From: Gemmata obscuriglobus
GTDB lineage: Bacteria; Planctomycetota; Planctomycetia; Gemmatales; Gemmataceae
Assembly: GCF_008065095.1 (NCBI RefSeq)
Contig: NZ_CP042911.1
Coordinates: 7,590,001 to 7,622,000, forward strand
Direction of reading: 5' to 3'
Length of the DNA stretch: 32,000 nt
Shown: positions 1 through 32,000 of the stretch, in pieces
How positions within the stretch are numbered: position 1 is the first letter of the stretch
Layout: each line of letters starts with the position of its first letter
The notes under the pieces: generated by a model
Database searches by the model: none
The model's input: the letters and a program-made list of their open reading frames with translations, nothing else
What the model was told of the DNA's origin: nothing
Position numbers and translations under genes: made by a program

Positions 1-2250
1 GACGGCCGCGGTGCCGAGGGTGAACGACAGGGCCAGGGTGCCGGCCTCCATCACCAGCGCCTTGCCCAGCCCGTGGATCTTGTAGTTGCGGTAGAAGTCC
101 GGGGCCGCGGCCTTGAGCACCCGCTTGACCGCCTTCCGGGTGGCCGCGCCCTTCTGCCCGCGGATCATGGCCTGGATGGCGATCGAGCGGGCCTCGTCCT
201 TGAGGGCCTTGCCGAACCGCTCGAGGGGCGCGCCGACGGAGTCGAGCAGCGGCACCCGGCGGATCGCCTGCCCCAGCTTCTCGGCGGCCCACCCCGCGCC
301 CTGGACCGTGGACGAGCCGCCGGCCAGCCCGAGCGCGGCCGCGTCCCCGGCCCGCCGGGCGGCGGCCTTCGCGCCCCGCCCCGCCGCGGCCGCGGCCCGC
401 CGGGCGGCGAGCGTGCCCCGCGCGGTCTTCGGCGCGGGGGCAGCAGGGGCGGGAGCAGCGGGCGCGGCCGGTGCGGTCGGGGGGTTCGGCGGTTTCGGCG
501 CGGCCGGGGGCTTCGGCGCGGCGGGCGCCGGGGGCGGTGCGGGCGCCCGCACCGGGGCCGCCGGGCCGGCGGCGCGGGCCTTGGGCAGGGCGCCGCCCGC
601 GCGGGTCCGGGAGCTGAGCCGCTGGAACGACTCGAGTGTGAGCGACCGCTTCCCGCTGGCGCTCACCATGCGCGGGCCGGCGGGCGTGTTGGTCTGCTTC
701 CAGTCGTCCCACCCGAACACGTGCACCCGCTGTTCCGCGAACGGCACCGCCGCGCCACCGCCGGCGGACGGGTCGCCGGGCGGGAGCAGCGCGGGGTCGC
801 CCATTGATGGATCGGGCGGGAATTCGCCACCCATCCCCATGCCGCCCATGCCCATGCCGCCCATCGGGTCGGCGCTTGGGCCGGGCAGCTGGAGGGCGTC
901 GTCGGGGTCGTTCGGGTCCGCGAGCTGGAGGCTGAACGCCTTCGCGTAGTGCTTCTTGGACAGCGCGTTCGGGCCGGTGAACCCGATCGCCTGCGCCCCC
1001 TGCACCACCTGGAGCAGCTCGAGCAGCTCCTGGTTGCTGGCGGCCCCGAACGTGAGCTTGGGGTACGCCCCGCCGGCCGGGTACGGGTAGTTGAAGTCGA
1101 CGAACTTGGGGGCCAGCTGCTTGTTGACCGCGTCCGTCACCAGCGCCATCAGGAGCCACGGCACCAGGTCGGCGATCGACTTCTGGACCTTCGAGTCCCC
1201 GCGCAGCTCGGGGGCGGCGCTCACCAGGCTCTGGAGCGTGGCGAACGTGATCCCGCTGACCACCTCGTCCCGCTTGCTCTCGGCGAAGCTCTTGTAGTCC
1301 GGCTCCGAGGCGGCCGACAGGTTGATCGCCTCGATCCGCACCCCCTCGGGCACGGCGATCCAGGTGGCGCTCTTGGCCTTCCGCAGCGCGTCCTCCAGGG
1401 CCGGCTTGTCGTCGTCGCTCTGGTACGTGCCCATGAGCATGCCGGCCATGCGCTTCTCGTGGTGGATCACGCGGAGCTTGTCCACCGTGTCCAGCATCCA
1501 CCACGCGCCGTACGCCGGGCGGTACGCGGCGAGCCCGAGCGGCTCGTCGAACACCGTCATGTACCGGCTGAACACGAAGTCCTCAATGGGGTACGCGGGC
1601 TGCTCCGGCGCGCGCCGGGCCTGCACCCACTTGACGTTGCCGAAGGGGTCCCCGCCCAGCCGCACGTCGCCGCACGTGTCGTCGGTGTCCTTGGCCGACA
1701 GCTTGGTGCAGACGATGTGCTTCGCGAGCTTCCCCTGCCGGCCGGGGTTCCAGACGGGCTCGGCGAGCGAGTGCCCCTCGCTCCCGAGCGGGGCGCAGAC
1801 GGCCCGCACGACCGAGATGATGCCGCCCGCCAGGTAGTCCTCGATCATCGCCTTGAACGCGTCCGCCTGCTCCTCGCTCTCCGGGTTCCCCGGCTCCGAC
1901 GCCTGCACCTGCCAGTCCTCGGCCGCGACCGTCAGGATCGCCGGCTCCCAGGCCGTCGCGACCCACGGGCTGCGGCGCATGAGCCGCATGGCGGCGCGGA
2001 TCTCGGGCGTGTCCCGGGTGCCCGAGTCCAGGTACGGGTGGAACCACACCTTGCCGGCGATCCCGCCGCTGTAGTTGACCGGCACCTTCTCGTCCGACGA
2101 CGGGCGCGGCCGCCGGCGGGACTGCTCGATCTGGGCCTTGGCCGCGGAGATGATGCGGGCGGCCCGCTCCTCGGGCGTGGCCACGGCCGGGGCGTAGGTG
2201 CGGCGGTACGCGGGGAACAGGCTCGCGAGGCGGGACAGGACGGACGGCAC
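1..2250 (-). CDS. phage portal protein (3' end runs off the window)
   Basis: Absent from the ORF track because it is open at the window edge. My minus-strand translation from GTG at 2250 gives 750 uninterrupted codons with G/C-rich third positions (VPSVLSRLASLFPAYRR...RSPWVATAWEPAILTVAAEDWQVQ...GHSLAEPVW...YRPAYGAWWMLDTVDKLRVIHHEKRMAGML...). A portal-like core is followed by a Pro/Ala-rich tail. The 680-aa plus ORF at 949-2991 is its antisense shadow. Confidence 0.75.
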   Translation of the reverse strand, partial: MPSVLSRLASLFPAYRRTYAPAVATPEERAARIISAAKAQIEQSRRRPRPSSDEKVPVNYSGGIAGKVWFHPYLDSGTRDTPEIRAAMRLMRRSPWVATAWEPAILTVAAEDWQVQASEPGNPESEEQADAFKAMIEDYLAGGIISVVRAVCAPLGSEGHSLAEPVWNPGRQGKLAKHIVCTKLSAKDTDDTCGDVRLGGDPFGNVKWVQARRAPEQPAYPIEDFVFSRYMTVFDEPLGLAAYRPAYGAWWMLDTVDKLRVIHHEKRMAGMLMGTYQSDDDKPALEDALRKAKSATWIAVPEGVRIEAINLSAASEPDYKSFAESKRDEVVSGITFATLQSLVSAAPELRGDSKVQKSIADLVPWLLMALVTDAVNKQLAPKFVDFNYPYPAGGAYPKLTFGAASNQELLELLQVVQGAQAIGFTGPNALSKKHYAKAFSLQLADPNDPDDALQLPGPSADPMGGMGMGGMGMGGEFPPDPSMGDPALLPPGDPSAGGGAAVPFAEQRVHVFGWDDWKQTNTPAGPRMVSASGKRSLTLESFQRLSSRTRAGGALPKARAAGPAAPVRAPAPPPAPAAPKPPAAPKPPNPPTAPAAPAAPAPAAPAPKTARGTLAARRAAAAAGRGAKAAARRAGDAAALGLAGGSSTVQGAGWAAEKLGQAIRRVPLLDSVGAPLERFGKALKDEARSIAIQAMIRGQKGAATRKAVKRVLKAAAPDFYRNYKIHGLGKALVMEAGTLALSFTLGTAAV

Positions 2251-2298
2251 GGGAGGGCCTCGCGGCGGATGAGAGGGGTGCGGCTCGGCCGGGTGCGG

Positions 2299-2817
2299 CT
2301 ACTTGCCCGGCTTCTCGGCGGGCTTGGCCGCCAGTTGCTTCTCCAGTTCGGCCACCTTCCTGGTCAGGTCCGCGATCTCCTTGCGCCGCCCCTCGTCCAC
2401 CTGGGCGGCCGTGTCGGCATACGTCTTCTGCTGTGCCGCCTCGGCGCGGAGCCGCTCGACCTCCTCGCTCAGCACGCGCGCCTGCCGTCGGAACTCGTCC
2501 CGCTCGGCGCGGAGCTCCTGCAGCTCGGTCTCGTCCGGCTCCGGGGCGGCCGCGCCGTCCACCGCGGCCAGCACCCGGCCGCGCTCGTCCGTGAACGTGA
2601 CGGTGCCCGCGTTGGCCCGGCCGTTGTCGTGCCGGGCGGCGTGCTGCCCGAGCGCGTCCGGGAACCGCCCGGCCTTGCCCGCGTCCGGGCTCCACTCGGT
2701 CACCTGCCCGGTGCCGGTGACGACCTGGACCCCGCTGCCGTCGCTCGACAGCTTCGCGTCCAGGCTCACCGCGTAGTGCACCAGCCCGCCCTTCTCCCGC
2801 CTGATCGACACCGCCAT
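2299..2817 (-). CDS. hypothetical phage protein with C-terminal coiled coil
   Basis: Internal ATG at 2817 of track ORF 2299-3084 (MAVSIRREKGGLVHYAVSLDAKL...). GGAG lies upstream. The C-terminal heptad-like region is ELQELRAERDEFRRQARVLSEEVERLRAEAAQQ. The track's N-terminal extension runs into the array leader and is rejected. Confidence 0.6.
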   Translation of the reverse strand: MAVSIRREKGGLVHYAVSLDAKLSSDGSGVQVVTGTGQVTEWSPDAGKAGRFPDALGQHAARHDNGRANAGTVTFTDERGRVLAAVDGAAAPEPDETELQELRAERDEFRRQARVLSEEVERLRAEAAQQKTYADTAAQVDEGRRKEIADLTRKVAELEKQLAAKPAEKPGK

Positions 2818-2892
2818 GACCCGCTCCGAATGAGGTGCGCGCGGGCGCCGCGCCCGGAAACGCTGGAAGGAAGTGCCTTCAGTGTGCGGGAG

Positions 2893-2909
2893 CGGGTTGC
2901 CCGGATGAA
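2893..2909 (-). promoter_or_regulatory. conserved 17-nt motif GGGTTGCCCGGATGAAA (copy 1 of 3)
   Basis: The identical 17-mer occurs at 2893, 11249 and 28026. Each copy lies 46-76 nt upstream (minus sense) of a phage gene start (2817, 11179, 27978). Confidence 0.4.
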
Positions 2910-2986
2910 ATTGCGCGCGGTTCGACGGGTGAGGTGCCAGCGGAACAATACGGACGAACGGGCGCGCGGGCACTCGACCGAAAAGA

Positions 2987-3157
2987 AATGAGGGTCTTGA
3001 GCGCAGGCGACGACGCCGGTACACTTCTGGGCGTGCCGGCTCGGGCGGCGCGGAAGAACGCGTCGGCTCGCACGAGTGGGGCAATTGTTACCGGGCGCAG
3101 CATCGAAGTGCTCTTCCCGTTCGCACGGGCCGTTACCGTGTTATTGTGCGAGCCGTG
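2987..3157 (+). CDS. candidate 56-aa leader ORF (MRVLSAGDDAGTLLGVPARAARKNASARTSGAIVTGRSIEVLFPFARAVTVLLCEP)
   Basis: Conserved in both leaders. All six A/B differences between 3073 and 3127 fall on third codon positions and are synonymous in this frame. An antisense frame sharing the same wobble positions cannot be fully excluded. Confidence 0.35.
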
Positions 3158-3334
3158 AAGGGGCGAGTCGAAGTTTCGCACGGCCCATTACCGTGTTATT
3201 GCGCATATTGTGAAGACGCCCTTCACACGGTAACGATAAGGCCGGTCAGGAGTTCGGTCCCCGGCGCGCGGTGCGCTGGGTGAAATCATCCCGTGTTATT
3301 GCGCGAAGCCTCGCACACTAAACACTGGTTCGGC

Positions 3335-3569
3335 AACCATCGCGTGCAGGAGCGCGCGTGCGGCGCGTGGGCGTGTGGTCCGCGGTGGTAAAGCCCGTAT
3401 GTCGGGCTCCGCGTGGTGCCGGTGGTTGCGGGCGCGGCTCGTCGCCGCGAGGTGCGGTTGGTGCCGGCCTCCGGTGGGCCGGGACACGGTAGCGCGGGTC
3501 GGCGGTGGTGGCTCCGCGGATGCGCGGTACGAGCGCGGGCTCCGCGGAATCGCAACTGCCCGCGCAGAA
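3335..3569 (+). other. non-coding cassette NC-A1 (G/T-rich modular family; head, 1 module, tail type 1)
   Basis: Head CATCGCGTGCAGGAGCGCGCGTGCGG. One GCTCCGCGTGGTGCC...GCGCGGCTCGTCGCCGCGAGGTGCGGT module. The tail carries two TCCGCGGA palindromes. Confidence 0.7.
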
Positions 3570-3660
3570 GCCGAACCCGGCGCTGCACCTGACACCGCCC
3601 GCTAGTTTGTGACGCATTGCTGACTGTATGATGGCGGTGCAGGTGAGCTTTATGTTCGGC
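3570..3660 (+). repeat. attC-like site A1
   Basis: 91 nt, consensus arms, R'' GCCGAAC and R' GTTCGGC. Confidence 0.85.
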
Positions 3661-3670
3661 ACCAGAGGGC

Positions 3671-4012
3671 TTGCGCGTCGTGAAGGTGTATCTGGACGAC
3701 GAGCGTCCCACCCCGCCCGGCTGGGTGACCGTCCGCTGGCCGGACGAGGCCATCCGGCTGCTGGAGACCGGCCGGGTCACGGAGCTGAGCCTCGACCACG
3801 ACCTCGGGGACGACGCTCGGGGCACCGGGTACGCGGTCATCCTGTGGCTCGAGGAGGCGGTGGCCGTCCGCGGGTTCGTTCCGCCGACCATCACCGTCCA
3901 CACGGCCAACGCCTCGGCCCGGCAAAAGATGCTTCTCGGCGTCCGCAGCATCGAGCGCCTTGCCGAGCAAAGGCACGCCGAACCGGGCGGGGCACCGGAC
4001 CCGGCGGTGTAG
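3671..4012 (+). CDS. small REC-fold protein with DHDLG motif (resembles cyclic-phosphate-processing receiver-like family)
   Basis: Track ORF of 113 aa. TTG at 3671; the in-frame GTGs at 3680 and 3686 are more plausible starts. Pattern KVYLDDERPTPPGW...LSLDHDLGDD..GTGYAVILWLEE. The stop lies inside a decayed attC remnant. Confidence 0.6.
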   Translation: MRVVKVYLDDERPTPPGWVTVRWPDEAIRLLETGRVTELSLDHDLGDDARGTGYAVILWLEEAVAVRGFVPPTITVHTANASARQKMLLGVRSIERLAEQRHAEPGGAPDPAV

Positions 4013-4018
4013 TTCGTG
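3977..4018 (+). repeat. collapsed attC remnant
   Basis: GCCGAACCGGGCGGGGCACCGGACCCGGCGGTGTAGTTCGTG. The R'' and L'' arms are recognisable, the loop is lost and the R' has decayed to GTTCGTG. Confidence 0.5.
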
Positions 4019-4072
4019 TCGTGCGGCAGCTCCGCCGATGTGTCGCGGCATCCGTGGTCCCGGCGCAAGGCA

Positions 4073-4164
4073 GCCGAACCCGGCGCTGCACCTGACACCG
4101 CCAGGTGGTTTCCGACGCACCGCTCCCTGGGAGGGGGCGGTGCAGGTGAGCTTGATCGTTCGGC
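4073..4164 (+). repeat. attC-like site A2
   Basis: 92 nt, consensus arms. Confidence 0.85.
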
Positions 4165-4302
4165 CCCGCGCCGAGACCCACGGGGGTGGGCGCGATGTCG
4201 ATAGGGTAGCCAGCCCCCCATCCCAAGTGGCTGGCCCGACCCGCGCCCACCCCCGAGGCGCGAGCGGATCGGTGTAGCTCATCTGCCGGGCTGCATGAGC
4301 GG

Positions 4303-4345
4303 GGCCGAATGTGGAGCTCACCTTCACGGGCAGCCCATGTTCGGC
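4303..4345 (+). repeat. attC debris: inverted copy of an L'-R' arm plus a GTTCGGC core
   Basis: GCCGAATGTGGAGCTCACCT at 4303-4322 is the exact reverse complement of AGGTGAGCTCCACATTCGGC at 4431-4450. GTTCGGC lies at 4339-4345. Confidence 0.5.
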
Positions 4346-4360
4346 GTGGTGGGGCGCGGG

Positions 4361-4450
4361 GCCGAACCCTCCGCTGCACCAGACTCGCGCATGCAGAACT
4401 CGGGGATCGCCCCCTCCAGGGCGCGCGAGCAGGTGAGCTCCACATTCGGC
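4361..4450 (+). repeat. attC-like site A3 (divergent; R' is ATTCGGC)
   Basis: GCCGAACCCTCCGCTGCACCAGACTCGCGC...GCGCGCGAGCAGGTGAGCTCCACATTCGGC. The inner stem is replaced by a compensating TCGCGC/GCGCGA pair. Confidence 0.7.
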
Positions 4451-4771
4451 AACCCGAGGGCGCTGGATCGCGCGTGCGGCGGTGGTGGGCGTGTGGTCCG
4501 CGTGGGTGAACTCCGGTGTCGGGCTCCGCGTGGTGCCCGCCGGTGTGTGGCGCGGCTCATCGCCGCGAGGTCCGGTTGGGCGTGGTCGGCGGTGCATCGG
4601 ATCGGTGGTGCTCCGCGTGGTGCCCGTGGTTGGCGGGCGCGGCTCACCGCCGCGGGTGTCGGTGGTGGGCGGCCACCGGTGTGCCGCGGCACGGTGGTGC
4701 GGGTCGGTGGTGGCTCCGCGGATGCGCGGCGCGGGCGCGGGCTCCGCGGAACCGCGACGGTGGGCGCAGAA
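4451..4771 (+). other. non-coding cassette NC-A2 (head, 2 modules, tail type 1)
   Basis: GCGCGGCTC anchors at 4550 and 4637 (spacing 87). The tail carries two TCCGCGGA palindromes. Confidence 0.7.
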
Positions 4772-4861
4772 GCCGAACCCGGCGCTGCACCTGACACCGC
4801 CGGCTGATTCGGGAGGCATCGCTCATCGGGACGGGCGGTGCAGGTGAGCTGTATGTTCGGC
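4772..4861 (+). repeat. attC-like site A4
   Basis: 90 nt, consensus arms. Confidence 0.85.
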
Positions 4862-4889
4862 CCGGAGGCACGCGGATGGGGGGAGTCGC

Positions 4890-5240
4890 ATGAACCCACT
4901 GGATTCGCTGGCCGACCCTCGCTGGACAGCGGCGCTGACGCGAGTTGCCCACGAGTTGGTAAAATACACGCCGGAGCACTTCAAACTCATTCGCTGCGAG
5001 ATCCGGAGCCGTGACGGTGAGGCCGGGCGGGAGTTGGTCTACACGATCATCTGCCCCGATTTTCCGGACGAGTGGTCGGACACGCCAGGTAAGGATCTCC
5101 ACGCGGCCACTTGCGACCTCGTGCGGTGCTATGAGCGCGGCGGAGCTCCGTTCCCTGGGATGCGGATCGTGATCGAGGTTTTCCCCGACGGCCGGTGGCG
5201 GAACGGCTTTGAACTGTTGCCGGGCGTCACGGACGGCTGA
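4890..5240 (+). CDS. hypothetical cassette protein (tentatively YezG/DUF600-like immunity-protein pattern)
   Basis: Track ORF of 116 aa with an ATG start and its own stop 9 nt before the attC. ...ELVYTIICPDFPDEW...GMRIVIEVFPDGRWRNGFEL. Confidence 0.6.
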   Translation: MNPLDSLADPRWTAALTRVAHELVKYTPEHFKLIRCEIRSRDGEAGRELVYTIICPDFPDEWSDTPGKDLHAATCDLVRCYERGGAPFPGMRIVIEVFPDGRWRNGFELLPGVTDG

Positions 5241-5249
5241 GACATCACA

Positions 5250-5339
5250 GCCGAACCCGGCGCTGCACCGGACCGCTGTATAAGCGGTGATTTCACGACC
5301 GTGTCGCTCACACCGCGGCCGGTGAGCTTGTTGTTCGGC
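5250..5339 (+). repeat. attC-like site A5 (arm variant 2)
   Basis: GCACCGGACCGC...GCGGCCGGTGAGC. Both arms changed together. 90 nt. Confidence 0.8.
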
Positions 5340-5355
5340 AAGAGAGGCGCTCGCA

Positions 5356-5826
5356 GTGTTCGAGTTCCGGGTGACGAAGTACGACCCGGCCCACCGCGAT
5401 AGCCGCGGGGCGTACACGCGGGACGAGTGGATCGCCGTCAGCGACATCGGCCAAGCGTTCGGCGGGGTGGTCCTCACCGAAGCCGAGTATCGGCGGGTCG
5501 AGGATGCCTACGTCGCTGCCGCCATCGCGTTCTTACGGGAGGCAGGCGTCGAGGCGCTGTCCGTGGCCGGGCTGGAGAACCACGCCCGCGTGCCGCTGCC
5601 GTTCGCGGACGGGTCGTCGCTCGGGCTGGCCGAGGCGGGCGGTGTCGTCCGGCGGTTGCTGCGGGCGGAGTTCTGGTGCCGGCTGGAGGGCGCGGGGGCA
5701 TTCGTCCACGTCGGGTACGACTACTACATGTACGTCGGGGTGCCGGTGGCGTGCCCGGGCGCGGTTGCGGACGCCCGGCAACTCGGCCTGTTCCCCGAGC
5801 CGTTCCGGTCGCCGTACCACGAGTAA
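5356..5826 (+). CDS. hypothetical cassette protein
   Basis: Track ORF of 156 aa. GTG start 9 nt after AGAGAGG. Own stop. MFEFRVTKYDPAHRDSRGAYTRDEWIAVSDIG... Confidence 0.6.
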   Translation: MFEFRVTKYDPAHRDSRGAYTRDEWIAVSDIGQAFGGVVLTEAEYRRVEDAYVAAAIAFLREAGVEALSVAGLENHARVPLPFADGSSLGLAEAGGVVRRLLRAEFWCRLEGAGAFVHVGYDYYMYVGVPVACPGAVADARQLGLFPEPFRSPYHE

Positions 5827-5832
5827 AGGCAC

Positions 5833-5923
5833 GCCGAACCCGGCGCTGCACCTGACACCGCCCGCTAGACTGCGACGCTCCGCTCATCCGATGATGGCGG
5901 TGCAGGTGAGCTTTATGTTCGGC
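5833..5923 (+). repeat. attC-like site A6
   Basis: 91 nt, consensus arms. Confidence 0.85.
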
Positions 5924-6381
5924 AACCATCGCGTGCAGGAGCGCGCGTGCGGCGGCGCTGACGGTGTGGTCCGCGTGGGTGAACCTCGCGCGTCGGGCTC
6001 CGCGTGGTGCCGATCGGGTCTGGCGCGGCTCGCCGCCGCGAGCTTGCGGTGGGCGTGGCCGGCGGTATCGTGGGACACGGTAGTTCGGGGCGGTGGTGCT
6101 CCGCGTGGTGCCGTTCGGGGCCGGCGCGGCTCATCGCCGCGAGGTGCGGTTGGGCGTGGCGGGCAGTGCGTCGGGACACGGTGGTGCGAGTCGGTGGCGC
6201 TCCGCGTGGTGCCGATCGGGGCTGGCGCGGCTCGTCGCCGCGAGGTGCGGTGGTGGGTGGCCACCGGTGGGCCGGGACACGGCGCGCGGGGTCGGTGGTG
6301 CTCCGCCCGCCCGCATCGGTGGCACGTGCTCCGCGGAGCCGCGGTGCTCGGCGTGCGACCCGGAACCGCGGTGGTCCGCGA
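5924..6381 (+). other. non-coding cassette NC-A3 (head, 3 modules, tail type 2)
   Basis: GCGCGGCTC anchors at 6023, 6124 and 6225. The spacing is 101 and 101 nt, not a multiple of 3. Confidence 0.75.
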
Positions 6382-6472
6382 GCCGAACCCGGCGCTGCAC
6401 CTGACACCGCCGGCTGATTCGGGACGCACTGCTCATCCGGTGGTGGCGGTGCAGGTGAGCTATTTGTTCGGC
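6382..6472 (+). repeat. attC-like site A7
   Basis: 91 nt, consensus arms. Confidence 0.85.
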
Positions 6473-6806
6473 ACCCAGAAGGGCGCTTGATCGCGCGTGC
6501 GGTGGTGTGCGTGTGGTCCGCGTGGGTGTACCTCGCGCGTCGTGCTCCGCGTGGTGCCGATCGGGTCTGGCGCGGCTCGCCGCCGCGAGGTGCGGTTGGG
6601 CATGGTCCGTGATGTGCGGCGACACGGTGGTGCGGGTCGGTGGTGCTCCGCGTGGTGCCCGCCGGTGGTGGGCGCGGCTCATCGCCGCGGGTGGCGGTGG
6701 TGGGCGGCCACCGGTGTGCCGCGGCACGGCGCGCAGGGGCGGTGGTGGCTCCGCGGATGCGCGGTACGAGCGCGGGCTCCGCGGAACCGCAACGGCCCGC
6801 GCAGAA
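6473..6806 (+). other. non-coding cassette NC-A4 (head, 2 modules, tail type 1)
   Basis: Same family. Module spacing is 102 nt. Confidence 0.7.
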
Positions 6807-6897
6807 GCCGAACCCGGCGCTGCACCTGACACCGCCATCTGATCCGGGACGCATCGCTCATCGTGTGATGGCGGTGCAGGTGAGCTTTATGTTCGGC
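6807..6897 (+). repeat. attC-like site A8
   Basis: 91 nt, consensus arms. Confidence 0.85.
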
Positions 6898-7254
6898 AAC
6901 CATCGCGCGCGTGAGGGCGCGTGTGGTGCTGGGCGTGTGATCCGCGCGGGTGAACCCCGCGTGTGGCGCTCCGCGTGGCGCCCGTGGGTGTGTGTCGCGG
7001 CTCATCGCCGCGAGGTGCGGTTGGTCGTGGCCGGGCGCGGGTGCGGACACGGTGATTGGGGGTCGGTGGTGCTCCGCGTAGTGCCCGTGGGTGGTCGGCG
7101 CGGCTCATCGCCGCGAGGTGCGGTGGTGGGCGGCCCCCGATGTGTGGCGACACGGCGTGCGGAGTCGGTGGTGCTCCGCCCGCCCGCACTGGTGGCGCGG
7201 CCTCCGCGGATGCGCGGCGCTCGGCGTATCGCCCGGAACCGCCGAGGGCATCGA
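6898..7254 (+). other. non-coding cassette NC-A5 (head, 2 modules, tail type 2)
   Basis: Same family. Anchors at 6995 and 7098 (spacing 103 nt). Confidence 0.7.
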
Positions 7255-7345
7255 GCCGAACCCGGCGCTGCACCTGACACCGCCCGCTGATCTGGGACGC
7301 ACCGCTCATCGTGTGATGGCGGTGCAGGTGAGCTTTCTGTTCGGC
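7255..7345 (+). repeat. attC-like site A9
   Basis: 91 nt, consensus arms. Confidence 0.85.
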
Positions 7346-7362
7346 CGCAGAGGGCATCGCGG

Positions 7363-7848
7363 ATGGGTGCGGTGGTGGACGAGGCCCGGAAGCTGCTCCC
7401 CAACCTCTCGCAGGACGACCTGGGGTGGTCCGGCACTGCGTTCGTGCCGTGCTGGGGTGCCGAGTTGGACATCCACCTCACCTGCCACGACGGGGTGATG
7501 GAGGCTCGGCAGGTCGAGACCGTCCGCGCGCTCCTCGGCCACACCGAGGACATCCGGCCGGGGTTCGAGCGGGCGCTGTTCGACTACTACCAAGAGGACG
7601 TGGACGGCACCTACTGTGCCTACGGGCCGGACGGGCCGATCCCCGGGTCCGGCCCGCCGAAACTGACCGAGCCGTCCCAGGTGTGGCCGCTCATCGACGG
7701 GCCGGAGGTGTACATCAAGTGGTTCGCCCGCACCCAGTCGGCGGTCGAGTTCGAGCTGAGCTTCAACTGCGAGTGGGATCGGGAGCACGGTCTCGGGGTC
7801 TTGTACCACGACTTCCGCCCCGTTGAGTTCGGTGGCTGGGACTTGTAG
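7363..7848 (+). CDS. hypothetical cassette protein (tentatively DUF6985-like immunity-type protein)
   Basis: Track ORF of 161 aa. ATG follows AGAGGGC. C-terminal ...FNCEWDREHGLGVLYHDFRPVEFGGWDL. Own stop. Confidence 0.6.
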   Translation: MGAVVDEARKLLPNLSQDDLGWSGTAFVPCWGAELDIHLTCHDGVMEARQVETVRALLGHTEDIRPGFERALFDYYQEDVDGTYCAYGPDGPIPGSGPPKLTEPSQVWPLIDGPEVYIKWFARTQSAVEFELSFNCEWDREHGLGVLYHDFRPVEFGGWDL

Positions 7849-7855
7849 CGCCGAG

Positions 7856-7946
7856 GCCGAACCAGGCGCTGCAGCAGACCCCGCCTCATAGGTTGTTTCT
7901 AACGCTCGGCTCCCTGAGGCGGGGCTGCTGAGCTTAGTCGTTCGGC
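7856..7946 (+). repeat. attC-like site A10 (arm variant 3)
   Basis: GCAGCAGACCCCGCCTCA...TGAGGCGGGGCTGCTGAGC. Fully compensated arm replacement. 91 nt. Confidence 0.8.
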
Positions 7947-8017
7947 CACAGAAGGGCACCCGGCGCGCCGCGCGAGGAGTTGTCGCCTGCGGCGTGGCAC
8001 GGTTCCTTGAGGTTTGA

Positions 8018-8323
8018 ATGAGCATCTACCAGCGATCGTTCGGAATCGTGCCGCTGTTCGCAGGCATCGCCCTGATTGCCTACACGATCAATACGAAGTT
8101 CGTCGCCCCAGACCCCGATGACCCGATGCCCTGGAGCATCTTCATCTTCCTGTGCTTTGTGAGCCTGTCCCTGTCCGGGTGGGGGCTGGCTTGGCTTCAG
8201 GGAGAGCGGTTGAGCAAGCCTGATGACGCCAACGGTGATCGCGTTCCGGATACATCGGCAGGCGGGAGCCGGTTGCCATCCGGCGAGGCCGACGGCCGCG
8301 CGCCGAAGCCGTGGCAGAAGTGA
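8018..8323 (+). CDS. small membrane protein (two hydrophobic helices)
   Basis: Track ORF of 101 aa. FGIVPLFAGIALIAYTI and WSIFIFLCFVSLSLSGWGLAWL. Visibly more A/T-rich than the surrounding DNA. Confidence 0.55.
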   Translation: MSIYQRSFGIVPLFAGIALIAYTINTKFVAPDPDDPMPWSIFIFLCFVSLSLSGWGLAWLQGERLSKPDDANGDRVPDTSAGGSRLPSGEADGRAPKPWQK

Positions 8324-8476
8324 TGAGCATACGCGCCGCGAATCCGCGGATCGTAGGTAGATCATCACGGCACTGGACCGCTGCAGAAGTGCGTGGTTCG
8401 TAGCCCGCGTCGCGGTGTGCGCGGTGGTAATTGGGCCTGTCTCGGGCAGTTCAGCCCGTCCGGTTTGTCAAGGCAC

Positions 8477-8566
8477 GCCGAACCCGGCGCTGCACCTGAC
8501 ACCGCCATCGGGTTTGGGACGCACCGCTCATCGGGGCGGGCGGTGCAGGTGAGCTATTTGTTCGGC
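8477..8566 (+). repeat. attC-like site A11
   Basis: 90 nt, consensus arms. Confidence 0.85.
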
Positions 8567-8582
8567 CACGGAGGGCGCCAGG

Positions 8583-9056
8583 GTGTATGTCGTAGCTTGT
8601 GCGGTCGTCGTACTGGTGGCGGTTCCGAACGTTCGCGAGAACCGGGAACTCGAAGAGCTGTGGGTACGAGAGGTGGCAACTCACTTCCTTGATGCCGCAC
8701 TTGCCGAGAACTTCAAGGAGGCACTTGCGTCGGCAACCGGCGAGTTTCGCCAGCGACTCAAGCAATCATCGAAGTTGTTTTACCCCGAGGACGAATTCTC
8801 TGGGCTTAAGCAGGTTATTTGGCCAGCAACCTGGAAGGCCGGACTTGCGGACGCGGGAGCATATCCCGTCGCCCGCCGCAGTCAACTGTCGCCTGCGGGG
8901 GACGAAGCACGGGTTACCGGTAAAATTCTGATCGGTCAGAGAGGCTCACGGAAGGCAATCGCACAGTTCAGCACCACACTGAACAAACAGACCGACGGAA
9001 AATGGCGTGTCAATGGGTTGACGGTCCAGACCTTTAAGACAACGGGAGCGCCGTAA
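8583..9056 (+). CDS. hypothetical exported or membrane-anchored protein
   Basis: Track ORF of 157 aa. GTG start after GGAGGGC. Hydrophobic N-terminus VYVVACAVVVLVAV. Lower GC than the flanks. Confidence 0.55.
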   Translation: MYVVACAVVVLVAVPNVRENRELEELWVREVATHFLDAALAENFKEALASATGEFRQRLKQSSKLFYPEDEFSGLKQVIWPATWKAGLADAGAYPVARRSQLSPAGDEARVTGKILIGQRGSRKAIAQFSTTLNKQTDGKWRVNGLTVQTFKTTGAP

Positions 9057-9196
9057 GGCCAACCGGTGAGGTGTCTGATCGCCCCGCGGCCGTGCGGTAA
9101 GATACGGGGGCCGCACTCATACCGACGTGTCGCGGTGGCTCTGCGGATGCGCGATGGTGGCGCGGGCTCCGCGGATGCGCCACGGTGGGCGCGGAA

Positions 9197-9313
9197 GCCG
9201 AACCCGGCGCTGCACCTGACACCGCCATGTAGTCTGTTTACCGCTGCTCCCCACGTTTTGGTTAGCCTTGGTAGCAATCCCGGCCGGGCAGGTGAGCTGT
9301 ATGTTCGTTCGGC
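9197..9313 (+). repeat. attC-like site A12 (long, imperfect 3' arm, duplicated core GTTCGTTCGGC)
   Basis: 117 nt. Consensus 5' arm; the 3' arm is CGGCCGGGCAGGTGAGC. Confidence 0.7.
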
Positions 9314-9340
9314 TACCAGATACCCCAAGGGGCGTAGCGC

Positions 9341-9829
9341 ATGAATCGCCTTTTGTACATTATAGCGGTTGGATTACTCGCCGCAGGTTGCAACAAGGGC
9401 AAGAATCACGAGCAGAAAGACTCCGCGCGCGAAATTAAAGCCGGCGAGTCGTTCGAGGACGAGGGGCTTGTGATCAGCGTGAAGGAGATCGCGAAGACAG
9501 ATTCCGGGCTCGTGCTGGCGATCAAGGTCGCGAACAGACACGCGGGCAAGGTCCATTACTTGCCGTCGTGGGATGAGCATCCTGAACCGGCTCGGATTAC
9601 CGACGAATACCGAAACGTCTTTTACGCAGCCGGCGCTCGTGACCATCCGCTGCGACCGCCGCTCAATCGCCAGTGGTACGGGACGTTCTCCGGCAACCGG
9701 ATCGATCCCAACAAAAGTGGAGACCTCTTTATTCCCCTTGATGATATTCCGCCATCGAGCAAGCGGTTGCGTGTCGAGTTGCCCTACGGAGGACGCACGC
9801 TGGTATTCGTTGATGTGCCGAGGCGTTAG
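9341..9829 (+). CDS. lipoprotein (signal peptide with lipobox LLAAGC)
   Basis: Track ORF of 162 aa. MNRLLYIIAVGLLAAGCNKG. Clearly lower GC than the window average. Confidence 0.65.
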   Translation: MNRLLYIIAVGLLAAGCNKGKNHEQKDSAREIKAGESFEDEGLVISVKEIAKTDSGLVLAIKVANRHAGKVHYLPSWDEHPEPARITDEYRNVFYAAGARDHPLRPPLNRQWYGTFSGNRIDPNKSGDLFIPLDDIPPSSKRLRVELPYGGRTLVFVDVPRR

Positions 9830-9892
9830 TAGCGCTTAGACGCTGAGCTAGGAGTGTGTCGATATTACGGGTTGCACACGCACAGCCCGAGG

Positions 9893-9922
9893 GCAGAACC
9901 CGGCGCTGCACCTGGCACCGCC
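9893..9922 (+). repeat. terminal half attC (R''-L'' arm only)
   Basis: GCAGAACCCGGCGCTGCACCTGGCACCGCC with no 3' arm. It ends 23 nt from the stop of the TerL C-terminal fragment. Confidence 0.6.
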
Positions 9923-9945
9923 GTCTGAACCTTCTCCCCTTGCCC

Positions 9946-10671
9946 TCACAACCCGTTCCCGCTGGCGAACACACCGGCGGGCGCCCCGCCGATCGCGCTC
10001 GCGTCTCGCTCGTCGGGCACGCCGATTCCGGCCGCGTCCCCGCCCCCGCTGTGCTCCGCCAGCCAGCAGCACAGCGCAACGGCCATCACGATGTCGTCGT
10101 GCTGGCTCTGCTCGGCCCCGAAGGTCACGTTCTTCGACTTGGTGACGTGCTCGCGGAACGCTTGCAGCTCCTTCTCGAACCGCCCGATCAGGGGCAGCGC
10201 CCCCCGGGTGTTTGGGGCCTGCCACTTGAGCAGCTCGTTCTCCAGCAGCACGACCAGCGTGGAGACCAGCTCCTTCTTGGGAACGTGCCAGGAGCGGTCC
10301 TTGGTCTCGTCGGGAGTGCTGATCGAGTGCCCGGCGGTGATGCACACGGGGTGCAACCGGGCCTTCACCCGGGCCGCCATGACCTGCTCGATCACCGCCA
10401 TGCCGACGCCGGTGTAGTCCGCCGCGAGCGTCGTCCACGTCAGCGCCGGCTGCTCGTACAGCGCCTTCACGTCGCCGATCACGGACCGCTCGCCGGGCCG
10501 GGTCGCGGTGTACCGCGTGCCCAGGTCCCAGCTCTGCAGCCACCGGACGGAGTACGAGAACCGCCGCTTCGCGACGGGCTTGTCGAGCTTGCGGCGCCCG
10601 ACCGTGGCCAGGACGCTGAAGTCCGCGGCCTTGCCCAGGTCGAGGCCGCTGAACAGCTTCTCGGGGTTCAC
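9946..10671 (-). CDS. terminase large subunit, C-terminal RNase H-like nuclease domain only (split gene)
   Basis: In frame with track ORF 9946-10731. A GTG at 10671 overlaps the upstream stop (GTGA). VNPEKLFSGLDLGKAADFSVLATV...DYTGVGMAVIE...QHDDIVMAVALCCW matches the TerL nuclease Asp motifs. No ATPase domain lies upstream in frame. Confidence 0.8.
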   Translation of the reverse strand: MNPEKLFSGLDLGKAADFSVLATVGRRKLDKPVAKRRFSYSVRWLQSWDLGTRYTATRPGERSVIGDVKALYEQPALTWTTLAADYTGVGMAVIEQVMAARVKARLHPVCITAGHSISTPDETKDRSWHVPKKELVSTLVVLLENELLKWQAPNTRGALPLIGRFEKELQAFREHVTKSKNVTFGAEQSQHDDIVMAVALCCWLAEHSGGGDAAGIGVPDERDASAIGGAPAGVFASGNGL

Positions 10672-10778
10672 TCCCACAGCCCGCCCCTCGGGATCACGTC
10701 GTAATCGTGCCGGCCGTCGTCGCGGCCCCACGGGTCCGCCCGCCGGTCCGGGTCGGACGTGGGCGGATTCGGGTTCAC
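10668..10778 (-). CDS. possible 36-aa ORF bridging two GTGA overlaps
   Basis: VNPNPPTSDPDRRADPWGRDDGRHDYDVIPRGGLWE. Its start overlaps the stop of 10775-11179, and its stop overlaps the TerL-C start. Confidence 0.25.
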   Translation of the reverse strand: MNPNPPTSDPDRRADPWGRDDGRHDYDVIPRGGLWE

Positions 10779-11179
10779 GACCGCGCCGCCAGCTGCTTCG
10801 CGAGTGCCTCGGTCTTGGCGGCCTGGCCCTGCTGGTACGGCATCCAGGTGCAGTACGCCCCGCCGCCCGGAGGCACGCTGCCCGCGGAGAGCAGCGGCAC
10901 CGACGTGGGCGGGTTCGGGACCGGGTTGCCGCTCGCGTCGAAGACCGCGAGGTTCACCACCGTGTCGCTCCACACGTGGGCGACGAGCGCCGGCAGCGGC
11001 TGATCGCTCGGCAACCGGCCCGCCGGGAAGAACCACACCACCCGGCCCACGGTCGGCGTGATGACGGGCGGGGGCGTGAAGGTGCTCGGGGACGGCACCG
11101 CGCCGTCGAGGCGCGAGCGCACGAACAGGCACGCGGCACGTTTCAGCACGGCCAGGAGGATCGCTTTCAGGTTCGGCAC
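10775..11179 (-). CDS. hypothetical phage protein (134 aa)
   Basis: GTG at 11179, in frame with track ORF 10775-11593 (the remainder of that ORF is array leader). ...GRVVWFFPAGRLPSDQPLPALVAHVWSDTVVNLAVFDASGNPV... G/C-rich third positions. The start is uncertain. Confidence 0.5.
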   Translation of the reverse strand: MPNLKAILLAVLKRAACLFVRSRLDGAVPSPSTFTPPPVITPTVGRVVWFFPAGRLPSDQPLPALVAHVWSDTVVNLAVFDASGNPVPNPPTSVPLLSAGSVPPGGGAYCTWMPYQQGQAAKTEALAKQLAARS

Positions 11180-11248
11180 GGTCGAGGCCCTCGGCGGACG
11201 GAGCGGAGGTGCGGGCGCCCGCACCTGACGAGCCCAGTGTGCGAGAAG

Positions 11249-11265
11249 GGGTTGCCCGGATGAAA
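11249..11265 (-). promoter_or_regulatory. conserved 17-nt motif GGGTTGCCCGGATGAAA (copy 2 of 3)
   Basis: Identical 17-mer, upstream (minus sense) of the start at 11179. Confidence 0.4.
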
Positions 11266-11342
11266 TTGCGAGCGGCGCGACGGCTGAGATGCCGGCGGAA
11301 CGAGACGGACGAACGGGCGCGCGGGCACTCGACCGAAAAGAA

Positions 11343-11513
11343 ATGAGGGTCTTGAGCGCAGGCGACGACGTGGGTACACTTCTGAGCGTGTCGGCTCGGA
11401 CGGCGCGGAAGAACGCGTCGGCTCGCACAAGCGGGGCAATTGTTACCGGGCGAAGTATCGAAGTGCTCTTCCCGTTCGCGCGAGCCGTTACCGTGTTATT
11501 GTGCGAGCCGTGA
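11343..11513 (+). CDS. candidate 56-aa leader ORF, copy B
   Basis: Same frame and length as 2987-3157. Four replacements in the N-terminal half and six synonymous changes in the C-terminal half. Confidence 0.35.
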   Translation: MRVLSAGDDVGTLLSVSARTARKNASARTSGAIVTGRSIEVLFPFARAVTVLLCEP

Positions 11514-11688
11514 AGGGCGAGTCGAAGTTTCGCACGGGCCGTTACCGTGTTATTGCGCATATTGTGAAGATGCCCTTCACACGGTAACGACAAGCCCGGT
11601 CAGGAGTTCGGTCCCCGGCGCGCGGTGCACCGGGTGAAATAGTCCCGTGTTATTGTGCGAAGCCTCGCACACTAAACACTGGTTCGGC

Positions 11689-12048
11689 CACCTTCGCGTT
11701 CTGGATCGCGCGTGCGGTGGTGGGCGTGTGGTCCGCGAAGGTGACGCCCACGCGTCGGTGGTGGCTCCGCGTGGTGCCGGTCGGGGCGGGCGCGGCTCGT
11801 CGCCGCGAGGTGTGGTTGGGCGTGGCCGGGGTGCGGGTGGGGACACGGCGGTTCGGGTCGGTGGTGCTCCGCGTGGCGCGCGTCAGGGCGGGCGCGGCTC
11901 GTCGCCGCGAGGTGCGGTGATGGGTGGCCACCGGTGGGCCGCGACACGGCGATTCGAGTCGGTGGGGCTCCGCTCGGCCGCACCGGTGCCGCGGGTTCCG
12001 CGGATGCGCCAAGCTCGGCGTGTCGCCCGGAACCGCGGAGGCGAGCGA
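11689..12048 (+). other. non-coding cassette NC-B1 (2 modules, tail type 2)
   Basis: Anchors at 11790 and 11892 (spacing 102). Confidence 0.7.
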
Positions 12049-12138
12049 GCCGAACCCGGCGCTGCACCTGACACCGCCATCAGCCGCCGTTGTGTCGCTC
12101 ACTCCATCCTGGCGGTGCAGGTGAGCTTTCTGTTCGGC
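12049..12138 (+). repeat. attC-like site B1
   Basis: 90 nt, consensus arms. Confidence 0.85.
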
Positions 12139-12490
12139 CACCCGAGCGTGCTGGAGCGCCCGTGCGGCGGTGTGCGTGTGGCCCGCGTGGGTGAACCCCG
12201 CGGGTCGGGCTCCGCGTGGTGCCGGTCGGGTCTGGCGCGGCTCGCCGCCGCGAGGTGCGGTGGGCGTGGCCCGGTGTGGGTGGGGACACGGCGGGTCGGA
12301 TCGGTGGTGTTCCGCGTGGTGCCCGTGGGTGGCCGGCGCGGCTCATCGCCGCGAGGTGCGGTTGGTGCCGGCCTCCGATGGGCCGCGACACGGCGCATCG
12401 GGTCGGTAGCGCTCCGCCCGGTCGCACCGGTGGCCCGGGCATCCGCAGATGCGCGGCACTGAGCGCGCCCGGAACCGCCGAGGGCATCGA
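12139..12490 (+). other. non-coding cassette NC-B2 (2 modules, tail type 2)
   Basis: Anchors at 12235 and 12336 (spacing 101). Confidence 0.7.
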
Positions 12491-12580
12491 GCCGAACCCG
12501 GCGCTGCACCTGACACCGCCATCGGCCACCGTTGCGATGCTCACTGTATGATGGCGGTGCAGGTGAGCTCATTGTTCGGC
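12491..12580 (+). repeat. attC-like site B2
   Basis: 90 nt, consensus arms. Confidence 0.85.
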
Positions 12581-12654
12581 CACAAACGCCGAGTCGCATC
12601 CAGTGTTCTTCCCATGTCACCCGTTGTTCTCCTGTATCTTCGGAGGCCGAAACC

Positions 12655-13161
12655 GTGAACGCACGATCCATCTTGGCCGTCTTGGCGCTGCTCCTGCTCA
12701 TCAGTTCTGAGGCGAACGCCCAGACAGCCGAAGCGATTGAGAAGATCGATCGGCAGCTCACCCTGAAGCGGCTGGAGGGAATCTGGGTGCCGGACCTCCT
12801 GATGACCCCGCAAGGTGCGGAAGCGTATCCGCTCGCCGGGCGGTCGCTGGCCCTGCTCGATGGGGATAAATTCATCCGACTTGAGGGAAAGCGGAACGTC
12901 GCGTCCGGTACGTTTAAGGTCGAGGACGGATTCCTGCGGCTGACGGTCGAAGACCGCAACCCGTGGGACTTGGAGACATCCGACACGAAGCAGAAGGTGC
13001 AGTACGCATTCAAGGTCGAAGGAGACGTGCTTACGCTTTGCTACTCTGTCGGTGATAAAGGCAAGGCGGGTGACTTGAGCCCCGGGGAAGGGCGGCAGGT
13101 GGTGGTGTATAAGCGTCAGCGCGACGGCGCTCGGGACAGGACCAAGCAACCGCGGCGCTGA
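12655..13161 (+). CDS. secreted TIGR03067-like (planctomycete lipocalin-like) domain protein
   Basis: GTG at 12655, 9 nt after GGAGG, in frame with track ORF 12532-13161. Signal peptide VNARSILAVLALLLLISSEANA. LKRLEGIW...DGDKFIRLEG...GTFKV...YAFKVEGDVLTLCY...VVVYKRQ. Confidence 0.7.
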   Translation: MNARSILAVLALLLLISSEANAQTAEAIEKIDRQLTLKRLEGIWVPDLLMTPQGAEAYPLAGRSLALLDGDKFIRLEGKRNVASGTFKVEDGFLRLTVEDRNPWDLETSDTKQKVQYAFKVEGDVLTLCYSVGDKGKAGDLSPGEGRQVVVYKRQRDGARDRTKQPRR

Positions 13162-13164
13162 CAG

Positions 13165-13277
13165 GCCGAACCAGGCGCTGCACCTGACCCGGCCGCGCGC
13201 TTTGTTTTGTAGTGCTTCCTGCACGTCTCTGTCGGTGACGGGTGTCGCCAGCCGGTCAGGTGAGCTTATTGTTCGGC
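13165..13277 (+). repeat. attC-like site B3 (arm variant, long loop)
   Basis: 113 nt. CACCTGACCCGGC...GCCGGTCAGGTG. Confidence 0.8.
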
Positions 13278-13333
13278 ACCAAAGGCACCCGGAGGTGCTC
13301 GTGGCGGTCGTCACTATCGCTGAGGCGGCGGGT

Positions 13334-13711
13334 ATGTCGCTGTCGCTGTCGCCCGACCCAGACCTGCCGGGCGTACTGGTGGCGTGGCTCCGCGGAACGG
13401 CGTTCGAGGCCGCCGTGTCCGTTGATCCCGACGCCGAGCCCGCCTTCCCTGGGATGGGACAGCTCGGCGACTTCCTCATATCGGCGGCGGGTGTCGCCGC
13501 CGGCCGCGAGCGGCAGTGGACGGCGAGCGGGGAGGACTTTACCCTACGGGCCGAGGCCGGGGACGACGGCCGGGTGCTGCTCGGCGTGTACATGGGCTCG
13601 ACCTCCGACGACGCCTGCTGCTGGCAAACGGACGCCACGCTGAGCGTCGTGCGGGCGGAGTTGCGGCGTGCCGGGGCGGCGCTGGCTGAGTGGAGCCAAG
13701 CAGAGTCCTAA
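13334..13711 (+). CDS. hypothetical cassette protein
   Basis: ATG at 13334, in frame with track ORF 13202-13711. In-frame GTGs at 13295 and 13301 are alternative starts. Own stop. Confidence 0.5.
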   Translation: MSLSLSPDPDLPGVLVAWLRGTAFEAAVSVDPDAEPAFPGMGQLGDFLISAAGVAAGRERQWTASGEDFTLRAEAGDDGRVLLGVYMGSTSDDACCWQTDATLSVVRAELRRAGAALAEWSQAES

Positions 13712-13799
13712 CCCGGCGTAACGTTGACCGGCGGTGTCGCTTGCCTCATTTGGCGGCTCTGCTGACGGGGCGCGGCCGATTCAGTCCCGAGCAAGGCGA

Positions 13800-13890
13800 G
13801 CCGAACCCGGCGCTGCACCTGACACCGCCATCTGATTCGGAACGCACCGCTCATCCGGTGATGGCGGTGCAGGTGAGCTGTATGTTCGGC
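13800..13890 (+). repeat. attC-like site B4
   Basis: 91 nt, consensus arms. Confidence 0.85.
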
Positions 13891-14225
13891 AACCATCGCG
13901 TGCATGAGGGCGCGTGCGGCGGTGTGCGTGTGGTCCGCGAAGGTGACGCCCGCGTGTGGTGCTCCGCGTGGTGCCCGTGGGTGTGTGGCGCGGCTCGCCG
14001 CCGCGAGGTGCGGTTGGGCGTGGCCGGTGATGCGTGGGGACACGGTGGTGCGTGTCGGTGGTGCTCCACGGGGCGCCCGCCGGTGGTCGGCGCGGCTCAT
14101 CGCCGCGGGTGTCGGTGGTGGGTGGCCTCCGGCGTGCCGCGACACGGCGCGTGGGGTCGGTGGTGGCTCCGCTCGCACGCACCGGTGGGCGGGCTCCCGC
14201 GGATGCGCGGCGCGGACGTGAGCGA
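13891..14225 (+). other. non-coding cassette NC-B3 (2 modules)
   Basis: Anchors at 13988 and 14090 (spacing 102). Confidence 0.7.
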
Positions 14226-14316
14226 GCCGAACCCGGCGCTGCACCTGACACCGCCCGCTGATCCGGGGCGCATCGCTCATCGTGTGATGGCGGTGCAGGT
14301 GAGCTTTATGTTCGGC
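14226..14316 (+). repeat. attC-like site B5
   Basis: 91 nt, consensus arms. Confidence 0.85.
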
Positions 14317-14333
14317 AAGAGAGGGCTTAGGCG

Positions 14334-14774
14334 GTGGCAGACCTGTGGCGGGACTGGCCCCACCGATGGTTCGGCTTCTTCTGCTGGGAGTCCACGCAGG
14401 ACGATGTGTTCCCGTCCCTCGGTCGTCTCCTCGATGCGTCCTGGCAGGTGGCGGACCGAGCGGAACTGCTGGAGTACCTGCGGCAGACGCCGGTGTGCTG
14501 GTCCACGCAGCCGAGCTACTGCCCATGTTCGCTGTGCGGCGAGTCGCTGACCGACAATGCGACCTGGCGGTGGGATGGGGAGTGGCTCTGGCCGCACACG
14601 CTGGCGCACTACGTCGAGCGGCACGGGCTGCGGTTGCCCGACGCGCTCGTCGCCCGGATCCGCGGCCGGGGGCATGTGCCGCCGCAGCTCCGAGCTTGCG
14701 ACTTGGACGCAGCGTGGCGGGTCAACGCCACTATCGACGAGGTCGCGGCCGGGCGGGAGCCGCCTGCCGAGTAA
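14334..14774 (+). CDS. hypothetical cassette protein (Cys-containing; WLWPHTLAHYVERHGLRLPD motif)
   Basis: Track ORF of 146 aa. GTG start after AGAGAGGGC. Own stop. Confidence 0.55.
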   Translation: MADLWRDWPHRWFGFFCWESTQDDVFPSLGRLLDASWQVADRAELLEYLRQTPVCWSTQPSYCPCSLCGESLTDNATWRWDGEWLWPHTLAHYVERHGLRLPDALVARIRGRGHVPPQLRACDLDAAWRVNATIDEVAAGREPPAE

Positions 14775-14780
14775 AGGCCC

Positions 14781-14870
14781 GCCGAACCCGGCGCTGCACC
14801 GGACCGCTGTAAACTACGCACTCGGTAGACCGTGTCGCGGCGTGCGCGGCCGGTGAGCTATTTGTTCGGC
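14781..14870 (+). repeat. attC-like site B6 (arm variant 2)
   Basis: GCACCGGACCGC...GCGGCCGGTGAGC. 90 nt. Confidence 0.8.
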
Positions 14871-15228
14871 ACCCAGAGGTCGCTTGATCGCGCGTGCGGC
14901 GGCGGTGAGCGTGTGGTCCGCGTGGGTGAACCCCGCGTGTCGGGCTTCGCGTGGTGCCAATCGGGGCGGGCGCGGCTCGTCGCCGCGAGGTGCGGTTGGG
15001 CGTGGCCGGATGCGGGTGGGGACACGACGGGTCGGCTCGGTGGTGCTCCGCGTGTGGCCCGTGGGTGGCGGGCGCGGCTCACCGCCGCGAGTTGCGGTGG
15101 TGGGTGGTCTCCGGCGTGCCGCGACACGGCGCGCGGGGTCGGTGGTGCTCCGCCCGCCCGCATCGGTGGCACGGGCTCCGCGGAGGCGCGGCGCTCGGCG
15201 TGTCGCCCCGAACCGCGGTGGTAAGCGA
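14871..15228 (+). other. non-coding cassette NC-B4 (2 modules, tail type 2)
   Basis: Anchors at 14970 and 15072 (spacing 102). Confidence 0.7.
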
Positions 15229-15319
15229 GCCGAACCCGGCGCTGCACCTGACACCGCCCGCTAGTCTGGGACGCATCGCTGACGGTATGATGGCGGTGCA
15301 GGTGAGCTGTTCGTTCGGC
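15229..15319 (+). repeat. attC-like site B7
   Basis: 91 nt, consensus arms. Confidence 0.85.
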
Positions 15320-15655
15320 CACCCGAGGGCGCTCGATCGCGCGGGCGGCGGTGGTGGGCGTGTGGTCCGCATGGGTGAACCCCGCGTGCCGTGCTCCGCG
15401 TGGTGCCGATCGGGACGGGCGCGGCTCGCCGCCGCGAGGTGCGGGTGGGCGTGGCTGGTGGTGCCGTGGGACACGGTGGTGCGGGTCGGTGGTGCTCCGC
15501 GTGTGGCCCGTGGGTGTCTGGCGCGGCTCACCGCCGCGAGGTGCGGTGGTGGGTGGCCCCCGGTGTGCCGCGGCACGGTGGTGCGGGTCGGTGGTGGCTC
15601 CGCGGAACCGCGACGCGGGCGCGGGCTCCGCGGAACCGCACATCCCAGCGCAGAA
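15320..15655 (+). other. non-coding cassette NC-B5 (2 modules, tail type 1)
   Basis: Anchors at 15419 and 15521 (spacing 102). Confidence 0.7.
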
Positions 15656-15746
15656 GCCGAACCCGGCGCTGCACCTGACACCGCCATCTGTTCTGGGACG
15701 CACCGCTCATCCGGTGATGGCGGTGCAGGTGAGCTTTATGTTCGGC
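15656..15746 (+). repeat. attC-like site B8
   Basis: 91 nt, consensus arms. Confidence 0.85.
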
Positions 15747-15764
15747 AACCAGAGGGCGCAGCGG

Positions 15765-16049
15765 ATGGGTAGCAGCGAAGCGAGCCTGCCTCTTTACGAT
15801 CACTGCTCGCTGTGCGGCGCAGCAATCCGCAGGTGCGATTCGGTGGTGACCATCGAACGGCACGAAGAGCAGGTGTGTGCAAACGGCGACGTCGAGATCA
15901 CTCGAGCGGAGGTGCTGGTGTCGCTTTGCATGCCTTGTGGGCAGCGTTACCCGCTGTCGGTTACACGGGTCGAGTTGGGCGGTCAAGCGTTCATCGGCGC
16001 GAAGTGGCCCGAGGCCGAACCCGGCGCTGCACCTGACACCGCCCGCTGA
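15765..16049 (+). CDS. hypothetical Cys-rich cassette protein (94 aa)
   Basis: ATG at 15765 after AGAGGGCGC. MGSSEASLPLYDHCSLCGAAIRRCDS...CMPCGQRY. The stop (TGA) is supplied by the attC loop, giving the tail AEPGAAPDTAR. Confidence 0.55.
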   Translation: MGSSEASLPLYDHCSLCGAAIRRCDSVVTIERHEEQVCANGDVEITRAEVLVSLCMPCGQRYPLSVTRVELGGQAFIGAKWPEAEPGAAPDTAR

Positions 16050-16104
16050 TTCGGAACGCATCGCGGCCCGGGACCTCGCGGTGCAGGTGAGCTGTTCGTT
16101 CGGC
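16014..16104 (+). repeat. attC-like site B9
   Basis: 91 nt. The 3' arm is CGCGGTGCAGGTGAGC. Confidence 0.85.
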
Positions 16105-16119
16105 AGGAAGAGGGCGCGG

Positions 16120-16626
16120 ATGGGGAACGTCCGGCTGAGAACGGTGACCTATTCGGACCTCTCCGCTTTGCGGCACGAAGTGGCGGTCGTCGATGGCCCG
16201 CAGTTCCAACCTCCCGAGTTCCTCGTCGTTCGCTACTTCGGCTCCTATCGCGATGGGTCCGAGGGCACGCCGGACGCCAAGTACATCCTCGCCGCGTCCG
16301 CAGCCGCCCGGGAGGCGTGGTGGTCACGGTGTACCGTCCTCGACTTCCGTGAGCTCGTGTACCGCTGGGGAGACAACATGGCGTGGGTCACTCAGATCGG
16401 GCGCGATGGGGTGACCAAGCTCCAGTGGCCGCTCGCCATCGTGGTTGGGGACGGTTGTCGTGATGCACTCCGGTCACTGTTGCGGGACGAGTATGCGGGT
16501 CTGTGCGTGGAGTCGCTGGACGAGGCGTTTACCCTCTGCCGAGTTAAGGCTGAGGAGCATGAGCGACAGCTCAAGCAATGGCGGCCGCGGGCCGAACCCG
16601 GCGCTGCACCTGACACCGCCGGCTGA
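16120..16626 (+). CDS. hypothetical cassette protein (168 aa), copy 1 of 3
   Basis: ATG at 16120 after AAGAGGGCGC. MGNVRLRTVTYSDLSALRHEVAVVDGPQF... The stop lies in the attC loop. Confidence 0.6.
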   Translation: MGNVRLRTVTYSDLSALRHEVAVVDGPQFQPPEFLVVRYFGSYRDGSEGTPDAKYILAASAAAREAWWSRCTVLDFRELVYRWGDNMAWVTQIGRDGVTKLQWPLAIVVGDGCRDALRSLLRDEYAGLCVESLDEAFTLCRVKAEEHERQLKQWRPRAEPGAAPDTAG

Positions 16627-16681
16627 CTTGTGACGCATCGCTCATTCGATGATGGCGGTGCAGGTGAGCTCTTTGTTCGGC
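16591..16681 (+). repeat. attC-like site B10
   Basis: 91 nt, consensus arms. Confidence 0.85.
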
Positions 16682-16695
16682 AACAGAGGGCGCTG

Positions 16696-17259
16696 ATGGC
16701 AGCGGATGAGGTGGTCCCGCACATCGGCATCCGGTCGCTCGCCGGCATGGTGCGGCTGGGCATGACCCGCGCGGAAGTACAACCCCTGCTCGACCAGGAT
16801 CGCGACATCCGGGTGGATTTCCGCGGTGATCCACCGGTGGTGGCGTTCGTCGAATCGCCCAAGCACTGGGGATCGTTCGAGGGCATCGACCTGTTCGAGG
16901 CCGGGGCCGACGAGGTCATCGCCGAGATCGCCGAGCGGCTCGGGTTGGCGCCAGAAGTGTACCGGCCAGGGCGGCACTCGTACTACTTCCCCGATCTGCG
17001 CATGGGCCTGTGGCGGAGTTGCGTGTCGGACGAGGACGGCGACCAGGGCTTCACGTTCGACAGCGTGAGCGTCCACGCGCCGGGGTACTACGATCCCACG
17101 GGACTGGCGTTCATCCGGCATCAGGGCGGGCTGCCTCCGGAGCAGAGGCACGCCGAACCCGGCGCTGCACCTGACACCGCCCGCTGTATTGTGACGCACC
17201 GCTCATCCGGTCATGGCGGTGCAGGTGAGCTAATTGTTCGGCCACCATCGCGTGCATGA
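16696..17259 (+). CDS. hypothetical cassette protein; the frame reads through the whole attC
   Basis: ATG at 16696 after CAGAGGGCGC. MAADEVVPHIGIRSLAGMVRLGMTRAEVQPLL... There is no stop in the attC loop, so the ORF continues 17 nt into the next cassette. Confidence 0.55.
   Translation: MAADEVVPHIGIRSLAGMVRLGMTRAEVQPLLDQDRDIRVDFRGDPPVVAFVESPKHWGSFEGIDLFEAGADEVIAEIAERLGLAPEVYRPGRHSYYFPDLRMGLWRSCVSDEDGDQGFTFDSVSVHAPGYYDPTGLAFIRHQGGLPPEQRHAEPGAAPDTARCIVTHRSSGHGGAGELIVRPPSRA
17152..17242 (+). repeat. attC-like site B11
   Basis: 91 nt, consensus arms. Confidence 0.85.
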
Positions 17260-17605
17260 GCGCGGGCGGCGGCGGTGGTGGTGAGCGTGTGGTCCGCGGC
17301 GCGTCCGGCGGTGCTGTGGTGCTCCGCGTGGTGCCCGAGTGTGACGGGCGCGGCTCAGCGCCGCGAGGTGCGGTTGGGCGTGGCCGGGGTGCGGGTGGGG
17401 ACACGATCGGGCGTGTCGGTGGTGCTCCGCGTGGTGCCGGTGGGTGGCGGGCGCGGCTCATCGCCGCGAGGTGCGGTGGTGGGCGGCCTCCGATGGGTCG
17501 GGATACGGTGGTGCGGGTCGGTGGTGCTCCGCTCGGCCGCACCGGTGCCGCGGGCATCCGCAGATGCGCGGCACTGAGCGCGCCCGGAACCGCCGAGGGC
17601 ATTGA
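17243..17605 (+). other. non-coding cassette NC-B6 (2 modules, tail type 2)
   Basis: Anchors at 17349 and 17451 (spacing 102). Duplicated at 18220-18582. Confidence 0.7.
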
Positions 17606-17696
17606 GCCGAACCCGGCGCTGCACCTGACACCGCCCGCTGATCCGGGACGCACCGCTTATCCGGCGATGGCGGTGCAGGTGAGCTTTACGTTCGGC
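17606..17696 (+). repeat. attC-like site B12
   Basis: 91 nt, consensus arms. Confidence 0.85.
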
Positions 17697-17712
17697 CGCA
17701 GAGGGCGCAGGG

Positions 17713-18165
17713 ATGGCGGAGCGGTTAGTCGAGTGGACCGACCCGCCCCCGATGCACCCACATCGGGCCAACCCAGCGTTTCTTTACGAAGAGGGCAGCG
17801 GTCCGGTCTGGTGCCATTACCTGGCGTACGCCCTTCGCGAGTCGGAGGAGCACTTCGCGGTCCTACTGTTCTGCTGCGAGGACTCGGACGTAGTGTCGCT
17901 CACAAGCCCAGCAGCTGACAAGCATCCGTACCGCACGCTGGGGCTGATTGGGCCTAGGTTCTTCCGACTCCTCGATTCCCCGCGGCAGAACGGGTACGAT
18001 CTTTACCACCTGCTCTGCGCGTTCCCACAGCGGACGATCGAGGTGGTCTGCATGACATATGCGGTATTGGAGAGCAGAATTGCGGCGCGGTCGTCGGTCG
18101 GCGCATTGCTCGCTGTGGTTGCCAAGCAGGCCGAACCCGGCGCTGCACCTGACACCGCCCGCTGA
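17713..18165 (+). CDS. hypothetical cassette protein (150 aa)
   Basis: Track ORF. ATG after CAGAGGGCGC. The stop lies in the attC loop (tail AEPGAAPDTAR). Confidence 0.55.
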   Translation: MAERLVEWTDPPPMHPHRANPAFLYEEGSGPVWCHYLAYALRESEEHFAVLLFCCEDSDVVSLTSPAADKHPYRTLGLIGPRFFRLLDSPRQNGYDLYHLLCAFPQRTIEVVCMTYAVLESRIAARSSVGALLAVVAKQAEPGAAPDTAR

Positions 18166-18219
18166 CTTGGAACGCATCGCTCCTTGGGAGGGGCGGTGCA
18201 GGTGAGCTATTTGTTCGGC
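18130..18219 (+). repeat. attC-like site B13
   Basis: 90 nt, consensus arms. Confidence 0.85.
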
Positions 18220-18582
18220 CACCATCGCGTGCATGAGCGCGGGCGGCGGCGGTGGTGGTGAGCGTGTGGTCCGCGGCGCGTCCGGCGGTGCTGTGGTGCT
18301 CCGCGTGGTGCCCGAGTGTGACGGGCGCGGCTCAGCGCCGCGAGGTGCGGTTGGGCGTGGCCGGGGTGCGGGTGGGGACACGATCGGGCGTGTCGGTGGT
18401 GCTCCGCGTGGTGCCGGTGGGTGGCGGGCGCGGCTCATCGCCGCGAGGTGCGGTGGTGGGCGGCCTCCGATGGGTCGGGATACGGTGGTGCGGGTCGGTG
18501 GTGCTCCGCTCGGCCGCACCGGTGCCGCGGGCATCCGCAGATGCGCGGCACTGAGCGCGCCCGGAACCGCCGAGGGCATTGA
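18220..18582 (+). other. non-coding cassette NC-B7 (copy of NC-B6)
   Basis: By eye the sequence matches 17243-17605. The track translations are identical (for example 17275-17577 and 18252-18554). Confidence 0.7.
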
Positions 18583-18673
18583 GCCGAACCCGGCGCTGCA
18601 CCTGACACCGCCCGCTGATCCGGGACGCACCGCTTATCCGGCGATGGCGGTGCAGGTGAGCTTTACGTTCGGC
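18583..18673 (+). repeat. attC-like site B14
   Basis: 91 nt. Same as B12. Confidence 0.85.
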
Positions 18674-18908
18674 TACCATCGCGAGCATGAACGCGCGTGC
18701 GGCGGCGGTGGGCGTGTGGTCCGCGGTGCGTAAGACGGTTGTGTCGCACGAGGTGGCGGGTGTCGCCGCGGCCCCGGTTGTGATGCCGCGGTGGGCCGCA
18801 CGGCACCGCGCGTGTCGCGGGCTCGGGCACGGCCGATGCGCGGCGCCGGCGCGGGCTCCGCAGAGCCGCGTGCGCAACGGCGCAGAAGCGAACCGCGGAC
18901 GGCAGCGA
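18674..18908 (+). other. non-coding cassette NC-B8 (family head, divergent body, no canonical module)
   Basis: Head CATCGCGAGCATGAACGCGCGTGCGGCGGCGGTGGGCGTGTGGTCCGCGG is followed by unrelated GC-rich sequence. Confidence 0.55.
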
Positions 18909-18999
18909 GCCGAACCCGGCGCTGCACCTGACACCGCCATGTAGTTTGGACGGCATCGCTCATCCGATGATGGCGGTGCAGGTGAGCTGTATGTTCGGC
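18909..18999 (+). repeat. attC-like site B15
   Basis: 91 nt, consensus arms. Confidence 0.85.
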
Positions 19000-19027
19000 C
19001 GCGGAAGGTATCGGAGGTGGTAGCGGC

Positions 19028-19525
19028 ATGCCCGAGGTGTACTTCGACCATGCGGAAGTAGATGGTCCGATTCCCCCGGGCGCGGACGCGATCGTCCGGC
19101 TGATGCGTGAGCGAGGCGAGGACTACTGGAATGATGCCGAGGACGGCCCCGGGTTCAAGTCCCTGTACTACTATGCCGAAGGGCGGGATTCGGACGTGGG
19201 GTGTACCGCGGAGTTGGTGCTCACCAAGAAGGACCGGTACGGGTTCCACTTCTGGCTGCACTACCCGGTGAGCTGGGTGGACTCGCCGTACTACCGCGAG
19301 CACGAGTCGCACTACTCGTGCTCGGACCCCGACCTGCGGGAGTGGGTGGGCGTCGGCGACTCGCATGAGGGCCAGCGGCCCATCTTCGCCGGCCTGTTCG
19401 TGCCGGTCGAGGACGCCGTTGAGGTGGTCCGCGAGTTCGTCCGCTCCGGCGAGCGATCCCCGCGCATCCGGTGGGTCGATGGGCGGTTCATCCGGGACGC
19501 CGAGCGGCGGCACGGCATCCCCTAA
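19028..19525 (+). CDS. hypothetical cassette protein, resembles the Imm1-type immunity family
   Basis: Track ORF of 165 aa. ...LFVPVEDAVEVVREFVRSGERSPRIRWVDG... is the recalled Imm1-like C-terminal pattern. Own stop. Confidence 0.6.
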   Translation: MPEVYFDHAEVDGPIPPGADAIVRLMRERGEDYWNDAEDGPGFKSLYYYAEGRDSDVGCTAELVLTKKDRYGFHFWLHYPVSWVDSPYYREHESHYSCSDPDLREWVGVGDSHEGQRPIFAGLFVPVEDAVEVVREFVRSGERSPRIRWVDGRFIRDAERRHGIP

Positions 19526-19533
19526 GCGCAGAC

Positions 19534-19625
19534 GCCGAACCCGGCGCTGCACCTGACACCGCCATGTAGTCTGTGTTGCGTTGCTCCTTGGGAGGGGGCG
19601 GTGCAGGTGAGCTTCAATATTCGGC
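19534..19625 (+). repeat. attC-like site B16 (R' is ATTCGGC)
   Basis: 92 nt. Consensus arms; the first base of the core is G to A. Confidence 0.8.
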
Positions 19626-19643
19626 AACAGAAGGGCGCACGGA

Positions 19644-20186
19644 ATGGCGGAACCGCAAGCCACCGAGTACCCGACGCGCGAATGGCTTACCGATCGCTTT
19701 GCGGACGTGCAGTTCACGCACCGCGTCCCCGCCGTGAAGTGGGCATACTTCACGCAGTTGATCCGCCCGCTTGCGGGTGAAGCCGCAGGAATCCTATGGT
19801 CGGCGCTGTTCGCCGGGGTTGGGCGGCCGTTCCATCCCCGGCTCGCACGCGGGTGGATGGGGGAGCTGTTCAAGCGAGGCCCCCGCAGTCGGGGCTCTGA
19901 CTTCAAGCACGGGGAGTTACTCGACGCGGGGCTGTGCAGCCGGTTGGGGTGGGCGTCCTCCGCGCCGGTGTTCCTGGTCTTCCAGCCGACGCAGGTGTAC
20001 GTGGCCCCCTGGTCCGTGTGGCTAGATTGCTTCCGCCGCAGTTGGGTGCCGTTCGATACCTCGGTCCTGTGCAGCGACTCGTCATCGAAGGTCGCGGTGT
20101 TCTGGGAGGGCTTTGGCCCGTACTTCGCCGACCGCGGGGCGCGAAGCCTGGCCGAACCCAGCGCTGCACCGGACCCGGCCACGTAG
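19644..20186 (+). CDS. hypothetical cassette protein (180 aa)
   Basis: Track ORF. ATG after CAGAAGGGCGC. The stop lies in the attC loop. Confidence 0.55.
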   Translation: MAEPQATEYPTREWLTDRFADVQFTHRVPAVKWAYFTQLIRPLAGEAAGILWSALFAGVGRPFHPRLARGWMGELFKRGPRSRGSDFKHGELLDAGLCSRLGWASSAPVFLVFQPTQVYVAPWSVWLDCFRRSWVPFDTSVLCSDSSSKVAVFWEGFGPYFADRGARSLAEPSAAPDPAT

Positions 20187-20262
20187 TTCGTTTCCCGGCG
20201 CTCCCCGGTCGGCCGTGTGCGCTACTGGTGTCGCGGCCGGGCCGGTGAGCTTTATGTTCGGC
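20151..20262 (+). repeat. attC-like site B17 (arm variant, long loop)
   Basis: 112 nt. CACCGGACCCGGCC...GGCCGGGCCGGTG. Confidence 0.8.
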
Positions 20263-20619
20263 CACCCCGAGCCGCTCGATCGCGCGTGCGGCGGCGGTGG
20301 GCGTATGGCCCGCGTGGGTGAACCGCGCGTGTGGTGCTCCGCGTGGTGCCGGCGGTGGCGGGCGCGGCTCGCCGCCGCGAGCTTGCGGTGGTCGTGGCCG
20401 GGTGCGGATGGGTGCACGGTGGTGCGGGTCGGTGGTGCTCCGCTGAGACCGATCGGTTGCGGGCGCGGCTCATCGCCGCGTGTGGCGGTGGTGGGTGGCC
20501 CTCGGTGTGCCGGGACACGGCGCGCGGAGTCGGTGGTGCTCCGCCCGGTCGCACCGGTGGCACGGGCTCCGCAGATGCGCGGCGCTCGGCGTGTTGCCCG
20601 GAACCGCGGAGGGGAGCGA
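20263..20619 (+). other. non-coding cassette NC-B9 (2 modules, tail type 2)
   Basis: Anchors at 20362 and 20463 (spacing 101). Confidence 0.7.
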
Positions 20620-20710
20620 GCCGAACCCGGCGCTGCACCTGACACCGCCCGCTCTACTGCGACGCTCCGCTCATCCGGTGATGGCGGTGCAGGTGAGCTT
20701 GTTGTTCGGC
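20620..20710 (+). repeat. attC-like site B18
   Basis: 91 nt, consensus arms. Confidence 0.85.
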
Positions 20711-20725
20711 AGGAAGAGGGCGCGG

Positions 20726-21232
20726 ATGGGGAACGTCCGGCTGAGAACGGTGACCTATTCGGACCTCTCCGCTTTGCGGCACGAAGTGGCGGTCGTCGAT
20801 GGCCCGCAGTTCCAACCTCCCGAGTTCCTCGTCGTTCGCTACTTCGGCTCCTATCGCGATGGGTCCGAGGGCACGCCGGACGCCAAGTACATCCTCGCCG
20901 CGTCCGCAGCCGCCCGGGAGGCGTGGTGGTCACGGTGTACCGTCCTCGACTTCCGTGAGCTCGTGTACCGCTGGGGAGACAACATGGCGTGGGTCACTCA
21001 GATCGGGCGCGATGGGGTGACCAAGCTCCAGTGGCCGCTCGCCATCGTGGTTGGGGACGGTTGTCGTGATGCACTCCGGTCACTGTTGCGGGACGAGTAT
21101 GCGGGTCTGTGCGTGGAGTCGCTGGACGAGGCGTTTACCCTCTGCCGAGTTAAGGCTGAGGAGCATGAGCGACAGCTCAAGCAGTGGCGGCCGCGGGCCG
21201 AACCCGGCGCTGCACCTGACACCGCCGGCTGA
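20726..21232 (+). CDS. hypothetical cassette protein (168 aa), copy 2 of 3
   Basis: Same protein as 16120-16626. Confidence 0.6.
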   Translation: MGNVRLRTVTYSDLSALRHEVAVVDGPQFQPPEFLVVRYFGSYRDGSEGTPDAKYILAASAAAREAWWSRCTVLDFRELVYRWGDNMAWVTQIGRDGVTKLQWPLAIVVGDGCRDALRSLLRDEYAGLCVESLDEAFTLCRVKAEEHERQLKQWRPRAEPGAAPDTAG

Positions 21233-21287
21233 CTTGTGACGCATCGCTCATTCGATGATGGCGGTGCAGGTGAGCTCTTTGTTCGGC
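21197..21287 (+). repeat. attC-like site B19
   Basis: 91 nt, consensus arms. Confidence 0.85.
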
Positions 21288-21303
21288 CACCAGAGGCGTA
21301 CGG

Positions 21304-21771
21304 ATGAATCGCTGGCGTGTGAGGTTGCTCGCGTTCGCTGGCTTGTGCTCGGTCGGCACTCTCATGTACCTGACCCGCGCCGATCGTACGCCCGAGGCCG
21401 ACCCGGAAGGGCTCCATACGGATGACCGCGTCCGACGACTGGCCCCGTACGACATCGCGGCCGCAACGGTGGCAACGTGGTCTCCACTCGACATACCACC
21501 GCTGGGGGTGGTGCCCGCGGGCGCCACCCGTCCACGCCGGGAAGTGTTCGAGGCGCTCGGACTCGACGAACACCGGGTCCGTGACCTCCGTGCGTCCCCT
21601 TCCTTTCGCGTGACGATTCTTCGGTGGCAGGTGTCTCCGTCCTACGACGTGGTGTGTATGACCGCTGACAACAGCCCGGCGTCTAGCGCGGTCCCGCTCG
21701 ATGACCCGGAACGCTCGGTCTACGGCATCCGGTTCGTGAGCCGCTCGGAGGGGGCACACCATATCTGGTAA
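21304..21771 (+). CDS. hypothetical exported protein
   Basis: Track ORF of 155 aa. N-terminal MNRWRVRLLAFAGLCSVGTLMYL. Own stop. Confidence 0.55.
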   Translation: MNRWRVRLLAFAGLCSVGTLMYLTRADRTPEADPEGLHTDDRVRRLAPYDIAAATVATWSPLDIPPLGVVPAGATRPRREVFEALGLDEHRVRDLRASPSFRVTILRWQVSPSYDVVCMTADNSPASSAVPLDDPERSVYGIRFVSRSEGAHHIW

Positions 21772-21788
21772 TCGGCCAGAGCAACGGA

Positions 21789-21879
21789 GCCGAACCCCGC
21801 GCTGCACCGGACCGCGGCGACCGAAGCTGATTCCAGTGTTCATGCTCACACGCCGCGGCCGGTGAGCTCATTGTTCGGC
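21789..21879 (+). repeat. attC-like site B20 (arm variant 2)
   Basis: CACCGGACCGCGGC...GCCGCGGCCGGTG. 91 nt. Confidence 0.8.
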
Positions 21880-22237
21880 CACCATCGCGTGCATGATCGC
21901 GCGGGCGGCGGTGCTGGGCGTGTGGTCCGCATGGGTGAACTCCGCGTGTCGGGCTCCGCATTATGCCGGTGGTCGCGGGCGCGGCTCATCGCCGCGAGCT
22001 TGCGGTGAGCGTGGCCGGCGGTGTCGTGGGACACGGCGTTTCGTGTCGGTGGTGCTCCGCGTGGCGCCCGTGGGTGGTGGGCGCGGCTCATCGCCGCGAG
22101 GTGCGGTTGGGCGTGGGCTCCGGTGTGCCGCGACACGGCGCGTCGGGTCGGTGGTGGCTCCGCTCGGCCGCGTCGGTGGGCGGGCTCCGCGGCGCCGCAG
22201 TGCTCGGCGTGAGGCCCGGAACCGCGGTGGTCAGCGA
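21880..22237 (+). other. non-coding cassette NC-B10 (2 modules)
   Basis: Anchors at 21979 and 22081 (spacing 102). Confidence 0.7.
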
Positions 22238-22328
22238 GCCGAACCCGGCGCTGCACCTGACACCGCCATCGGCATTGTGACCCACTGCTCATCGTATGAT
22301 GGCGGTGCAGGTGAGCTGTTCGTTCGGC
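22238..22328 (+). repeat. attC-like site B21
   Basis: 91 nt, consensus arms. Confidence 0.85.
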
Positions 22329-22344
22329 ACCAGAAGGGCGCTCC

Positions 22345-22881
22345 GTGGATAGGTTCGAGGTCGCGCTCTACCCGCCGCTCGCCGAATGCCCGCCCGAGCG
22401 CCGAAGCTACCGGCAAGCGCACCTGGCGATCAACGGGCAATCGCTGCTTGAGTTGGTTCGGACAGCCGAGGAGCCGTGGGCACGGGCCGAGTACTTGGAG
22501 CGGCTGCCCGAGTTCGAGAACCCGGACGAGTTCCGGTTCGAGCCGGGCGACTACCACTACCTGCCCGCGTCTTGGCTGCTCCTGCCGAGTCTGGAGTTGC
22601 TCGGCCGTCCCCGCGACCCGGGGTTCGCGCTGGAACTGGGCGACCCGCGTCGGTCCAAGGCAACGGTCCTGGGTTGCACCTGCGGGATCGTGCAGTGCTG
22701 GTTCGTGCAGGTGCGGGTCACGGTACGCGCGGAGGTGGTCGAGTGGTCCGAGTTCGGGCAGTTCCACCGCCCGCACTGGCACTACGGTTTGGGTCCGTTC
22801 ACCTTCGACCGCCGGCAGTACGAGGCGCAACTCGTACCCCAAGAGGCCGAACCCGGCGCTGCACCTGACACCGCCCGCTGA
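22345..22881 (+). CDS. hypothetical cassette protein (178 aa)
   Basis: Track ORF. GTG after CAGAAGGGCGC. ...VLGCTCGIVQCWFVQVRV... The stop lies in the attC loop. Confidence 0.55.
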   Translation: MDRFEVALYPPLAECPPERRSYRQAHLAINGQSLLELVRTAEEPWARAEYLERLPEFENPDEFRFEPGDYHYLPASWLLLPSLELLGRPRDPGFALELGDPRRSKATVLGCTCGIVQCWFVQVRVTVRAEVVEWSEFGQFHRPHWHYGLGPFTFDRRQYEAQLVPQEAEPGAAPDTAR

Positions 22882-22937
22882 GTTGTGACGCACCGCTCAT
22901 CGTGTGATGGCGGTGCAGGTGAGCTTCATTGTTCGGC
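22846..22937 (+). repeat. attC-like site B22
   Basis: 92 nt, consensus arms. Confidence 0.85.
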
Positions 22938-22955
22938 AACCAGAGGGCCTCGCGA

Positions 22956-23255
22956 GTGGACGCCTCTTGGCTGGTCCGGCGCGTGACGGTGGCTGAGGCC
23001 GAGGCGGCGCATACGGCCCGCCGGGTGTCAGGCCGCCCCGCACCCGTGCCGTTCGGGGGCCTCAGCGCGCAGTGGCGGGAGCTGGTGGCCGAGATGCGCC
23101 CGGGCGATGAGCTGTGGGAGTACGACAGCCCGGCCGCCGAGTGGGATCGCAACATGGGCAGCTCGGGGTACATCCTGATCCGGCCGGGGGCCGAGGGCCA
23201 CATCCGACTGCCGGACGGCGGTGTCGTGGCCTGCGTCACTTGCCGGATGAACTGA
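22956..23255 (+). CDS. hypothetical cassette protein (about 99 aa)
   Basis: GTG at 22956, in frame with track ORF 22929-23255, whose TTG start lies inside the attC. Own stop. The start is uncertain. Confidence 0.45.
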   Translation: MDASWLVRRVTVAEAEAAHTARRVSGRPAPVPFGGLSAQWRELVAEMRPGDELWEYDSPAAEWDRNMGSSGYILIRPGAEGHIRLPDGGVVACVTCRMN

Positions 23256-23319
23256 GTGCCTGTGCTCCTGCTGCGGCTCCGCCGGCCGGTCGCGGCGGTC
23301 GTGGTCCCAGAGCAAGGCA

Positions 23320-23410
23320 GCCGAACCCGGCGCTGCACCTGACACCGCCATCAGGTTTGTGACGCACCGCTCATCCGATGATAGCGGTGCAGGTGAGCTT
23401 TATGTTCGGC
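23320..23410 (+). repeat. attC-like site B23
   Basis: 91 nt. The 3' arm is AGCGGTGCAGGTGAGC. Confidence 0.85.
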
Positions 23411-23428
23411 ACCAGAGGGACGCATCGG

Positions 23429-23731
23429 ATGAGCCTCGTCGTTCGCCTGTGTGTGTGCAACGACGCTGACAGCGGGGCCGACCGGTTAGTGGAGGTCGTC
23501 CCAAGCGACTTCAGCGTCGCCCTTCGACCCGGCGAGGAGTGCGTCGTTACCGCTGTCGGGTTGGACGCGGTGCCGTCGCTGACGGTTGTCGAGTCGGCCT
23601 ACGGCACGCATGTCATCTGCGAAGGCGGGGCCGCGGTCACCGTCGAGGGGCCTCGTCGATACCAGATGCGCGGTCTGGCAGAGGCGCCGCAAGAAGCCGA
23701 ACCCGGCGCTGCACCTGACACCGCCATGTGA
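23429..23731 (+). CDS. hypothetical cassette protein (100 aa)
   Basis: ATG at 23429 after CAGAGGGAC. MSLVVRLCVCNDADSGADRLVEVVPSDF... The stop lies in the attC loop (tail AEPGAAPDTAM). Confidence 0.5.
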   Translation: MSLVVRLCVCNDADSGADRLVEVVPSDFSVALRPGEECVVTAVGLDAVPSLTVVESAYGTHVICEGGAAVTVEGPRRYQMRGLAEAPQEAEPGAAPDTAM

Positions 23732-23786
23732 TTCGGACCCCGCCGCTCATCCGATGATGGCGGTGCAGGTGAGCTATTTGTTCGGC
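23696..23786 (+). repeat. attC-like site B24
   Basis: 91 nt, consensus arms. Confidence 0.85.
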
Positions 23787-23804
23787 AACCAGAGGGCGCA
23801 GCGG

Positions 23805-24089
23805 ATGGGTAGCAGCGAAGCGAGCCTGCCTCTTTACGATCACTGCTCGCTGTGCGGCGCAGCAATCCGCAGGTGCGATTCGGTGGTGACCATCGAACGG
23901 CACGAAGAGCAGGTGTGTGCAAACGGCGACGTCGAGATCACTCGAGCGGAGGTGCTGGTGTCGCTTTGCATGCCTTGTGGGCAGCGTTACCCGCTGTCGG
24001 TTACACGGGTCGAGTTGGGCGGTCAAGCGTTCATCGGCGCGAAGTGGCCCGAGGCCGAACCCGGCGCTGCACCTGACACCGCCCGCTGA
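23805..24089 (+). CDS. hypothetical Cys-rich cassette protein, copy 2
   Basis: Same protein as 15765-16049 (offset 8040). Confidence 0.55.
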   Translation: MGSSEASLPLYDHCSLCGAAIRRCDSVVTIERHEEQVCANGDVEITRAEVLVSLCMPCGQRYPLSVTRVELGGQAFIGAKWPEAEPGAAPDTAR

Positions 24090-24144
24090 TTCGGAACGCA
24101 TCGCGGCCCGGGACCTCGCGGTGCAGGTGAGCTGTTCGTTCGGC
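24054..24144 (+). repeat. attC-like site B25
   Basis: Copy of B9. Confidence 0.85.
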
Positions 24145-24159
24145 AGGAAGAGGGCGCGG

Positions 24160-24666
24160 ATGGGGAACGTCCGGCTGAGAACGGTGACCTATTCGGACCT
24201 CTCCGCTTTGCGGCACGAAGTGGCGGTCGTCGATGGCCCGCAGTTCCAACCTCCCGAGTTCCTCGTCGTTCGCTACTTCGGCTCCTATCGCGATGGGTCC
24301 GAGGGCACGCCGGACGCCAAGTACATCCTCGCCGCGTCCGCAGCCGCCCGGGAGGCGTGGTGGTCACGGTGTACCGTCCTCGACTTCCGTGAGCTCGTGT
24401 ACCGCTGGGGAGACAACATGGCGTGGGTCACTCAGATCGGGCGCGATGGGGTGACCAAGCTCCAGTGGCCGCTCGCCATCGTGGTTGGGGACGGTTGTCG
24501 TGATGCACTCCGGTCACTGTTGCGGGACGAGTATGCGGGTCTGTGCGTGGAGTCGCTGGACGAGGCGTTTACCCTCTGCCGAGTTAAGGCTGAGGAGCAT
24601 GAGCGACAGCTCAAGCAGTGGCGGCCGCGGGCCGAACCCGGCGCTGCACCTGACACCGCCGGCTGA
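24160..24666 (+). CDS. hypothetical cassette protein (168 aa), copy 3 of 3
   Basis: Same protein as 16120-16626. Confidence 0.6.
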   Translation: MGNVRLRTVTYSDLSALRHEVAVVDGPQFQPPEFLVVRYFGSYRDGSEGTPDAKYILAASAAAREAWWSRCTVLDFRELVYRWGDNMAWVTQIGRDGVTKLQWPLAIVVGDGCRDALRSLLRDEYAGLCVESLDEAFTLCRVKAEEHERQLKQWRPRAEPGAAPDTAG

Positions 24667-24721
24667 CTTGTGACGCATCGCTCATTCGATGATGGCGGTG
24701 CAGGTGAGCTCTTTGTTCGGC
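24631..24721 (+). repeat. attC-like site B26
   Basis: Copy of B10. Confidence 0.85.
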
Positions 24722-24735
24722 AACAGAGGGCGCTG

Positions 24736-25323
24736 ATGGCAGCGGATGAGGTGGTCCCGCACATCGGCATCCGGTCGCTCGCCGGCATGGTGCGGCTGGG
24801 CATGACCCGCGCGGAAGTACAACCCCTGCTCGACCAGGATCGCGACATCCGGGTGGATTTCCGCGGTGATCCACCGGTGGTGGCGTTCGTCGAATCGCCC
24901 AAGCACTGGGGATCGTTCGAGGGCATCGACCTGTTCGAGGCCGGGGCCGACGAGGTCATCGCCGAGATCGCCGAGCGGCTCGGGTTGGCGCCAGAAGTGT
25001 ACCGGCCAGGGCGGCACTCGTACTACTTCCCCGATCTGCGCATGGGCCTGTGGCGGAGTTGCGTGTCGGACGAGGACGGCGACCAGGGCTTCACGTTCGA
25101 CAGCGTGAGCGTCCACGCGCCGGGGTACTACGATCCCACGGGACTGGCGTTCATCCGGCATCAGGGCGGGCTGCCTCCGGAGCAGAGGCACGCCGAACCC
25201 GGCGCTGCACCTGACACCGCCCGCTGTATTGTGACGCACCGCTCATCCGGTCATGGCGGTGCAGGTGAGCTAATTGTTCGGCTACCGGAGGTAGACGCGG
25301 ATGGACGCGGCCCGACTGCATGA
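24736..25323 (+). CDS. hypothetical cassette protein, copy 2 of 16696-17259; reads through the attC into the next cassette
   Basis: Identical up to the GTTCGGC core at 25282. After that the C-terminus differs because the downstream cassette differs. Confidence 0.55.
   Translation: MAADEVVPHIGIRSLAGMVRLGMTRAEVQPLLDQDRDIRVDFRGDPPVVAFVESPKHWGSFEGIDLFEAGADEVIAEIAERLGLAPEVYRPGRHSYYFPDLRMGLWRSCVSDEDGDQGFTFDSVSVHAPGYYDPTGLAFIRHQGGLPPEQRHAEPGAAPDTARCIVTHRSSGHGGAGELIVRLPEVDADGRGPTA
25192..25282 (+). repeat. attC-like site B27
   Basis: Copy of B11. Confidence 0.85.
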
Positions 25324-25672
25324 GTGGGTGGCCACGTACAACTGGGACGACGGTCTCGCCCCGGTGTGGGCCATCGCCGAGTGGCCGCGGACCGAATTCG
25401 CTACCGCCCTGCTGATCTACTGGCGGCTCGGCGGGCCGTGGCTGGAGGGCGACGCGGCTCCCGGCAACGCCCACGCCGTCCGGCTCCAGGCGGTGGTCCG
25501 CGAGCGTCTGCTGGTCGGGTTCTATCTGCGGGGCGCGTCCCGCTACGACCCGGCCGCCGAGATGACCCGCGTGCAACTCCACCAGTTCCGTAAGGCGGGA
25601 GTGCCGGAAGTATTGCTCTTGGCGTGTGGCCCAGAGGCCGAACCCGGCGCTGCACCTGACACCGCCGGCTGA
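25301..25672 (+). CDS. hypothetical cassette protein, resembles the DUF4274 family (NWDDG motif)
   Basis: Track ORF of 123 aa. LHEWVATYNWDDGLAPVWAIAEWPRTEFATALLIYWRLGG. The stop lies in the attC loop. Confidence 0.6.
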   Translation: MDAARLHEWVATYNWDDGLAPVWAIAEWPRTEFATALLIYWRLGGPWLEGDAAPGNAHAVRLQAVVRERLLVGFYLRGASRYDPAAEMTRVQLHQFRKAGVPEVLLLACGPEAEPGAAPDTAG

Positions 25673-25727
25673 TTCGGGACGCGCCGCTCATCCGATGGTG
25701 GCGGTGCAGGTGAGCTGTTCGTTCGGC
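25637..25727 (+). repeat. attC-like site B28 (last site of array B)
   Basis: 91 nt, consensus arms. Confidence 0.85.
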
Positions 25728-25868
25728 TGTCCATCGCTGCCTGATCTCTGAAATCGGCACCGCCTTGCGTTTCTTCGTTCCGGTTCCTCAGGCCACCGTT
25801 TCCGGTTCTCGGAATGACGGCGCAACCGGCGAGCACTTAGGTTCACTGATGAGGCGCAACCGTTCGTC

Positions 25869-25912
25869 GCGCGTTAACCGCGCGGTTAACGCGCGTTAAC
25901 CGCGCGGTTAAC
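25869..25912. repeat. tandem palindromic element, 2 x GCGCGTTAACCGCGCGGTTAAC
   Basis: Four GTTAAC boxes spaced alternately by CGCGCG and GCGC. GTTAACCGCGCGGTTAAC and GTTAACGCGCGTTAAC are perfect palindromes. Confidence 0.8.
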
Positions 25913-26051
25913 ACTTTAATCTCAATTCTGTTTTTCACATTCTCGGTGTTTTGGCACCACGATCGCCCAACCCCGGATGCGTTTCACATTACTGAACGAC
26001 CAGGAAATTAAGCAAATTCCAGCGCAACATGTCAGCTCACACTTCCCACGT

Positions 26052-26080
26052 GTGCGTCACACGGTTTTCGTGTGACGCAC
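26052..26080 (+). other. perfect 12-bp stem hairpin (GTGCGTCACACG gtttt CGTGTGACGCAC)
   Basis: Lies in the lower-GC island and is followed by ATTATTAGTCCTTTTCG. It could be a terminator or an operator. Confidence 0.35.
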
Positions 26081-26234
26081 GATTATTAGTCCTTTTCGCC
26101 ACTCCGGACGGCGCGCGTTTGGAACGCGGTGTACACACCTGTTGAAGTCGGGGGCGTCCCCTGGCTTGGTTCCCTAACTGCCGTGGCGGTGGCCTTGTAA
26201 ACTCCCGCCGCGGCACCTCCGGAGGTGTTGACCG

Positions 26235-26366
26235 ATGGTCATCAAAGTGAATGGCGCCCTGACCAGGGCGGAGAGGAAGGAGCGGATCGAACTGGCGTAC
26301 CGCTGGGGTAACCTGCTCCTTCGCTGGAGTTGGTTCCTGCTCGAGGTCGCTCGGTTCTGGAGCTGA
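26235..26366 (+). CDS. small ORF (43 aa), paralog 1: MVIKVNGALTRAERKERIELAYRWGNLLLRWSWFLLEVARFWS
   Basis: ATG 10 nt after GGAGG. Shares the motif (Y/H)RWG(N/E)LLLRW(S/G)WF..EV with 26539-26679. Preceded by a conserved hairpin at 26180-26214. Confidence 0.4.
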   Translation: MVIKVNGALTRAERKERIELAYRWGNLLLRWSWFLLEVARFWS

Positions 26367-26538
26367 TTCCGCAGACAGATGTGCCGGAACGGATCTGCGA
26401 CACGAGTGATTCGCGTCGCGCATTTGGAAGCGTGCCGTACACGAAGCACGCCGGGGAAGAACTCCCCGGCGTGGTCCCTAACCCGCGCGGCGGTGGCCTT
26501 GGAAACTCCCTCCGCGCAAGCCCCGGAGCACACTAACT

Positions 26539-26679
26539 ATGGAACCGAAATCGAGTGACCGCAAGCCCAAGGGTACTTGGGCCGGGTGGAAGGAACGCGC
26601 CGAGGTGGCGCACCGGTGGGGCGAACTGCTGCTCCGCTGGGGCTGGTTCGCCTTCGAGGTCGTGAAGTTATGCAGCTAG
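26539..26679 (+). CDS. small ORF (46 aa), paralog 2: MEPKSSDRKPKGTWAGWKERAEVAHRWGELLLRWGWFAFEVVKLCS
   Basis: ATG 10 nt after GGAG. Preceded by a homologous hairpin at 26485-26517. Confidence 0.4.
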   Translation: MEPKSSDRKPKGTWAGWKERAEVAHRWGELLLRWGWFAFEVVKLCS

Positions 26680-26689
26680 CCGCTGCGGT

Positions 26690-26709
26690 CCGCCAGCACG
26701 TGCTGGCGG
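26690..26709. terminator. 20-bp perfect palindrome CCGCCAGCACGTGCTGGCGG between convergent ORFs
   Basis: Lies between the stop of 26539-26679 (+) and the stop of the TerL N-terminal fragment (-). Confidence 0.4.
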
Positions 26710-26711
26710 CT

Positions 26712-27584
26712 TCAGGCTGCGCTCACGCCCCCAAGGTCGAACAGGGGCTCGATCCCTTCGGACCGGGCCCCGTGGATCACCGCCTGACTGAACACCGCGT
26801 CGATCGAGTCGAGGAACCGCAGGAAGTACTCCTGCTGGAACCACCGCTCGCCCAGCTCGGCCCGCTCGTCCTCCAGGAACTCGGGCGTGATGCGCGGGAT
26901 CTGGCTCGCCGGCACCGCGGTCCGCTGCCACGGCTCGTGCAGCTTGGCACGCCGCTTGAGGCCCTCGGCGCTGTCGTCCCAGATGTCGAAGAACCAGCCC
27001 TGGTTGCCGAACGGCGTGCTCAACGTGAGCAGCTGGCCCTTCGACACCGCGAGCATCGGGCGGACGCTCTTGTACAGCTCGTCCGAAACCCGGCTCCCCT
27101 CGTCGATCACGACCAGCCGCGGGGCGCTGAACCCGACCACGCCTTCCTGCGAGTCGGGCAGGCTGATGACCCGCGACCCGTTCGCCAGCTCGAGGCTCGT
27201 CTTCGTGTCCGCGAGCTCGGCCACCGGGCTCCCCAGCGCGCGGTAGAAGTCGCGCACCTTGCGGAGCATTTCCATCGACTGCCGCATCGTGGGGCAGAAC
27301 ACCAGGCAGTCGGCCTTGGGCCACAGCAGGGCCTCGCGCACGACGCGGGCCGCGGTCGCGGTGCTCTTACCCGCCTGGCGGGAACAGAGGAGCGACTCCC
27401 GCTTCCCCGGGCTCGTCAGGAACCGGGCCTGCCACGGGTCCGGCCGCCACCCCATCGCCGTGAACGGGAGCGTCGGGTCCGCCCGCAGCCGCTCCAGCGT
27501 CTCCCGCGACCCGCACCGCATCCGCGCCGTTGCTTGCGCCCGCAGCTTCGCCACCTGCGCCCGGAGGCTCGCGATGCTCGCCAT
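26712..27584 (-). CDS. terminase large subunit, N-terminal ATPase domain only (split gene)
   Basis: Track ORF of 290 aa. Walker A is SRQAGKST and Walker B is RLVVIDEGS, followed by LSTPFG and ...WFQQEYFLRFLDSIDAVF. This is where ATPase domains normally join the nuclease domain, but here a stop follows ...EGIEPLFDLGGVSAA. Confidence 0.85.
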   Translation of the reverse strand: MASIASLRAQVAKLRAQATARMRCGSRETLERLRADPTLPFTAMGWRPDPWQARFLTSPGKRESLLCSRQAGKSTATAARVVREALLWPKADCLVFCPTMRQSMEMLRKVRDFYRALGSPVAELADTKTSLELANGSRVISLPDSQEGVVGFSAPRLVVIDEGSRVSDELYKSVRPMLAVSKGQLLTLSTPFGNQGWFFDIWDDSAEGLKRRAKLHEPWQRTAVPASQIPRITPEFLEDERAELGERWFQQEYFLRFLDSIDAVFSQAVIHGARSEGIEPLFDLGGVSAA

Positions 27585-27978
27585 GCGCCTGCCCCGCCAG
27601 TTGCGCCTTGAGGCCCTCGATCTGCTCCTGCAGGTCCGCCACCATCTGCCAGTTGGCGAGCTTGTCCAGGGCCACCGTCGCGGCCCGCACCTGCACCGCC
27701 GGCGGCGCGGGCGGCCCCAGGTTCCGCTTGATCGTCGCCACCGCGTTCCGCCCGATCTCCTGCAGGTCCGTGCCCACCGCGGTGAACGCCTGATCCGTAA
27801 CTATCTTGCGAACATACGATAATCTCTGTTTGAACGCCGGGTCCTTGAGCCACTTGAACAGGCTGGCCTCGGACACCTTGGCCTGCTCGGCGGCCCCTTT
27901 GACCGTGGACGACCCGAGCAGGGCCACGATGGCGAGCTCCTGCCGGGCGCTCAGTTTGTCCTCGCCCGTGCCCGCCAC
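27367..27978 (-). CDS. terminase small subunit-like / HTH protein
   Basis: Track ORF of 203 aa. GTG start 8 nt after GGAG. LSARQELAIVALLGSSTVKGAAEQAKVSEASLFKWLKD. The last ~70 codons overlap TerL-N and have poor third-position GC. Confidence 0.5.
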   Translation of the reverse strand: MAGTGEDKLSARQELAIVALLGSSTVKGAAEQAKVSEASLFKWLKDPAFKQRLSYVRKIVTDQAFTAVGTDLQEIGRNAVATIKRNLGPPAPPAVQVRAATVALDKLANWQMVADLQEQIEGLKAQLAGQAHGEHREPPGAGGEAAGASNGADAVRVAGDAGAAAGGPDAPVHGDGVAAGPVAGPVPDEPGEAGVAPLFPPGG

Positions 27979-28025
27979 CGGAGGCTCCAGAATCCTCTTG
28001 TTTCCGCTACTGATGATGCCGCCCC

Positions 28026-28042
28026 GGGTTGCCCGGATGAAA
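28026..28042 (-). promoter_or_regulatory. conserved 17-nt motif GGGTTGCCCGGATGAAA (copy 3 of 3)
   Basis: 48 nt upstream (minus sense) of the TerS-like start. Confidence 0.4.
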
Positions 28043-28095
28043 GCGGCGGGAGGGCGGGGTTTCGATTCGCGCGCGAAGTGCGAGCCGGGGGCGGG

Positions 28096-28162
28096 GAGGC
28101 CCCTATAAGGGATATTTTGAGGGGGTAAAGAATTACTCTCTTAAGACCCCTTATAGGGCCTC
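28096..28162. promoter_or_regulatory. A/T-rich inverted repeat (CCCTATAAGGG ... CCCTTATAGGG)
   Basis: Perfect 11-bp arms at 28101-28111 and 28148-28158, with partly matching flanks and a 36-nt A/T-rich centre. Lies between the TIGR02996 operon terminator and the TerS-like gene. Confidence 0.5.
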
Positions 28163-28216
28163 TGGGCGCACGCATCGTGTGCGAAACGAGAGGTGCGGGG
28201 AGGCCGAAACGAACGC

Positions 28217-28246
28217 GAGCCGGCGCACCGCGTGGGTGCCCGGCTC
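28217..28246 (-). terminator. candidate intrinsic terminator after the TIGR02996 gene
   Basis: GAGCCGGGCACC cacgc GGTGCGCCGGCTC on the minus strand, followed by GCGTTCGTTTCGG. Confidence 0.4.
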
Positions 28247-28276
28247 TGCGGGTGAACGAGATGTGGTGCGGTCAGA

Positions 28277-28924
28277 TTAGGGCAGGTGCCAATCGACCCA
28301 CTGCCGCTTCGCGAAACGGGCGCCGGCGTCCGCGCCCTGGTGGCGCTCCACGAGGGCGAGCAGCTCGCGCCCGATCACGTCGTGCCCTAATTGCAAGCCG
28401 GGGTAGAGGCCCGCGAGGTGGAACTCGATGAGCGGCTGATCCGCGACCACCAGCGGGTACGCCAGGCGGGCCGCGTGAATCGAACTCACCACGAGGTTCG
28501 ACACGAACCCCCGACTGAACTCGAGCACGACCGCGTAAGAGCGCTGGTTCGCCGCGCGGCGCGGGAGGGGAGCCGTCGACGGCAGCCGCACCGCGCACCG
28601 GACGACCCGCCCGTTCCGGGTGCCGATCGCTTCGGTCCCGGGGAGGCCTTGCGCGGCGTCGACGCTCATCAGCGTGGGCACGAGCCGCTTCCAGTTCTCG
28701 ACCACGTGCCCGTCCTCGCCCTTCGAGAGCAGCCACGGGTACACCTTGCGGGGCATCACCTTCGCACCCGGCCGCACGCAGCTCATCCGAATGAATGCGG
28801 ATGTTGCCCGGTCGAAGTCGGTCGGGTCCTGAAGTTCGTCGAGCCAGTCGGCGTACACGAGCCGGGCCGTGTCGTCAGCCGGGGCCGAGCGGATCGCGTT
28901 GAGGAACCCGGCTCGTTCGCTCAC
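28277..28924 (-). CDS. TIGR02996 (repeat-companion) domain protein
   Basis: GTG at 28924 overlaps the upstream stop (GTGA), in frame with track ORF 28277-29251. VSERAGFLNAIRSAPADDTARLVYADWLDELQDP. Confidence 0.7.
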   Translation of the reverse strand: MSERAGFLNAIRSAPADDTARLVYADWLDELQDPTDFDRATSAFIRMSCVRPGAKVMPRKVYPWLLSKGEDGHVVENWKRLVPTLMSVDAAQGLPGTEAIGTRNGRVVRCAVRLPSTAPLPRRAANQRSYAVVLEFSRGFVSNLVVSSIHAARLAYPLVVADQPLIEFHLAGLYPGLQLGHDVIGRELLALVERHQGADAGARFAKRQWVDWHLP

Positions 28925-29520
28925 AGCCCACGCTCCCGCTTGAATTCCTCGTACGCGCGGTCGATCTCCGCGTACTTCGCGGCGGCTTCGGCATCGCCGG
29001 GGTTGCGGTCCGGGTGGTATTTCAGCACCAGCTTGCGGTAGTCCGAGGTGACGACCTCGGTGCGGGTGTGGAACGAAACCTCGAACACGTCCCACCAGCG
29101 TCGTTCGGTCTTCGCGGGCGACAGGGCTGCGAACCCGGTGAACGCGGCCTGGACCATGTCCCCGGTGCCCCAGCGGGCGATGCCGCGGAGGGCCTCGATC
29201 GTGTGCCGGATCGCTTGCAGGTTGTCCTCGACCTTGCGCCACCGGTCGCACGCGAACGCCACCGGCTGCCCGTGGTACCGGAAGTAGACCGCGACGCCGG
29301 CGTCGGCCGGTTGGGCCTGGTTCGCGAGCGGGAGCCCGTCCTGACGGAGCCGCAGGTTCGCGGACAGGATCACGTCCTTGGCGCCGAGCAGTTTGAGCTC
29401 GCCCAGGAGCTCATCCCGGACCCGGGCGAAGCTCTCCACCTTGAACCGCGACGGCTGCGGGAACGAGGTGCGCGGCCGCCCGGCGGGCCAGCACAGCGGG
29501 TAACGGGTCGGGTCGCTCAT
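28921..29520 (-). CDS. J-domain (DnaJ-like) protein
   Basis: Track ORF of 199 aa. C-terminal YRKLVLKYHPDRNPGDAEAAAKYAEIDRAYEEF with the HPD motif. Confidence 0.8.
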   Translation of the reverse strand: MSDPTRYPLCWPAGRPRTSFPQPSRFKVESFARVRDELLGELKLLGAKDVILSANLRLRQDGLPLANQAQPADAGVAVYFRYHGQPVAFACDRWRKVEDNLQAIRHTIEALRGIARWGTGDMVQAAFTGFAALSPAKTERRWWDVFEVSFHTRTEVVTSDYRKLVLKYHPDRNPGDAEAAAKYAEIDRAYEEFKRERGL

Positions 29521-30368
29521 GCCGCGTTCCTCACCAGGAGCACTTCCTCATTCGCCGCCGCGTTGGTCTGCTTGCGGCCGCGGAACCGGTGCCAGGTCCA
29601 CAGCGGTTCCGGGTACAGCTCGCGGATCAGCGGGTGGTCATAGTACCGCACCACGATTCGACACGTCTTGAAGCCGGCGAGCTTCTTCGCCAGCCGCCGC
29701 TGATCCTGCTCGGTGAAACTAAACTTGTAGCCGTCGCCGGCGTCCGGGAACGGCGGGTCCAGGTACAGCGCGTGCCCGGCCGCGTCCTTCACCTCGAGCA
29801 GGAACTTGAACACGTCCAGCCGCACGAAGCAGCAACACCGCATGACGCCGAGCCATGATTCGAGGCCGGCGGTCGCGTTGCGGAACCGGACGACCGAGTC
29901 CCCGCCGCCGGCGTCCCACCGGACCGATTGGCCGACGTCGAACTCCCCCTTCGTGCCCGCGCACCCGTTGCGGGCCATCCAGGCGCAGACAAAGTAGTCG
30001 ACGGCCCAGTCCAGGTCCGGGATCCCGGTGCGGAGCTCGTCCCCGAACCAGGCGCCGTCCTGGGCGTCCTCACGATCGCGGCACCGGGCCTGGGCGGCGG
30101 CGAGCACGTCCGGGTGGTACGGGAGCGCGTCCAGCCGCTCCCGGAGCTGCGGGTTGGTGCGCGGGTTCCCGGCCGTCAGGGCCAGGTTCAGGACGTGCGT
30201 GTGCAGGTCGCCCACCACGACCGACGACGCCTGGATGTGCAGTAATTCGCTCATTCCGCCGGCGAACGGCACGCCGACCCAGCGGCACCCGGCCAGGGCC
30301 GCCCCCACGTTTTCGGCGAGAGTGCGGTTGCTGCCGAACCATGGTGCGAGTGCGGTGACCTTGCTCAT
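29517..30368 (-). CDS. DNA methyltransferase (Dam / D12-class-like; DPPF motif)
   Basis: ATG at 30368 inside track ORF 29517-30557. MSKVTALAPWFGSNRTLAE...HALYLDPPFPDAG. The start overlaps the upstream stop (ATGA). Confidence 0.65.
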   Translation of the reverse strand: MSKVTALAPWFGSNRTLAENVGAALAGCRWVGVPFAGGMSELLHIQASSVVVGDLHTHVLNLALTAGNPRTNPQLRERLDALPYHPDVLAAAQARCRDREDAQDGAWFGDELRTGIPDLDWAVDYFVCAWMARNGCAGTKGEFDVGQSVRWDAGGGDSVVRFRNATAGLESWLGVMRCCCFVRLDVFKFLLEVKDAAGHALYLDPPFPDAGDGYKFSFTEQDQRRLAKKLAGFKTCRIVVRYYDHPLIRELYPEPLWTWHRFRGRKQTNAAANEEVLLVRNAA

Positions 30369-30610
30369 GCGTCCCCCGTTTCCGTCCGCGACCACAGGAT
30401 CAGGCCGACGTGCACCGGGCCGCCGTGTGGGGCTTGCACCGTGGCCCGGAAGTGCTGCATCCGGCCGTCGGCGGCCGCGACCGCGCGCCAGTTGGGGAGC
30501 GCGGCGTCGAGCCCGGCCCGGACGTCCCGCAGCACCGCGGCCCGGGGCTGGTTGCAATTGATCGTCGGCAGGACCAGGCCCAGCGCCGCGATCAGGTCGT
30601 TCAGGCTCAT
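30365..30610 (-). CDS. hypothetical protein (81 aa)
   Basis: ATG at 30610 inside track ORF 30365-30775. MSLNDLIAALGLVLPTINCNQ... ATGA overlaps at both ends. Confidence 0.5.
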   Translation of the reverse strand: MSLNDLIAALGLVLPTINCNQPRAAVLRDVRAGLDAALPNWRAVAAADGRMQHFRATVQAPHGGPVHVGLILWSRTETGDA

Positions 30611-30768
30611 GCCGCGGCCCCCACGTTCCAGTCGCCCAGGTACACCACGTGCCGGACCGGCCCGCGGCCCCAGGCGCCCACCAGCTCGGCCAGCCCCACC
30701 CGGCACACGCCCGCCGCCCCGAGGTCGACCGGCGTGGCCGGCTCGACGATGCGCAGGATCAGGGTCAT
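30607..30768 (-). CDS. hypothetical protein (53 aa)
   Basis: ATG at 30768, in the frame of track ORF 30607-31965. MTLILRIVEPATPVDLGAAG... ATGA overlaps at both ends. Confidence 0.4.
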   Translation of the reverse strand: MTLILRIVEPATPVDLGAAGVCRVGLAELVGAWGRGPVRHVVYLGDWNVGAAA

Positions 30769-32000
30769 GCGGCACCCGCCTTCCGCTTGCCCTTCGGCTT
30801 CGGGGCCGCGGCGGCCGCGGGAGCGCTCCTCGCGCTCTCCCAGTCCACCAGCGCGTCGCCGGCCTGGTAGACCACGTCGGGCGGCACCCCGAGCTCCTTG
30901 AGCGCGGTGTACCGGTTGGCGGCCCCGTTCGGCCGGGCCGCGCCCCCGTCCCCGCGCTTCAGCCGCTCCACGACCGCGTCGAGGTCCGCGACGGTGTTCA
31001 CGCCCTTGGTCGCGAGGTGGGCGGCGGCCTGCTCCGGGAAGTTCGGGACGCCGTCCCAGGTGACGAGTGCGACCGGTGCGGGCGCCGGCACCCCGCCCCC
31101 GGCCGACTTCTTCTTGTCCTTCTTCTTGGAGGCCTTCGCGGCCTTCTTCTCGGCCGCGGCGTCCTGGGTGAGCGTCTTGCGGTCGATCCCGAACGCGGCG
31201 AAGAACGCCCGCTCCTCTTTGCTGACGTTGTCCCGGGCGTACTCGCTCGCCCAGCTCAAGGTGCGGTAAGTGGCGGCCAGTTCGGCGATCAGGGCGATCA
31301 GGTCCCGGGGCTCGGCGAGCGTGAACGCGAGTGCGGAGACCGCCTCGCGGTGCGCGTGCGGGTCTTTGAGCGGGAGGCCCCGGCGCTTGGCCACCGCCCG
31401 GCACACGTCGGACCCGCCGAAGCTCGCGACCGTCGCGGCCACGTGCTGGAGGAGCGGGACCCCGCCCTGGAACACCGGGAAGCCCGGCGGGAGCTTTTCC
31501 TTGACCCGGGCCGCGACGAGCCCGTTCGCGACCGCGGCCGCGGCCCGGCCGAGTTCGGCCTTCTTCTTCCGCTCCCGCTGCTCCTTCAGCCACTTGTCGT
31601 TGGACCCGGATAAGCTGGACCGCACCCCGATCTTGTATTTCGCCTTCAGCACCGTGTCGGCGAGGTCCTCCTTGACCAGCTCGAACGGCTTCCCGGTCTT
31701 CGGCCCGACCGCGATCGCCACCTGGTCGTCGGCCACGTGCCCCTTGAGGAGCGCCCCGTACGTGCGCTTCTCCTTGTCCTGGTAGCAGGTCGCGGCCAGG
31801 TCGACGTACCCGGACCGGTAGGCGAGGGAGTCGTCGCCGTACCGGTTGAACAGCTTCTCGGCGTCCTTCTTCGAGAGGATCGTCTTGCCGCTCGCCTTCG
31901 CCGCCTCGACCACCCGCGTGTTCCACACCTCTTCCTTGGCCCGGTAGCACTCCGGGTCCAGGCACATGTCGGCCCGCACCTTGGCTTCCACCGCGTCCGG
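30765..32000 (-). CDS. hypothetical phage protein, 5' end probably outside the window
   Basis: Track ORF 30765-31991 (408 aa), but the frame stays open to the window edge. Lys-rich linker KKAAKASKKKDKKK. It occupies the position upstream of the methyltransferase where ParB-like proteins often sit (inference only). Confidence 0.6.
   Translation of the reverse strand, partial: PDAVEAKVRADMCLDPECYRAKEEVWNTRVVEAAKASGKTILSKKDAEKLFNRYGDDSLAYRSGYVDLAATCYQDKEKRTYGALLKGHVADDQVAIAVGPKTGKPFELVKEDLADTVLKAKYKIGVRSSLSGSNDKWLKEQRERKKKAELGRAAAAVANGLVAARVKEKLPPGFPVFQGGVPLLQHVAATVASFGGSDVCRAVAKRRGLPLKDPHAHREAVSALAFTLAEPRDLIALIAELAATYRTLSWASEYARDNVSKEERAFFAAFGIDRKTLTQDAAAEKKAAKASKKKDKKKSAGGGVPAPAPVALVTWDGVPNFPEQAAAHLATKGVNTVADLDAVVERLKRGDGGAARPNGAANRYTALKELGVPPDVVYQAGDALVDWESARSAPAAAAAPKPKGKRKAGAA

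What the first reader, a model, noticed from the sequence alone, without database searches (positions are those of the whole stretch)
2881..25727. Two co-oriented integron-type cassette arrays (40 complete attC-like sites) with no integrase in view, embedded in a prophage packaging module
- **The repeat.** I located 12 (array A) plus 28 (array B) copies of a ~90-nt element. It starts with GCCGAAC and ends with its exact complement GTTCGGC, close to the integron R'' RYYYAAC / R' GTTRRRY cores.
- **The fold.** The element folds as a 7-bp R box, a 5 x 5-nt unpaired spacer (CCGGC opposite TTTAT-like), and an L box (GCT/AGC, CACCTG/CAGGTG, CACCGCC/GGCGGTG). Two unpaired bases (G and A) sit only on the R''-L'' arm, followed by a variable 30-55-nt loop.
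- **Match to known biology.** This is the published architecture of attC sites: R box, unpaired spacer, L box, extrahelical bases and a variable terminal structure.
- **Cassette layout.** Exactly one short plus-strand ORF or one non-coding unit lies between consecutive sites. The ORFs sit 5' of their site, as in gene cassettes.
- **What is unusual.**
  - There are two arrays, each with its own homologous leader.
  - No tyrosine recombinase is visible anywhere in 32 kb.
  - The arrays lie between phage genes (portal, TerL fragments, TerS) rather than next to intI.
  - The host looks planctomycete.
Basis: partly seen in the sequence, partly recalled or inferred. Interest (0 to 1): 0.85.

Follow-up and report, generated by a model that had tools for sequence, protein, structure and literature searches.

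The report
Integron cassette arrays inside a prophage
Two genuine integron gene-cassette arrays (40 cassettes, each array with its own attI-type leader but no integrase) sit in two intergenic gaps of the DNA-packaging module of a Gemmata obscuriglobus prophage. This is a large new example of a recently described situation, phages carrying integron parts, and suggests one way that integrase-less cassette arrays could spread.

Summary
The window holds exactly 12 + 28 complete ~91-nt elements (GCCGAAC…GTTCGGC), all on the + strand and all inside two blocks. The hairpin (7-bp R box, 5×5 spacer, L box with two one-sided extra bases, variable loop) is supported by compensatory changes.

In the sister species Gemmata algarum the same leader lies directly downstream of a bona fide integron integrase, so the leaders are attI regions and the repeats are attC sites. 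Duplicated cassettes are bounded exactly at the GTTCGGC core, the mark of site-specific exchange.

No intI or remnant lies in the window or the flanks I could read, nor at the G. obscuriglobus locus syntenic to the G. algarum integron. The arrays are therefore CALIN-type.

One correction: TerL is not fragmented. This phage lineage naturally encodes the ATPase and nuclease as separate genes. Array-less relatives show both arrays occupy intergenic hot-spots, and another related phage also carries an array at site A.

Integrons and CALINs in phages, including a CALIN with its own attI, were published in 2023. This is a new, unusually large member of a known kind. An unexplained family of ORF-less modular cassettes makes up 16 of the 40 cassettes.

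The parts
1..2271 (-). Phage portal gene. It is the 5' part of a giant Portal_Mu/Mu-F fusion ORF that runs off the window.
   Evidence: phrog_113 portal, E 3.9e-13. The called gene is 1829 aa in L006. Relatives carry Portal_Mu/Phage_Mu_F.
2299..2820 (-). Small phage ORF (173 aa from the ATG at 2818-2820, coiled-coil). Array-less relatives have it immediately after TerL-C.
   Evidence: L018 2915-5387 aligns to window 2817-446. Its first ~52 codons are also found next to the leader in G. algarum contig_4.
2881..3334 (+). Leader A, an attI-type region. It has three direct boxes CCGTGTTATTG(C/T)GC, one inverted copy, a possible promoter TTGAGC-N17-TACACT, and the core ...CACTG|GTTCGGC at 3328-3334.
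   Evidence: About 93% identical to leader B. 82-85% identical to the G. algarum leader that directly follows intI.
3329..9313 (+). Array A: 12 cassettes, each ending in an attC site. The sites are at 3570, 4073, 4361, 4772, 5250, 5833, 6382, 6807, 7255, 7856, 8477 and 9197-9313.
9314..9945 (+). Terminal unit of array A: a lower-GC lipoprotein-like ORF (9341-9829) followed by a truncated attC 5' half (9893-~9925) that abuts the TerL-C stop codon.
   Evidence: Sequence. D5 family member at 9893.
9946..10731 (-). TerL-C: a stand-alone terminase nuclease subunit (intact gene).
   Evidence: phrog_27743 over its full length, E 7e-93. It aligns to residues 249-405 of Thermus phage Riverbug TerL. All 82 homologues are 145-285 aa and none is TerL-sized; some carry PF17289. 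The only PDB hits are TerL nucleases, and they are weak.
10775..11161 (-). Small phage accessory ORF in the variable region between the two TerL genes.
   Evidence: phrog_2293, E 8e-15. Relatives carry other small ORFs at this position.
11227..11688 (+). Leader B, the second attI-type region, with its core GTTCGGC at 11682-11688.
11683..25727 (+). Array B: 28 cassettes with attC sites (12049 ... 25637-25727). It includes cassette-precise duplications: c24 = c26, and the block c21-23 = c37-39.
25728..26711 (+). About 1 kb of attC-less tail on the array B insert. It has a GTTAAC-palindrome tandem repeat (~25860-25915) and two paralogous mini-ORFs. No counterpart exists in array-less relatives.
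   Evidence: Sequence. 43- and 46-aa genes are called in L003. No DNA-level (blastn) match to L018, L013, L015 or L025.
26712..27584 (-). TerL-N: a stand-alone terminase ATPase subunit (intact gene).
   Evidence: Pfam Terminase_6N, 1.2e-8. phrog_7579 over its full length, 6.9e-101. Relatives have a 285-aa gene with the same end.
27367..27978 (-). Probable terminase small subunit.
   Evidence: phrog_2538, E 1.8e-5.
28921..30557 (-). Phage DnaJ-domain protein and D12-type DNA methyltransferase. The gene order matches Meiothermus phage MMP17.

Best explanation
**What it is.** The region holds two integron cassette arrays of the Gemmata type. Each consists of an attI-type leader followed by attC-bounded cassettes (12 and 28). 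No integrase lies in cis, so they are CALIN-type arrays that keep their attI.

**Where it sits.** The arrays are carried inside a prophage of Gemmata obscuriglobus. The prophage has a Mu-like portal and a naturally two-gene TerL. Array A fills the short spacer between the TerL nuclease gene and the next head gene. Array B fills the variable accessory-gene slot between the TerL ATPase and nuclease genes.

**How it most likely works (inferred).**
- Single-stranded attC hairpins, with strand choice set by the two one-sided extra bases, are substrates for an integron integrase supplied in trans.
- That integrase would be of the kind found next to the homologous leader in G. algarum.
- It would excise cassettes at G|TTCGGC and re-insert them at attI.
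- The leader may also supply a promoter.

**What is shown directly.**
- The elements are structurally attC sites.
- The leader is homologous to an intI-adjacent attI region.
- Cassette duplications are core-precise.
- The phage genes are intact and colinear with array-less relatives.

**What else is inferred.**
- The arrays travelled with the phage.
- An integrase acted on them recently, either in a former host or from an undetected gene.
For: - **attC identity.** 40 sites, all on one strand, clustered. 98.4% pairing with 8 compensatory pairs. Canonical ssDNA fold.
- **Link to IntI.** G. algarum L009 carries an IntI (TIGR02249, 429 bits against a cutoff of 265). It is co-oriented with, and followed directly by, the homologous leader and an ORF-less first cassette.
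- **Cross-recognition by model R1.** It hits sites downstream of a bona fide IntI in a Gemmataceae MAG (53 and 28 bits). It also hits inside the Shewanella M16-3 region that holds the published CALIN (25.6 bits, E ~3e-4).
- **Core-precise duplications.** c24/c26 share a 463-nt identical stretch. c21-23/c37-39 share 1504 nt with 1 SNP. Both end at GTTCGGC on each side, while the preceding spacer bases differ.
- **Phage context.** Portal, TerS, TerL-N, TerL-C, DnaJ and MTase are present. Replication genes lie beyond the window.
- **Array-less relatives.** L018, L013-17 and L025 show TerL-N - small ORFs - TerL-C - small ORF - portal with no attC sites.
- **Array at site A elsewhere.** A related phage (TerL-C 90% aa identity) has an attC site (83 bits) and a different cassette ORF at site A.
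- **No integrase.** No intI or remnant in the window or flanks.
Against: - The published IntegronFinder attC model could not be run.
- No integrase partner was found in G. obscuriglobus. None of the 120 best IntI homologues comes from it, and the locus syntenic to the G. algarum integron is empty. This leaves the recent core-precise duplications without an identified enzyme.
- The left junctions of the leader/array blocks are not at GTT cores, so the way the blocks entered the phage is unknown.
- About 23 kb of extra DNA may make the prophage unpackageable. 'Phage-borne' may therefore describe history rather than present mobility.
- The leader promoter is only a weak consensus match and was not flagged by the scan.
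Confidence: 0.85

Rival explanations
1. The arrays accumulated in a dead, vertically inherited prophage remnant. They never travelled in a virion, so the prophage is just a permissive landing pad for chromosomal integron DNA.
For: - About 23 kb of inserts in a packaging module is a heavy load.
- No evidence of induction is available.
- The related array-bearing locus (L026-28) could be the same remnant inherited by a related Gemmata.
- Duplications inside array B could have arisen in situ.
Against: - All packaging genes around the arrays are intact ORFs and colinear with array-less relatives.
- Leaders differ by 15-18% between G. obscuriglobus and G. algarum, although their chromosomal flanks are 95.8% identical. 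This argues against simple vertical descent.
- G. algarum contig_4 carries a leader fused to the first ~52 codons of the phage ORF, next to LpxK/PfkB and with no phage genes. The phage-linked configuration has therefore moved or decayed independently.
Confidence: 0.3
2. A prophage, or pieces of one, inserted into a pre-existing sedentary chromosomal integron. The phage genes interrupt one big array rather than the arrays interrupting the phage.
For: - Prophages that excise at attC sites inside Vibrio chromosomal integrons are documented (Qi 2023, PMC9892861).
- L012 shows an unrelated prophage whose integrase abuts an attC array.
Against: - The phage gene order across both arrays is exactly that of array-less relatives.
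- The arrays replace a 45-nt spacer and a variable slot.
- Phage genes continue on both sides of the window.
- Each array starts with its own complete leader rather than with an attC junction.
- The array/phage junctions are not at attC cores.
Confidence: 0.05
3. The element is a REP/MITE-like palindromic repeat, or another non-integron tandem structure, that only resembles attC.
For: - The termini are perfect 7-nt inverted repeats.
- The copies are very similar to each other.
- 40% of the intervals have no ORF.
Against: - All 40 copies are co-oriented and confined to two blocks. None occurs in about 19 kb of adjacent phage DNA or on the other strand.
- The asymmetric bulged bases give a score difference of about 65 bits between orientations.
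- ORFs always lie 5' of the site on the same strand.
- The homologous leader is attached to an integron integrase in G. algarum.
- Duplications are bounded at the core.
Confidence: 0.02

Closest known systems
CALIN (cluster of attC sites lacking an integron-integrase; Cury et al. 2016, PMC4889954)
   Same: At least 2 co-oriented attC sites with cassettes of mostly unknown function and no intI within 4 kb. There is no recognisable intI pseudogene nearby, as in 95% of CALINs.
   Different: - Each array retains a complete attI-type leader.
- The arrays are large (12 and 28 sites). Per the paper, 83% of CALINs have fewer than 6 sites and 6.6% have more than 10.
- They lie inside a prophage.
[quoted passage not shown] 2023, PMC9892861)
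   Same: An attI-headed, integrase-less cassette array embedded among structural and packaging genes of a prophage. The window-derived attC model even hits inside the region that holds that CALIN.
   Different: - M16-3 also encodes its own IntI, whereas the Gemmata prophage region examined has none.
- Here there are two integrase-less arrays, and they are about ten times larger.
- The host phylum differs.
- The array at site A is shared with a related phage.
Sedentary chromosomal integrons of the 'inverted integron-integrase' group (intI co-oriented with the cassettes; Boucher 2007 as cited in Cury 2016)
   Same: - The G. algarum and Gemmataceae MAG integrons have intI on the same strand as the leader and attC sites.
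- The attC sites within an array are highly homogeneous.
- Many cassettes have unknown function.
   Different: In the window the platform lacks the integrase and sits on a phage rather than at the chromosomal locus. That locus is empty in G. obscuriglobus.
Vibrio anguillarum temperate phages carrying fragments of the host superintegron (Qi et al. 2023)
   Same: Phage genomes that carry integron cassettes and so could move them between hosts.
   Different: Those appear to have been captured by excision at attC sites at the prophage edge, and they include intIA. Here the arrays are internal, in the packaging module, and the junctions are not at attC cores.

Membership tests
attC recombination site | Inverted core sites R'' RYYYAAC and R' GTTRRRY at the two ends | tested here: met
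   GCCGAAC / GTTCGGC in 38 of 40 sites; ATTCGGC at R' in the other 2.
attC recombination site | Imperfect hairpin made of R box, unpaired central spacer, L box and a variable terminal structure, conserved in structure more than in sequence | tested here: met
   - 23 pairs, 98.4% paired, 8 with compensatory changes, 0/500 shuffles reach this.
- ssDNA folds give z = -3.1 to -6.4.
- The loop is 30-56 nt and variable.
- Caveat: the sites are closely related, so covariation comes from a few variant sites.
attC recombination site | Extrahelical bases on one arm only, which set strand choice and orientation | tested here: met
   - G and A sit on the top-strand 5' arm, which is T and C on the bottom-strand 3' arm, 6 bp apart, in all sites.
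- Orientation is discriminated by about 65 bits.
- The spacing and the T match attC aadA7 as I recall it. The second base is C rather than G.
attC recombination site | Scored by the curated IntegronFinder/HattCI attC model | not testable with these tools
   - The model is not available here, and Rfam has no attC family (0 hits).
- Substitute test: the window-derived model hits sites next to a bona fide IntI (L029). It also hits in the published Shewanella M16-3 CALIN region.
attC recombination site | Recombined by an integron integrase at G|TT of R' | tested here: inconclusive
   No assay is possible. Indirect support: duplicated cassettes and a 3-cassette block are identical exactly from the upstream core to their own core.
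Gene cassette array | One promoterless ORF (or none) per unit, on the same strand, 5' of its attC | tested here: met
   24 units have a single + strand ORF and 16 are ORF-less. No codon-biased minus-strand ORF lies inside the arrays (gene calls).
Complete integron | intI gene adjacent to the array | tested here: not met
   tblastn with the G. algarum IntI gives a best E of 1.9 in the window and flanks. No tyrosine recombinase appears among the ORFs scanned.
Complete integron | attI site at the head of the array | tested here: met
   This rests on homology only. Both leaders align at 82-85% with the region between intI and the first cassette in G. algarum, and the boxes and core are invariant. 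Integrase binding was not tested.
Complete integron | Pc promoter directing cassette transcription | tested here: inconclusive
   TTGAGC-N17-TACACT is conserved in 4 leaders while its spacer varies. It falls below the scan's threshold.
CALIN | At least 2 attC sites, with no intI within 4 kb | tested here: met
   For array B the intI-free distance is at least 6 kb within the window on its downstream side, plus about 7.5 kb of L003 beyond the window. Array A has 2.9 kb within the window on its upstream side, plus 2.6 kb of L006.
Phage-borne integron/CALIN (Qi 2023) | Array lies within a phage genome, flanked on both sides by phage genes | tested here: met
   Portal, TerL-C, TerL-N and TerS flank both arrays. 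The order is colinear with array-less phages.
Phage-borne integron/CALIN (Qi 2023) | The phage is functional and packages the array | not testable with these tools
   Needs induction and virion sequencing.
REP/MITE-type dispersed repeat | Dispersed, solitary copies in both orientations in intergenic regions | tested here: not met
   This holds locally. A genome-wide census was not possible. The genome-contig scan did not even return the window's own two leader copies, so it says nothing about G. obscuriglobus.

The most novel reading that the evidence does not exclude
**The reading.** A lineage of temperate Gemmata phages carries an integrase-less integron platform (attI leader, possible promoter, attC cassettes) as a built-in, exchangeable cargo bay in its packaging module.

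**Proposed mechanism.**
- The phage borrows the host's chromosomal IntI to swap cassettes with the host integron.
- It then carries whole arrays to new hosts.
- When such prophages decay, they leave attI-headed CALINs in chromosomes.

This would give a concrete origin for the puzzlingly common CALINs in genomes without integrases.

**Support.**
- Site A arrays with different cassettes occur in two related phages.
- Leaders are far more diverged between species than the core genome.
- The G. algarum chromosomal leader carries a scar of the phage ORF.
- Core-precise cassette duplications occur in a host where no IntI was found.
Probability: 0.3. Interest if true: 0.8.

Novelty: new member of a known kind. 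Interest (0 to 1): 0.55.

Why it matters
- **Origin of CALINs.** Integron cassette arrays without integrases are common but of unclear origin. How cassettes reach genomes that lack intI is an open question (Cury 2016).
- **What this locus offers.** It is a clean, complete-genome example in which two large attI-headed arrays ride inside an otherwise intact-looking prophage. Array-less and array-bearing relatives are available for comparison, and a cognate integrase has been identified in the sister species.
- **What becomes testable.** Three experiments follow directly: phage induction, attC × attI assays with the Gemmata IntI, and comparison of strains. Together they address phage-mediated transfer of whole arrays and CALIN formation by prophage decay.
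- **Wider reach.** The locus extends phage-associated integron parts, reported in 2023 mostly from Proteobacteria, to Planctomycetota and to a much larger scale.
- **An open question.** It exposes an abundant family of ORF-less cassettes of unknown role.

Tried and rejected
- **First gapped pattern search.** N{40,70} was too short and found nothing. This was fixed by separate searches.
- **Rfam.** No hit at the gathering threshold and only one chance-level hit at the E-value threshold. Rfam has no attC family, so this is uninformative.
- **Independent generic attC model.** I tried to build one from published phage integrons (Vibrio Va_90-11-286_p16, Shewanella M16-3). Rule-based site picking gave too few clean, diverse sites, so I dropped it. 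Instead I tested the window-derived model on those loci.
- **'TerL split by array B'.** Rejected. All 82 TerL-C homologues are 145-285 aa and none is TerL-sized. Relatives without arrays have the same two-gene layout.
- **'G. algarum contig_4 is the same prophage'.** Rejected. Only the leader and about 140 nt of the phage ORF are shared. The neighbours are LpxK/PfkB, and no PHROG hit of known phage function was found.
- **L012 integrase as an IntI.** Rejected; it has no TIGR02249 hit.
- **ORF-less cassette module as a structured RNA.** RNAalifold finds only an invariant 5-bp hairpin with no covariation. As a protein repeat it fails too: the periods of 101-103 nt are not multiples of 3 and GC1-3 is flat.
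- **Collection scans.** Scans of metagenome and viral contigs for the module and the attI core found nothing.
- **Two intI-bearing JGI contigs.** They could not be read because the sample file was too large.
- **Leader scan of genome contigs.** It did not return the window's own two copies. It therefore says nothing about other copies in G. obscuriglobus.

Full report

Yes.
- The heptamer GCCGAAC occurs 93 times on the two strands, against 10 ± 3 in shuffles.
- Pairing GCCGAAC with a downstream GTTCGGC gives 38 elements of 90-117 nt.
- Allowing ATTCGGC at the 3' end adds two more.
- All 40 are on the + strand.
- The result was 98.4% of cells paired. Eight pairs carry changes on both sides (29 cells) and none carries a one-sided change. 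No shuffle (0/500) reaches this, and slid controls pair at 28-41%.
- Folded as single-stranded DNA, both strands adopt this hairpin, with z = -3.1 to -6.4.
- A covariance model built from the alignment (R1) finds exactly the 40 sites in the window at 66-106 bits.
- The opposite orientation scores only 24-37 bits. Nothing is found in the flanking phage DNA.

**2. Where does the window come from?**

- Exact-protein look-ups place it in Gemmata obscuriglobus: CP025958.1, about 399.9-431.9 kb, reversed. It is also in the draft ABGO01 assembly.

**3. What lies between the sites?**

- Cutting at G|TTCGGC gives 40 units of 286-747 nt.
- Twenty-four have one + strand ORF with normal codon bias (low GC2, high GC3).
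- Most of these ORFs have no family assignment. The exceptions are cREC_REC, DUF6985 and DUF4274, with weak hits to DUF4864 and DUF6228.
- No codon-biased minus-strand ORF lies inside the arrays.
- Sixteen units are ORF-less and very GC-rich; see section 8.

**4. Are these integron arrays?**

The two leaders are about 93% identical, from 2880 and 11227 up to the core ...CACTG|GTTCGGC. They contain three direct CCGTGTTATTG(C/T)GC boxes and one inverted copy.

A scan of one genome per species with a two-box pattern hit only Gemmata algarum, twice.
- In contig_252 (L009) a 355-aa ORF ends 160-220 nt upstream of the homologous leader, on the same strand.
- That ORF scores 429 bits on the NCBIfam integron-integrase model TIGR02249 (cutoff 265, E 1e-128) over the whole profile.
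- The leader is followed by GTTCGGC and the start of an ORF-less cassette of the same family as in the window.
- So the leader is the attI region of a Gemmata integron of the known 'inverted integrase' type, with intI co-oriented with the cassettes (Cury 2016).

Three further lines support this.
- In a Gemmataceae MAG with a bona fide IntI (L029), R1 finds sites downstream on the same strand, at 53 and 28 bits.
- R1 also hits inside the CALIN-bearing region of Shewanella prophage M16-3 described by Qi et al. 2023 (25.6 bits, E about 3e-4). A marginal hit lies in its integron array, in the correct orientation.
- Duplicated cassettes are identical exactly from the upstream core to their own core.
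  - c24 = c26 over 463 nt (17234-17696 against 18211-18673).
  - The block c21-c23 = c37-c39 over 1504 nt with one SNP.
  - In both cases the spacer bases just before the core differ.
  - Homologous recombination would need to resolve inside an 8-nt identity. Site-specific exchange at the core is the natural reading.

**5. Is there an integrase?**

None where I could look.
- tblastn with the G. algarum IntI gives nothing better than E = 1.9. This covers the window, about 7.5 kb beyond its right end and 2.6 kb beyond its left end.
- The G. algarum integron is chromosomal, next to ArgG, a JAB protein and peptidase S9.
- The syntenic G. obscuriglobus locus (L022) is 95.8% identical in the flanks. 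It has no intI, leader or attC.
- None of the 120 best homologues of the G. algarum IntI (63-98% identity) sits on a ~9-Mb contig. G. obscuriglobus ArgG is in the same database at 98% identity.
- So an intact close orthologue is absent. A distant-type IntI or a pseudogene elsewhere cannot be excluded.
- By definition the two blocks are CALINs (Cury 2016), although they keep their attI.

**6. The phage context, and a correction.**

On the minus strand the window encodes, in order:
- a D12 methyltransferase, a DnaJ protein and a probable TerS;
- a TerL ATPase (26712-27584; phrog_7579 over its full length, 7e-101);
- a small accessory ORF;
- a nuclease-domain protein (9946-10731; phrog_27743 over its full length, 7e-93);
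- a 173-aa ORF;
- a Mu-type portal fusion.

The two TerL pieces align to consecutive halves of Thermus phage Riverbug TerL, with nothing missing. This is not damage done by array B.
- All 82 database homologues of the nuclease piece are 145-285 aa, and none is TerL-sized.
- Array-less relatives have TerL-N (285 aa) - 0 to 3 small ORFs - TerL-C (about 240 aa) - small ORFs - portal (L018, L013-17, L025).

Alignment with L018 (83% nt identity) defines the insertion sites.
- Leader A plus array A (2881-9945) replaces most of a 45-nt TerL-C/next-gene spacer.
- The array B block (about 11162-26711) sits in the variable slot between the two TerL genes.
- In one relative that slot holds an Acb2/Tad1-like gene.

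**7. Are the arrays phage cargo?**

- Contigs L026-28 carry a TerL-C 90% identical in protein. Immediately downstream of TerL-C they have a different cassette ORF preceded by an attC of this family (83 bits).
- The same TerL-C protein on MAG contig L025 has no array between the TerL genes.
- So the site A array is shared by related phages with different cassette content. Array B appears to be a later addition.
- G. algarum contig_4 (L010) carries a leader fused to about 140 nt of the phage spacer and ORF start. Its neighbours are LpxK and PfkB, and no phage genes were detected. This looks like a scar of a phage-linked array in a chromosomal setting.
- Leaders differ by 15-18% between the two species although the chromosomal flanks differ by about 4%. 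This argues against simple vertical descent.
- These points favour arrays travelling with the phage, but they do not prove it. Virion packaging of an extra ~23 kb is untested.

**8. ORF-less cassettes.**

- Sixteen of the 40 cassettes have GC 0.75-0.78 and flat GC1-3.
- They share a modular plan: a conserved head, one to three ~101-nt modules, and a tail.
- There are 25 module copies, all on the + strand.
- Conservation lies in contiguous blocks separated by variable spacers: GCTCCGCGTGGTGCC; GGCGCGGCTCnnCGCCGCGAGGTGCGG; GGGACACGG.
- The only consensus structure is an invariant GCGGC-5nt-GCCGC hairpin, with no covariation.
- No Rfam family matches.
- The motif is absent from IMG/VR and JGI metagenome contigs.
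- The first cassette of arrays A and B, and of the G. algarum intI-linked array, is of this type.
- Their function is unknown. Candidates are protein-binding or transcription-control elements.

**9. Comparison with what is known, and verdict.**

Each element of the finding has a precedent.
- attC architecture and CALINs (Cury 2016).
- Co-oriented integrases (same paper).
- Integrons and CALINs in phages and prophages. These include a Shewanella prophage with a CALIN that has its own attI, among tail, scaffold and terminase genes (Qi et al. 2023).
- I found no paper in the held library that describes an integron or attC sites in Gemmata.

The finding is therefore a real and correctly interpreted integron structure, and a new, unusually large member of a known kind. 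Three aspects make it interesting:
- two attI-headed arrays with 40 cassettes in the packaging module of a phage lineage;
- a host in which no integrase was found, despite recent core-precise cassette exchange;
- a dominant family of ORF-less cassettes.

Noticed in passing
window cassettes starting at 3329, 4445, 5918, 6467, 6892, 11683, 12133, 13885, 14865, 15314, 17237, 18214, 18668, 20257, 21874 (plus the atypical 4159-4444): One family of ORF-less, very GC-rich cassettes makes up 16 of the 40 units. Each is built from a head, 1-3 tandem ~101-nt modules (25 copies, all on the + strand) and a tail. Conservation lies in contiguous blocks, with no covariation, no Rfam hit and no match in IMG/VR or JGI metagenomes. 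This type is the first cassette in arrays A and B and in the G. algarum intI-linked array.
   Followed up: partly
window 26712-27584 (-) and 9946-10731 (-); relatives L013-L018, L025: This phage lineage naturally encodes the large terminase as two separate genes, an ATPase of ~285 aa and a nuclease of ~240 aa. Up to three small accessory ORFs lie between them. All 82 nuclease homologues found are 145-285 aa, none TerL-sized.
   Followed up: yes
L025 642-1052 (+): In a close relative, the slot between the two TerL genes (where array B sits in the window) holds a 136-aa gene with a precomputed Pfam hit to Acb2_Tad1_hairpin, an anti-defence sponge family. This suggests the slot is an accessory or anti-defence hot-spot.
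   Followed up: no
window 25728-26711: About 1 kb of attC-less tail lies between the last attC of array B and the TerL-N stop. It has lower GC, a tandem palindromic CGCGCGTTAACCGCGCGGTTAA repeat (~25860-25915) and two paralogous mini-ORFs (43 and 46 aa) with similar upstream sequences. It has no DNA-level (blastn) match in the array-less relatives compared.
   Followed up: no
window ~2996-3024 and ~11345-11373; L009, L010: TTGAGC-N17-TACACT is conserved in all four leaders while its spacer varies. It may be a cassette-directed promoter about 300 nt upstream of the attI core. It falls below the threshold of the consensus scan.
   Followed up: partly
L010 (G. algarum contig_4) 1-640 (-): A second G. 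algarum leader copy has no adjacent intI. It is fused to ~140 nt homologous to the spacer and first ~52 codons of the window's phage ORF (2738-2880). Its neighbours are chromosomal genes (LpxK, PfkB, a PP-loop ATPase) and no phage genes were detected. It may be the scar of a decayed array-bearing prophage.
   Followed up: partly
window 9197-9313 and 9341-9945: The last complete attC of array A is long (117 nt) and has a 4-nt duplication in its core (GTTCGTTCGGC). It is followed by a lower-GC lipoprotein-like ORF and only the 5' half of an attC, which abuts the TerL-C stop codon.
   Followed up: no
window 4304-4345 (-) and 3977-4027 (+): Two short attC-like remnants: a 42-nt inverted mini-site inside the atypical ORF-less cassette 3 (20 bits) and a degenerate 5'-arm copy just upstream of the attC at 4073 (17 bits).
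   Followed up: no
L012 (IMGVR_UViG_3300047171_000024) 8951-12528: An unrelated predicted prophage (TerL phrog_9, portal phrog_12) ends with a non-IntI tyrosine integrase. At least three attC sites of the Gemmata family follow immediately on the opposite strand. This may be a prophage integrated beside or inside a cassette array.
   Followed up: partly
L021 8208-11534 against L022 3009-3849: The G. algarum chromosomal integron (intI plus leader) and a 227-aa ORF are absent from the otherwise 95.8%-identical syntenic region of G. obscuriglobus. The integron is therefore a presence/absence polymorphism between sister species.
   Followed up: yes

Follow-up and report, generated by a model that had tools for sequence, protein, structure and literature searches.

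Families of highly paralogous non-coding cassettes are known from the integron arrays of Vibrio (Boucher et al. 2006, PMC1382264), in which non-coding cassettes make up as much as 49% and a single non-coding family accounts for 45 of the 219 cassettes of V. vulnificus CMCP6. The close homologs of these families are restricted to the genus, their conservation suggests purifying selection, and the standing guesses at their role are "selfish" and "regulatory" (PMC1382264). In addition, as summarised in PMC8876359, ORF-less cassettes of oral Treponema carry active sigma-70-like promoters (Tansirichaiya et al. 2019), and sRNA-Xcc1 of Xanthomonas campestris is an integron-encoded trans-acting sRNA (Chen et al. 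2011).

Here we describe a family of non-coding (NC) cassettes in Gemmata obscuriglobus. The window, that is, the whole stretch of 32,000 nt that was analysed, holds two cassette arrays with ~41 attC sites of ~91 nt each, all on the plus strand and spanning 3570-25727, with the ends R'' GCCGAAC... and R' GTTCGGC; no intI gene was found within it. The NC family makes up 15 of the ~41 cassettes (~37%). As in Vibrio, its members have a normal attC, no ORF and no codon-type substitution pattern, occur as many paralogs per array with close homologs only within the genus, and show sequence conservation pointing to purifying selection. In knowing of no counterpart, the original prediction was overstated, since paralogous non-coding families in Vibrio precede this one (Boucher et al. 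2006, PMC1382264). Unlike the Vibrio families, however, the Gemmata family belongs to another host phylum, is joined to another attC type and has no sequence relationship to them; going by the descriptions, it is set apart by its internal tandem modules and the extreme keto (G+T) skew of its sense strand, and its single-family share is higher (~32-37% per sampled array).

The Treponema promoter cassettes, to the extent that PMC8876359 describes them, resemble those of Gemmata in being ORF-less, having a standard attC, lying in arrays and having a proposed cis action on their neighbours, but the Gemmata NC cassettes carry no sigma-70-like or ECF-like motif. With sRNA-Xcc1, as outlined in the same source, the family shares a non-coding product (putative in Gemmata) encoded within a cassette array. 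Yet sRNA-Xcc1 comes from one short sRNA gene whose expression is regulated, whereas the Gemmata element consists of ~340-nt cassettes in dozens of copies, with neither an Rfam match nor covariation.

Modular architecture of the NC cassettes

All 15 paralogs consist of a head, 0-3 modules and a tail, followed by a canonical attC. This layout had been predicted, including the tail abutting the attC, and was confirmed; the inter-attC bodies coincide base for base with the coordinates of the original prediction, and the 15th member is 18674-18908. The features are:

NC cassette A1, 3335..3569, plus strand: head 3335-3405, module 3406-3506, tail type 1; opens array A
NC cassette A2, 4451..4771, plus strand: head; modules 4523-4604 (87-nt, shortened) and 4610-4712; tail type 1
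NC cassette A3, 5924..6381, plus strand: head; modules 5997-6098, 6098-6197 and 6199-6300; tail type 2
NC cassette A4, 6473..6806, plus strand: GAGGGCGC-type head; modules 6544-6645 and 6645-6747; tail type 1
NC cassette A5, 6898..7254, plus strand: head; modules 6968-7070 and 7071-7173; tail type 2
Two tandem ~28-nt tail units (GGCTCYGCGGATGCGC...GCGCGG), 9134..9196, plus strand: 3' untranslated end of a coding cassette (ORF 8583-9056)
NC cassette B1, 11689..12048, plus strand: head; modules 11764-11865 and 11866-11965; tail type 2; opens array B
NC cassette B2, 12139..12490, plus strand: head; modules 12209-12309 and 12310-12409; tail type 2
NC cassette B3, 13891..14225, plus strand: head; modules 13961-14063 and 14063-14165; short tail variant
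NC cassette B4, 14871..15228, plus strand: head; modules 14944-15045 and 15045-15147; tail type 2
NC cassette B5, 15320..15655, plus strand: head; modules 15393-15494 and 15494-15596; tail type 1
NC cassette B6, 17243..17605, plus strand: head; modules 17321-17424 and 17424-17526; tail type 2
NC cassette B7, 18220..18582, plus strand: sequence in the alignment and scores as for B6
NC cassette B8, 18674..18908, plus strand: family head 18675-18746, weak tail match, 12% A
NC cassette B9, 20263..20619, plus strand: head; modules 20336-20437 and 20437-20538; tail type 2
NC cassette B10, 21880..22237, plus strand: head; modules 21953-22054 and 22054-22156; tail type 2

The bodies are 235-460 nt long, untranslated and followed by an ordinary attC. 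Heads of ~70 nt come in two variants, CCATCGCGTGCATGAGCGCG and CCGAGGGCGCTSGATCGCG. The window contains 28 modules of 87-104 nt (mostly 101-103), on the plus strand only and confined to the 14 module-bearing cassettes: one in the cassette at 3335, three in that at 5924 and two in all others, usually M1 and then M2 (~101 nt each). The cassette at 18674 (B8) has none, and its middle is divergent. A palindromic core, CGCGGC-N5-GCCGCG, is variable only in its central NN, and the pattern GCTCCGCG-N16-24-GCGCGGCTCNNCGCCGCG was matched 22 times on the plus strand versus 0 in 100 shuffles. Tails are built of ~28-nt units that immediately adjoin the attC and contain a perfect 8-bp palindrome, TCCGCGGA; the two tail types that had been proposed hold as the main ones, with a short variant to be added. 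Since tail units recur at 9134..9196, where they adjoin the attC of a coding cassette, the tail is a separable sub-element; such units are also present in a cassette of a Gemmata metagenome-assembled genome (MAG).

Some copies have close relatives. B6 and B7 lie within a duplication (17148-17696 = 18126-18673, 97.5% over the full stretch), and B5 is 99.4% identical to a copy in an array at 6.65 Mb (L074:6738-7073).

In layout, the units recall the REP/BIME elements of enterobacteria, which are short GC-rich units with inverted-repeat cores, found in tandem clusters in untranslated 3' regions, numerous per genome and strand-specific. The likeness is one of description, with no sequence similarity claimed. 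REP units, moreover, occur in alternating orientations and are linked to RAYT transposases, whereas those of Gemmata are without exception direct and occur only in integron cassettes; the window showed no RAYT-type gene.

Non-coding nature, distribution and constraint

The claim that the cassettes are paralogs without coding function was borne out. Among the distinct indels, 37 of 40 are not multiples of 3, body lengths modulo 3 split 14/15/16, and modules of 87 and 100-104 nt shift the frame from one module to the next. Variability followed no codon phase in the modules or ungapped blocks, and an ATG, GTG or TTG stands at a fixed head position in only 9 of the 15 copies. The A-poor plus strand does, as had been suggested, account for the many spurious long overlapping ORFs, two of which have been entered as genes in public records. 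That all six frames stay open holds only roughly, as each frame has 0-3 stops per NC cassette and the set of open frames varies among copies. Protein-database matches were limited to a few hypothetical Gemmata ORFs and two unnamed metaclust entries.

Every copy is demonstrably a cassette, flanked by canonical attC sites in the orientation of the coding cassettes. The family also makes up ~1/3 of two further G. obscuriglobus arrays outside the window; in three sampled regions of this genome it accounts for 13/39, 15/45 and 14/42 cassettes. NC cassettes are scattered randomly among the others, with 4, 5 and 6 NC-NC adjacencies versus 4.0, 4.7 and 4.3 expected. Further modules, again all on the plus strand, were found in L073 (28), L074 (27) and L075 (4), and none outside attC arrays in ~74 kb of G. 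obscuriglobus and Gemmata sp. JC717 sequence. The family is present in G. algarum, Gemmata sp. JC717 and the Gemmata MAG, with no occurrence in metagenome or viral scans, and on these sequences appears restricted to Gemmata. G. algarum copies are as close to those of G. obscuriglobus as they are to each other.

The body is under constraint. Mean pairwise identity among copies is 79% with a star-like spread, and 97 of 332 columns are invariant versus ~4.6 expected under equal rates on a star tree; for 13 copies with all pairs <82% identical, 137 columns are invariant versus 63 expected. Between the conserved blocks (GCTCCGCGTGGTGCC; GGCGCGGCTC-NN-CGCCGCGAGGTGCGG; GGACACGG; GTCGGTGGTG; GCTCCGCGGA) lie segments whose length is fixed but whose sequence is free. 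Fourteen bodies contain 6-8% A, ~47% G and ~16% T, compared with 13-21% A in coding cassettes. In conserved columns A stands at 4.8% and G at 50%, whereas variable columns contain 13% A, 33% G and 27% T; four-fold sites of 69 coding-cassette ORFs have 11% A, 37% C, 40% G and 12% T. Thus, the skew belongs to the selected blocks rather than to mutational drift. These patterns indicate a real family under selection, and what selection keeps is short G-rich blocks on the sense strand rather than any protein product, promoter or co-varying RNA fold.

What the conserved blocks may serve

Our tentative reading, to which we give a little less than an even chance, is a Gemmata-specific family of ORF-less cassettes that is spread by the integrase and kept for its strand-specific sequence blocks. 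Each copy would be treated as any other cassette, and excision and re-insertion, possibly with gain of copies, would have carried it to random positions in at least four G. obscuriglobus arrays. The conserved blocks would be sites that a presumed sequence-specific factor recognises on a single strand, either in a sense transcript of the array, should one be made, or in the top DNA strand when single-stranded; the element would then act in cis within the arrays.

Somewhat unlikely, though a serious contender, is a selfish or neutral passenger with no host function, multiplied by duplicative excision and re-insertion at no cost because the cassette is short and silent, any constraint on the body serving its own mobilisation. 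Such an origin, proposed likewise for the Vibrio families (PMC1382264), fits the one-third share in the three sampled regions, the random interspersion, the Gemmata-only distribution and the host's canonical attC on all copies. A passenger should, however, decay evenly and shrink, whereas nearly a third of the columns are invariant at 79% mean identity and 42 of the 46 complete copies have kept a length of 330-360 nt. Predicted attC folding was also alike in NC and coding cassettes (0.613 vs 0.619, p = 0.95), and thus gave no in silico sign that the cassette promotes its own recombination, and the bodies contain no attC-like or attC-derived sequence.

The palindromes CGCGGC-N5-GCCGCG and TCCGCGGA would suit a symmetric double-stranded DNA operator as well as they suit one-strand recognition. 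An array of 4-6 such sites per cassette, bound by an integrase accessory factor, a nucleoid protein or a repressor, is also in keeping with invariant blocks set between fixed-length spacers of free sequence, and the strongest peak of module variability, a weak signal, has a period of ~10.1 nt. We nevertheless consider duplex binding improbable: the bias of conserved columns to G over C and T over A is unexpected for symmetric sites, the module spacing of 101-103 bp is not an integral number of helical turns, and there is no known candidate protein.

Less probable again is a structured non-coding RNA, acting in trans or as a protein sponge, that would be transcribed from an array promoter and cut from the cassette transcript. 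In its favour are the strand-specific constraint, the repetitive modular ~340 nt with several GGA-containing hairpin-like units, and the precedent of cassette-borne sRNAs such as sRNA-Xcc1 (as summarised in PMC8876359); in a hand-built four-hairpin model of 47 modules, 93.5% of cells are able to pair. The short inverted repeats flanking variable segments could be hairpin stems, but they show no variation at all, and covariation in this model was no better than in column shuffles, the observed values being reached in 110-448 of 500 shuffles. RNAalifold covariation terms were -0.26 to -0.93 kcal/mol, and whole-cassette MFE z-scores of -0.34 (plus strand) and -0.52 (minus strand) match the stability of shuffled sequence. 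No terminator motif or terminator-like end was found in the NC cassettes. As had been predicted, the family matches no known RNA family, with Rfam empty even at E <= 1, but its description as "structured" found no support in these comparisons.

A promoter role finds no footing either: no NC cassette contains a sigma-70-like site or the ECF-like motif GGAAC-N15-18-CGT, and a TATAAT-like box is hardly possible at 7% A (7% T on the other strand). It is very doubtful that the top strand, with 47% G, forms G-quadruplexes or R-loops that alter replication, transcription or single-strand exposure of the arrays. Two-tetrad short-loop G-run motifs are enriched in 12 NC cassettes (52 vs 21.9 +/- 4.2 in dinucleotide shuffles; 19 vs 17 in coding cassettes), but with paralogous copies these counts lack independence. 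For canonical three-tetrad motifs there is no enrichment (2 vs 2.8), and the maximum G4Hunter score of the NC cassettes (1.1-2.0) is no higher than that of the coding ones (0.9-1.6) in this 70% GC genome. Finally, protein-coding genes of unusual composition, or their pseudogenes, have next to no chance of explaining the family: long ORFs do occur in several frames, some annotated as hypothetical proteins, but they have no homologs beyond spurious Gemmata ORFs and are at odds with the frame-breaking indels and module lengths, the missing codon periodicity, the unconserved start and the varying open frames.

For the strand-specific block reading that we favour, the beneficiary of the constraint may be the host or the cassette itself. 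Gene-less cassette families were already known from Vibrio, and the Gemmata family adds another member with a sequence of its own.

Cassette arrays and the anatomy of the ORF-less family

The window contains two plus-strand cassette arrays. Their attC sites (the sites of cassette recombination) number about 41 and are roughly 91 nt long, with R'' reading GCCGAAC... and R' reading GTTCGGC. Two copies of a 454-bp leader, 92.7% identical to each other, lie directly upstream of the arrays.

2881-3334, 454-bp leader, directly upstream of array A
3335 to ~9313, plus strand, cassette array A
11236-11688, 454-bp leader, directly upstream of array B
11689-25727, plus strand, cassette array B

The leader carries three direct repeats, CCGTGTTATTG(C/T)GC, and ends in GGTTCGGC where it meets the first cassette; for these reasons it resembles an attI region. 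No integrase gene (intI) was found in the window, including beside both leader copies, or among the annotated neighbours. An identical copy of the cassette protein at 9341-9829 is encoded in CP025958.1, in which the window corresponds to ~399.9-431.9 kb on the reverse strand.

The 15 ORF-less cassettes (NC cassettes hereafter) have bodies whose predicted coordinates match the inter-attC intervals exactly, and all of them align together as a single paralogous family. They are bounded by attC sites on the plus strand, in array orientation, and the same holds at five further loci (L073, L074, L012, L029 and L018). Fourteen of the bodies contain 6-8% A, ~47% G, 30% C and 16% T; the fifteenth (18674-18908) has 12% A, and coding cassettes have 13-21%. 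A repeat-unit HMM detected 28 modules in the window, 87-104 nt long and in most cases 101-103 nt, on the plus strand only and inside NC cassettes only, and a 25-base module pattern occurred 22 times in the window versus 0 times in 100 shuffles. The head-module-tail build originally proposed holds with refinements: there are two head variants, the typical cassette has two modules of distinct subtype in fixed order (M1 then M2), and the tail consists of tandem units of ~28 nt, GCTCCGCGGA(T/A)(G/C)CGC...GCGCGG. Exactly two modules and a length of 330-360 nt were found in 42 of 46 complete copies. Two to three tandem tail units are also present at the 3' end of cassettes that have no NC head or modules, at 9134-9196, directly before the attC of that window cassette, and at ~5560-5660 in L018, which suggests that the tail is a separable sub-element.

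Several other features of the arrays were observed. Array B contains segmental duplications that span several cassettes, of 15649-17246 with 23688-25286 (99.2% identity) and of 17148-17696 with 18126-18673 (97.5% identity), so arrays grow by blocks as well as cassette by cassette. The short cassette at 4165-4360 (196 nt) includes an inverted partial attC at ~4300-4345 and is found again in L073 at 8966. Coding cassettes that are otherwise unrelated carry almost the same 5' leader, (A/C)ACCAGAGGGCGC, within the first ~25 nt of most cassettes (for example at 15747, 16682, 17697 and 22329), with the ATG 6-9 nt further on; roughly one NC head in two retains GAGGGCGC, and there the ATG position reads ATC, CTG or TTG. 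A phage terminase large subunit is apparently split, with its N-terminal ATPase half at 26712-27584 (minus strand; PF03237, phrog_7579) and its likely C-terminal half, a weak terminase match, at 9946-10731 (minus strand; phrog_27743); leader B and the complete array B lie between them. Prophage-like genes, including a DnaJ-domain protein and a D12 methyltransferase, follow the N-terminal part at 28.9-30.6 kb.

Distribution and strand-specific constraint

The family is larger than originally described, extending to further arrays and to other Gemmata. Two matches to spurious ORFs pointed to other regions of the same genome, L073 (2.83 Mb) with 45 cassettes, 14-15 of them NC, and L074 (6.65 Mb) with 42 cassettes, 13-14 of them NC, giving 15, ~15 and ~14 NC copies in three G. 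obscuriglobus regions. Both loci (in CP025958.1) are long attC arrays of more than 40 cassettes in 20 kb that continue past both fetched ends, so that G. obscuriglobus has at least two long attC arrays besides those of the window; their contents include SMI1/KNR4 (SUKH)- and Imm1-type immunity domains, ankyrin repeats and DUF1877. Outside G. obscuriglobus, carriers were G. algarum JC673, Gemmata sp. JC717 and one Gemmata MAG. Pattern scans, which demanded 20-25 specified bases exactly and would be escaped by diverged relatives, detected the family in Gemmata only among genomes, the remaining matches being due to chance, as were all 30 metagenomic and all 5 viral matches.

The NC copies are placed randomly among coding cassettes, with adjacency at random expectation, which rules out tandem clustering through local duplication. 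Their presence at unrelated positions in several arrays suggests that they are mobilized by an integrase. Mean identity among copies is 79%, with nearest neighbours typically at 82-89%, and the G. algarum copies are no more distant from those of G. obscuriglobus than from each other, which points to an old and diverse family rather than a recent burst.

Conservation across the family is concentrated in blocks. Under equal rates and a star tree ~5 of the 332 alignment columns are expected to be invariant, and 97 are; when the alignment is reduced to 13 copies with every pairwise identity below 82%, 137 columns are invariant versus 63 expected. Variation is confined mostly to short segments of near-fixed length between the invariant blocks. 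The variable columns occur in runs and are multi-allelic for C, G and T with little A, transitions being about as frequent as transversions, and carry indels of 1-4 nt. This pattern is not that of adenine-directed diversification of the DGR type, and the flanking ORFs tested yielded no reverse-transcriptase domain.

Base composition of NC alignment columns and of neighbouring coding sequence
Conserved columns: A 4.8%, C 33%, G 50%, T 12%
Variable columns: A 13%, C 27%, G 33%, T 27%
Four-fold sites of 69 neighbouring cassette ORFs: A 11%, C 37%, G 40%, T 12%

The base skew lies in the conserved and not in the variable columns, and the four-fold sites of neighbouring ORFs are unskewed. Mutational drift in unconstrained DNA is thus ruled out as the source of the A-poor, G-rich strand, and the constraint on NC cassettes is clearly strand-specific.

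Our combined findings lead us to favour, tentatively, an ORF-less cassette family that is spread through the arrays by the integrase and kept for its strand-specific sequence blocks. These blocks would be the reason for retention of the cassettes, and a sequence-specific factor may read them on RNA or single-stranded DNA. Somewhat unlikely is that the cassettes are purely selfish passengers: random placement across several arrays is what such a passenger might show, and the excess of invariant columns stands on the other side. We consider it quite unlikely that the family is a binding array on duplex DNA: invariant blocks parted by spacers of fixed length fit such an array, and the strand bias of the conserved columns speaks against it.

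RNA structure, other candidate roles and coding status

The original prediction described the family as structured, a label that our analyses do not bear out. Rfam yielded no match at the gathering score in the whole window and none at E <= 1 in 5850-7400, which argues against a known RNA family. Covariation, which had been proposed as the check on structure, was negligible: the RNAalifold terms were -0.45 kcal/mol for 25 modules, -0.93 kcal/mol for 36 whole cassettes and -0.26 kcal/mol for 47 M2 modules, and nearly all predicted pairs were invariant or showed one-sided changes. Short inverted repeats (GCC/GGC, CGCGGC/GCCGCG, GGCC/GGCC, GACACG/CGGGTC) do flank the variable segments. When these were written as an explicit four-hairpin model and pairs were counted on the 47 M2 modules, 93.5% of cells paired, with a covariation score of 0.110, a level that 110 of 500 shuffles attained (0.107 in shuffles), a comparison of little power because the mostly invariant stems hardly vary. 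All covariation measures for this model fell inside the shuffle control, the observed value being reached by 110-448 of 500 shuffles. The folding energy of one cassette (15320-15655) matched that of dinucleotide-shuffled sequence on both strands (z = -0.34 on plus, -0.52 on minus). None of these three approaches supports a conserved RNA fold. Hairpins in the modules are possible by the model, with selection for pairing unsupported, and we regard a structured RNA as improbable.

A G-quadruplex or R-loop element is very improbable. Two-tetrad short-loop motifs are more frequent than in shuffles (52 versus 21.9 +/- 4.2), these counts coming from non-independent paralogs, and canonical enrichment is absent, with 2 three-tetrad motifs versus 2.8 in shuffles; G4Hunter maxima are not above those of coding cassettes.

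Roles as promoter or terminator, or in recombination, were also assessed. NC cassettes contained no sigma-70-like site (the only 2 in the entire 19.5 kb lie outside them), no ECF-like GGAAC-N15-18-CGT and no intrinsic-terminator-like site, which rules out a promoter or terminator cassette of the types scanned, planctomycete-specific promoters being outside the coverage of these scans. An attC HMM run against 45 NC bodies (E <= 10, filters off) found nothing, although it detected attC fragments in some other cassettes; derivation of the NC body from a degenerate or duplicated attC is ruled out by this lack of similarity. The predicted pair probability of the recombinogenic attC bottom strand was 0.613 behind NC bodies versus 0.619 behind coding bodies (p = 0.95), so the folding model also argues against NC bodies aiding attC folding.

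The NC family is non-coding, as originally proposed. In a set of 36 distinct copies with two modules, 37 of the 40 different internal indels have lengths that 3 does not divide. Body lengths are spread evenly over the three residues modulo 3 (14, 15 and 16 bodies), and neither modules nor ungapped blocks show codon phase or period-3 in column variability. Modules of 87 and 100-104 nt change the reading frame between successive modules, and the putative start position is ATG, GTG or TTG in only 9 of the 15 copies. Translated queries matched only a few hypothetical Gemmata ORFs and two unnamed metaclust entries. The claim that all six frames stay open holds approximately, each frame having 0-3 stops, with the open frames varying among copies. 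The probability of a coding sequence is practically nil, since it is ruled out by the lengths of the indels, column variability without a codon period, a start position that is not conserved and copy-specific open frames.

Genes called in public records run across NC cassettes and attC sites, namely an ORF of 241 aa in CP025958.1 (window 5765-6490, plus strand) and one of 313 aa in draft sequence ABGO01000243 (window 5913-6854, minus strand). Almost certainly, both calls are artefacts that arise because the strand has few stops. The A-poor strand keeps long ORFs open in several frames, some of which now stand in databases as hypothetical proteins, and masking is advised.

Relation to known cassettes and significance

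The family had been thought to have no counterpart, yet one is known from Vibrio. Non-coding cassettes make up 6-49% of Vibrio arrays and are often paralogous, with one family present 45 times in V. vulnificus CMCP6 and 34 times in YJ016; their close homologs are limited to vibrios, and purifying selection seems to act on these cassettes (Boucher et al. 2006, PMC1382264). The Gemmata family shares every testable defining feature of this class, including paralogs within arrays and homologs only in related species. Boucher et al. proposed that the Vibrio families are selfish, or regulatory as promoters or RNAs (PMC1382264). A 2022 review describes an sRNA carried by a cassette in Xanthomonas and, in Treponema, ORF-less cassettes whose promoters are active (PMC8876359); the features that define these two types were not found in the Gemmata family. 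Our literature search on Gemmata integrons, Gemmata non-coding RNA or its expression returned nothing relevant.

Ever since non-coding cassettes were described in Vibrio, their role in large chromosomal integrons has been an open question. The Gemmata family offers a clean and tractable case, with dozens of copies per genome and a fixed head-M1-M2-tail build. Its selected blocks are sharply set off from free loops, and its constraint is strand-specific, providing defined mutational targets and baits. Should the cassettes be merely selfish, they would still illustrate drive inside integron arrays in quantitative terms. More speculatively, and in our view unlikely, the G-rich blocks could be working parts of the Gemmata integron system (single-strand sites for the integrase, for an accessory factor or, as Chi-like clusters, for the recombinational repair machinery), or a binding motif repeated within RNAs of a new class. 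Invariant blocks, conserved columns with a strand bias and a family kept over long times in several species are all features that such a role would predict. If the blocks are indeed parts of the integron system, a third of every array would count as infrastructure and not as cargo.

Follow-up and report, generated by a model that had tools for sequence, protein, structure and literature searches.

The small genes that lie between conserved repeats in this part of the Gemmata obscuriglobus chromosome raise the question of whether they form a store dedicated to orphan immunity or an ordinary integron gene pool. Analysis of the window, i.e. the whole 32,000-nucleotide stretch (contig NZ_CP042911.1, positions 7,590,001 to 7,622,000), leads us to regard the region as quite probably a pair of cassette arrays of the Gemmata chromosomal-integron type, located within a dead or defective Mu-like prophage and carrying a general gene pool. 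The initial annotation had proposed an integron-style array of orphan immunity genes; the integron part of this proposal stands, based on canonical attC sites and on the integrases of relatives, while the dedicated immunity store does not.

The two arrays run head-to-tail on the plus strand over ~22 kb and comprise 41 cassettes in total. Specifically, array A (3329–9922) has 13 cassettes, 7 coding and 6 non-coding, and array B (11683–25726) has 28, 18 coding and 10 non-coding. Minus-strand phage genes separate the arrays at 9893–11682, and the 3' end of array A is a truncated attC that retains the R''-L'' half only (9893–9922). The ~40 attC sites share a single orientation throughout, measure 90–113 nt, and fold on the bottom strand: a 7-bp R stem is followed by an internal loop, then by an L stem that has two single-base bulges, and finally by a variable loop. 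Changes in variant sites are compensatory, folding z-scores range from −3.1 to −4.5, and the repeats between the ORFs are canonical attC sites. The exact 30-mer of the attC core is nearly confined to Gemmata/Gemmataceae and related planctomycete assemblies. The 16 non-coding cassettes (of 41) lack a credible ORF, showing flat GC by codon position and indels that are not multiples of three. Within array B, a three-cassette block (15741–17236) recurs at 23781–25276 (repeat families D14 and D20).

Each array is opened by its own putative attI-like site. In array A, this region (3090–3328, plus strand; recombination point after G3328) contains three GTGTTATTG(C/T)GC repeats and the core GCGAAGCCTCGCACACTAAACACTG|GTTCGGC. 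Copy 2 precedes array B (11235–11682, plus strand; recombination point after G11682), the segment 2880–3338 being duplicated at 11235–11692 with 92.6% identity. The core is also found at array starts in G. algarum (L010, L029, and L006), and a related locus (L001) has a similar GTGTTA..TTGCGC motif next to the attI that adjoins intI. No tyrosine recombinase, such as adjoins the recombinase-associated acquired interbacterial defense (rAID) clusters of Bacteroidales that the initial annotation offered as an analogy, is adjacent, and no recombinase or integrase gene was found in the window. As such, the arrays are in practice CALINs, i.e. attC-site clusters that have no integron integrase, in the definition of Cury et al. 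2016 (cited in PMC8618304). In related Gemmataceae genomes (L030, L001, and L002), true integron integrases (TIGR02249, 368–449 bits against a cut-off of 265) precede the attC core by 1–3 kb and share its strand. A sigma-70 scan, uninformative at 70% GC, found no promoter in the window.

The coding cassettes hold 25 small ORFs, all on the plus strand, single and without partner genes as first described, and encoding 94–187 aa. Those of array A are at 3671–4012, 4890–5240, 5356–5826, 7363–7848, 8018–8323, 8583–9056, and 9341–9829, and those of array B start at 12655, 13295, 14334, 15765, 16120, 16696, 17713, 19028, 19644, 20726, 21304, 22345, 22956, 23429, 23805, 24160, 24736, and 25301. They amount to 21 distinct proteins, with identical sets c20=c36, c21=c30=c37, and c22=c38. 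GC3 ranges from 0.72 to 0.93 against a GC2 of 0.42–0.57, and 16 of 21 leaders (one per distinct protein) follow the pattern GTTCGGC-N3-5-RGAGGG-N7-9-start, which sets the start codon 16–24 nt from the recombination point. Because of this codon-position GC signal and the fixed ribosome-binding leader, the cassette ORFs are probably translated. Among the ORFs predicted to be exported or lipoproteins, the translations display matching hydrophobic or export features at the N-terminus (8018, two transmembrane helices; 8583 and 21304, an N-terminal anchor; 9341, the lipobox LAAGC; and 12655, a signal peptide ending in ANA/Q). The exported or membrane share (5/21, 24%) is normal for integrons, whose cassettes usually encode 10–30% exported proteins (PMC8618304). 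Net acidity characterizes 15 of the 16 cytoplasmic proteins, and the ORFs have no Pfam toxin-domain match, in agreement with the earlier statement that the array lacks toxins.

Pfam supports four of the five families that the initial annotation had named, each in one of the 4 distinct proteins (of 21) that reach a gathering score. The other 17 of the 21 match no family at that score, an NCBIfam scan of the cassette proteins returned nothing above the curated cut-off, and PADLOC gave no match at E ≤ 0.001 among 22 cassette and 3 flanking proteins, its single LmuB match (E = 0.0086) being not significant. The 113-aa product of 3671–4012 (plus strand), previously called a REC-fold protein, is confirmed here as a stand-alone cREC (cyclic-phosphate-processing receiver-like) domain protein (Pfam PF20274, cREC_REC; 1.9e-27, profile positions 2–83 of 88). 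In NAD+-centred conflict systems, the predicted role of the cREC domain is the processing of cADPR or 2'-3' cyclic phosphates (PMC7824862). By contrast, the assignment of 4890–5240 (plus strand, 116 aa) to YezG/DUF600 fails, as neither DUF600 nor any other Pfam family matches at E ≤ 0.1, and none of 46 scanned relatives (47 cluster representatives found) matches DUF600. In these 46, the domain is fused to SUFU (3), ankyrin (1), or TPR (1). Such SUFU/ankyrin-type architecture has been described for "polyimmunity proteins" (PMC3482391) and is a hallmark of immunity domains, which makes 4890–5240 a candidate immunity-type domain of an unnamed family.

The ORF at 19028–19525 (plus strand) encodes an acidic protein of 165 aa whose proposed Imm1 identity passes the Pfam gathering score, although marginally (PF14430, 6.9e-5; 24.0 bits against 22.4), with a C-terminal match restricted to the final 34 of 125 profile positions. 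PF14430 is also found in 1 of its 9 homologues, and the contexts inspected for these homologues contain no toxin neighbors. For 7363–7848 (plus strand, 161 aa) and 25301–25672 (plus strand, 123 aa), membership in DUF6985 (Pfam 3e-21) and DUF4274 (Pfam 4.3e-10), respectively, is upheld, but the immunity role is not, as homologues are lone genes without toxin neighbors. DUF6985 is the sole Pfam domain in all but one of 47 homologues, which are flanked by housekeeping genes, and 68 stand-alone DUF4274 homologues occur in scattered contexts; close homologues of both are lone genes amid housekeeping genes, including one between rpsD and rpoA. The confident AF2 models (pLDDT 90 for 7363–7848 and 85 for 25301–25672) have no fold match in the PDB. 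A role for DUF4274 and DUF6985 as immunity proteins is unsupported, with no toxin neighbors and models unlike any solved immunity protein.

In related Gemmata arrays, ~20 of 133 cassette ORFs match Pfam, in many unrelated families. These arrays include 2 SUKH and one Imm22 cassette among the 133, and others of GNAT, SMR, GrpB, NADAR, SecDF-like, and SLOG type; a SUFU protein is found near their attC sites. Given the marginal Imm1 match, the SUFU/ankyrin-related domain of 4890–5240, and the SUKH and Imm22 cassettes of related arrays, immunity and conflict genes represent a real minority, about 5–15% of coding cassettes. Only one or two of the 21 distinct proteins, at most, are toxin-immunity look-alikes, and most of the rest are without known function; the arrays are therefore an ordinary integron gene pool rather than a dedicated immunity store. 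Profile-invisible immunity proteins could be numerous among the unassigned cassette proteins.

We consider it unlikely that the region is instead a dedicated orphan-immunity store, i.e. an integron-borne polyimmunity locus akin to rAID, in which most cytoplasmic proteins would neutralize the toxins of competitors. The rAID clusters of Bacteroidales, a subject of Ross et al. in 2019, reportedly possess a recombinase and a repeat type of their own, and their genes are said to neutralize T6SS toxins. They resemble the Gemmata arrays as arrays of small orphan genes with conserved repeats in between and an association with the tyrosine recombinase family; however, the repeats here are attC, the recombinase would be an IntI acting in trans, and protection would be only hypothetical. 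Heterogeneous polyimmunity loci and polyimmunity proteins (Zhang et al. 2012, PMC3482391) are likewise built of tandem small genes in one orientation without toxins, differ in content between relatives, sometimes adjoin a tyrosine recombinase, and share some immunity-like members (Imm1 and the 4890–5240 domain, whose relatives include SUFU/ankyrin fusions). The single, co-oriented genes, the lack of a toxin gene, and the SUFU, ankyrin, and TPR fusions of the 4890–5240 family would all fit such a locus, but polyimmunity loci are runs of recognized immunity families (PMC3482391), whereas at most 1–2 of 21 proteins qualify here, and the repeats between these genes are the attC sites of an integron. 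The marginal Imm1 match at 19028–19525 is consistent with a store, but it is the one named immunity family among the 21 proteins, and the 8 inspected contexts of the DUF4274, DUF6985, and Imm1-like families have no toxin neighbors; the DUF4274 and DUF6985 models also resemble no solved immunity protein. Similarly, the acidity of the cytoplasmic proteins would suit immunity functions, but exported or membrane proteins account for 5 of 21 and 16 of 41 cassettes are non-coding, and the SUKH, Imm22, and SUFU genes of related arrays are accompanied by GNAT, SMR, GrpB, NADAR, and SecDF-like cassettes.

Less likely still is a bank of anti-phage defense or counter-defense genes. Sedentary integrons have been reported as anti-phage defense biobanks (bioRxiv 10.1101/2024.07.02.601686), cREC is tied to NAD+-centred conflict systems (PMC7824862), related arrays have NADAR and SLOG cassettes, and the arrays are located in a prophage; yet PADLOC, run on 22 cassette and 3 flanking proteins, recognizes no defense-system protein (LmuB being not significant), and the cassettes are all single genes of 94–187 aa, while most known systems are larger or multi-gene.

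The arrays split the packaging module (terminase and portal) of a Mu-like prophage, whose genes described here are on the minus strand. A Mu-type portal gene (1–2298, running off the window; Pfam Portal_Mu 8.8e-30, phrog_113) is separated from the first attI-like site by a gene for a phage coiled-coil protein of ~172 aa (2302–2817), and in a Gemmata MAG (L016) both genes are likewise conserved next to an array of attC sites. Between the arrays lies the C-terminal (nuclease) half of the large terminase (9946–10731; phrog_27743 1.7e-92, with a weak TerL phrog_5713 match), which aligns with residues 250–396 of the Meiothermus phage MMP17 TerL (E = 5e-6). Upstream of it is a small phrog_2293-like phage gene (10775–11070, start uncertain; 7.4e-14), the match covering residues 177–266 of the open frame 10775–11593. 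The N-terminal (ATPase) half (26715–27800; phrog_7579 1.2e-100, Terminase_6N) stops just past the ATPase domain and aligns to MMP17 TerL residues 9–241. Mu-like phage genomes measure ~33–40 kb, hence a packaging limit, and that of MMP17 is 33 kb. That a live Mu-like phage carries the arrays as cargo, with cassettes as an exchangeable accessory-gene region, is very improbable because the large terminase gene is in two halves 16 kb apart and a Mu-like head would be overfilled by the 22 kb of cassettes that lie between terminase and portal, even though the flanking portal, terminase, methyltransferase, and DnaJ-domain genes are ordered as in MMP17, the portal-side junction with an attC array recurs in a second Gemmata genome (L016), and CALINs on phages are already known (PMC9892861).

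Taken as a whole, the array is thus not an immunity locus but a general reservoir of the integron kind, in which immunity-type cassettes form a minority. By analogy with established integron biology, an IntI from elsewhere in the genome would act in trans, folding the attC bottom strand, excising cassettes via attC × attC, and re-inserting them at attI, while promoter-distal cassettes would be stored silently. Each coding cassette has a Shine-Dalgarno-like leader and would therefore be translated once transcribed. When expressed, conflict-type cassettes (Imm1-like, 4890–5240, and the cREC phosphoesterase-like protein) may neutralize incoming toxins or signaling nucleotides.

Among known systems, sedentary chromosomal integrons (for example the Vibrio cholerae superintegron and those of Xanthomonas), including the "inverted-integrase" group of spirochaetes and planctomycetes, have similarly long one-orientation arrays of single-gene cassettes, highly similar attC with the canonical fold, paralogous or duplicated cassettes, and proteins mostly of unknown function, 10–30% of them exported; the integrase of the relatives also lies on the cassette strand. 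In contrast to sedentary integrons, the Gemmata arrays lack an adjoining integrase and toxin-antitoxin cassettes, have two attI-like sites, devote a third of their cassettes to one non-coding family, and have more than half of their ORFs reading into attC in a single reading frame. CALINs have also been described, including a cryptic-prophage CALIN that has an attI of its own and terminase genes on its flanks (PMC8618304, PMC9892861), and they match the Gemmata arrays in lacking an adjacent intI, in an attI-like start for each array, and in being embedded in a probably defective prophage, among its structural and packaging genes. With 41 cassettes and 22 kb, the Gemmata arrays far exceed known CALINs in size; they also split the terminase gene itself, and their portal-side junction is common to another Gemmata species.

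The window has a G+C content of ~70%, and repeat searches reveal a dominant family of ~90-nt repeats running from 3570 to 25726, with every copy on the + strand. The copies share the layout GCCGAAC-CCGGC-GCTGCACCTGAC-ACCGCC...variable...GGCGGT-GCAGGTGAGC-TNNNT-GTTCGGC, the majority being 90-91 nt long and some 112-117 nt. Folded as single-stranded DNA, their bottom strands pair the outer heptamers into a 7-bp R stem, which an internal loop separates from an L stem carrying two single-base bulges, and the terminal loop is variable (z = -3.1 to -4.5); the variants at 5250 and 7856 differ in the sequence of the inner stem and keep its pairing. Such a structure (R''-L''...L'-R', with GTT in R') is what defines an integron attC site. 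A total of 41 cassettes lie in tandem in one orientation, all with their attC on the + strand, and 25 of these carry one ORF.

Public genomes contain the exact 30-nt core of these sites in 46 stretches, and nearly all of the stretches come from Gemmata algarum, Gemmata sp. IIL30, a Gemmata MAG, a Gemmataceae isolate, and related planctomycete MAGs. Among ORFs near the core in these genomes, scanned with TIGR02249 (cut-off 265 bits), we find integron integrases in Gemmataceae CJuql4 (stretch L030, 449 bits), the Gemmata MAG stretch L001 (399 bits), and a contig assigned by binning to an uncultured Alcaligenaceae MAG (L002, 368 bits). All three integrases share the strand of the attC sites, which is the "inverted integrase" arrangement of planctomycetes and spirochaetes. 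Because integrases lie near the same attC core in relatives, this attC family is part of a genuine lineage of chromosomal integrons, and the initial annotation of the locus as integron-style holds on both counts, i.e. the repeats themselves and the integrases that accompany their core.

No tyrosine recombinase adjoins the arrays within the window: Pfam searches of all window ORFs with codon-position GC support return no tyrosine recombinase or Phage_integrase domain. A hidden recombinase at 2302-3087 was also rejected, as this gene has coiled-coil matches only and accompanies a portal gene (its true start is probably 2817). Clusters of attC sites without an integrase are defined as CALINs (PMC8618304), and this is the class of the window clusters, since they have no adjacent integrase. 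A recombinase-associated acquired interbacterial defence (rAID) cluster, as in Bacteroidales, would call for its own tyrosine recombinase beside the array, of which the window has none, together with genes that neutralise T6SS effectors.

The cassettes form two arrays: array A (3329-9922), with 13 cassettes and a truncated attC at its end, and array B (11683-25726), with 28 cassettes. Both open with ...CACACTAAACACTG joined to GTTCGGC, with no R''/L'' half upstream. A 459-nt segment at 2880-3338 is duplicated at 11235-11692 with 92.6% identity, and both copies end in ...GCGAAGCCTCGCACACTAAACACTG joined to GTTCGGC, the left half of attC being absent. The attI-like core is also kept at array starts in G. 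algarum, and upstream GTGTTATTGCGC repeats (GTGTTA..TTGCGC) are similar to motifs that accompany the intI-adjacent attI of L001. From these sequence features, we read the duplicated segments as two candidate attI-like sites. Along with the attI-like core, the duplication carries three GTGTTATTG(C/T)GC direct repeats and TTACCGTG/CACGGTAA inverted repeats, which are candidate IntI-binding or regulatory sites. A sigma-70 promoter scan performs no better than on shuffled sequences, and Rfam has no match in the window. Just beyond the last attC, at 25868-25912, lie two copies of a GTTAAC-rich palindromic tandem repeat, CGCGCGTTAACCGCGCGGTTAAC.

The 25 coding cassettes hold one ORF each (94-187 aa), exactly the number first reported, and these ORFs have GC3 far above GC2, as do real genes of this genome. 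A three-cassette block (15741-17236) recurs at 23781-25276, with one of its cassettes present again at 20705-21281, so that the distinct proteins number only 21. Examining one ORF per distinct protein, we find the leader GTTCGGC-N3-5-RGAGGG-N7-9-start in 16 of 21, i.e. a Shine-Dalgarno-like motif at a constant position. Features of signal peptides, lipoproteins, or membrane proteins are seen in five of the 21 distinct proteins (24%); exported proteins generally make up 10-30% of integron cassettes in published surveys (PMC8618304, PMC10963911), and the initial observation of exported proteins is correct but ordinary. An 85-aa ORF at 18687-18944 was rejected as a gene, being Arg-rich with flat codon-position GC and lying in a cassette that aligns with a non-coding family. 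None of the 41 cassettes (3329-25726) contains a toxin-antitoxin pair or two genes, which differs from Vibrio-type sedentary integrons, where toxin-antitoxin cassettes are common and thought to stabilise the array.

Many cassette ORFs also extend into the attC site. Specifically, one identical frame carries 14 of the 26 ORFs of the window into attC, and likewise 39 of the 133 in an enlarged sample of cassette ORFs taken from related Gemmata arrays. In all of these, attC itself encodes the last residues, AEPGAAPDTAx, and then a conserved stop codon that lies in its loop (e.g. 16591-16626, 22846-22881, and 25637-25672 among the 14 cassette ORFs). The other two frames are used by zero to two ORFs. 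Either the tail is selected, or the phase was fixed by cassette genesis. In the duplicated cassette c22/c38 (16696-17259 and 24736-25323), the attC stop is mutated from CGCTGA to CGCTGT, and as a result the ORF reads through the entire attC and terminates only within the cassette that follows. The first coding cassette has, besides its complete attC, a degenerate left half (GCCGAACCGGGCGGGGCACCGGAC...) that lacks a right half; it lies at 3977-4012, 96 nt upstream of the complete site, and gives the cREC ORF (3671-4012) its C-terminal tail and stop codon.

Five cassette ORFs had been assigned to immunity-type families, and Pfam recovers four of the five names. The ORF at 3671-4012 matches cREC_REC (PF20274; 96.2 bits vs a threshold of 27, E = 1.9e-27, profile positions 2-83 of 88), with the acidic-residue motifs YLDDE and SLDHDLG visible in its sequence; the family is predicted to be a phosphoesterase of NAD+-centred conflict and RNA-repair systems, with cADPR or 2'-3' cyclic phosphates as its substrates (PMC7824862), and it is not a classic immunity protein. 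The ORF at 7363-7848 matches DUF6985 over nearly its full length (PF22481; 77 bits vs 24.5, E = 3e-21), and that at 25301-25672 matches DUF4274 (PF14096; 39.9 bits vs 27, E = 4.3e-10), a domain present in 66 of its 67 homologues. The fourth assignment, Imm1 (PF14430) for 19028-19525, is marginal (24.0 bits vs 22.4, E = 6.9e-5), covering only 34 profile positions (91-124 of 125) and recurring in one of nine homologues. For 4890-5240, named YezG/DUF600, there is no Pfam match at E <= 0.1, and DUF600 is found in none of 46 scanned relatives.

An immunity role forms no part of the DUF4274 family definition. Close homologues of DUF4274 and DUF6985 are many and are single-domain proteins; in six inspected neighbourhoods these lie beside housekeeping or unrelated genes with no toxin gene nearby, e.g. 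one DUF4274 homologue sits between rpsD and rpoA. AF2 models are confident (pLDDT 90 for DUF6985 and 85 for DUF4274) and find no counterpart among solved structures (best E = 0.77 and 4.5, respectively), so structure neither supports nor excludes an immunity role for either. Literature searches on the two families turn up a single passing mention of DUF4274, in a table of a Stenotrophomonas T6SS cluster. For Imm1, the expected link is to an SCP1.201-type deaminase polymorphic toxin (PMC3482391); no toxin domain adjoins the Imm1-like homologues in the two contexts inspected. Of the five named examples, DUF4274 and DUF6985 therefore have no support as immunity proteins, and for the Imm1-like protein the label is weak.

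The remaining 16 distinct cassette proteins have nothing above the Pfam threshold. One of these, 14334-14774, has an E-value of 0.011 to DUF7919 and a 34%-identical relative in L013, a related stretch with the same attC core. This relative is the likely source of a DUF7919 match (2.5e-31) among the related-array ORFs, and by sequence 14334-14774 is probably a diverged DUF7919 member. PADLOC, NCBIfam, and PHROGs identify no defence system among cassette and flank proteins: PADLOC returns no defence-system protein (among 25 proteins, a single one matches LmuB, at E = 0.0086), and the sole NCBIfam match to a cassette protein is the sub-threshold TIGR03067 for 12655-13161 (21 bits vs 40). PDB sequence searches with eight cassette proteins give nothing below E = 0.18.

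The family of 4890-5240 is a separate case. It has no match among PDB sequences, and an exhaustive HMMER search retrieves 47 cluster representatives, many of 200-380 aa with the shared domain at one end. The Pfam partners of these relatives are SUFU (3), ankyrin repeats (1), and TPR (1); in the ankyrin-fused relative (P0151), the repeats span residues 91-230 and the 4890-5240 domain 274-375. In polyimmunity proteins, as described by Zhang et al. (PMC3482391), immunity domains that are unrelated to one another are likewise fused to SuFu, ankyrin, and TPR modules. Because of these shared fusion partners, we consider it plausible that this ORF represents a new immunity-type domain, distinct from YezG.

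The 133 related-array ORFs enlarge the sample, and ~20 of them have a Pfam match. Among the matches are SMI1_KNR4/SUKH (2), Imm22/DUF4284 (1), DUF2262 (3), NADAR, a SLOG domain, GNAT, an SMR transporter, GrpB, DUF6985, and DUF7919. One related locus also has a SUFU protein close to its attC sites. Recognised immunity families account for ~3% of related cassettes and 5-10% of those in the window, where adding cREC brings the conflict-linked share to ~15%. Immunity and conflict cassettes are a visible minority within very mixed content. The window, with at most one named family among 21 proteins, also differs from a heterogeneous polyimmunity locus, which has at least four tandem genes of recognised immunity families (Zhang et al. 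2012).

The proposed store of orphan immunity genes survives in part only: the locus is an integron cassette reservoir of known type with a modest conflict/immunity component, and it is not a dedicated orphan-immunity array. A broader version, in which Gemmata integrons are partly a reservoir of acquired interbacterial defence and many of the unassigned acidic cassette proteins are unrecognised immunity domains, seems unlikely to us. Under it, the integron machinery would collect orphan immunity and counter-signalling genes such as Imm1-like, SUKH, Imm22, SUFU-linked domains, cREC, and NADAR. If true, no earlier polyimmunity system would rest on attC/IntI recombination, and Planctomycetes would gain their first extended one; with a sizeable immunity share, integrons would count, beside rAID clusters and polyimmunity loci, among the pre-emptive routes against competitors' toxins, and some of the huge unknown integron-cassette pool would gain a function. 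The evidence supports a small immunity/conflict component only. The value of the locus is mainly descriptive, in that it shows a planctomycete integron array of large size whose cassettes are tidy and ready for translation, and it also yields the candidate immunity domain of the 4890-5240 family. Its side features are an abundant non-coding family, the frame-locked C-terminal tail encoded by attC, and arrays that split a prophage terminase. The initial annotation was largely accurate on the ORFs, and surprisingly so for four family calls, while its picture of the locus was incomplete, missing the two arrays within a prophage and 16 gene-less cassettes.

These 16 of the 41 cassettes have no credible ORF, with 75% GC that is flat by codon position and indels whose lengths do not keep a reading frame of three. 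A single non-coding family of ~325-550 nt (most ~425-450 nt) accounts for at least 13 of the 41 cassettes; its members are made of 1-3 tandem units of 101-103 nt, each with an invariant hairpin, CGCGGC-N5-GCCGCG. Members lie at 3329-3654, 4445-4855, 5918-7339, 11683-12574, 13885-14310, 14865-15740, 17237-17690, 18214-18667, 20257-20704, and 21874-22322, and partly at 18668-18993, i.e. interspersed every 1-3 coding cassettes. The family is also found in G. algarum and Gemmata MAG arrays at ~80% identity. A structured RNA finds no support: a consensus fold of 26 distinct units has one invariant GC hairpin and next to no covariation (covariation term -0.18 kcal/mol).

The arrays are flanked by prophage genes on the - strand. 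A Mu-type portal (1-2298; Pfam 8.8e-30) is followed by a coiled-coil protein (2302-2817) between it and the array A side, and beyond array B lie the ATPase half of a large terminase (26715-27800; phrog_7579, 1.2e-100), a DnaJ-domain protein (28924-29547), and a DNA methyltransferase (29520-30758). This set is in nearly the order of MMP17, a Mu-like Meiothermus phage, except that the DnaJ and methyltransferase genes are swapped. The nuclease half of the terminase (9946-10731, - strand; phrog_27743, 1.7e-92) is 16 kb from the ATPase half, separated from it by array B and ~1 kb. The ATPase half aligns with residues 9-241 of the MMP17 large terminase (TerL) and the nuclease half with residues 250-396, indicating that the TerL gene is cut at the ATPase/nuclease junction. 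A single 2.8-kb cassette at 9308-12132 was rejected because this interval holds further phage genes.

The same phage-integron junction is present elsewhere. Positions 1-1700 of L016, from a Gemmata MAG, have the same order of portal, coiled-coil gene, attI, and attC array as 1-3700 of the window, and the L016 attI matches the type adjoining intI in the same MAG (L001). The junction is therefore common to two species and not unique to this genome. For arrays inside a prophage, the cryptic Shewanella prophage M16-3 provides a close precedent. PHROGs holds a separate ~235-aa family for each terminase half (phrog_7579 and phrog_27743), and split terminases may thus recur in related prophages. Array B and the ATPase half are 1 kb apart, and within this gap two small paralogous ORFs on the + strand (26235-26366, 43 aa; 26539-26679, 46 aa) share the motif RWG.LLLRW.WF..EV, and each is preceded by a similar ~100-nt sequence.

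Follow-up and report, generated by a model that had tools for sequence, protein, structure and literature searches.

Integron arrays are conventionally seen as repositories of genes that lack promoters, and how long chromosomal arrays are expressed and maintained far from any Pc promoter is a question for which gene-less cassettes are the current lead. In four Vibrio species, most of the gene-less cassettes tested have promoter activity, mainly on the sense strand; this role was shown by reporter assays, RT-qPCR, and 5' RACE in Vibrio and earlier in Treponema (PMC11014356). Gene-less cassettes make up 6–49% of the cassettes in Vibrio species, and the promoter activity of Vibrio cassettes has been linked to their AT-richness (PMC11014356). 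The same study states that such promoters cannot be identified in silico (PMC11014356). A further report records integrons in Planctomycetes and describes the similarity among the attC sites of CALINs as particularly low (PMC4889954), and clusters of attC sites have been reported in phage genomes (PMC9892861). Among the papers searched, we found none combining Gemmata with attC sites or cassette arrays. GC-rich bacteria have interspersed or tandem intergenic repeats, such as the MIRU/VNTR units of mycobacteria and REP/BIME elements; these are non-coding, palindromic tandem units of ~50–100 bp that lie in one orientation within transcription units, and the ToxI-like RNA antitoxins of type III toxin-antitoxin systems are tandem non-coding repeats with units of ~36 nt.

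The window analyzed here is a stretch of 32,000 nucleotides from Gemmata obscuriglobus, placed by an exact-protein search at ~399.9–431.9 kb of chromosome CP025958.1. In it, 37 attC sites occur between positions 3582 and 25721, all on the plus strand. The left arm of the site, GCTGCACCTGACACCGCC, was found 37 times and only on the plus strand (0.08 expected by chance), and the right arm, GGCGGTGCAGGTGAGC, pairs with the left arms and is likewise restricted to the plus strand (1.4 expected). Each attC is an imperfect inverted repeat of ~90 nt (GCCGAAC-CCGGC-GCT(G)CACCTG(A)CACCGCC ... GGCGGTGCAGGTGAGC-TTTAT-GTTCGGC). The outer cores GCCGAAC (R'') and GTTCGGC (R') are present at every site and agree with RYYYAAC/GTTRRRY except at core position 4, which is off consensus (G in R'', C in R') with complementarity between the cores retained. 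Folded as bottom-strand single-stranded DNA, the sites have a 7-bp R box, a 5x5 unpaired spacer, a 16-bp L stem with two single-base bulges (extrahelical bases) on its 3' arm, and a variable loop, with z-scores ranging from -3.7 to -5.7. In addition, RNAalifold paired the TTCGGC at the start of a cassette with the GCCGAA of the attC of the same cassette.

The ORFs of the array that are supported by GC3 lie on the plus strand, one per cassette, the exceptions being a minus-strand ORF in the oversized interval (9946–10953) and short overlapping frames. The products of the array ORFs include cREC_REC and DUF6985 proteins. Cassettes range in size from ~290 to ~1060 nt, apart from the single oversized interval of 2375 nt, and segmental duplications are present within the array. 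The attC sites and the GC3-supported ORFs therefore identify the window as an integron-type array of ~41 cassettes (3329–25721, plus strand), which has canonical attC sites as its edges and the structural characteristics of integron cassettes.

Immediately before the first cassette lies a platform whose sequence stops at the first GTT (...CACTG/GTTCGGC). A second array of the same genome has a left edge that matches it with 97% identity over 197 nt (locus L064, 3816–4011), and this repeat-bearing edge of 197 nt, present at two arrays, appears from its sequence to be attI-like. No Phage_integrase match was found among the window ORFs scanned or in the Pfam assignments of genes up to 10 kb on either side, and no integrase gene adjoins the visible edge of the second array. 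A Pc-type platform was likewise absent from all three of these regions. The array is not a complete integron (intI, attI, and Pc), as the regions examined contain no intI, and because no intI lies nearby we class it as a CALIN (in the sense of PMC4889954). It resembles CALINs in that its cassettes are attC-bounded, intI is absent from the window and from 10 kb on either side, and prophage genes lie to its left and right. Unlike CALINs, the arrays of this genome are very long, with ~41 cassettes in the window and four or more arrays exceeding 18 kb, and two of them have the attI-like left edge in common. Their attC sites are also highly similar to one another, unlike those of CALINs as described in PMC4889954.

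Table 1. Coordinates of the array edge, the module cassettes, the inverted repeats of the first module, and the flanking prophage genes in the window.
Feature	Position	Strand	Details
Flanking prophage portal gene	1–2298	-	Pfam Portal_Mu, E 9e-30; continues past the window edge
attI-like platform, first cassette directly downstream	3142–3334	+	Direct repeats CCGTGTTATTG[CT]GC; inverted repeat TTACCGTGT..ACACGGTAA
One-module cassette, first of the array	3329–3654	+	
Two-module cassette	4445–4855	+	First module shortened, giving the spacing of 87
attC upstream of the three-module cassette	5833–5923	+	R'' GCCGAAC ... R' GTTCGGC; recombination point after G5917; z = -3.7
Three-module cassette	5918–6466	+	Leader 5918–5996; modules 5997–6097, 6098–6198, and 6199–6299; tail 6300–6381; attC
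Hairpin 1, module 1	6007–6026	+	GTGCC/GGCGC, one T-G pair; 91% of base-helix cells paired
Hairpin 2 / inverted repeat, module 1	6024–6040	+	CGCGGC-TCGCC-GCCGCG; most conserved block of the family
attC closing the three-module cassette	6382–6472	+	Bottom-strand fold z = -3.8
Module cassette	6467–6891	+	Two modules, short tail
Module cassette	6892–7339	+	Two modules, long tail
Module cassette	11683–12132	+	
Module cassette	12133–12574	+	
Module cassette	13885–14310	+	
Module cassette	14865–15313	+	
Module cassette	15314–15740	+	
Module cassette	17237–17690	+	Identical to 18214–18667
Module cassette	18214–18667	+	Duplicate of 17237–17690
Module cassette	20257–20704	+	
Module cassette	21874–22322	+	
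Flanking prophage terminase large subunit, ATPase half only	26712–27800	-	Pfam Terminase_6N; phrog_7579, E 1e-100

The region between 5924 and 6381 is flanked on both sides by the ~90-nt attC inverted repeat, and its modules of 101–103 bases form the tandem repeat inside one family of integron cassettes that have no gene. Fourteen of the ~41 cassettes in the window belong to this one family. Each begins with the TTCGGC left by the previous attC, followed by a leader of ~80 nt, module A, module B, a tail of 40–85 nt, and the cassette's own attC. There are two types of tail, and the leader and tail are themselves decayed copies of the module. Within the window, one cassette has three modules, one has a single module, and the others have two. 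These cassettes are ~425–450 nt in length, have no ORF, and are G-skewed with a GC content of ~75%, as compared with a mean of ~69% for the window. A degenerate R' precedes five of the 14 module cassettes. As in MIRU/VNTR and REP/BIME elements, the modules are non-coding, tandem, in one orientation, and palindrome-bearing; they differ from these in having no sequence relation to them, in being confined to attC-bounded cassettes, and in a copy number per locus that is nearly fixed at two. ToxI is similar in also consisting of tandem non-coding repeats, but the module cassettes have no toxin gene, units of ~102 nt, and no framing promoter or terminator.

The anchor of the module, GCGCGGCTC, has 27 exact matches on the plus strand of the window and none on the minus strand, whereas dinucleotide shuffles contained 2.6 on average and 7 at most. 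Tandem Repeats Finder reported arrays of period 101–103 at each module site. By our recount, the spacing between consecutive anchors in the window is 87 at one position (4550), 101 at four (6023, 6124, 12235, and 20362), 102 at six (6570, 11790, 13988, 14970, 15419, and 21979), and 103 at three (6995, 17348, and 18325), with the first anchor of the pair at 6995 being TCGCGGCTC, which has one mismatch. These values reproduce the spacings of 87, 101, 102, and 103 listed in the first-pass annotation, except that one unit (NC-B6, 17348 to 17451) has a spacing of 103 and not 102. Among 73 neighboring modules in four arrays, the spacings are 100 (6), 101 (21), 102 (35), 103 (9), 105 (1), and 87 (1).

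Three further arrays on the same chromosome, near 2.51, 2.84, and 6.65 Mb, each occupying a 20-kb locus largely or completely, were reached through a protein search with a translated cassette. In the four arrays of this genome, 64 of 178 cassettes (36%) carry modules—two modules in 51 cassettes, three in 7, and one in 5—and the family is the commonest cassette among the 178 counted. Module cassettes are dispersed every two or three cassettes, and runs of three to five in a row also occur. The matches returned by the protein search were spurious 'hypothetical proteins' of G. obscuriglobus, Gemmata sp. JC717, and JC673 only. A scan of a genome collection yielded 52 loci, of which the real ones belong only to Gemmata algarum JC673 and one Gemmata MAG, and lie inside attC arrays. 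Scans of IMG/VR gave no module match and a lone attC in one Gemmata-like viral contig, and a metagenome scan with a pattern in which hairpin 2 was left free to accommodate stem variants gave three chance matches and no module. The module family is confined to Gemmata (G. obscuriglobus, G. algarum JC673, strain JC717, and one MAG), and the modules were found only inside attC arrays.

Pairwise identity among the 46 distinct two-module cassettes has a median of 79.6% (5–95% range, 74–85%), and only 0.3% of pairs exceed 97%. The family is therefore old rather than the result of a recent burst. Three blocks are nearly invariant, with a conservation equal to that of the attC arms and cores. One is in the leader (CGTGTGGTCCGC), and the sequence GGCGCGGCTC-NN-CGCCGCGAG occurs in module A and again in module B. 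The block of 28 nt spanning CGCGGC-N5-GCCGCG is GGCGCGGCTCNNCGCCGCGAGGTGCGGT. The order of A followed by B and the count of two modules are retained, and three other Gemmata genomes preserve these blocks as well. The invariant blocks and the preserved A-B layout thus point to selection on the sequence, or to very targeted conversion.

Each module contains two inverted repeats, described in the first-pass annotation as hairpins 1 and 2. The four examples of hairpin 1 and the five loops of hairpin 2 (TCATC, TCGTC, TCACC, TCGCC, and TCAGC) quoted there are all present, and the 3' arm of hairpin 1 (GGCGC) overlaps the 5' arm of hairpin 2 (CGCGGC) by 3 nt, as had been claimed. When aligned in register, 83.8% of the cells of hairpin 1 and 99.7% of those of hairpin 2 are paired. 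The inverted repeats are real and in register, since sliding the partner reduces pairing to 17–73%. They may form hairpins in RNA or single-stranded DNA. The invariant inverted repeat fits a hairpin of this sort as well as it fits a binding site in duplex DNA.

The annotation had further taken paired changes in the stems, and a lengthening of hairpin 1 on both arms together, as signs of a conserved structure, and neither withstood analysis. In hairpin 2, five of the six pairs never vary among 51 distinct modules and the single change is uncompensated; across 127 distinct modules the pairing is broken five times (CC twice, AC twice, and CA once), in no case with compensation. The T, C, and last C of its loop are fixed, whereas variation is confined to the two bases in the middle. 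On the 5' side of hairpin 1, the 127 modules show T to C in 17 cases, with pairing kept, and T to G in 10, where the pair is lost; in a few the arm itself is missing. In the set of 51, the T to C change with pairing kept occurs in 7 modules. The 3' arm of hairpin 1 is almost invariant because it overlaps the anchor. Pairing and covariation in hairpin 1 match those of shuffles in the 51 modules (83.8% versus 83.9% of cells paired; covariation score, 0.108 versus 0.116). The extension of hairpin 1 is fixed on its 5' side by subtype (CG or GR) and varies on its 3' side alone. In type B, for example, the 5' side is always CG and the 3' side is CG, GT, TC, TG, or CC, and type A behaves alike. The extension is absent in 22 of 46 modules, and its mean length of 1.24 pairs compares with 1.26 in within-type permutations, 3600 of 5000 of which reach the observed value. 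Conservation of an RNA structure through compensatory change is not supported, and the evolution of the module is constrained by sequence and not by base pairing. A conserved inverted repeat becomes evidence for RNA structure only once its pairs change together.

We tentatively favor the reading, to which we assign a probability of roughly one in three, that the module cassette is a cis-acting nucleic-acid element, read by a protein, that serves the expression or upkeep of the arrays. The inverted repeat of 6 bp with a 5-nt loop, occurring twice per cassette at a distance of ~102 bp, would be the recognition site for the protein, either in DNA or in the sense transcript. Such an element would sustain the expression, or some other aspect of the maintenance, of very long arrays that lack a nearby integrase gene and Pc promoter, and selection for this role might account for the interspersion every two or three cassettes. 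Internal expression signals would be needed because the regions examined have no integrase gene or Pc-type platform.

The module cassette could on this account be the GC-rich counterpart of the Vibrio 'promoter cassettes'. Like the promoter cassettes of Vibrionaceae and Treponema, it is attC-bounded, has no gene, and is of similar size (~430 nt, as compared with 491–666 nt), and as in Vibrio it is interspersed in large chromosomal arrays, of which it makes up a sizeable share (36%, as compared with 6–49%). It differs in that a single conserved family dominates the gene-less cassettes of Gemmata, in that this family is GC-rich and G-skewed rather than AT-rich, and in its ~102-nt tandem module, which has an invariant inverted repeat and no recognizable promoter. 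A consensus scan detected no sigma-70-like promoter or intrinsic terminator in any module cassette. We also noted that GC-richness and G-skew, set against the AT-richness of Vibrio cassettes, speak against a promoter role, as do the runs of three to five module cassettes, which would amount to redundant promoters. Some candidate motifs were discarded. Sigma-54-like TGGTGC-N-TTGC and ECF-like TGAACC-N17/18-CGT sequences, seen by eye in the leader and the loop of hairpin 1, are not conserved among copies, and about half of the copies lack GTTGGGC, a GTTRRRY-like core of type-A modules.

Other readings of the module can be set against a protein-read element. It is unlikely that a sense transcript of each cassette or ~102-nt module folds as a structured non-coding RNA, in the manner of an sRNA or riboswitch, through hairpins 1 and 2, possibly as alternatives. 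The strict register of the inverted repeats, the T-G pair of hairpin 1, which fits the plus strand only, the T to C changes at this pair that preserve pairing (7 of 51 and 17 of 127 modules), and the hairpin 2 loop with its conserved T, C, and C around two variable bases are all as expected for such an RNA. Nevertheless, every departure in hairpin 2 breaks a pair, with no compensatory change in 127 distinct modules, and the covariation of hairpin 1 is that of shuffles. The RNAalifold analysis that the annotation had proposed gave covariation terms close to zero (-0.35 kcal/mol for modules and -0.18 kcal/mol for whole cassettes). Scans of mutual information in 127 modules and 46 cassettes had as their top pairs only those reflecting the splits between subtypes A and B and between tail types. 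The 340-nt cassette body has fold z-scores of -1.55 (plus strand) and -1.69 (minus strand), which do not indicate stability above that due to composition. Rfam gave no match at the gathering threshold over the whole window, and at a permissive threshold over 5800–7400 gave chance-level matches only (E above 1), two of them on attC sites. No promoter or terminator accompanies the putative RNA, and for one acting in trans, a copy number above 60 per genome with 80% identity would be unusual. Coding for a repeated peptide, or for a protein on either strand, is extremely improbable and was rejected. Stop-free frames do span whole cassettes on both strands, and hypothetical proteins have been annotated over some copies; however, open frames are expected at 75% GC, and the annotated proteins vary in frame and length and match Gemmata only. 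Gap runs between homologous cassettes are mostly of 1 nt (264 of 412), with multiples of three making up 14%, and column variability is flat across codon phases (0.135, 0.134, and 0.119). The spacing of modules is divisible by three in 37 of 73 cases, values of 100, 101, and 103 being as common as 102, and the GC3/GC2 signature of the window's real genes appears in no frame of any module cassette. The single-nucleotide indels, flat codon phases, GC3 signal, and spacings bear out the first impression that a repeated peptide was unlikely.

A selfish or hitch-hiking cassette, spread by easy excision and reinsertion or by unequal crossing-over without benefit to the host, is also an unlikely explanation. 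It would agree with the share of 36% of cassettes, the tandem runs, the segmental duplications in the array, the small size (~425–450 nt) and lack of an ORF, and the decay of the internal repeat towards both ends, which slippage or unequal exchange predicts. Against this, the copies are old and diverged (median identity 79.6%, with almost none near-identical), and the invariant blocks along with the two-module A-B layout in 51 of 63 cassettes could not persist without selection or closely targeted conversion; three other Gemmata genomes moreover retain these blocks. Less probable again is an element acting at the DNA level in recombination or architecture, whose hairpins or palindromes on single-stranded or supercoiled DNA would, for example, aid or hinder the folding of nearby attC sites or serve as a docking site for an accessory recombinase factor. 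In its favor are blocks as well conserved as the attC arms, the perfect palindrome of hairpin 2, able to form on either strand, and the restriction of the family to attC arrays. Yet we noticed no likeness to attC or to the attI-like edge when the sequences were read by eye, and neither the window nor the 10 kb on each side of it contains a recombinase gene. Formation of G-quadruplexes in DNA or RNA by the GGTGGTGGG runs is very improbable. The plus strand is G-rich (GC skew of +0.19 over 6001–7000), but a canonical motif of four G3 runs occurs in only three of the 14 module cassettes, so that the runs are not a conserved feature; the G4Hunter maxima of ORF cassettes are at least as high, and the G runs fall in less conserved segments.

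Gene-less cassettes as such are familiar from Vibrio, where they are common; the novelty lies in one conserved, GC-rich, tandem-modular gene-less family dominating several arrays. The stronger proposal, that this family is a new functional class of non-coding cassette, is doubtful: selection, or self-driven spread, would have brought a two-module element acting as a sequence-specific nucleoprotein or RNA to about a third of all cassettes in several integrase-less mega-arrays of Gemmata, and this element would control the transcription, folding, or recombination of such arrays. If it were true, the commonest 'gene' stored by an integron would not be a gene. The blocks of the module are constrained as strongly as recombination sites in arrays with no nearby integrase gene, and the family offers a repeated test system, clean and easy to mutate, for studying the function of non-coding cassettes.

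The genes flanking the array are of prophage type (Table 1). A BLAST search of a phage collection gave no match to the cassettes, and the flanks matched only in short terminase and DnaJ stretches. A frame of 262 codons at 2299–3087 was considered as an integrase or as the nuclease half of the terminase, and was rejected for want of a family match; the gene at this location likely encodes a coiled-coil protein of 172 amino acids. Phage_Mu_F was found beyond the portal gene.

G. obscuriglobus carries at least four attC arrays, one in the window and one in each of three further 20-kb loci of the same chromosome (L063, L064, and L065; Table). The array covers a 22-kb stretch in the window and most or all of each of the other loci, and 178 cassettes were counted over the four. 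Many of these cassettes encode proteins of the SMI1_KNR4/SUKH, Imm1, ankyrin, and DUF1877 families, several of which are immunity-protein families.

The left edge of the array in the window is a 197-nt segment (3142–3338) that runs precisely up to the array's first GTT. This segment is 97% identical to positions 3816–4011 of L064, the start of a second array ~2.1 Mb distant. It looks like an attI platform, because it contains direct repeats (CCGTGTTATTG[CT]GC) and an inverted repeat. An adjoining intI gene is absent at both the window and L064 copies, and the L064 copy adjoins IS66 and HTH-type transposase genes.

At the right edge, a 22-nt unit, CGCGCGTTAACCGCGCGGTTAA, occurs directly beyond the last attC as a perfect tandem of two copies (25868–25912). 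An AT-rich stretch follows, and then a strong hairpin (26041–26075; GTGCGTCACAC-GGTTTTC-GTGTGACGCAC) with a T-rich tail, which may terminate sense transcripts that extend out of the array. Further along (26186–26700) are two paralogous units of ~300 nt each with ~67% identity. The source annotation places two short plus-strand ORFs of 43 and 46 amino acids here, the ends of which are tryptophan-rich and hydrophobic.

Within the array, duplications cover one to three cassettes each (Table), a pattern that suggests homologous exchange in addition to site-specific recombination. One interval of the array is oversized (9308–11682). It contains a truncated attC left arm at 9905 and, downstream of this, a 335-amino acid minus-strand ORF (Table) with gene-like GC3 that has no match in Pfam or NCBIfam; the interval may represent an insertion into an attC site.

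Features of the array in the window, its surroundings, and the other arrays
Feature	Location	Strand	Remarks
335-aa ORF	window 9946–10953	minus	
Duplication	window 15741–17236 vs 23781–25276		matching cassette sizes and open frames
Duplication	window 16099–16675 vs 20705–21281 and 24139–24715		matching cassette sizes and open frames
Duplication	window 17237–17690 vs 18214–18667		matching sizes and open frames; tandem-repeat rows identical
Terminase large-subunit ORF	window 26712–27800		ATPase half only; phrog_7579, E 1e-100
L063	CP025958.1 near 6.65 Mb		attC array
L064	CP025958.1 near 2.51 Mb		attC array
L065	CP025958.1 near 2.84 Mb		attC array

The short tail of the gene-less module cassettes, a 28-nt tandem (GGCTCCGCGGATGCGC...), also closes an ORF-bearing cassette (8561–9307, tandem at 9137–9194), and therefore the tail can travel without modules.

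The array is hosted by a prophage and lies antisense to the prophage late genes (flanks at 1–3087 and 25722–32000). Its neighbors are a terminase large-subunit ORF on one side, near which no nuclease half was found, and on the other a 172-amino acid coiled-coil ORF and, beyond it, a portal gene of the Portal_Mu type that is very large, called at 1829 amino acids in the draft genome. Farther out in the flanks are Phage_Mu_F, Prim-Pol, ParB_N, YqaJ, DnaJ, and a DNA methyltransferase.

One predicted viral contig (IMGVR_UViG_2600255093_000004) carries, downstream of an ORF, a single attC (~2740–2825) that belongs to the family of the array sites and has ATTCGGC as its R' core.
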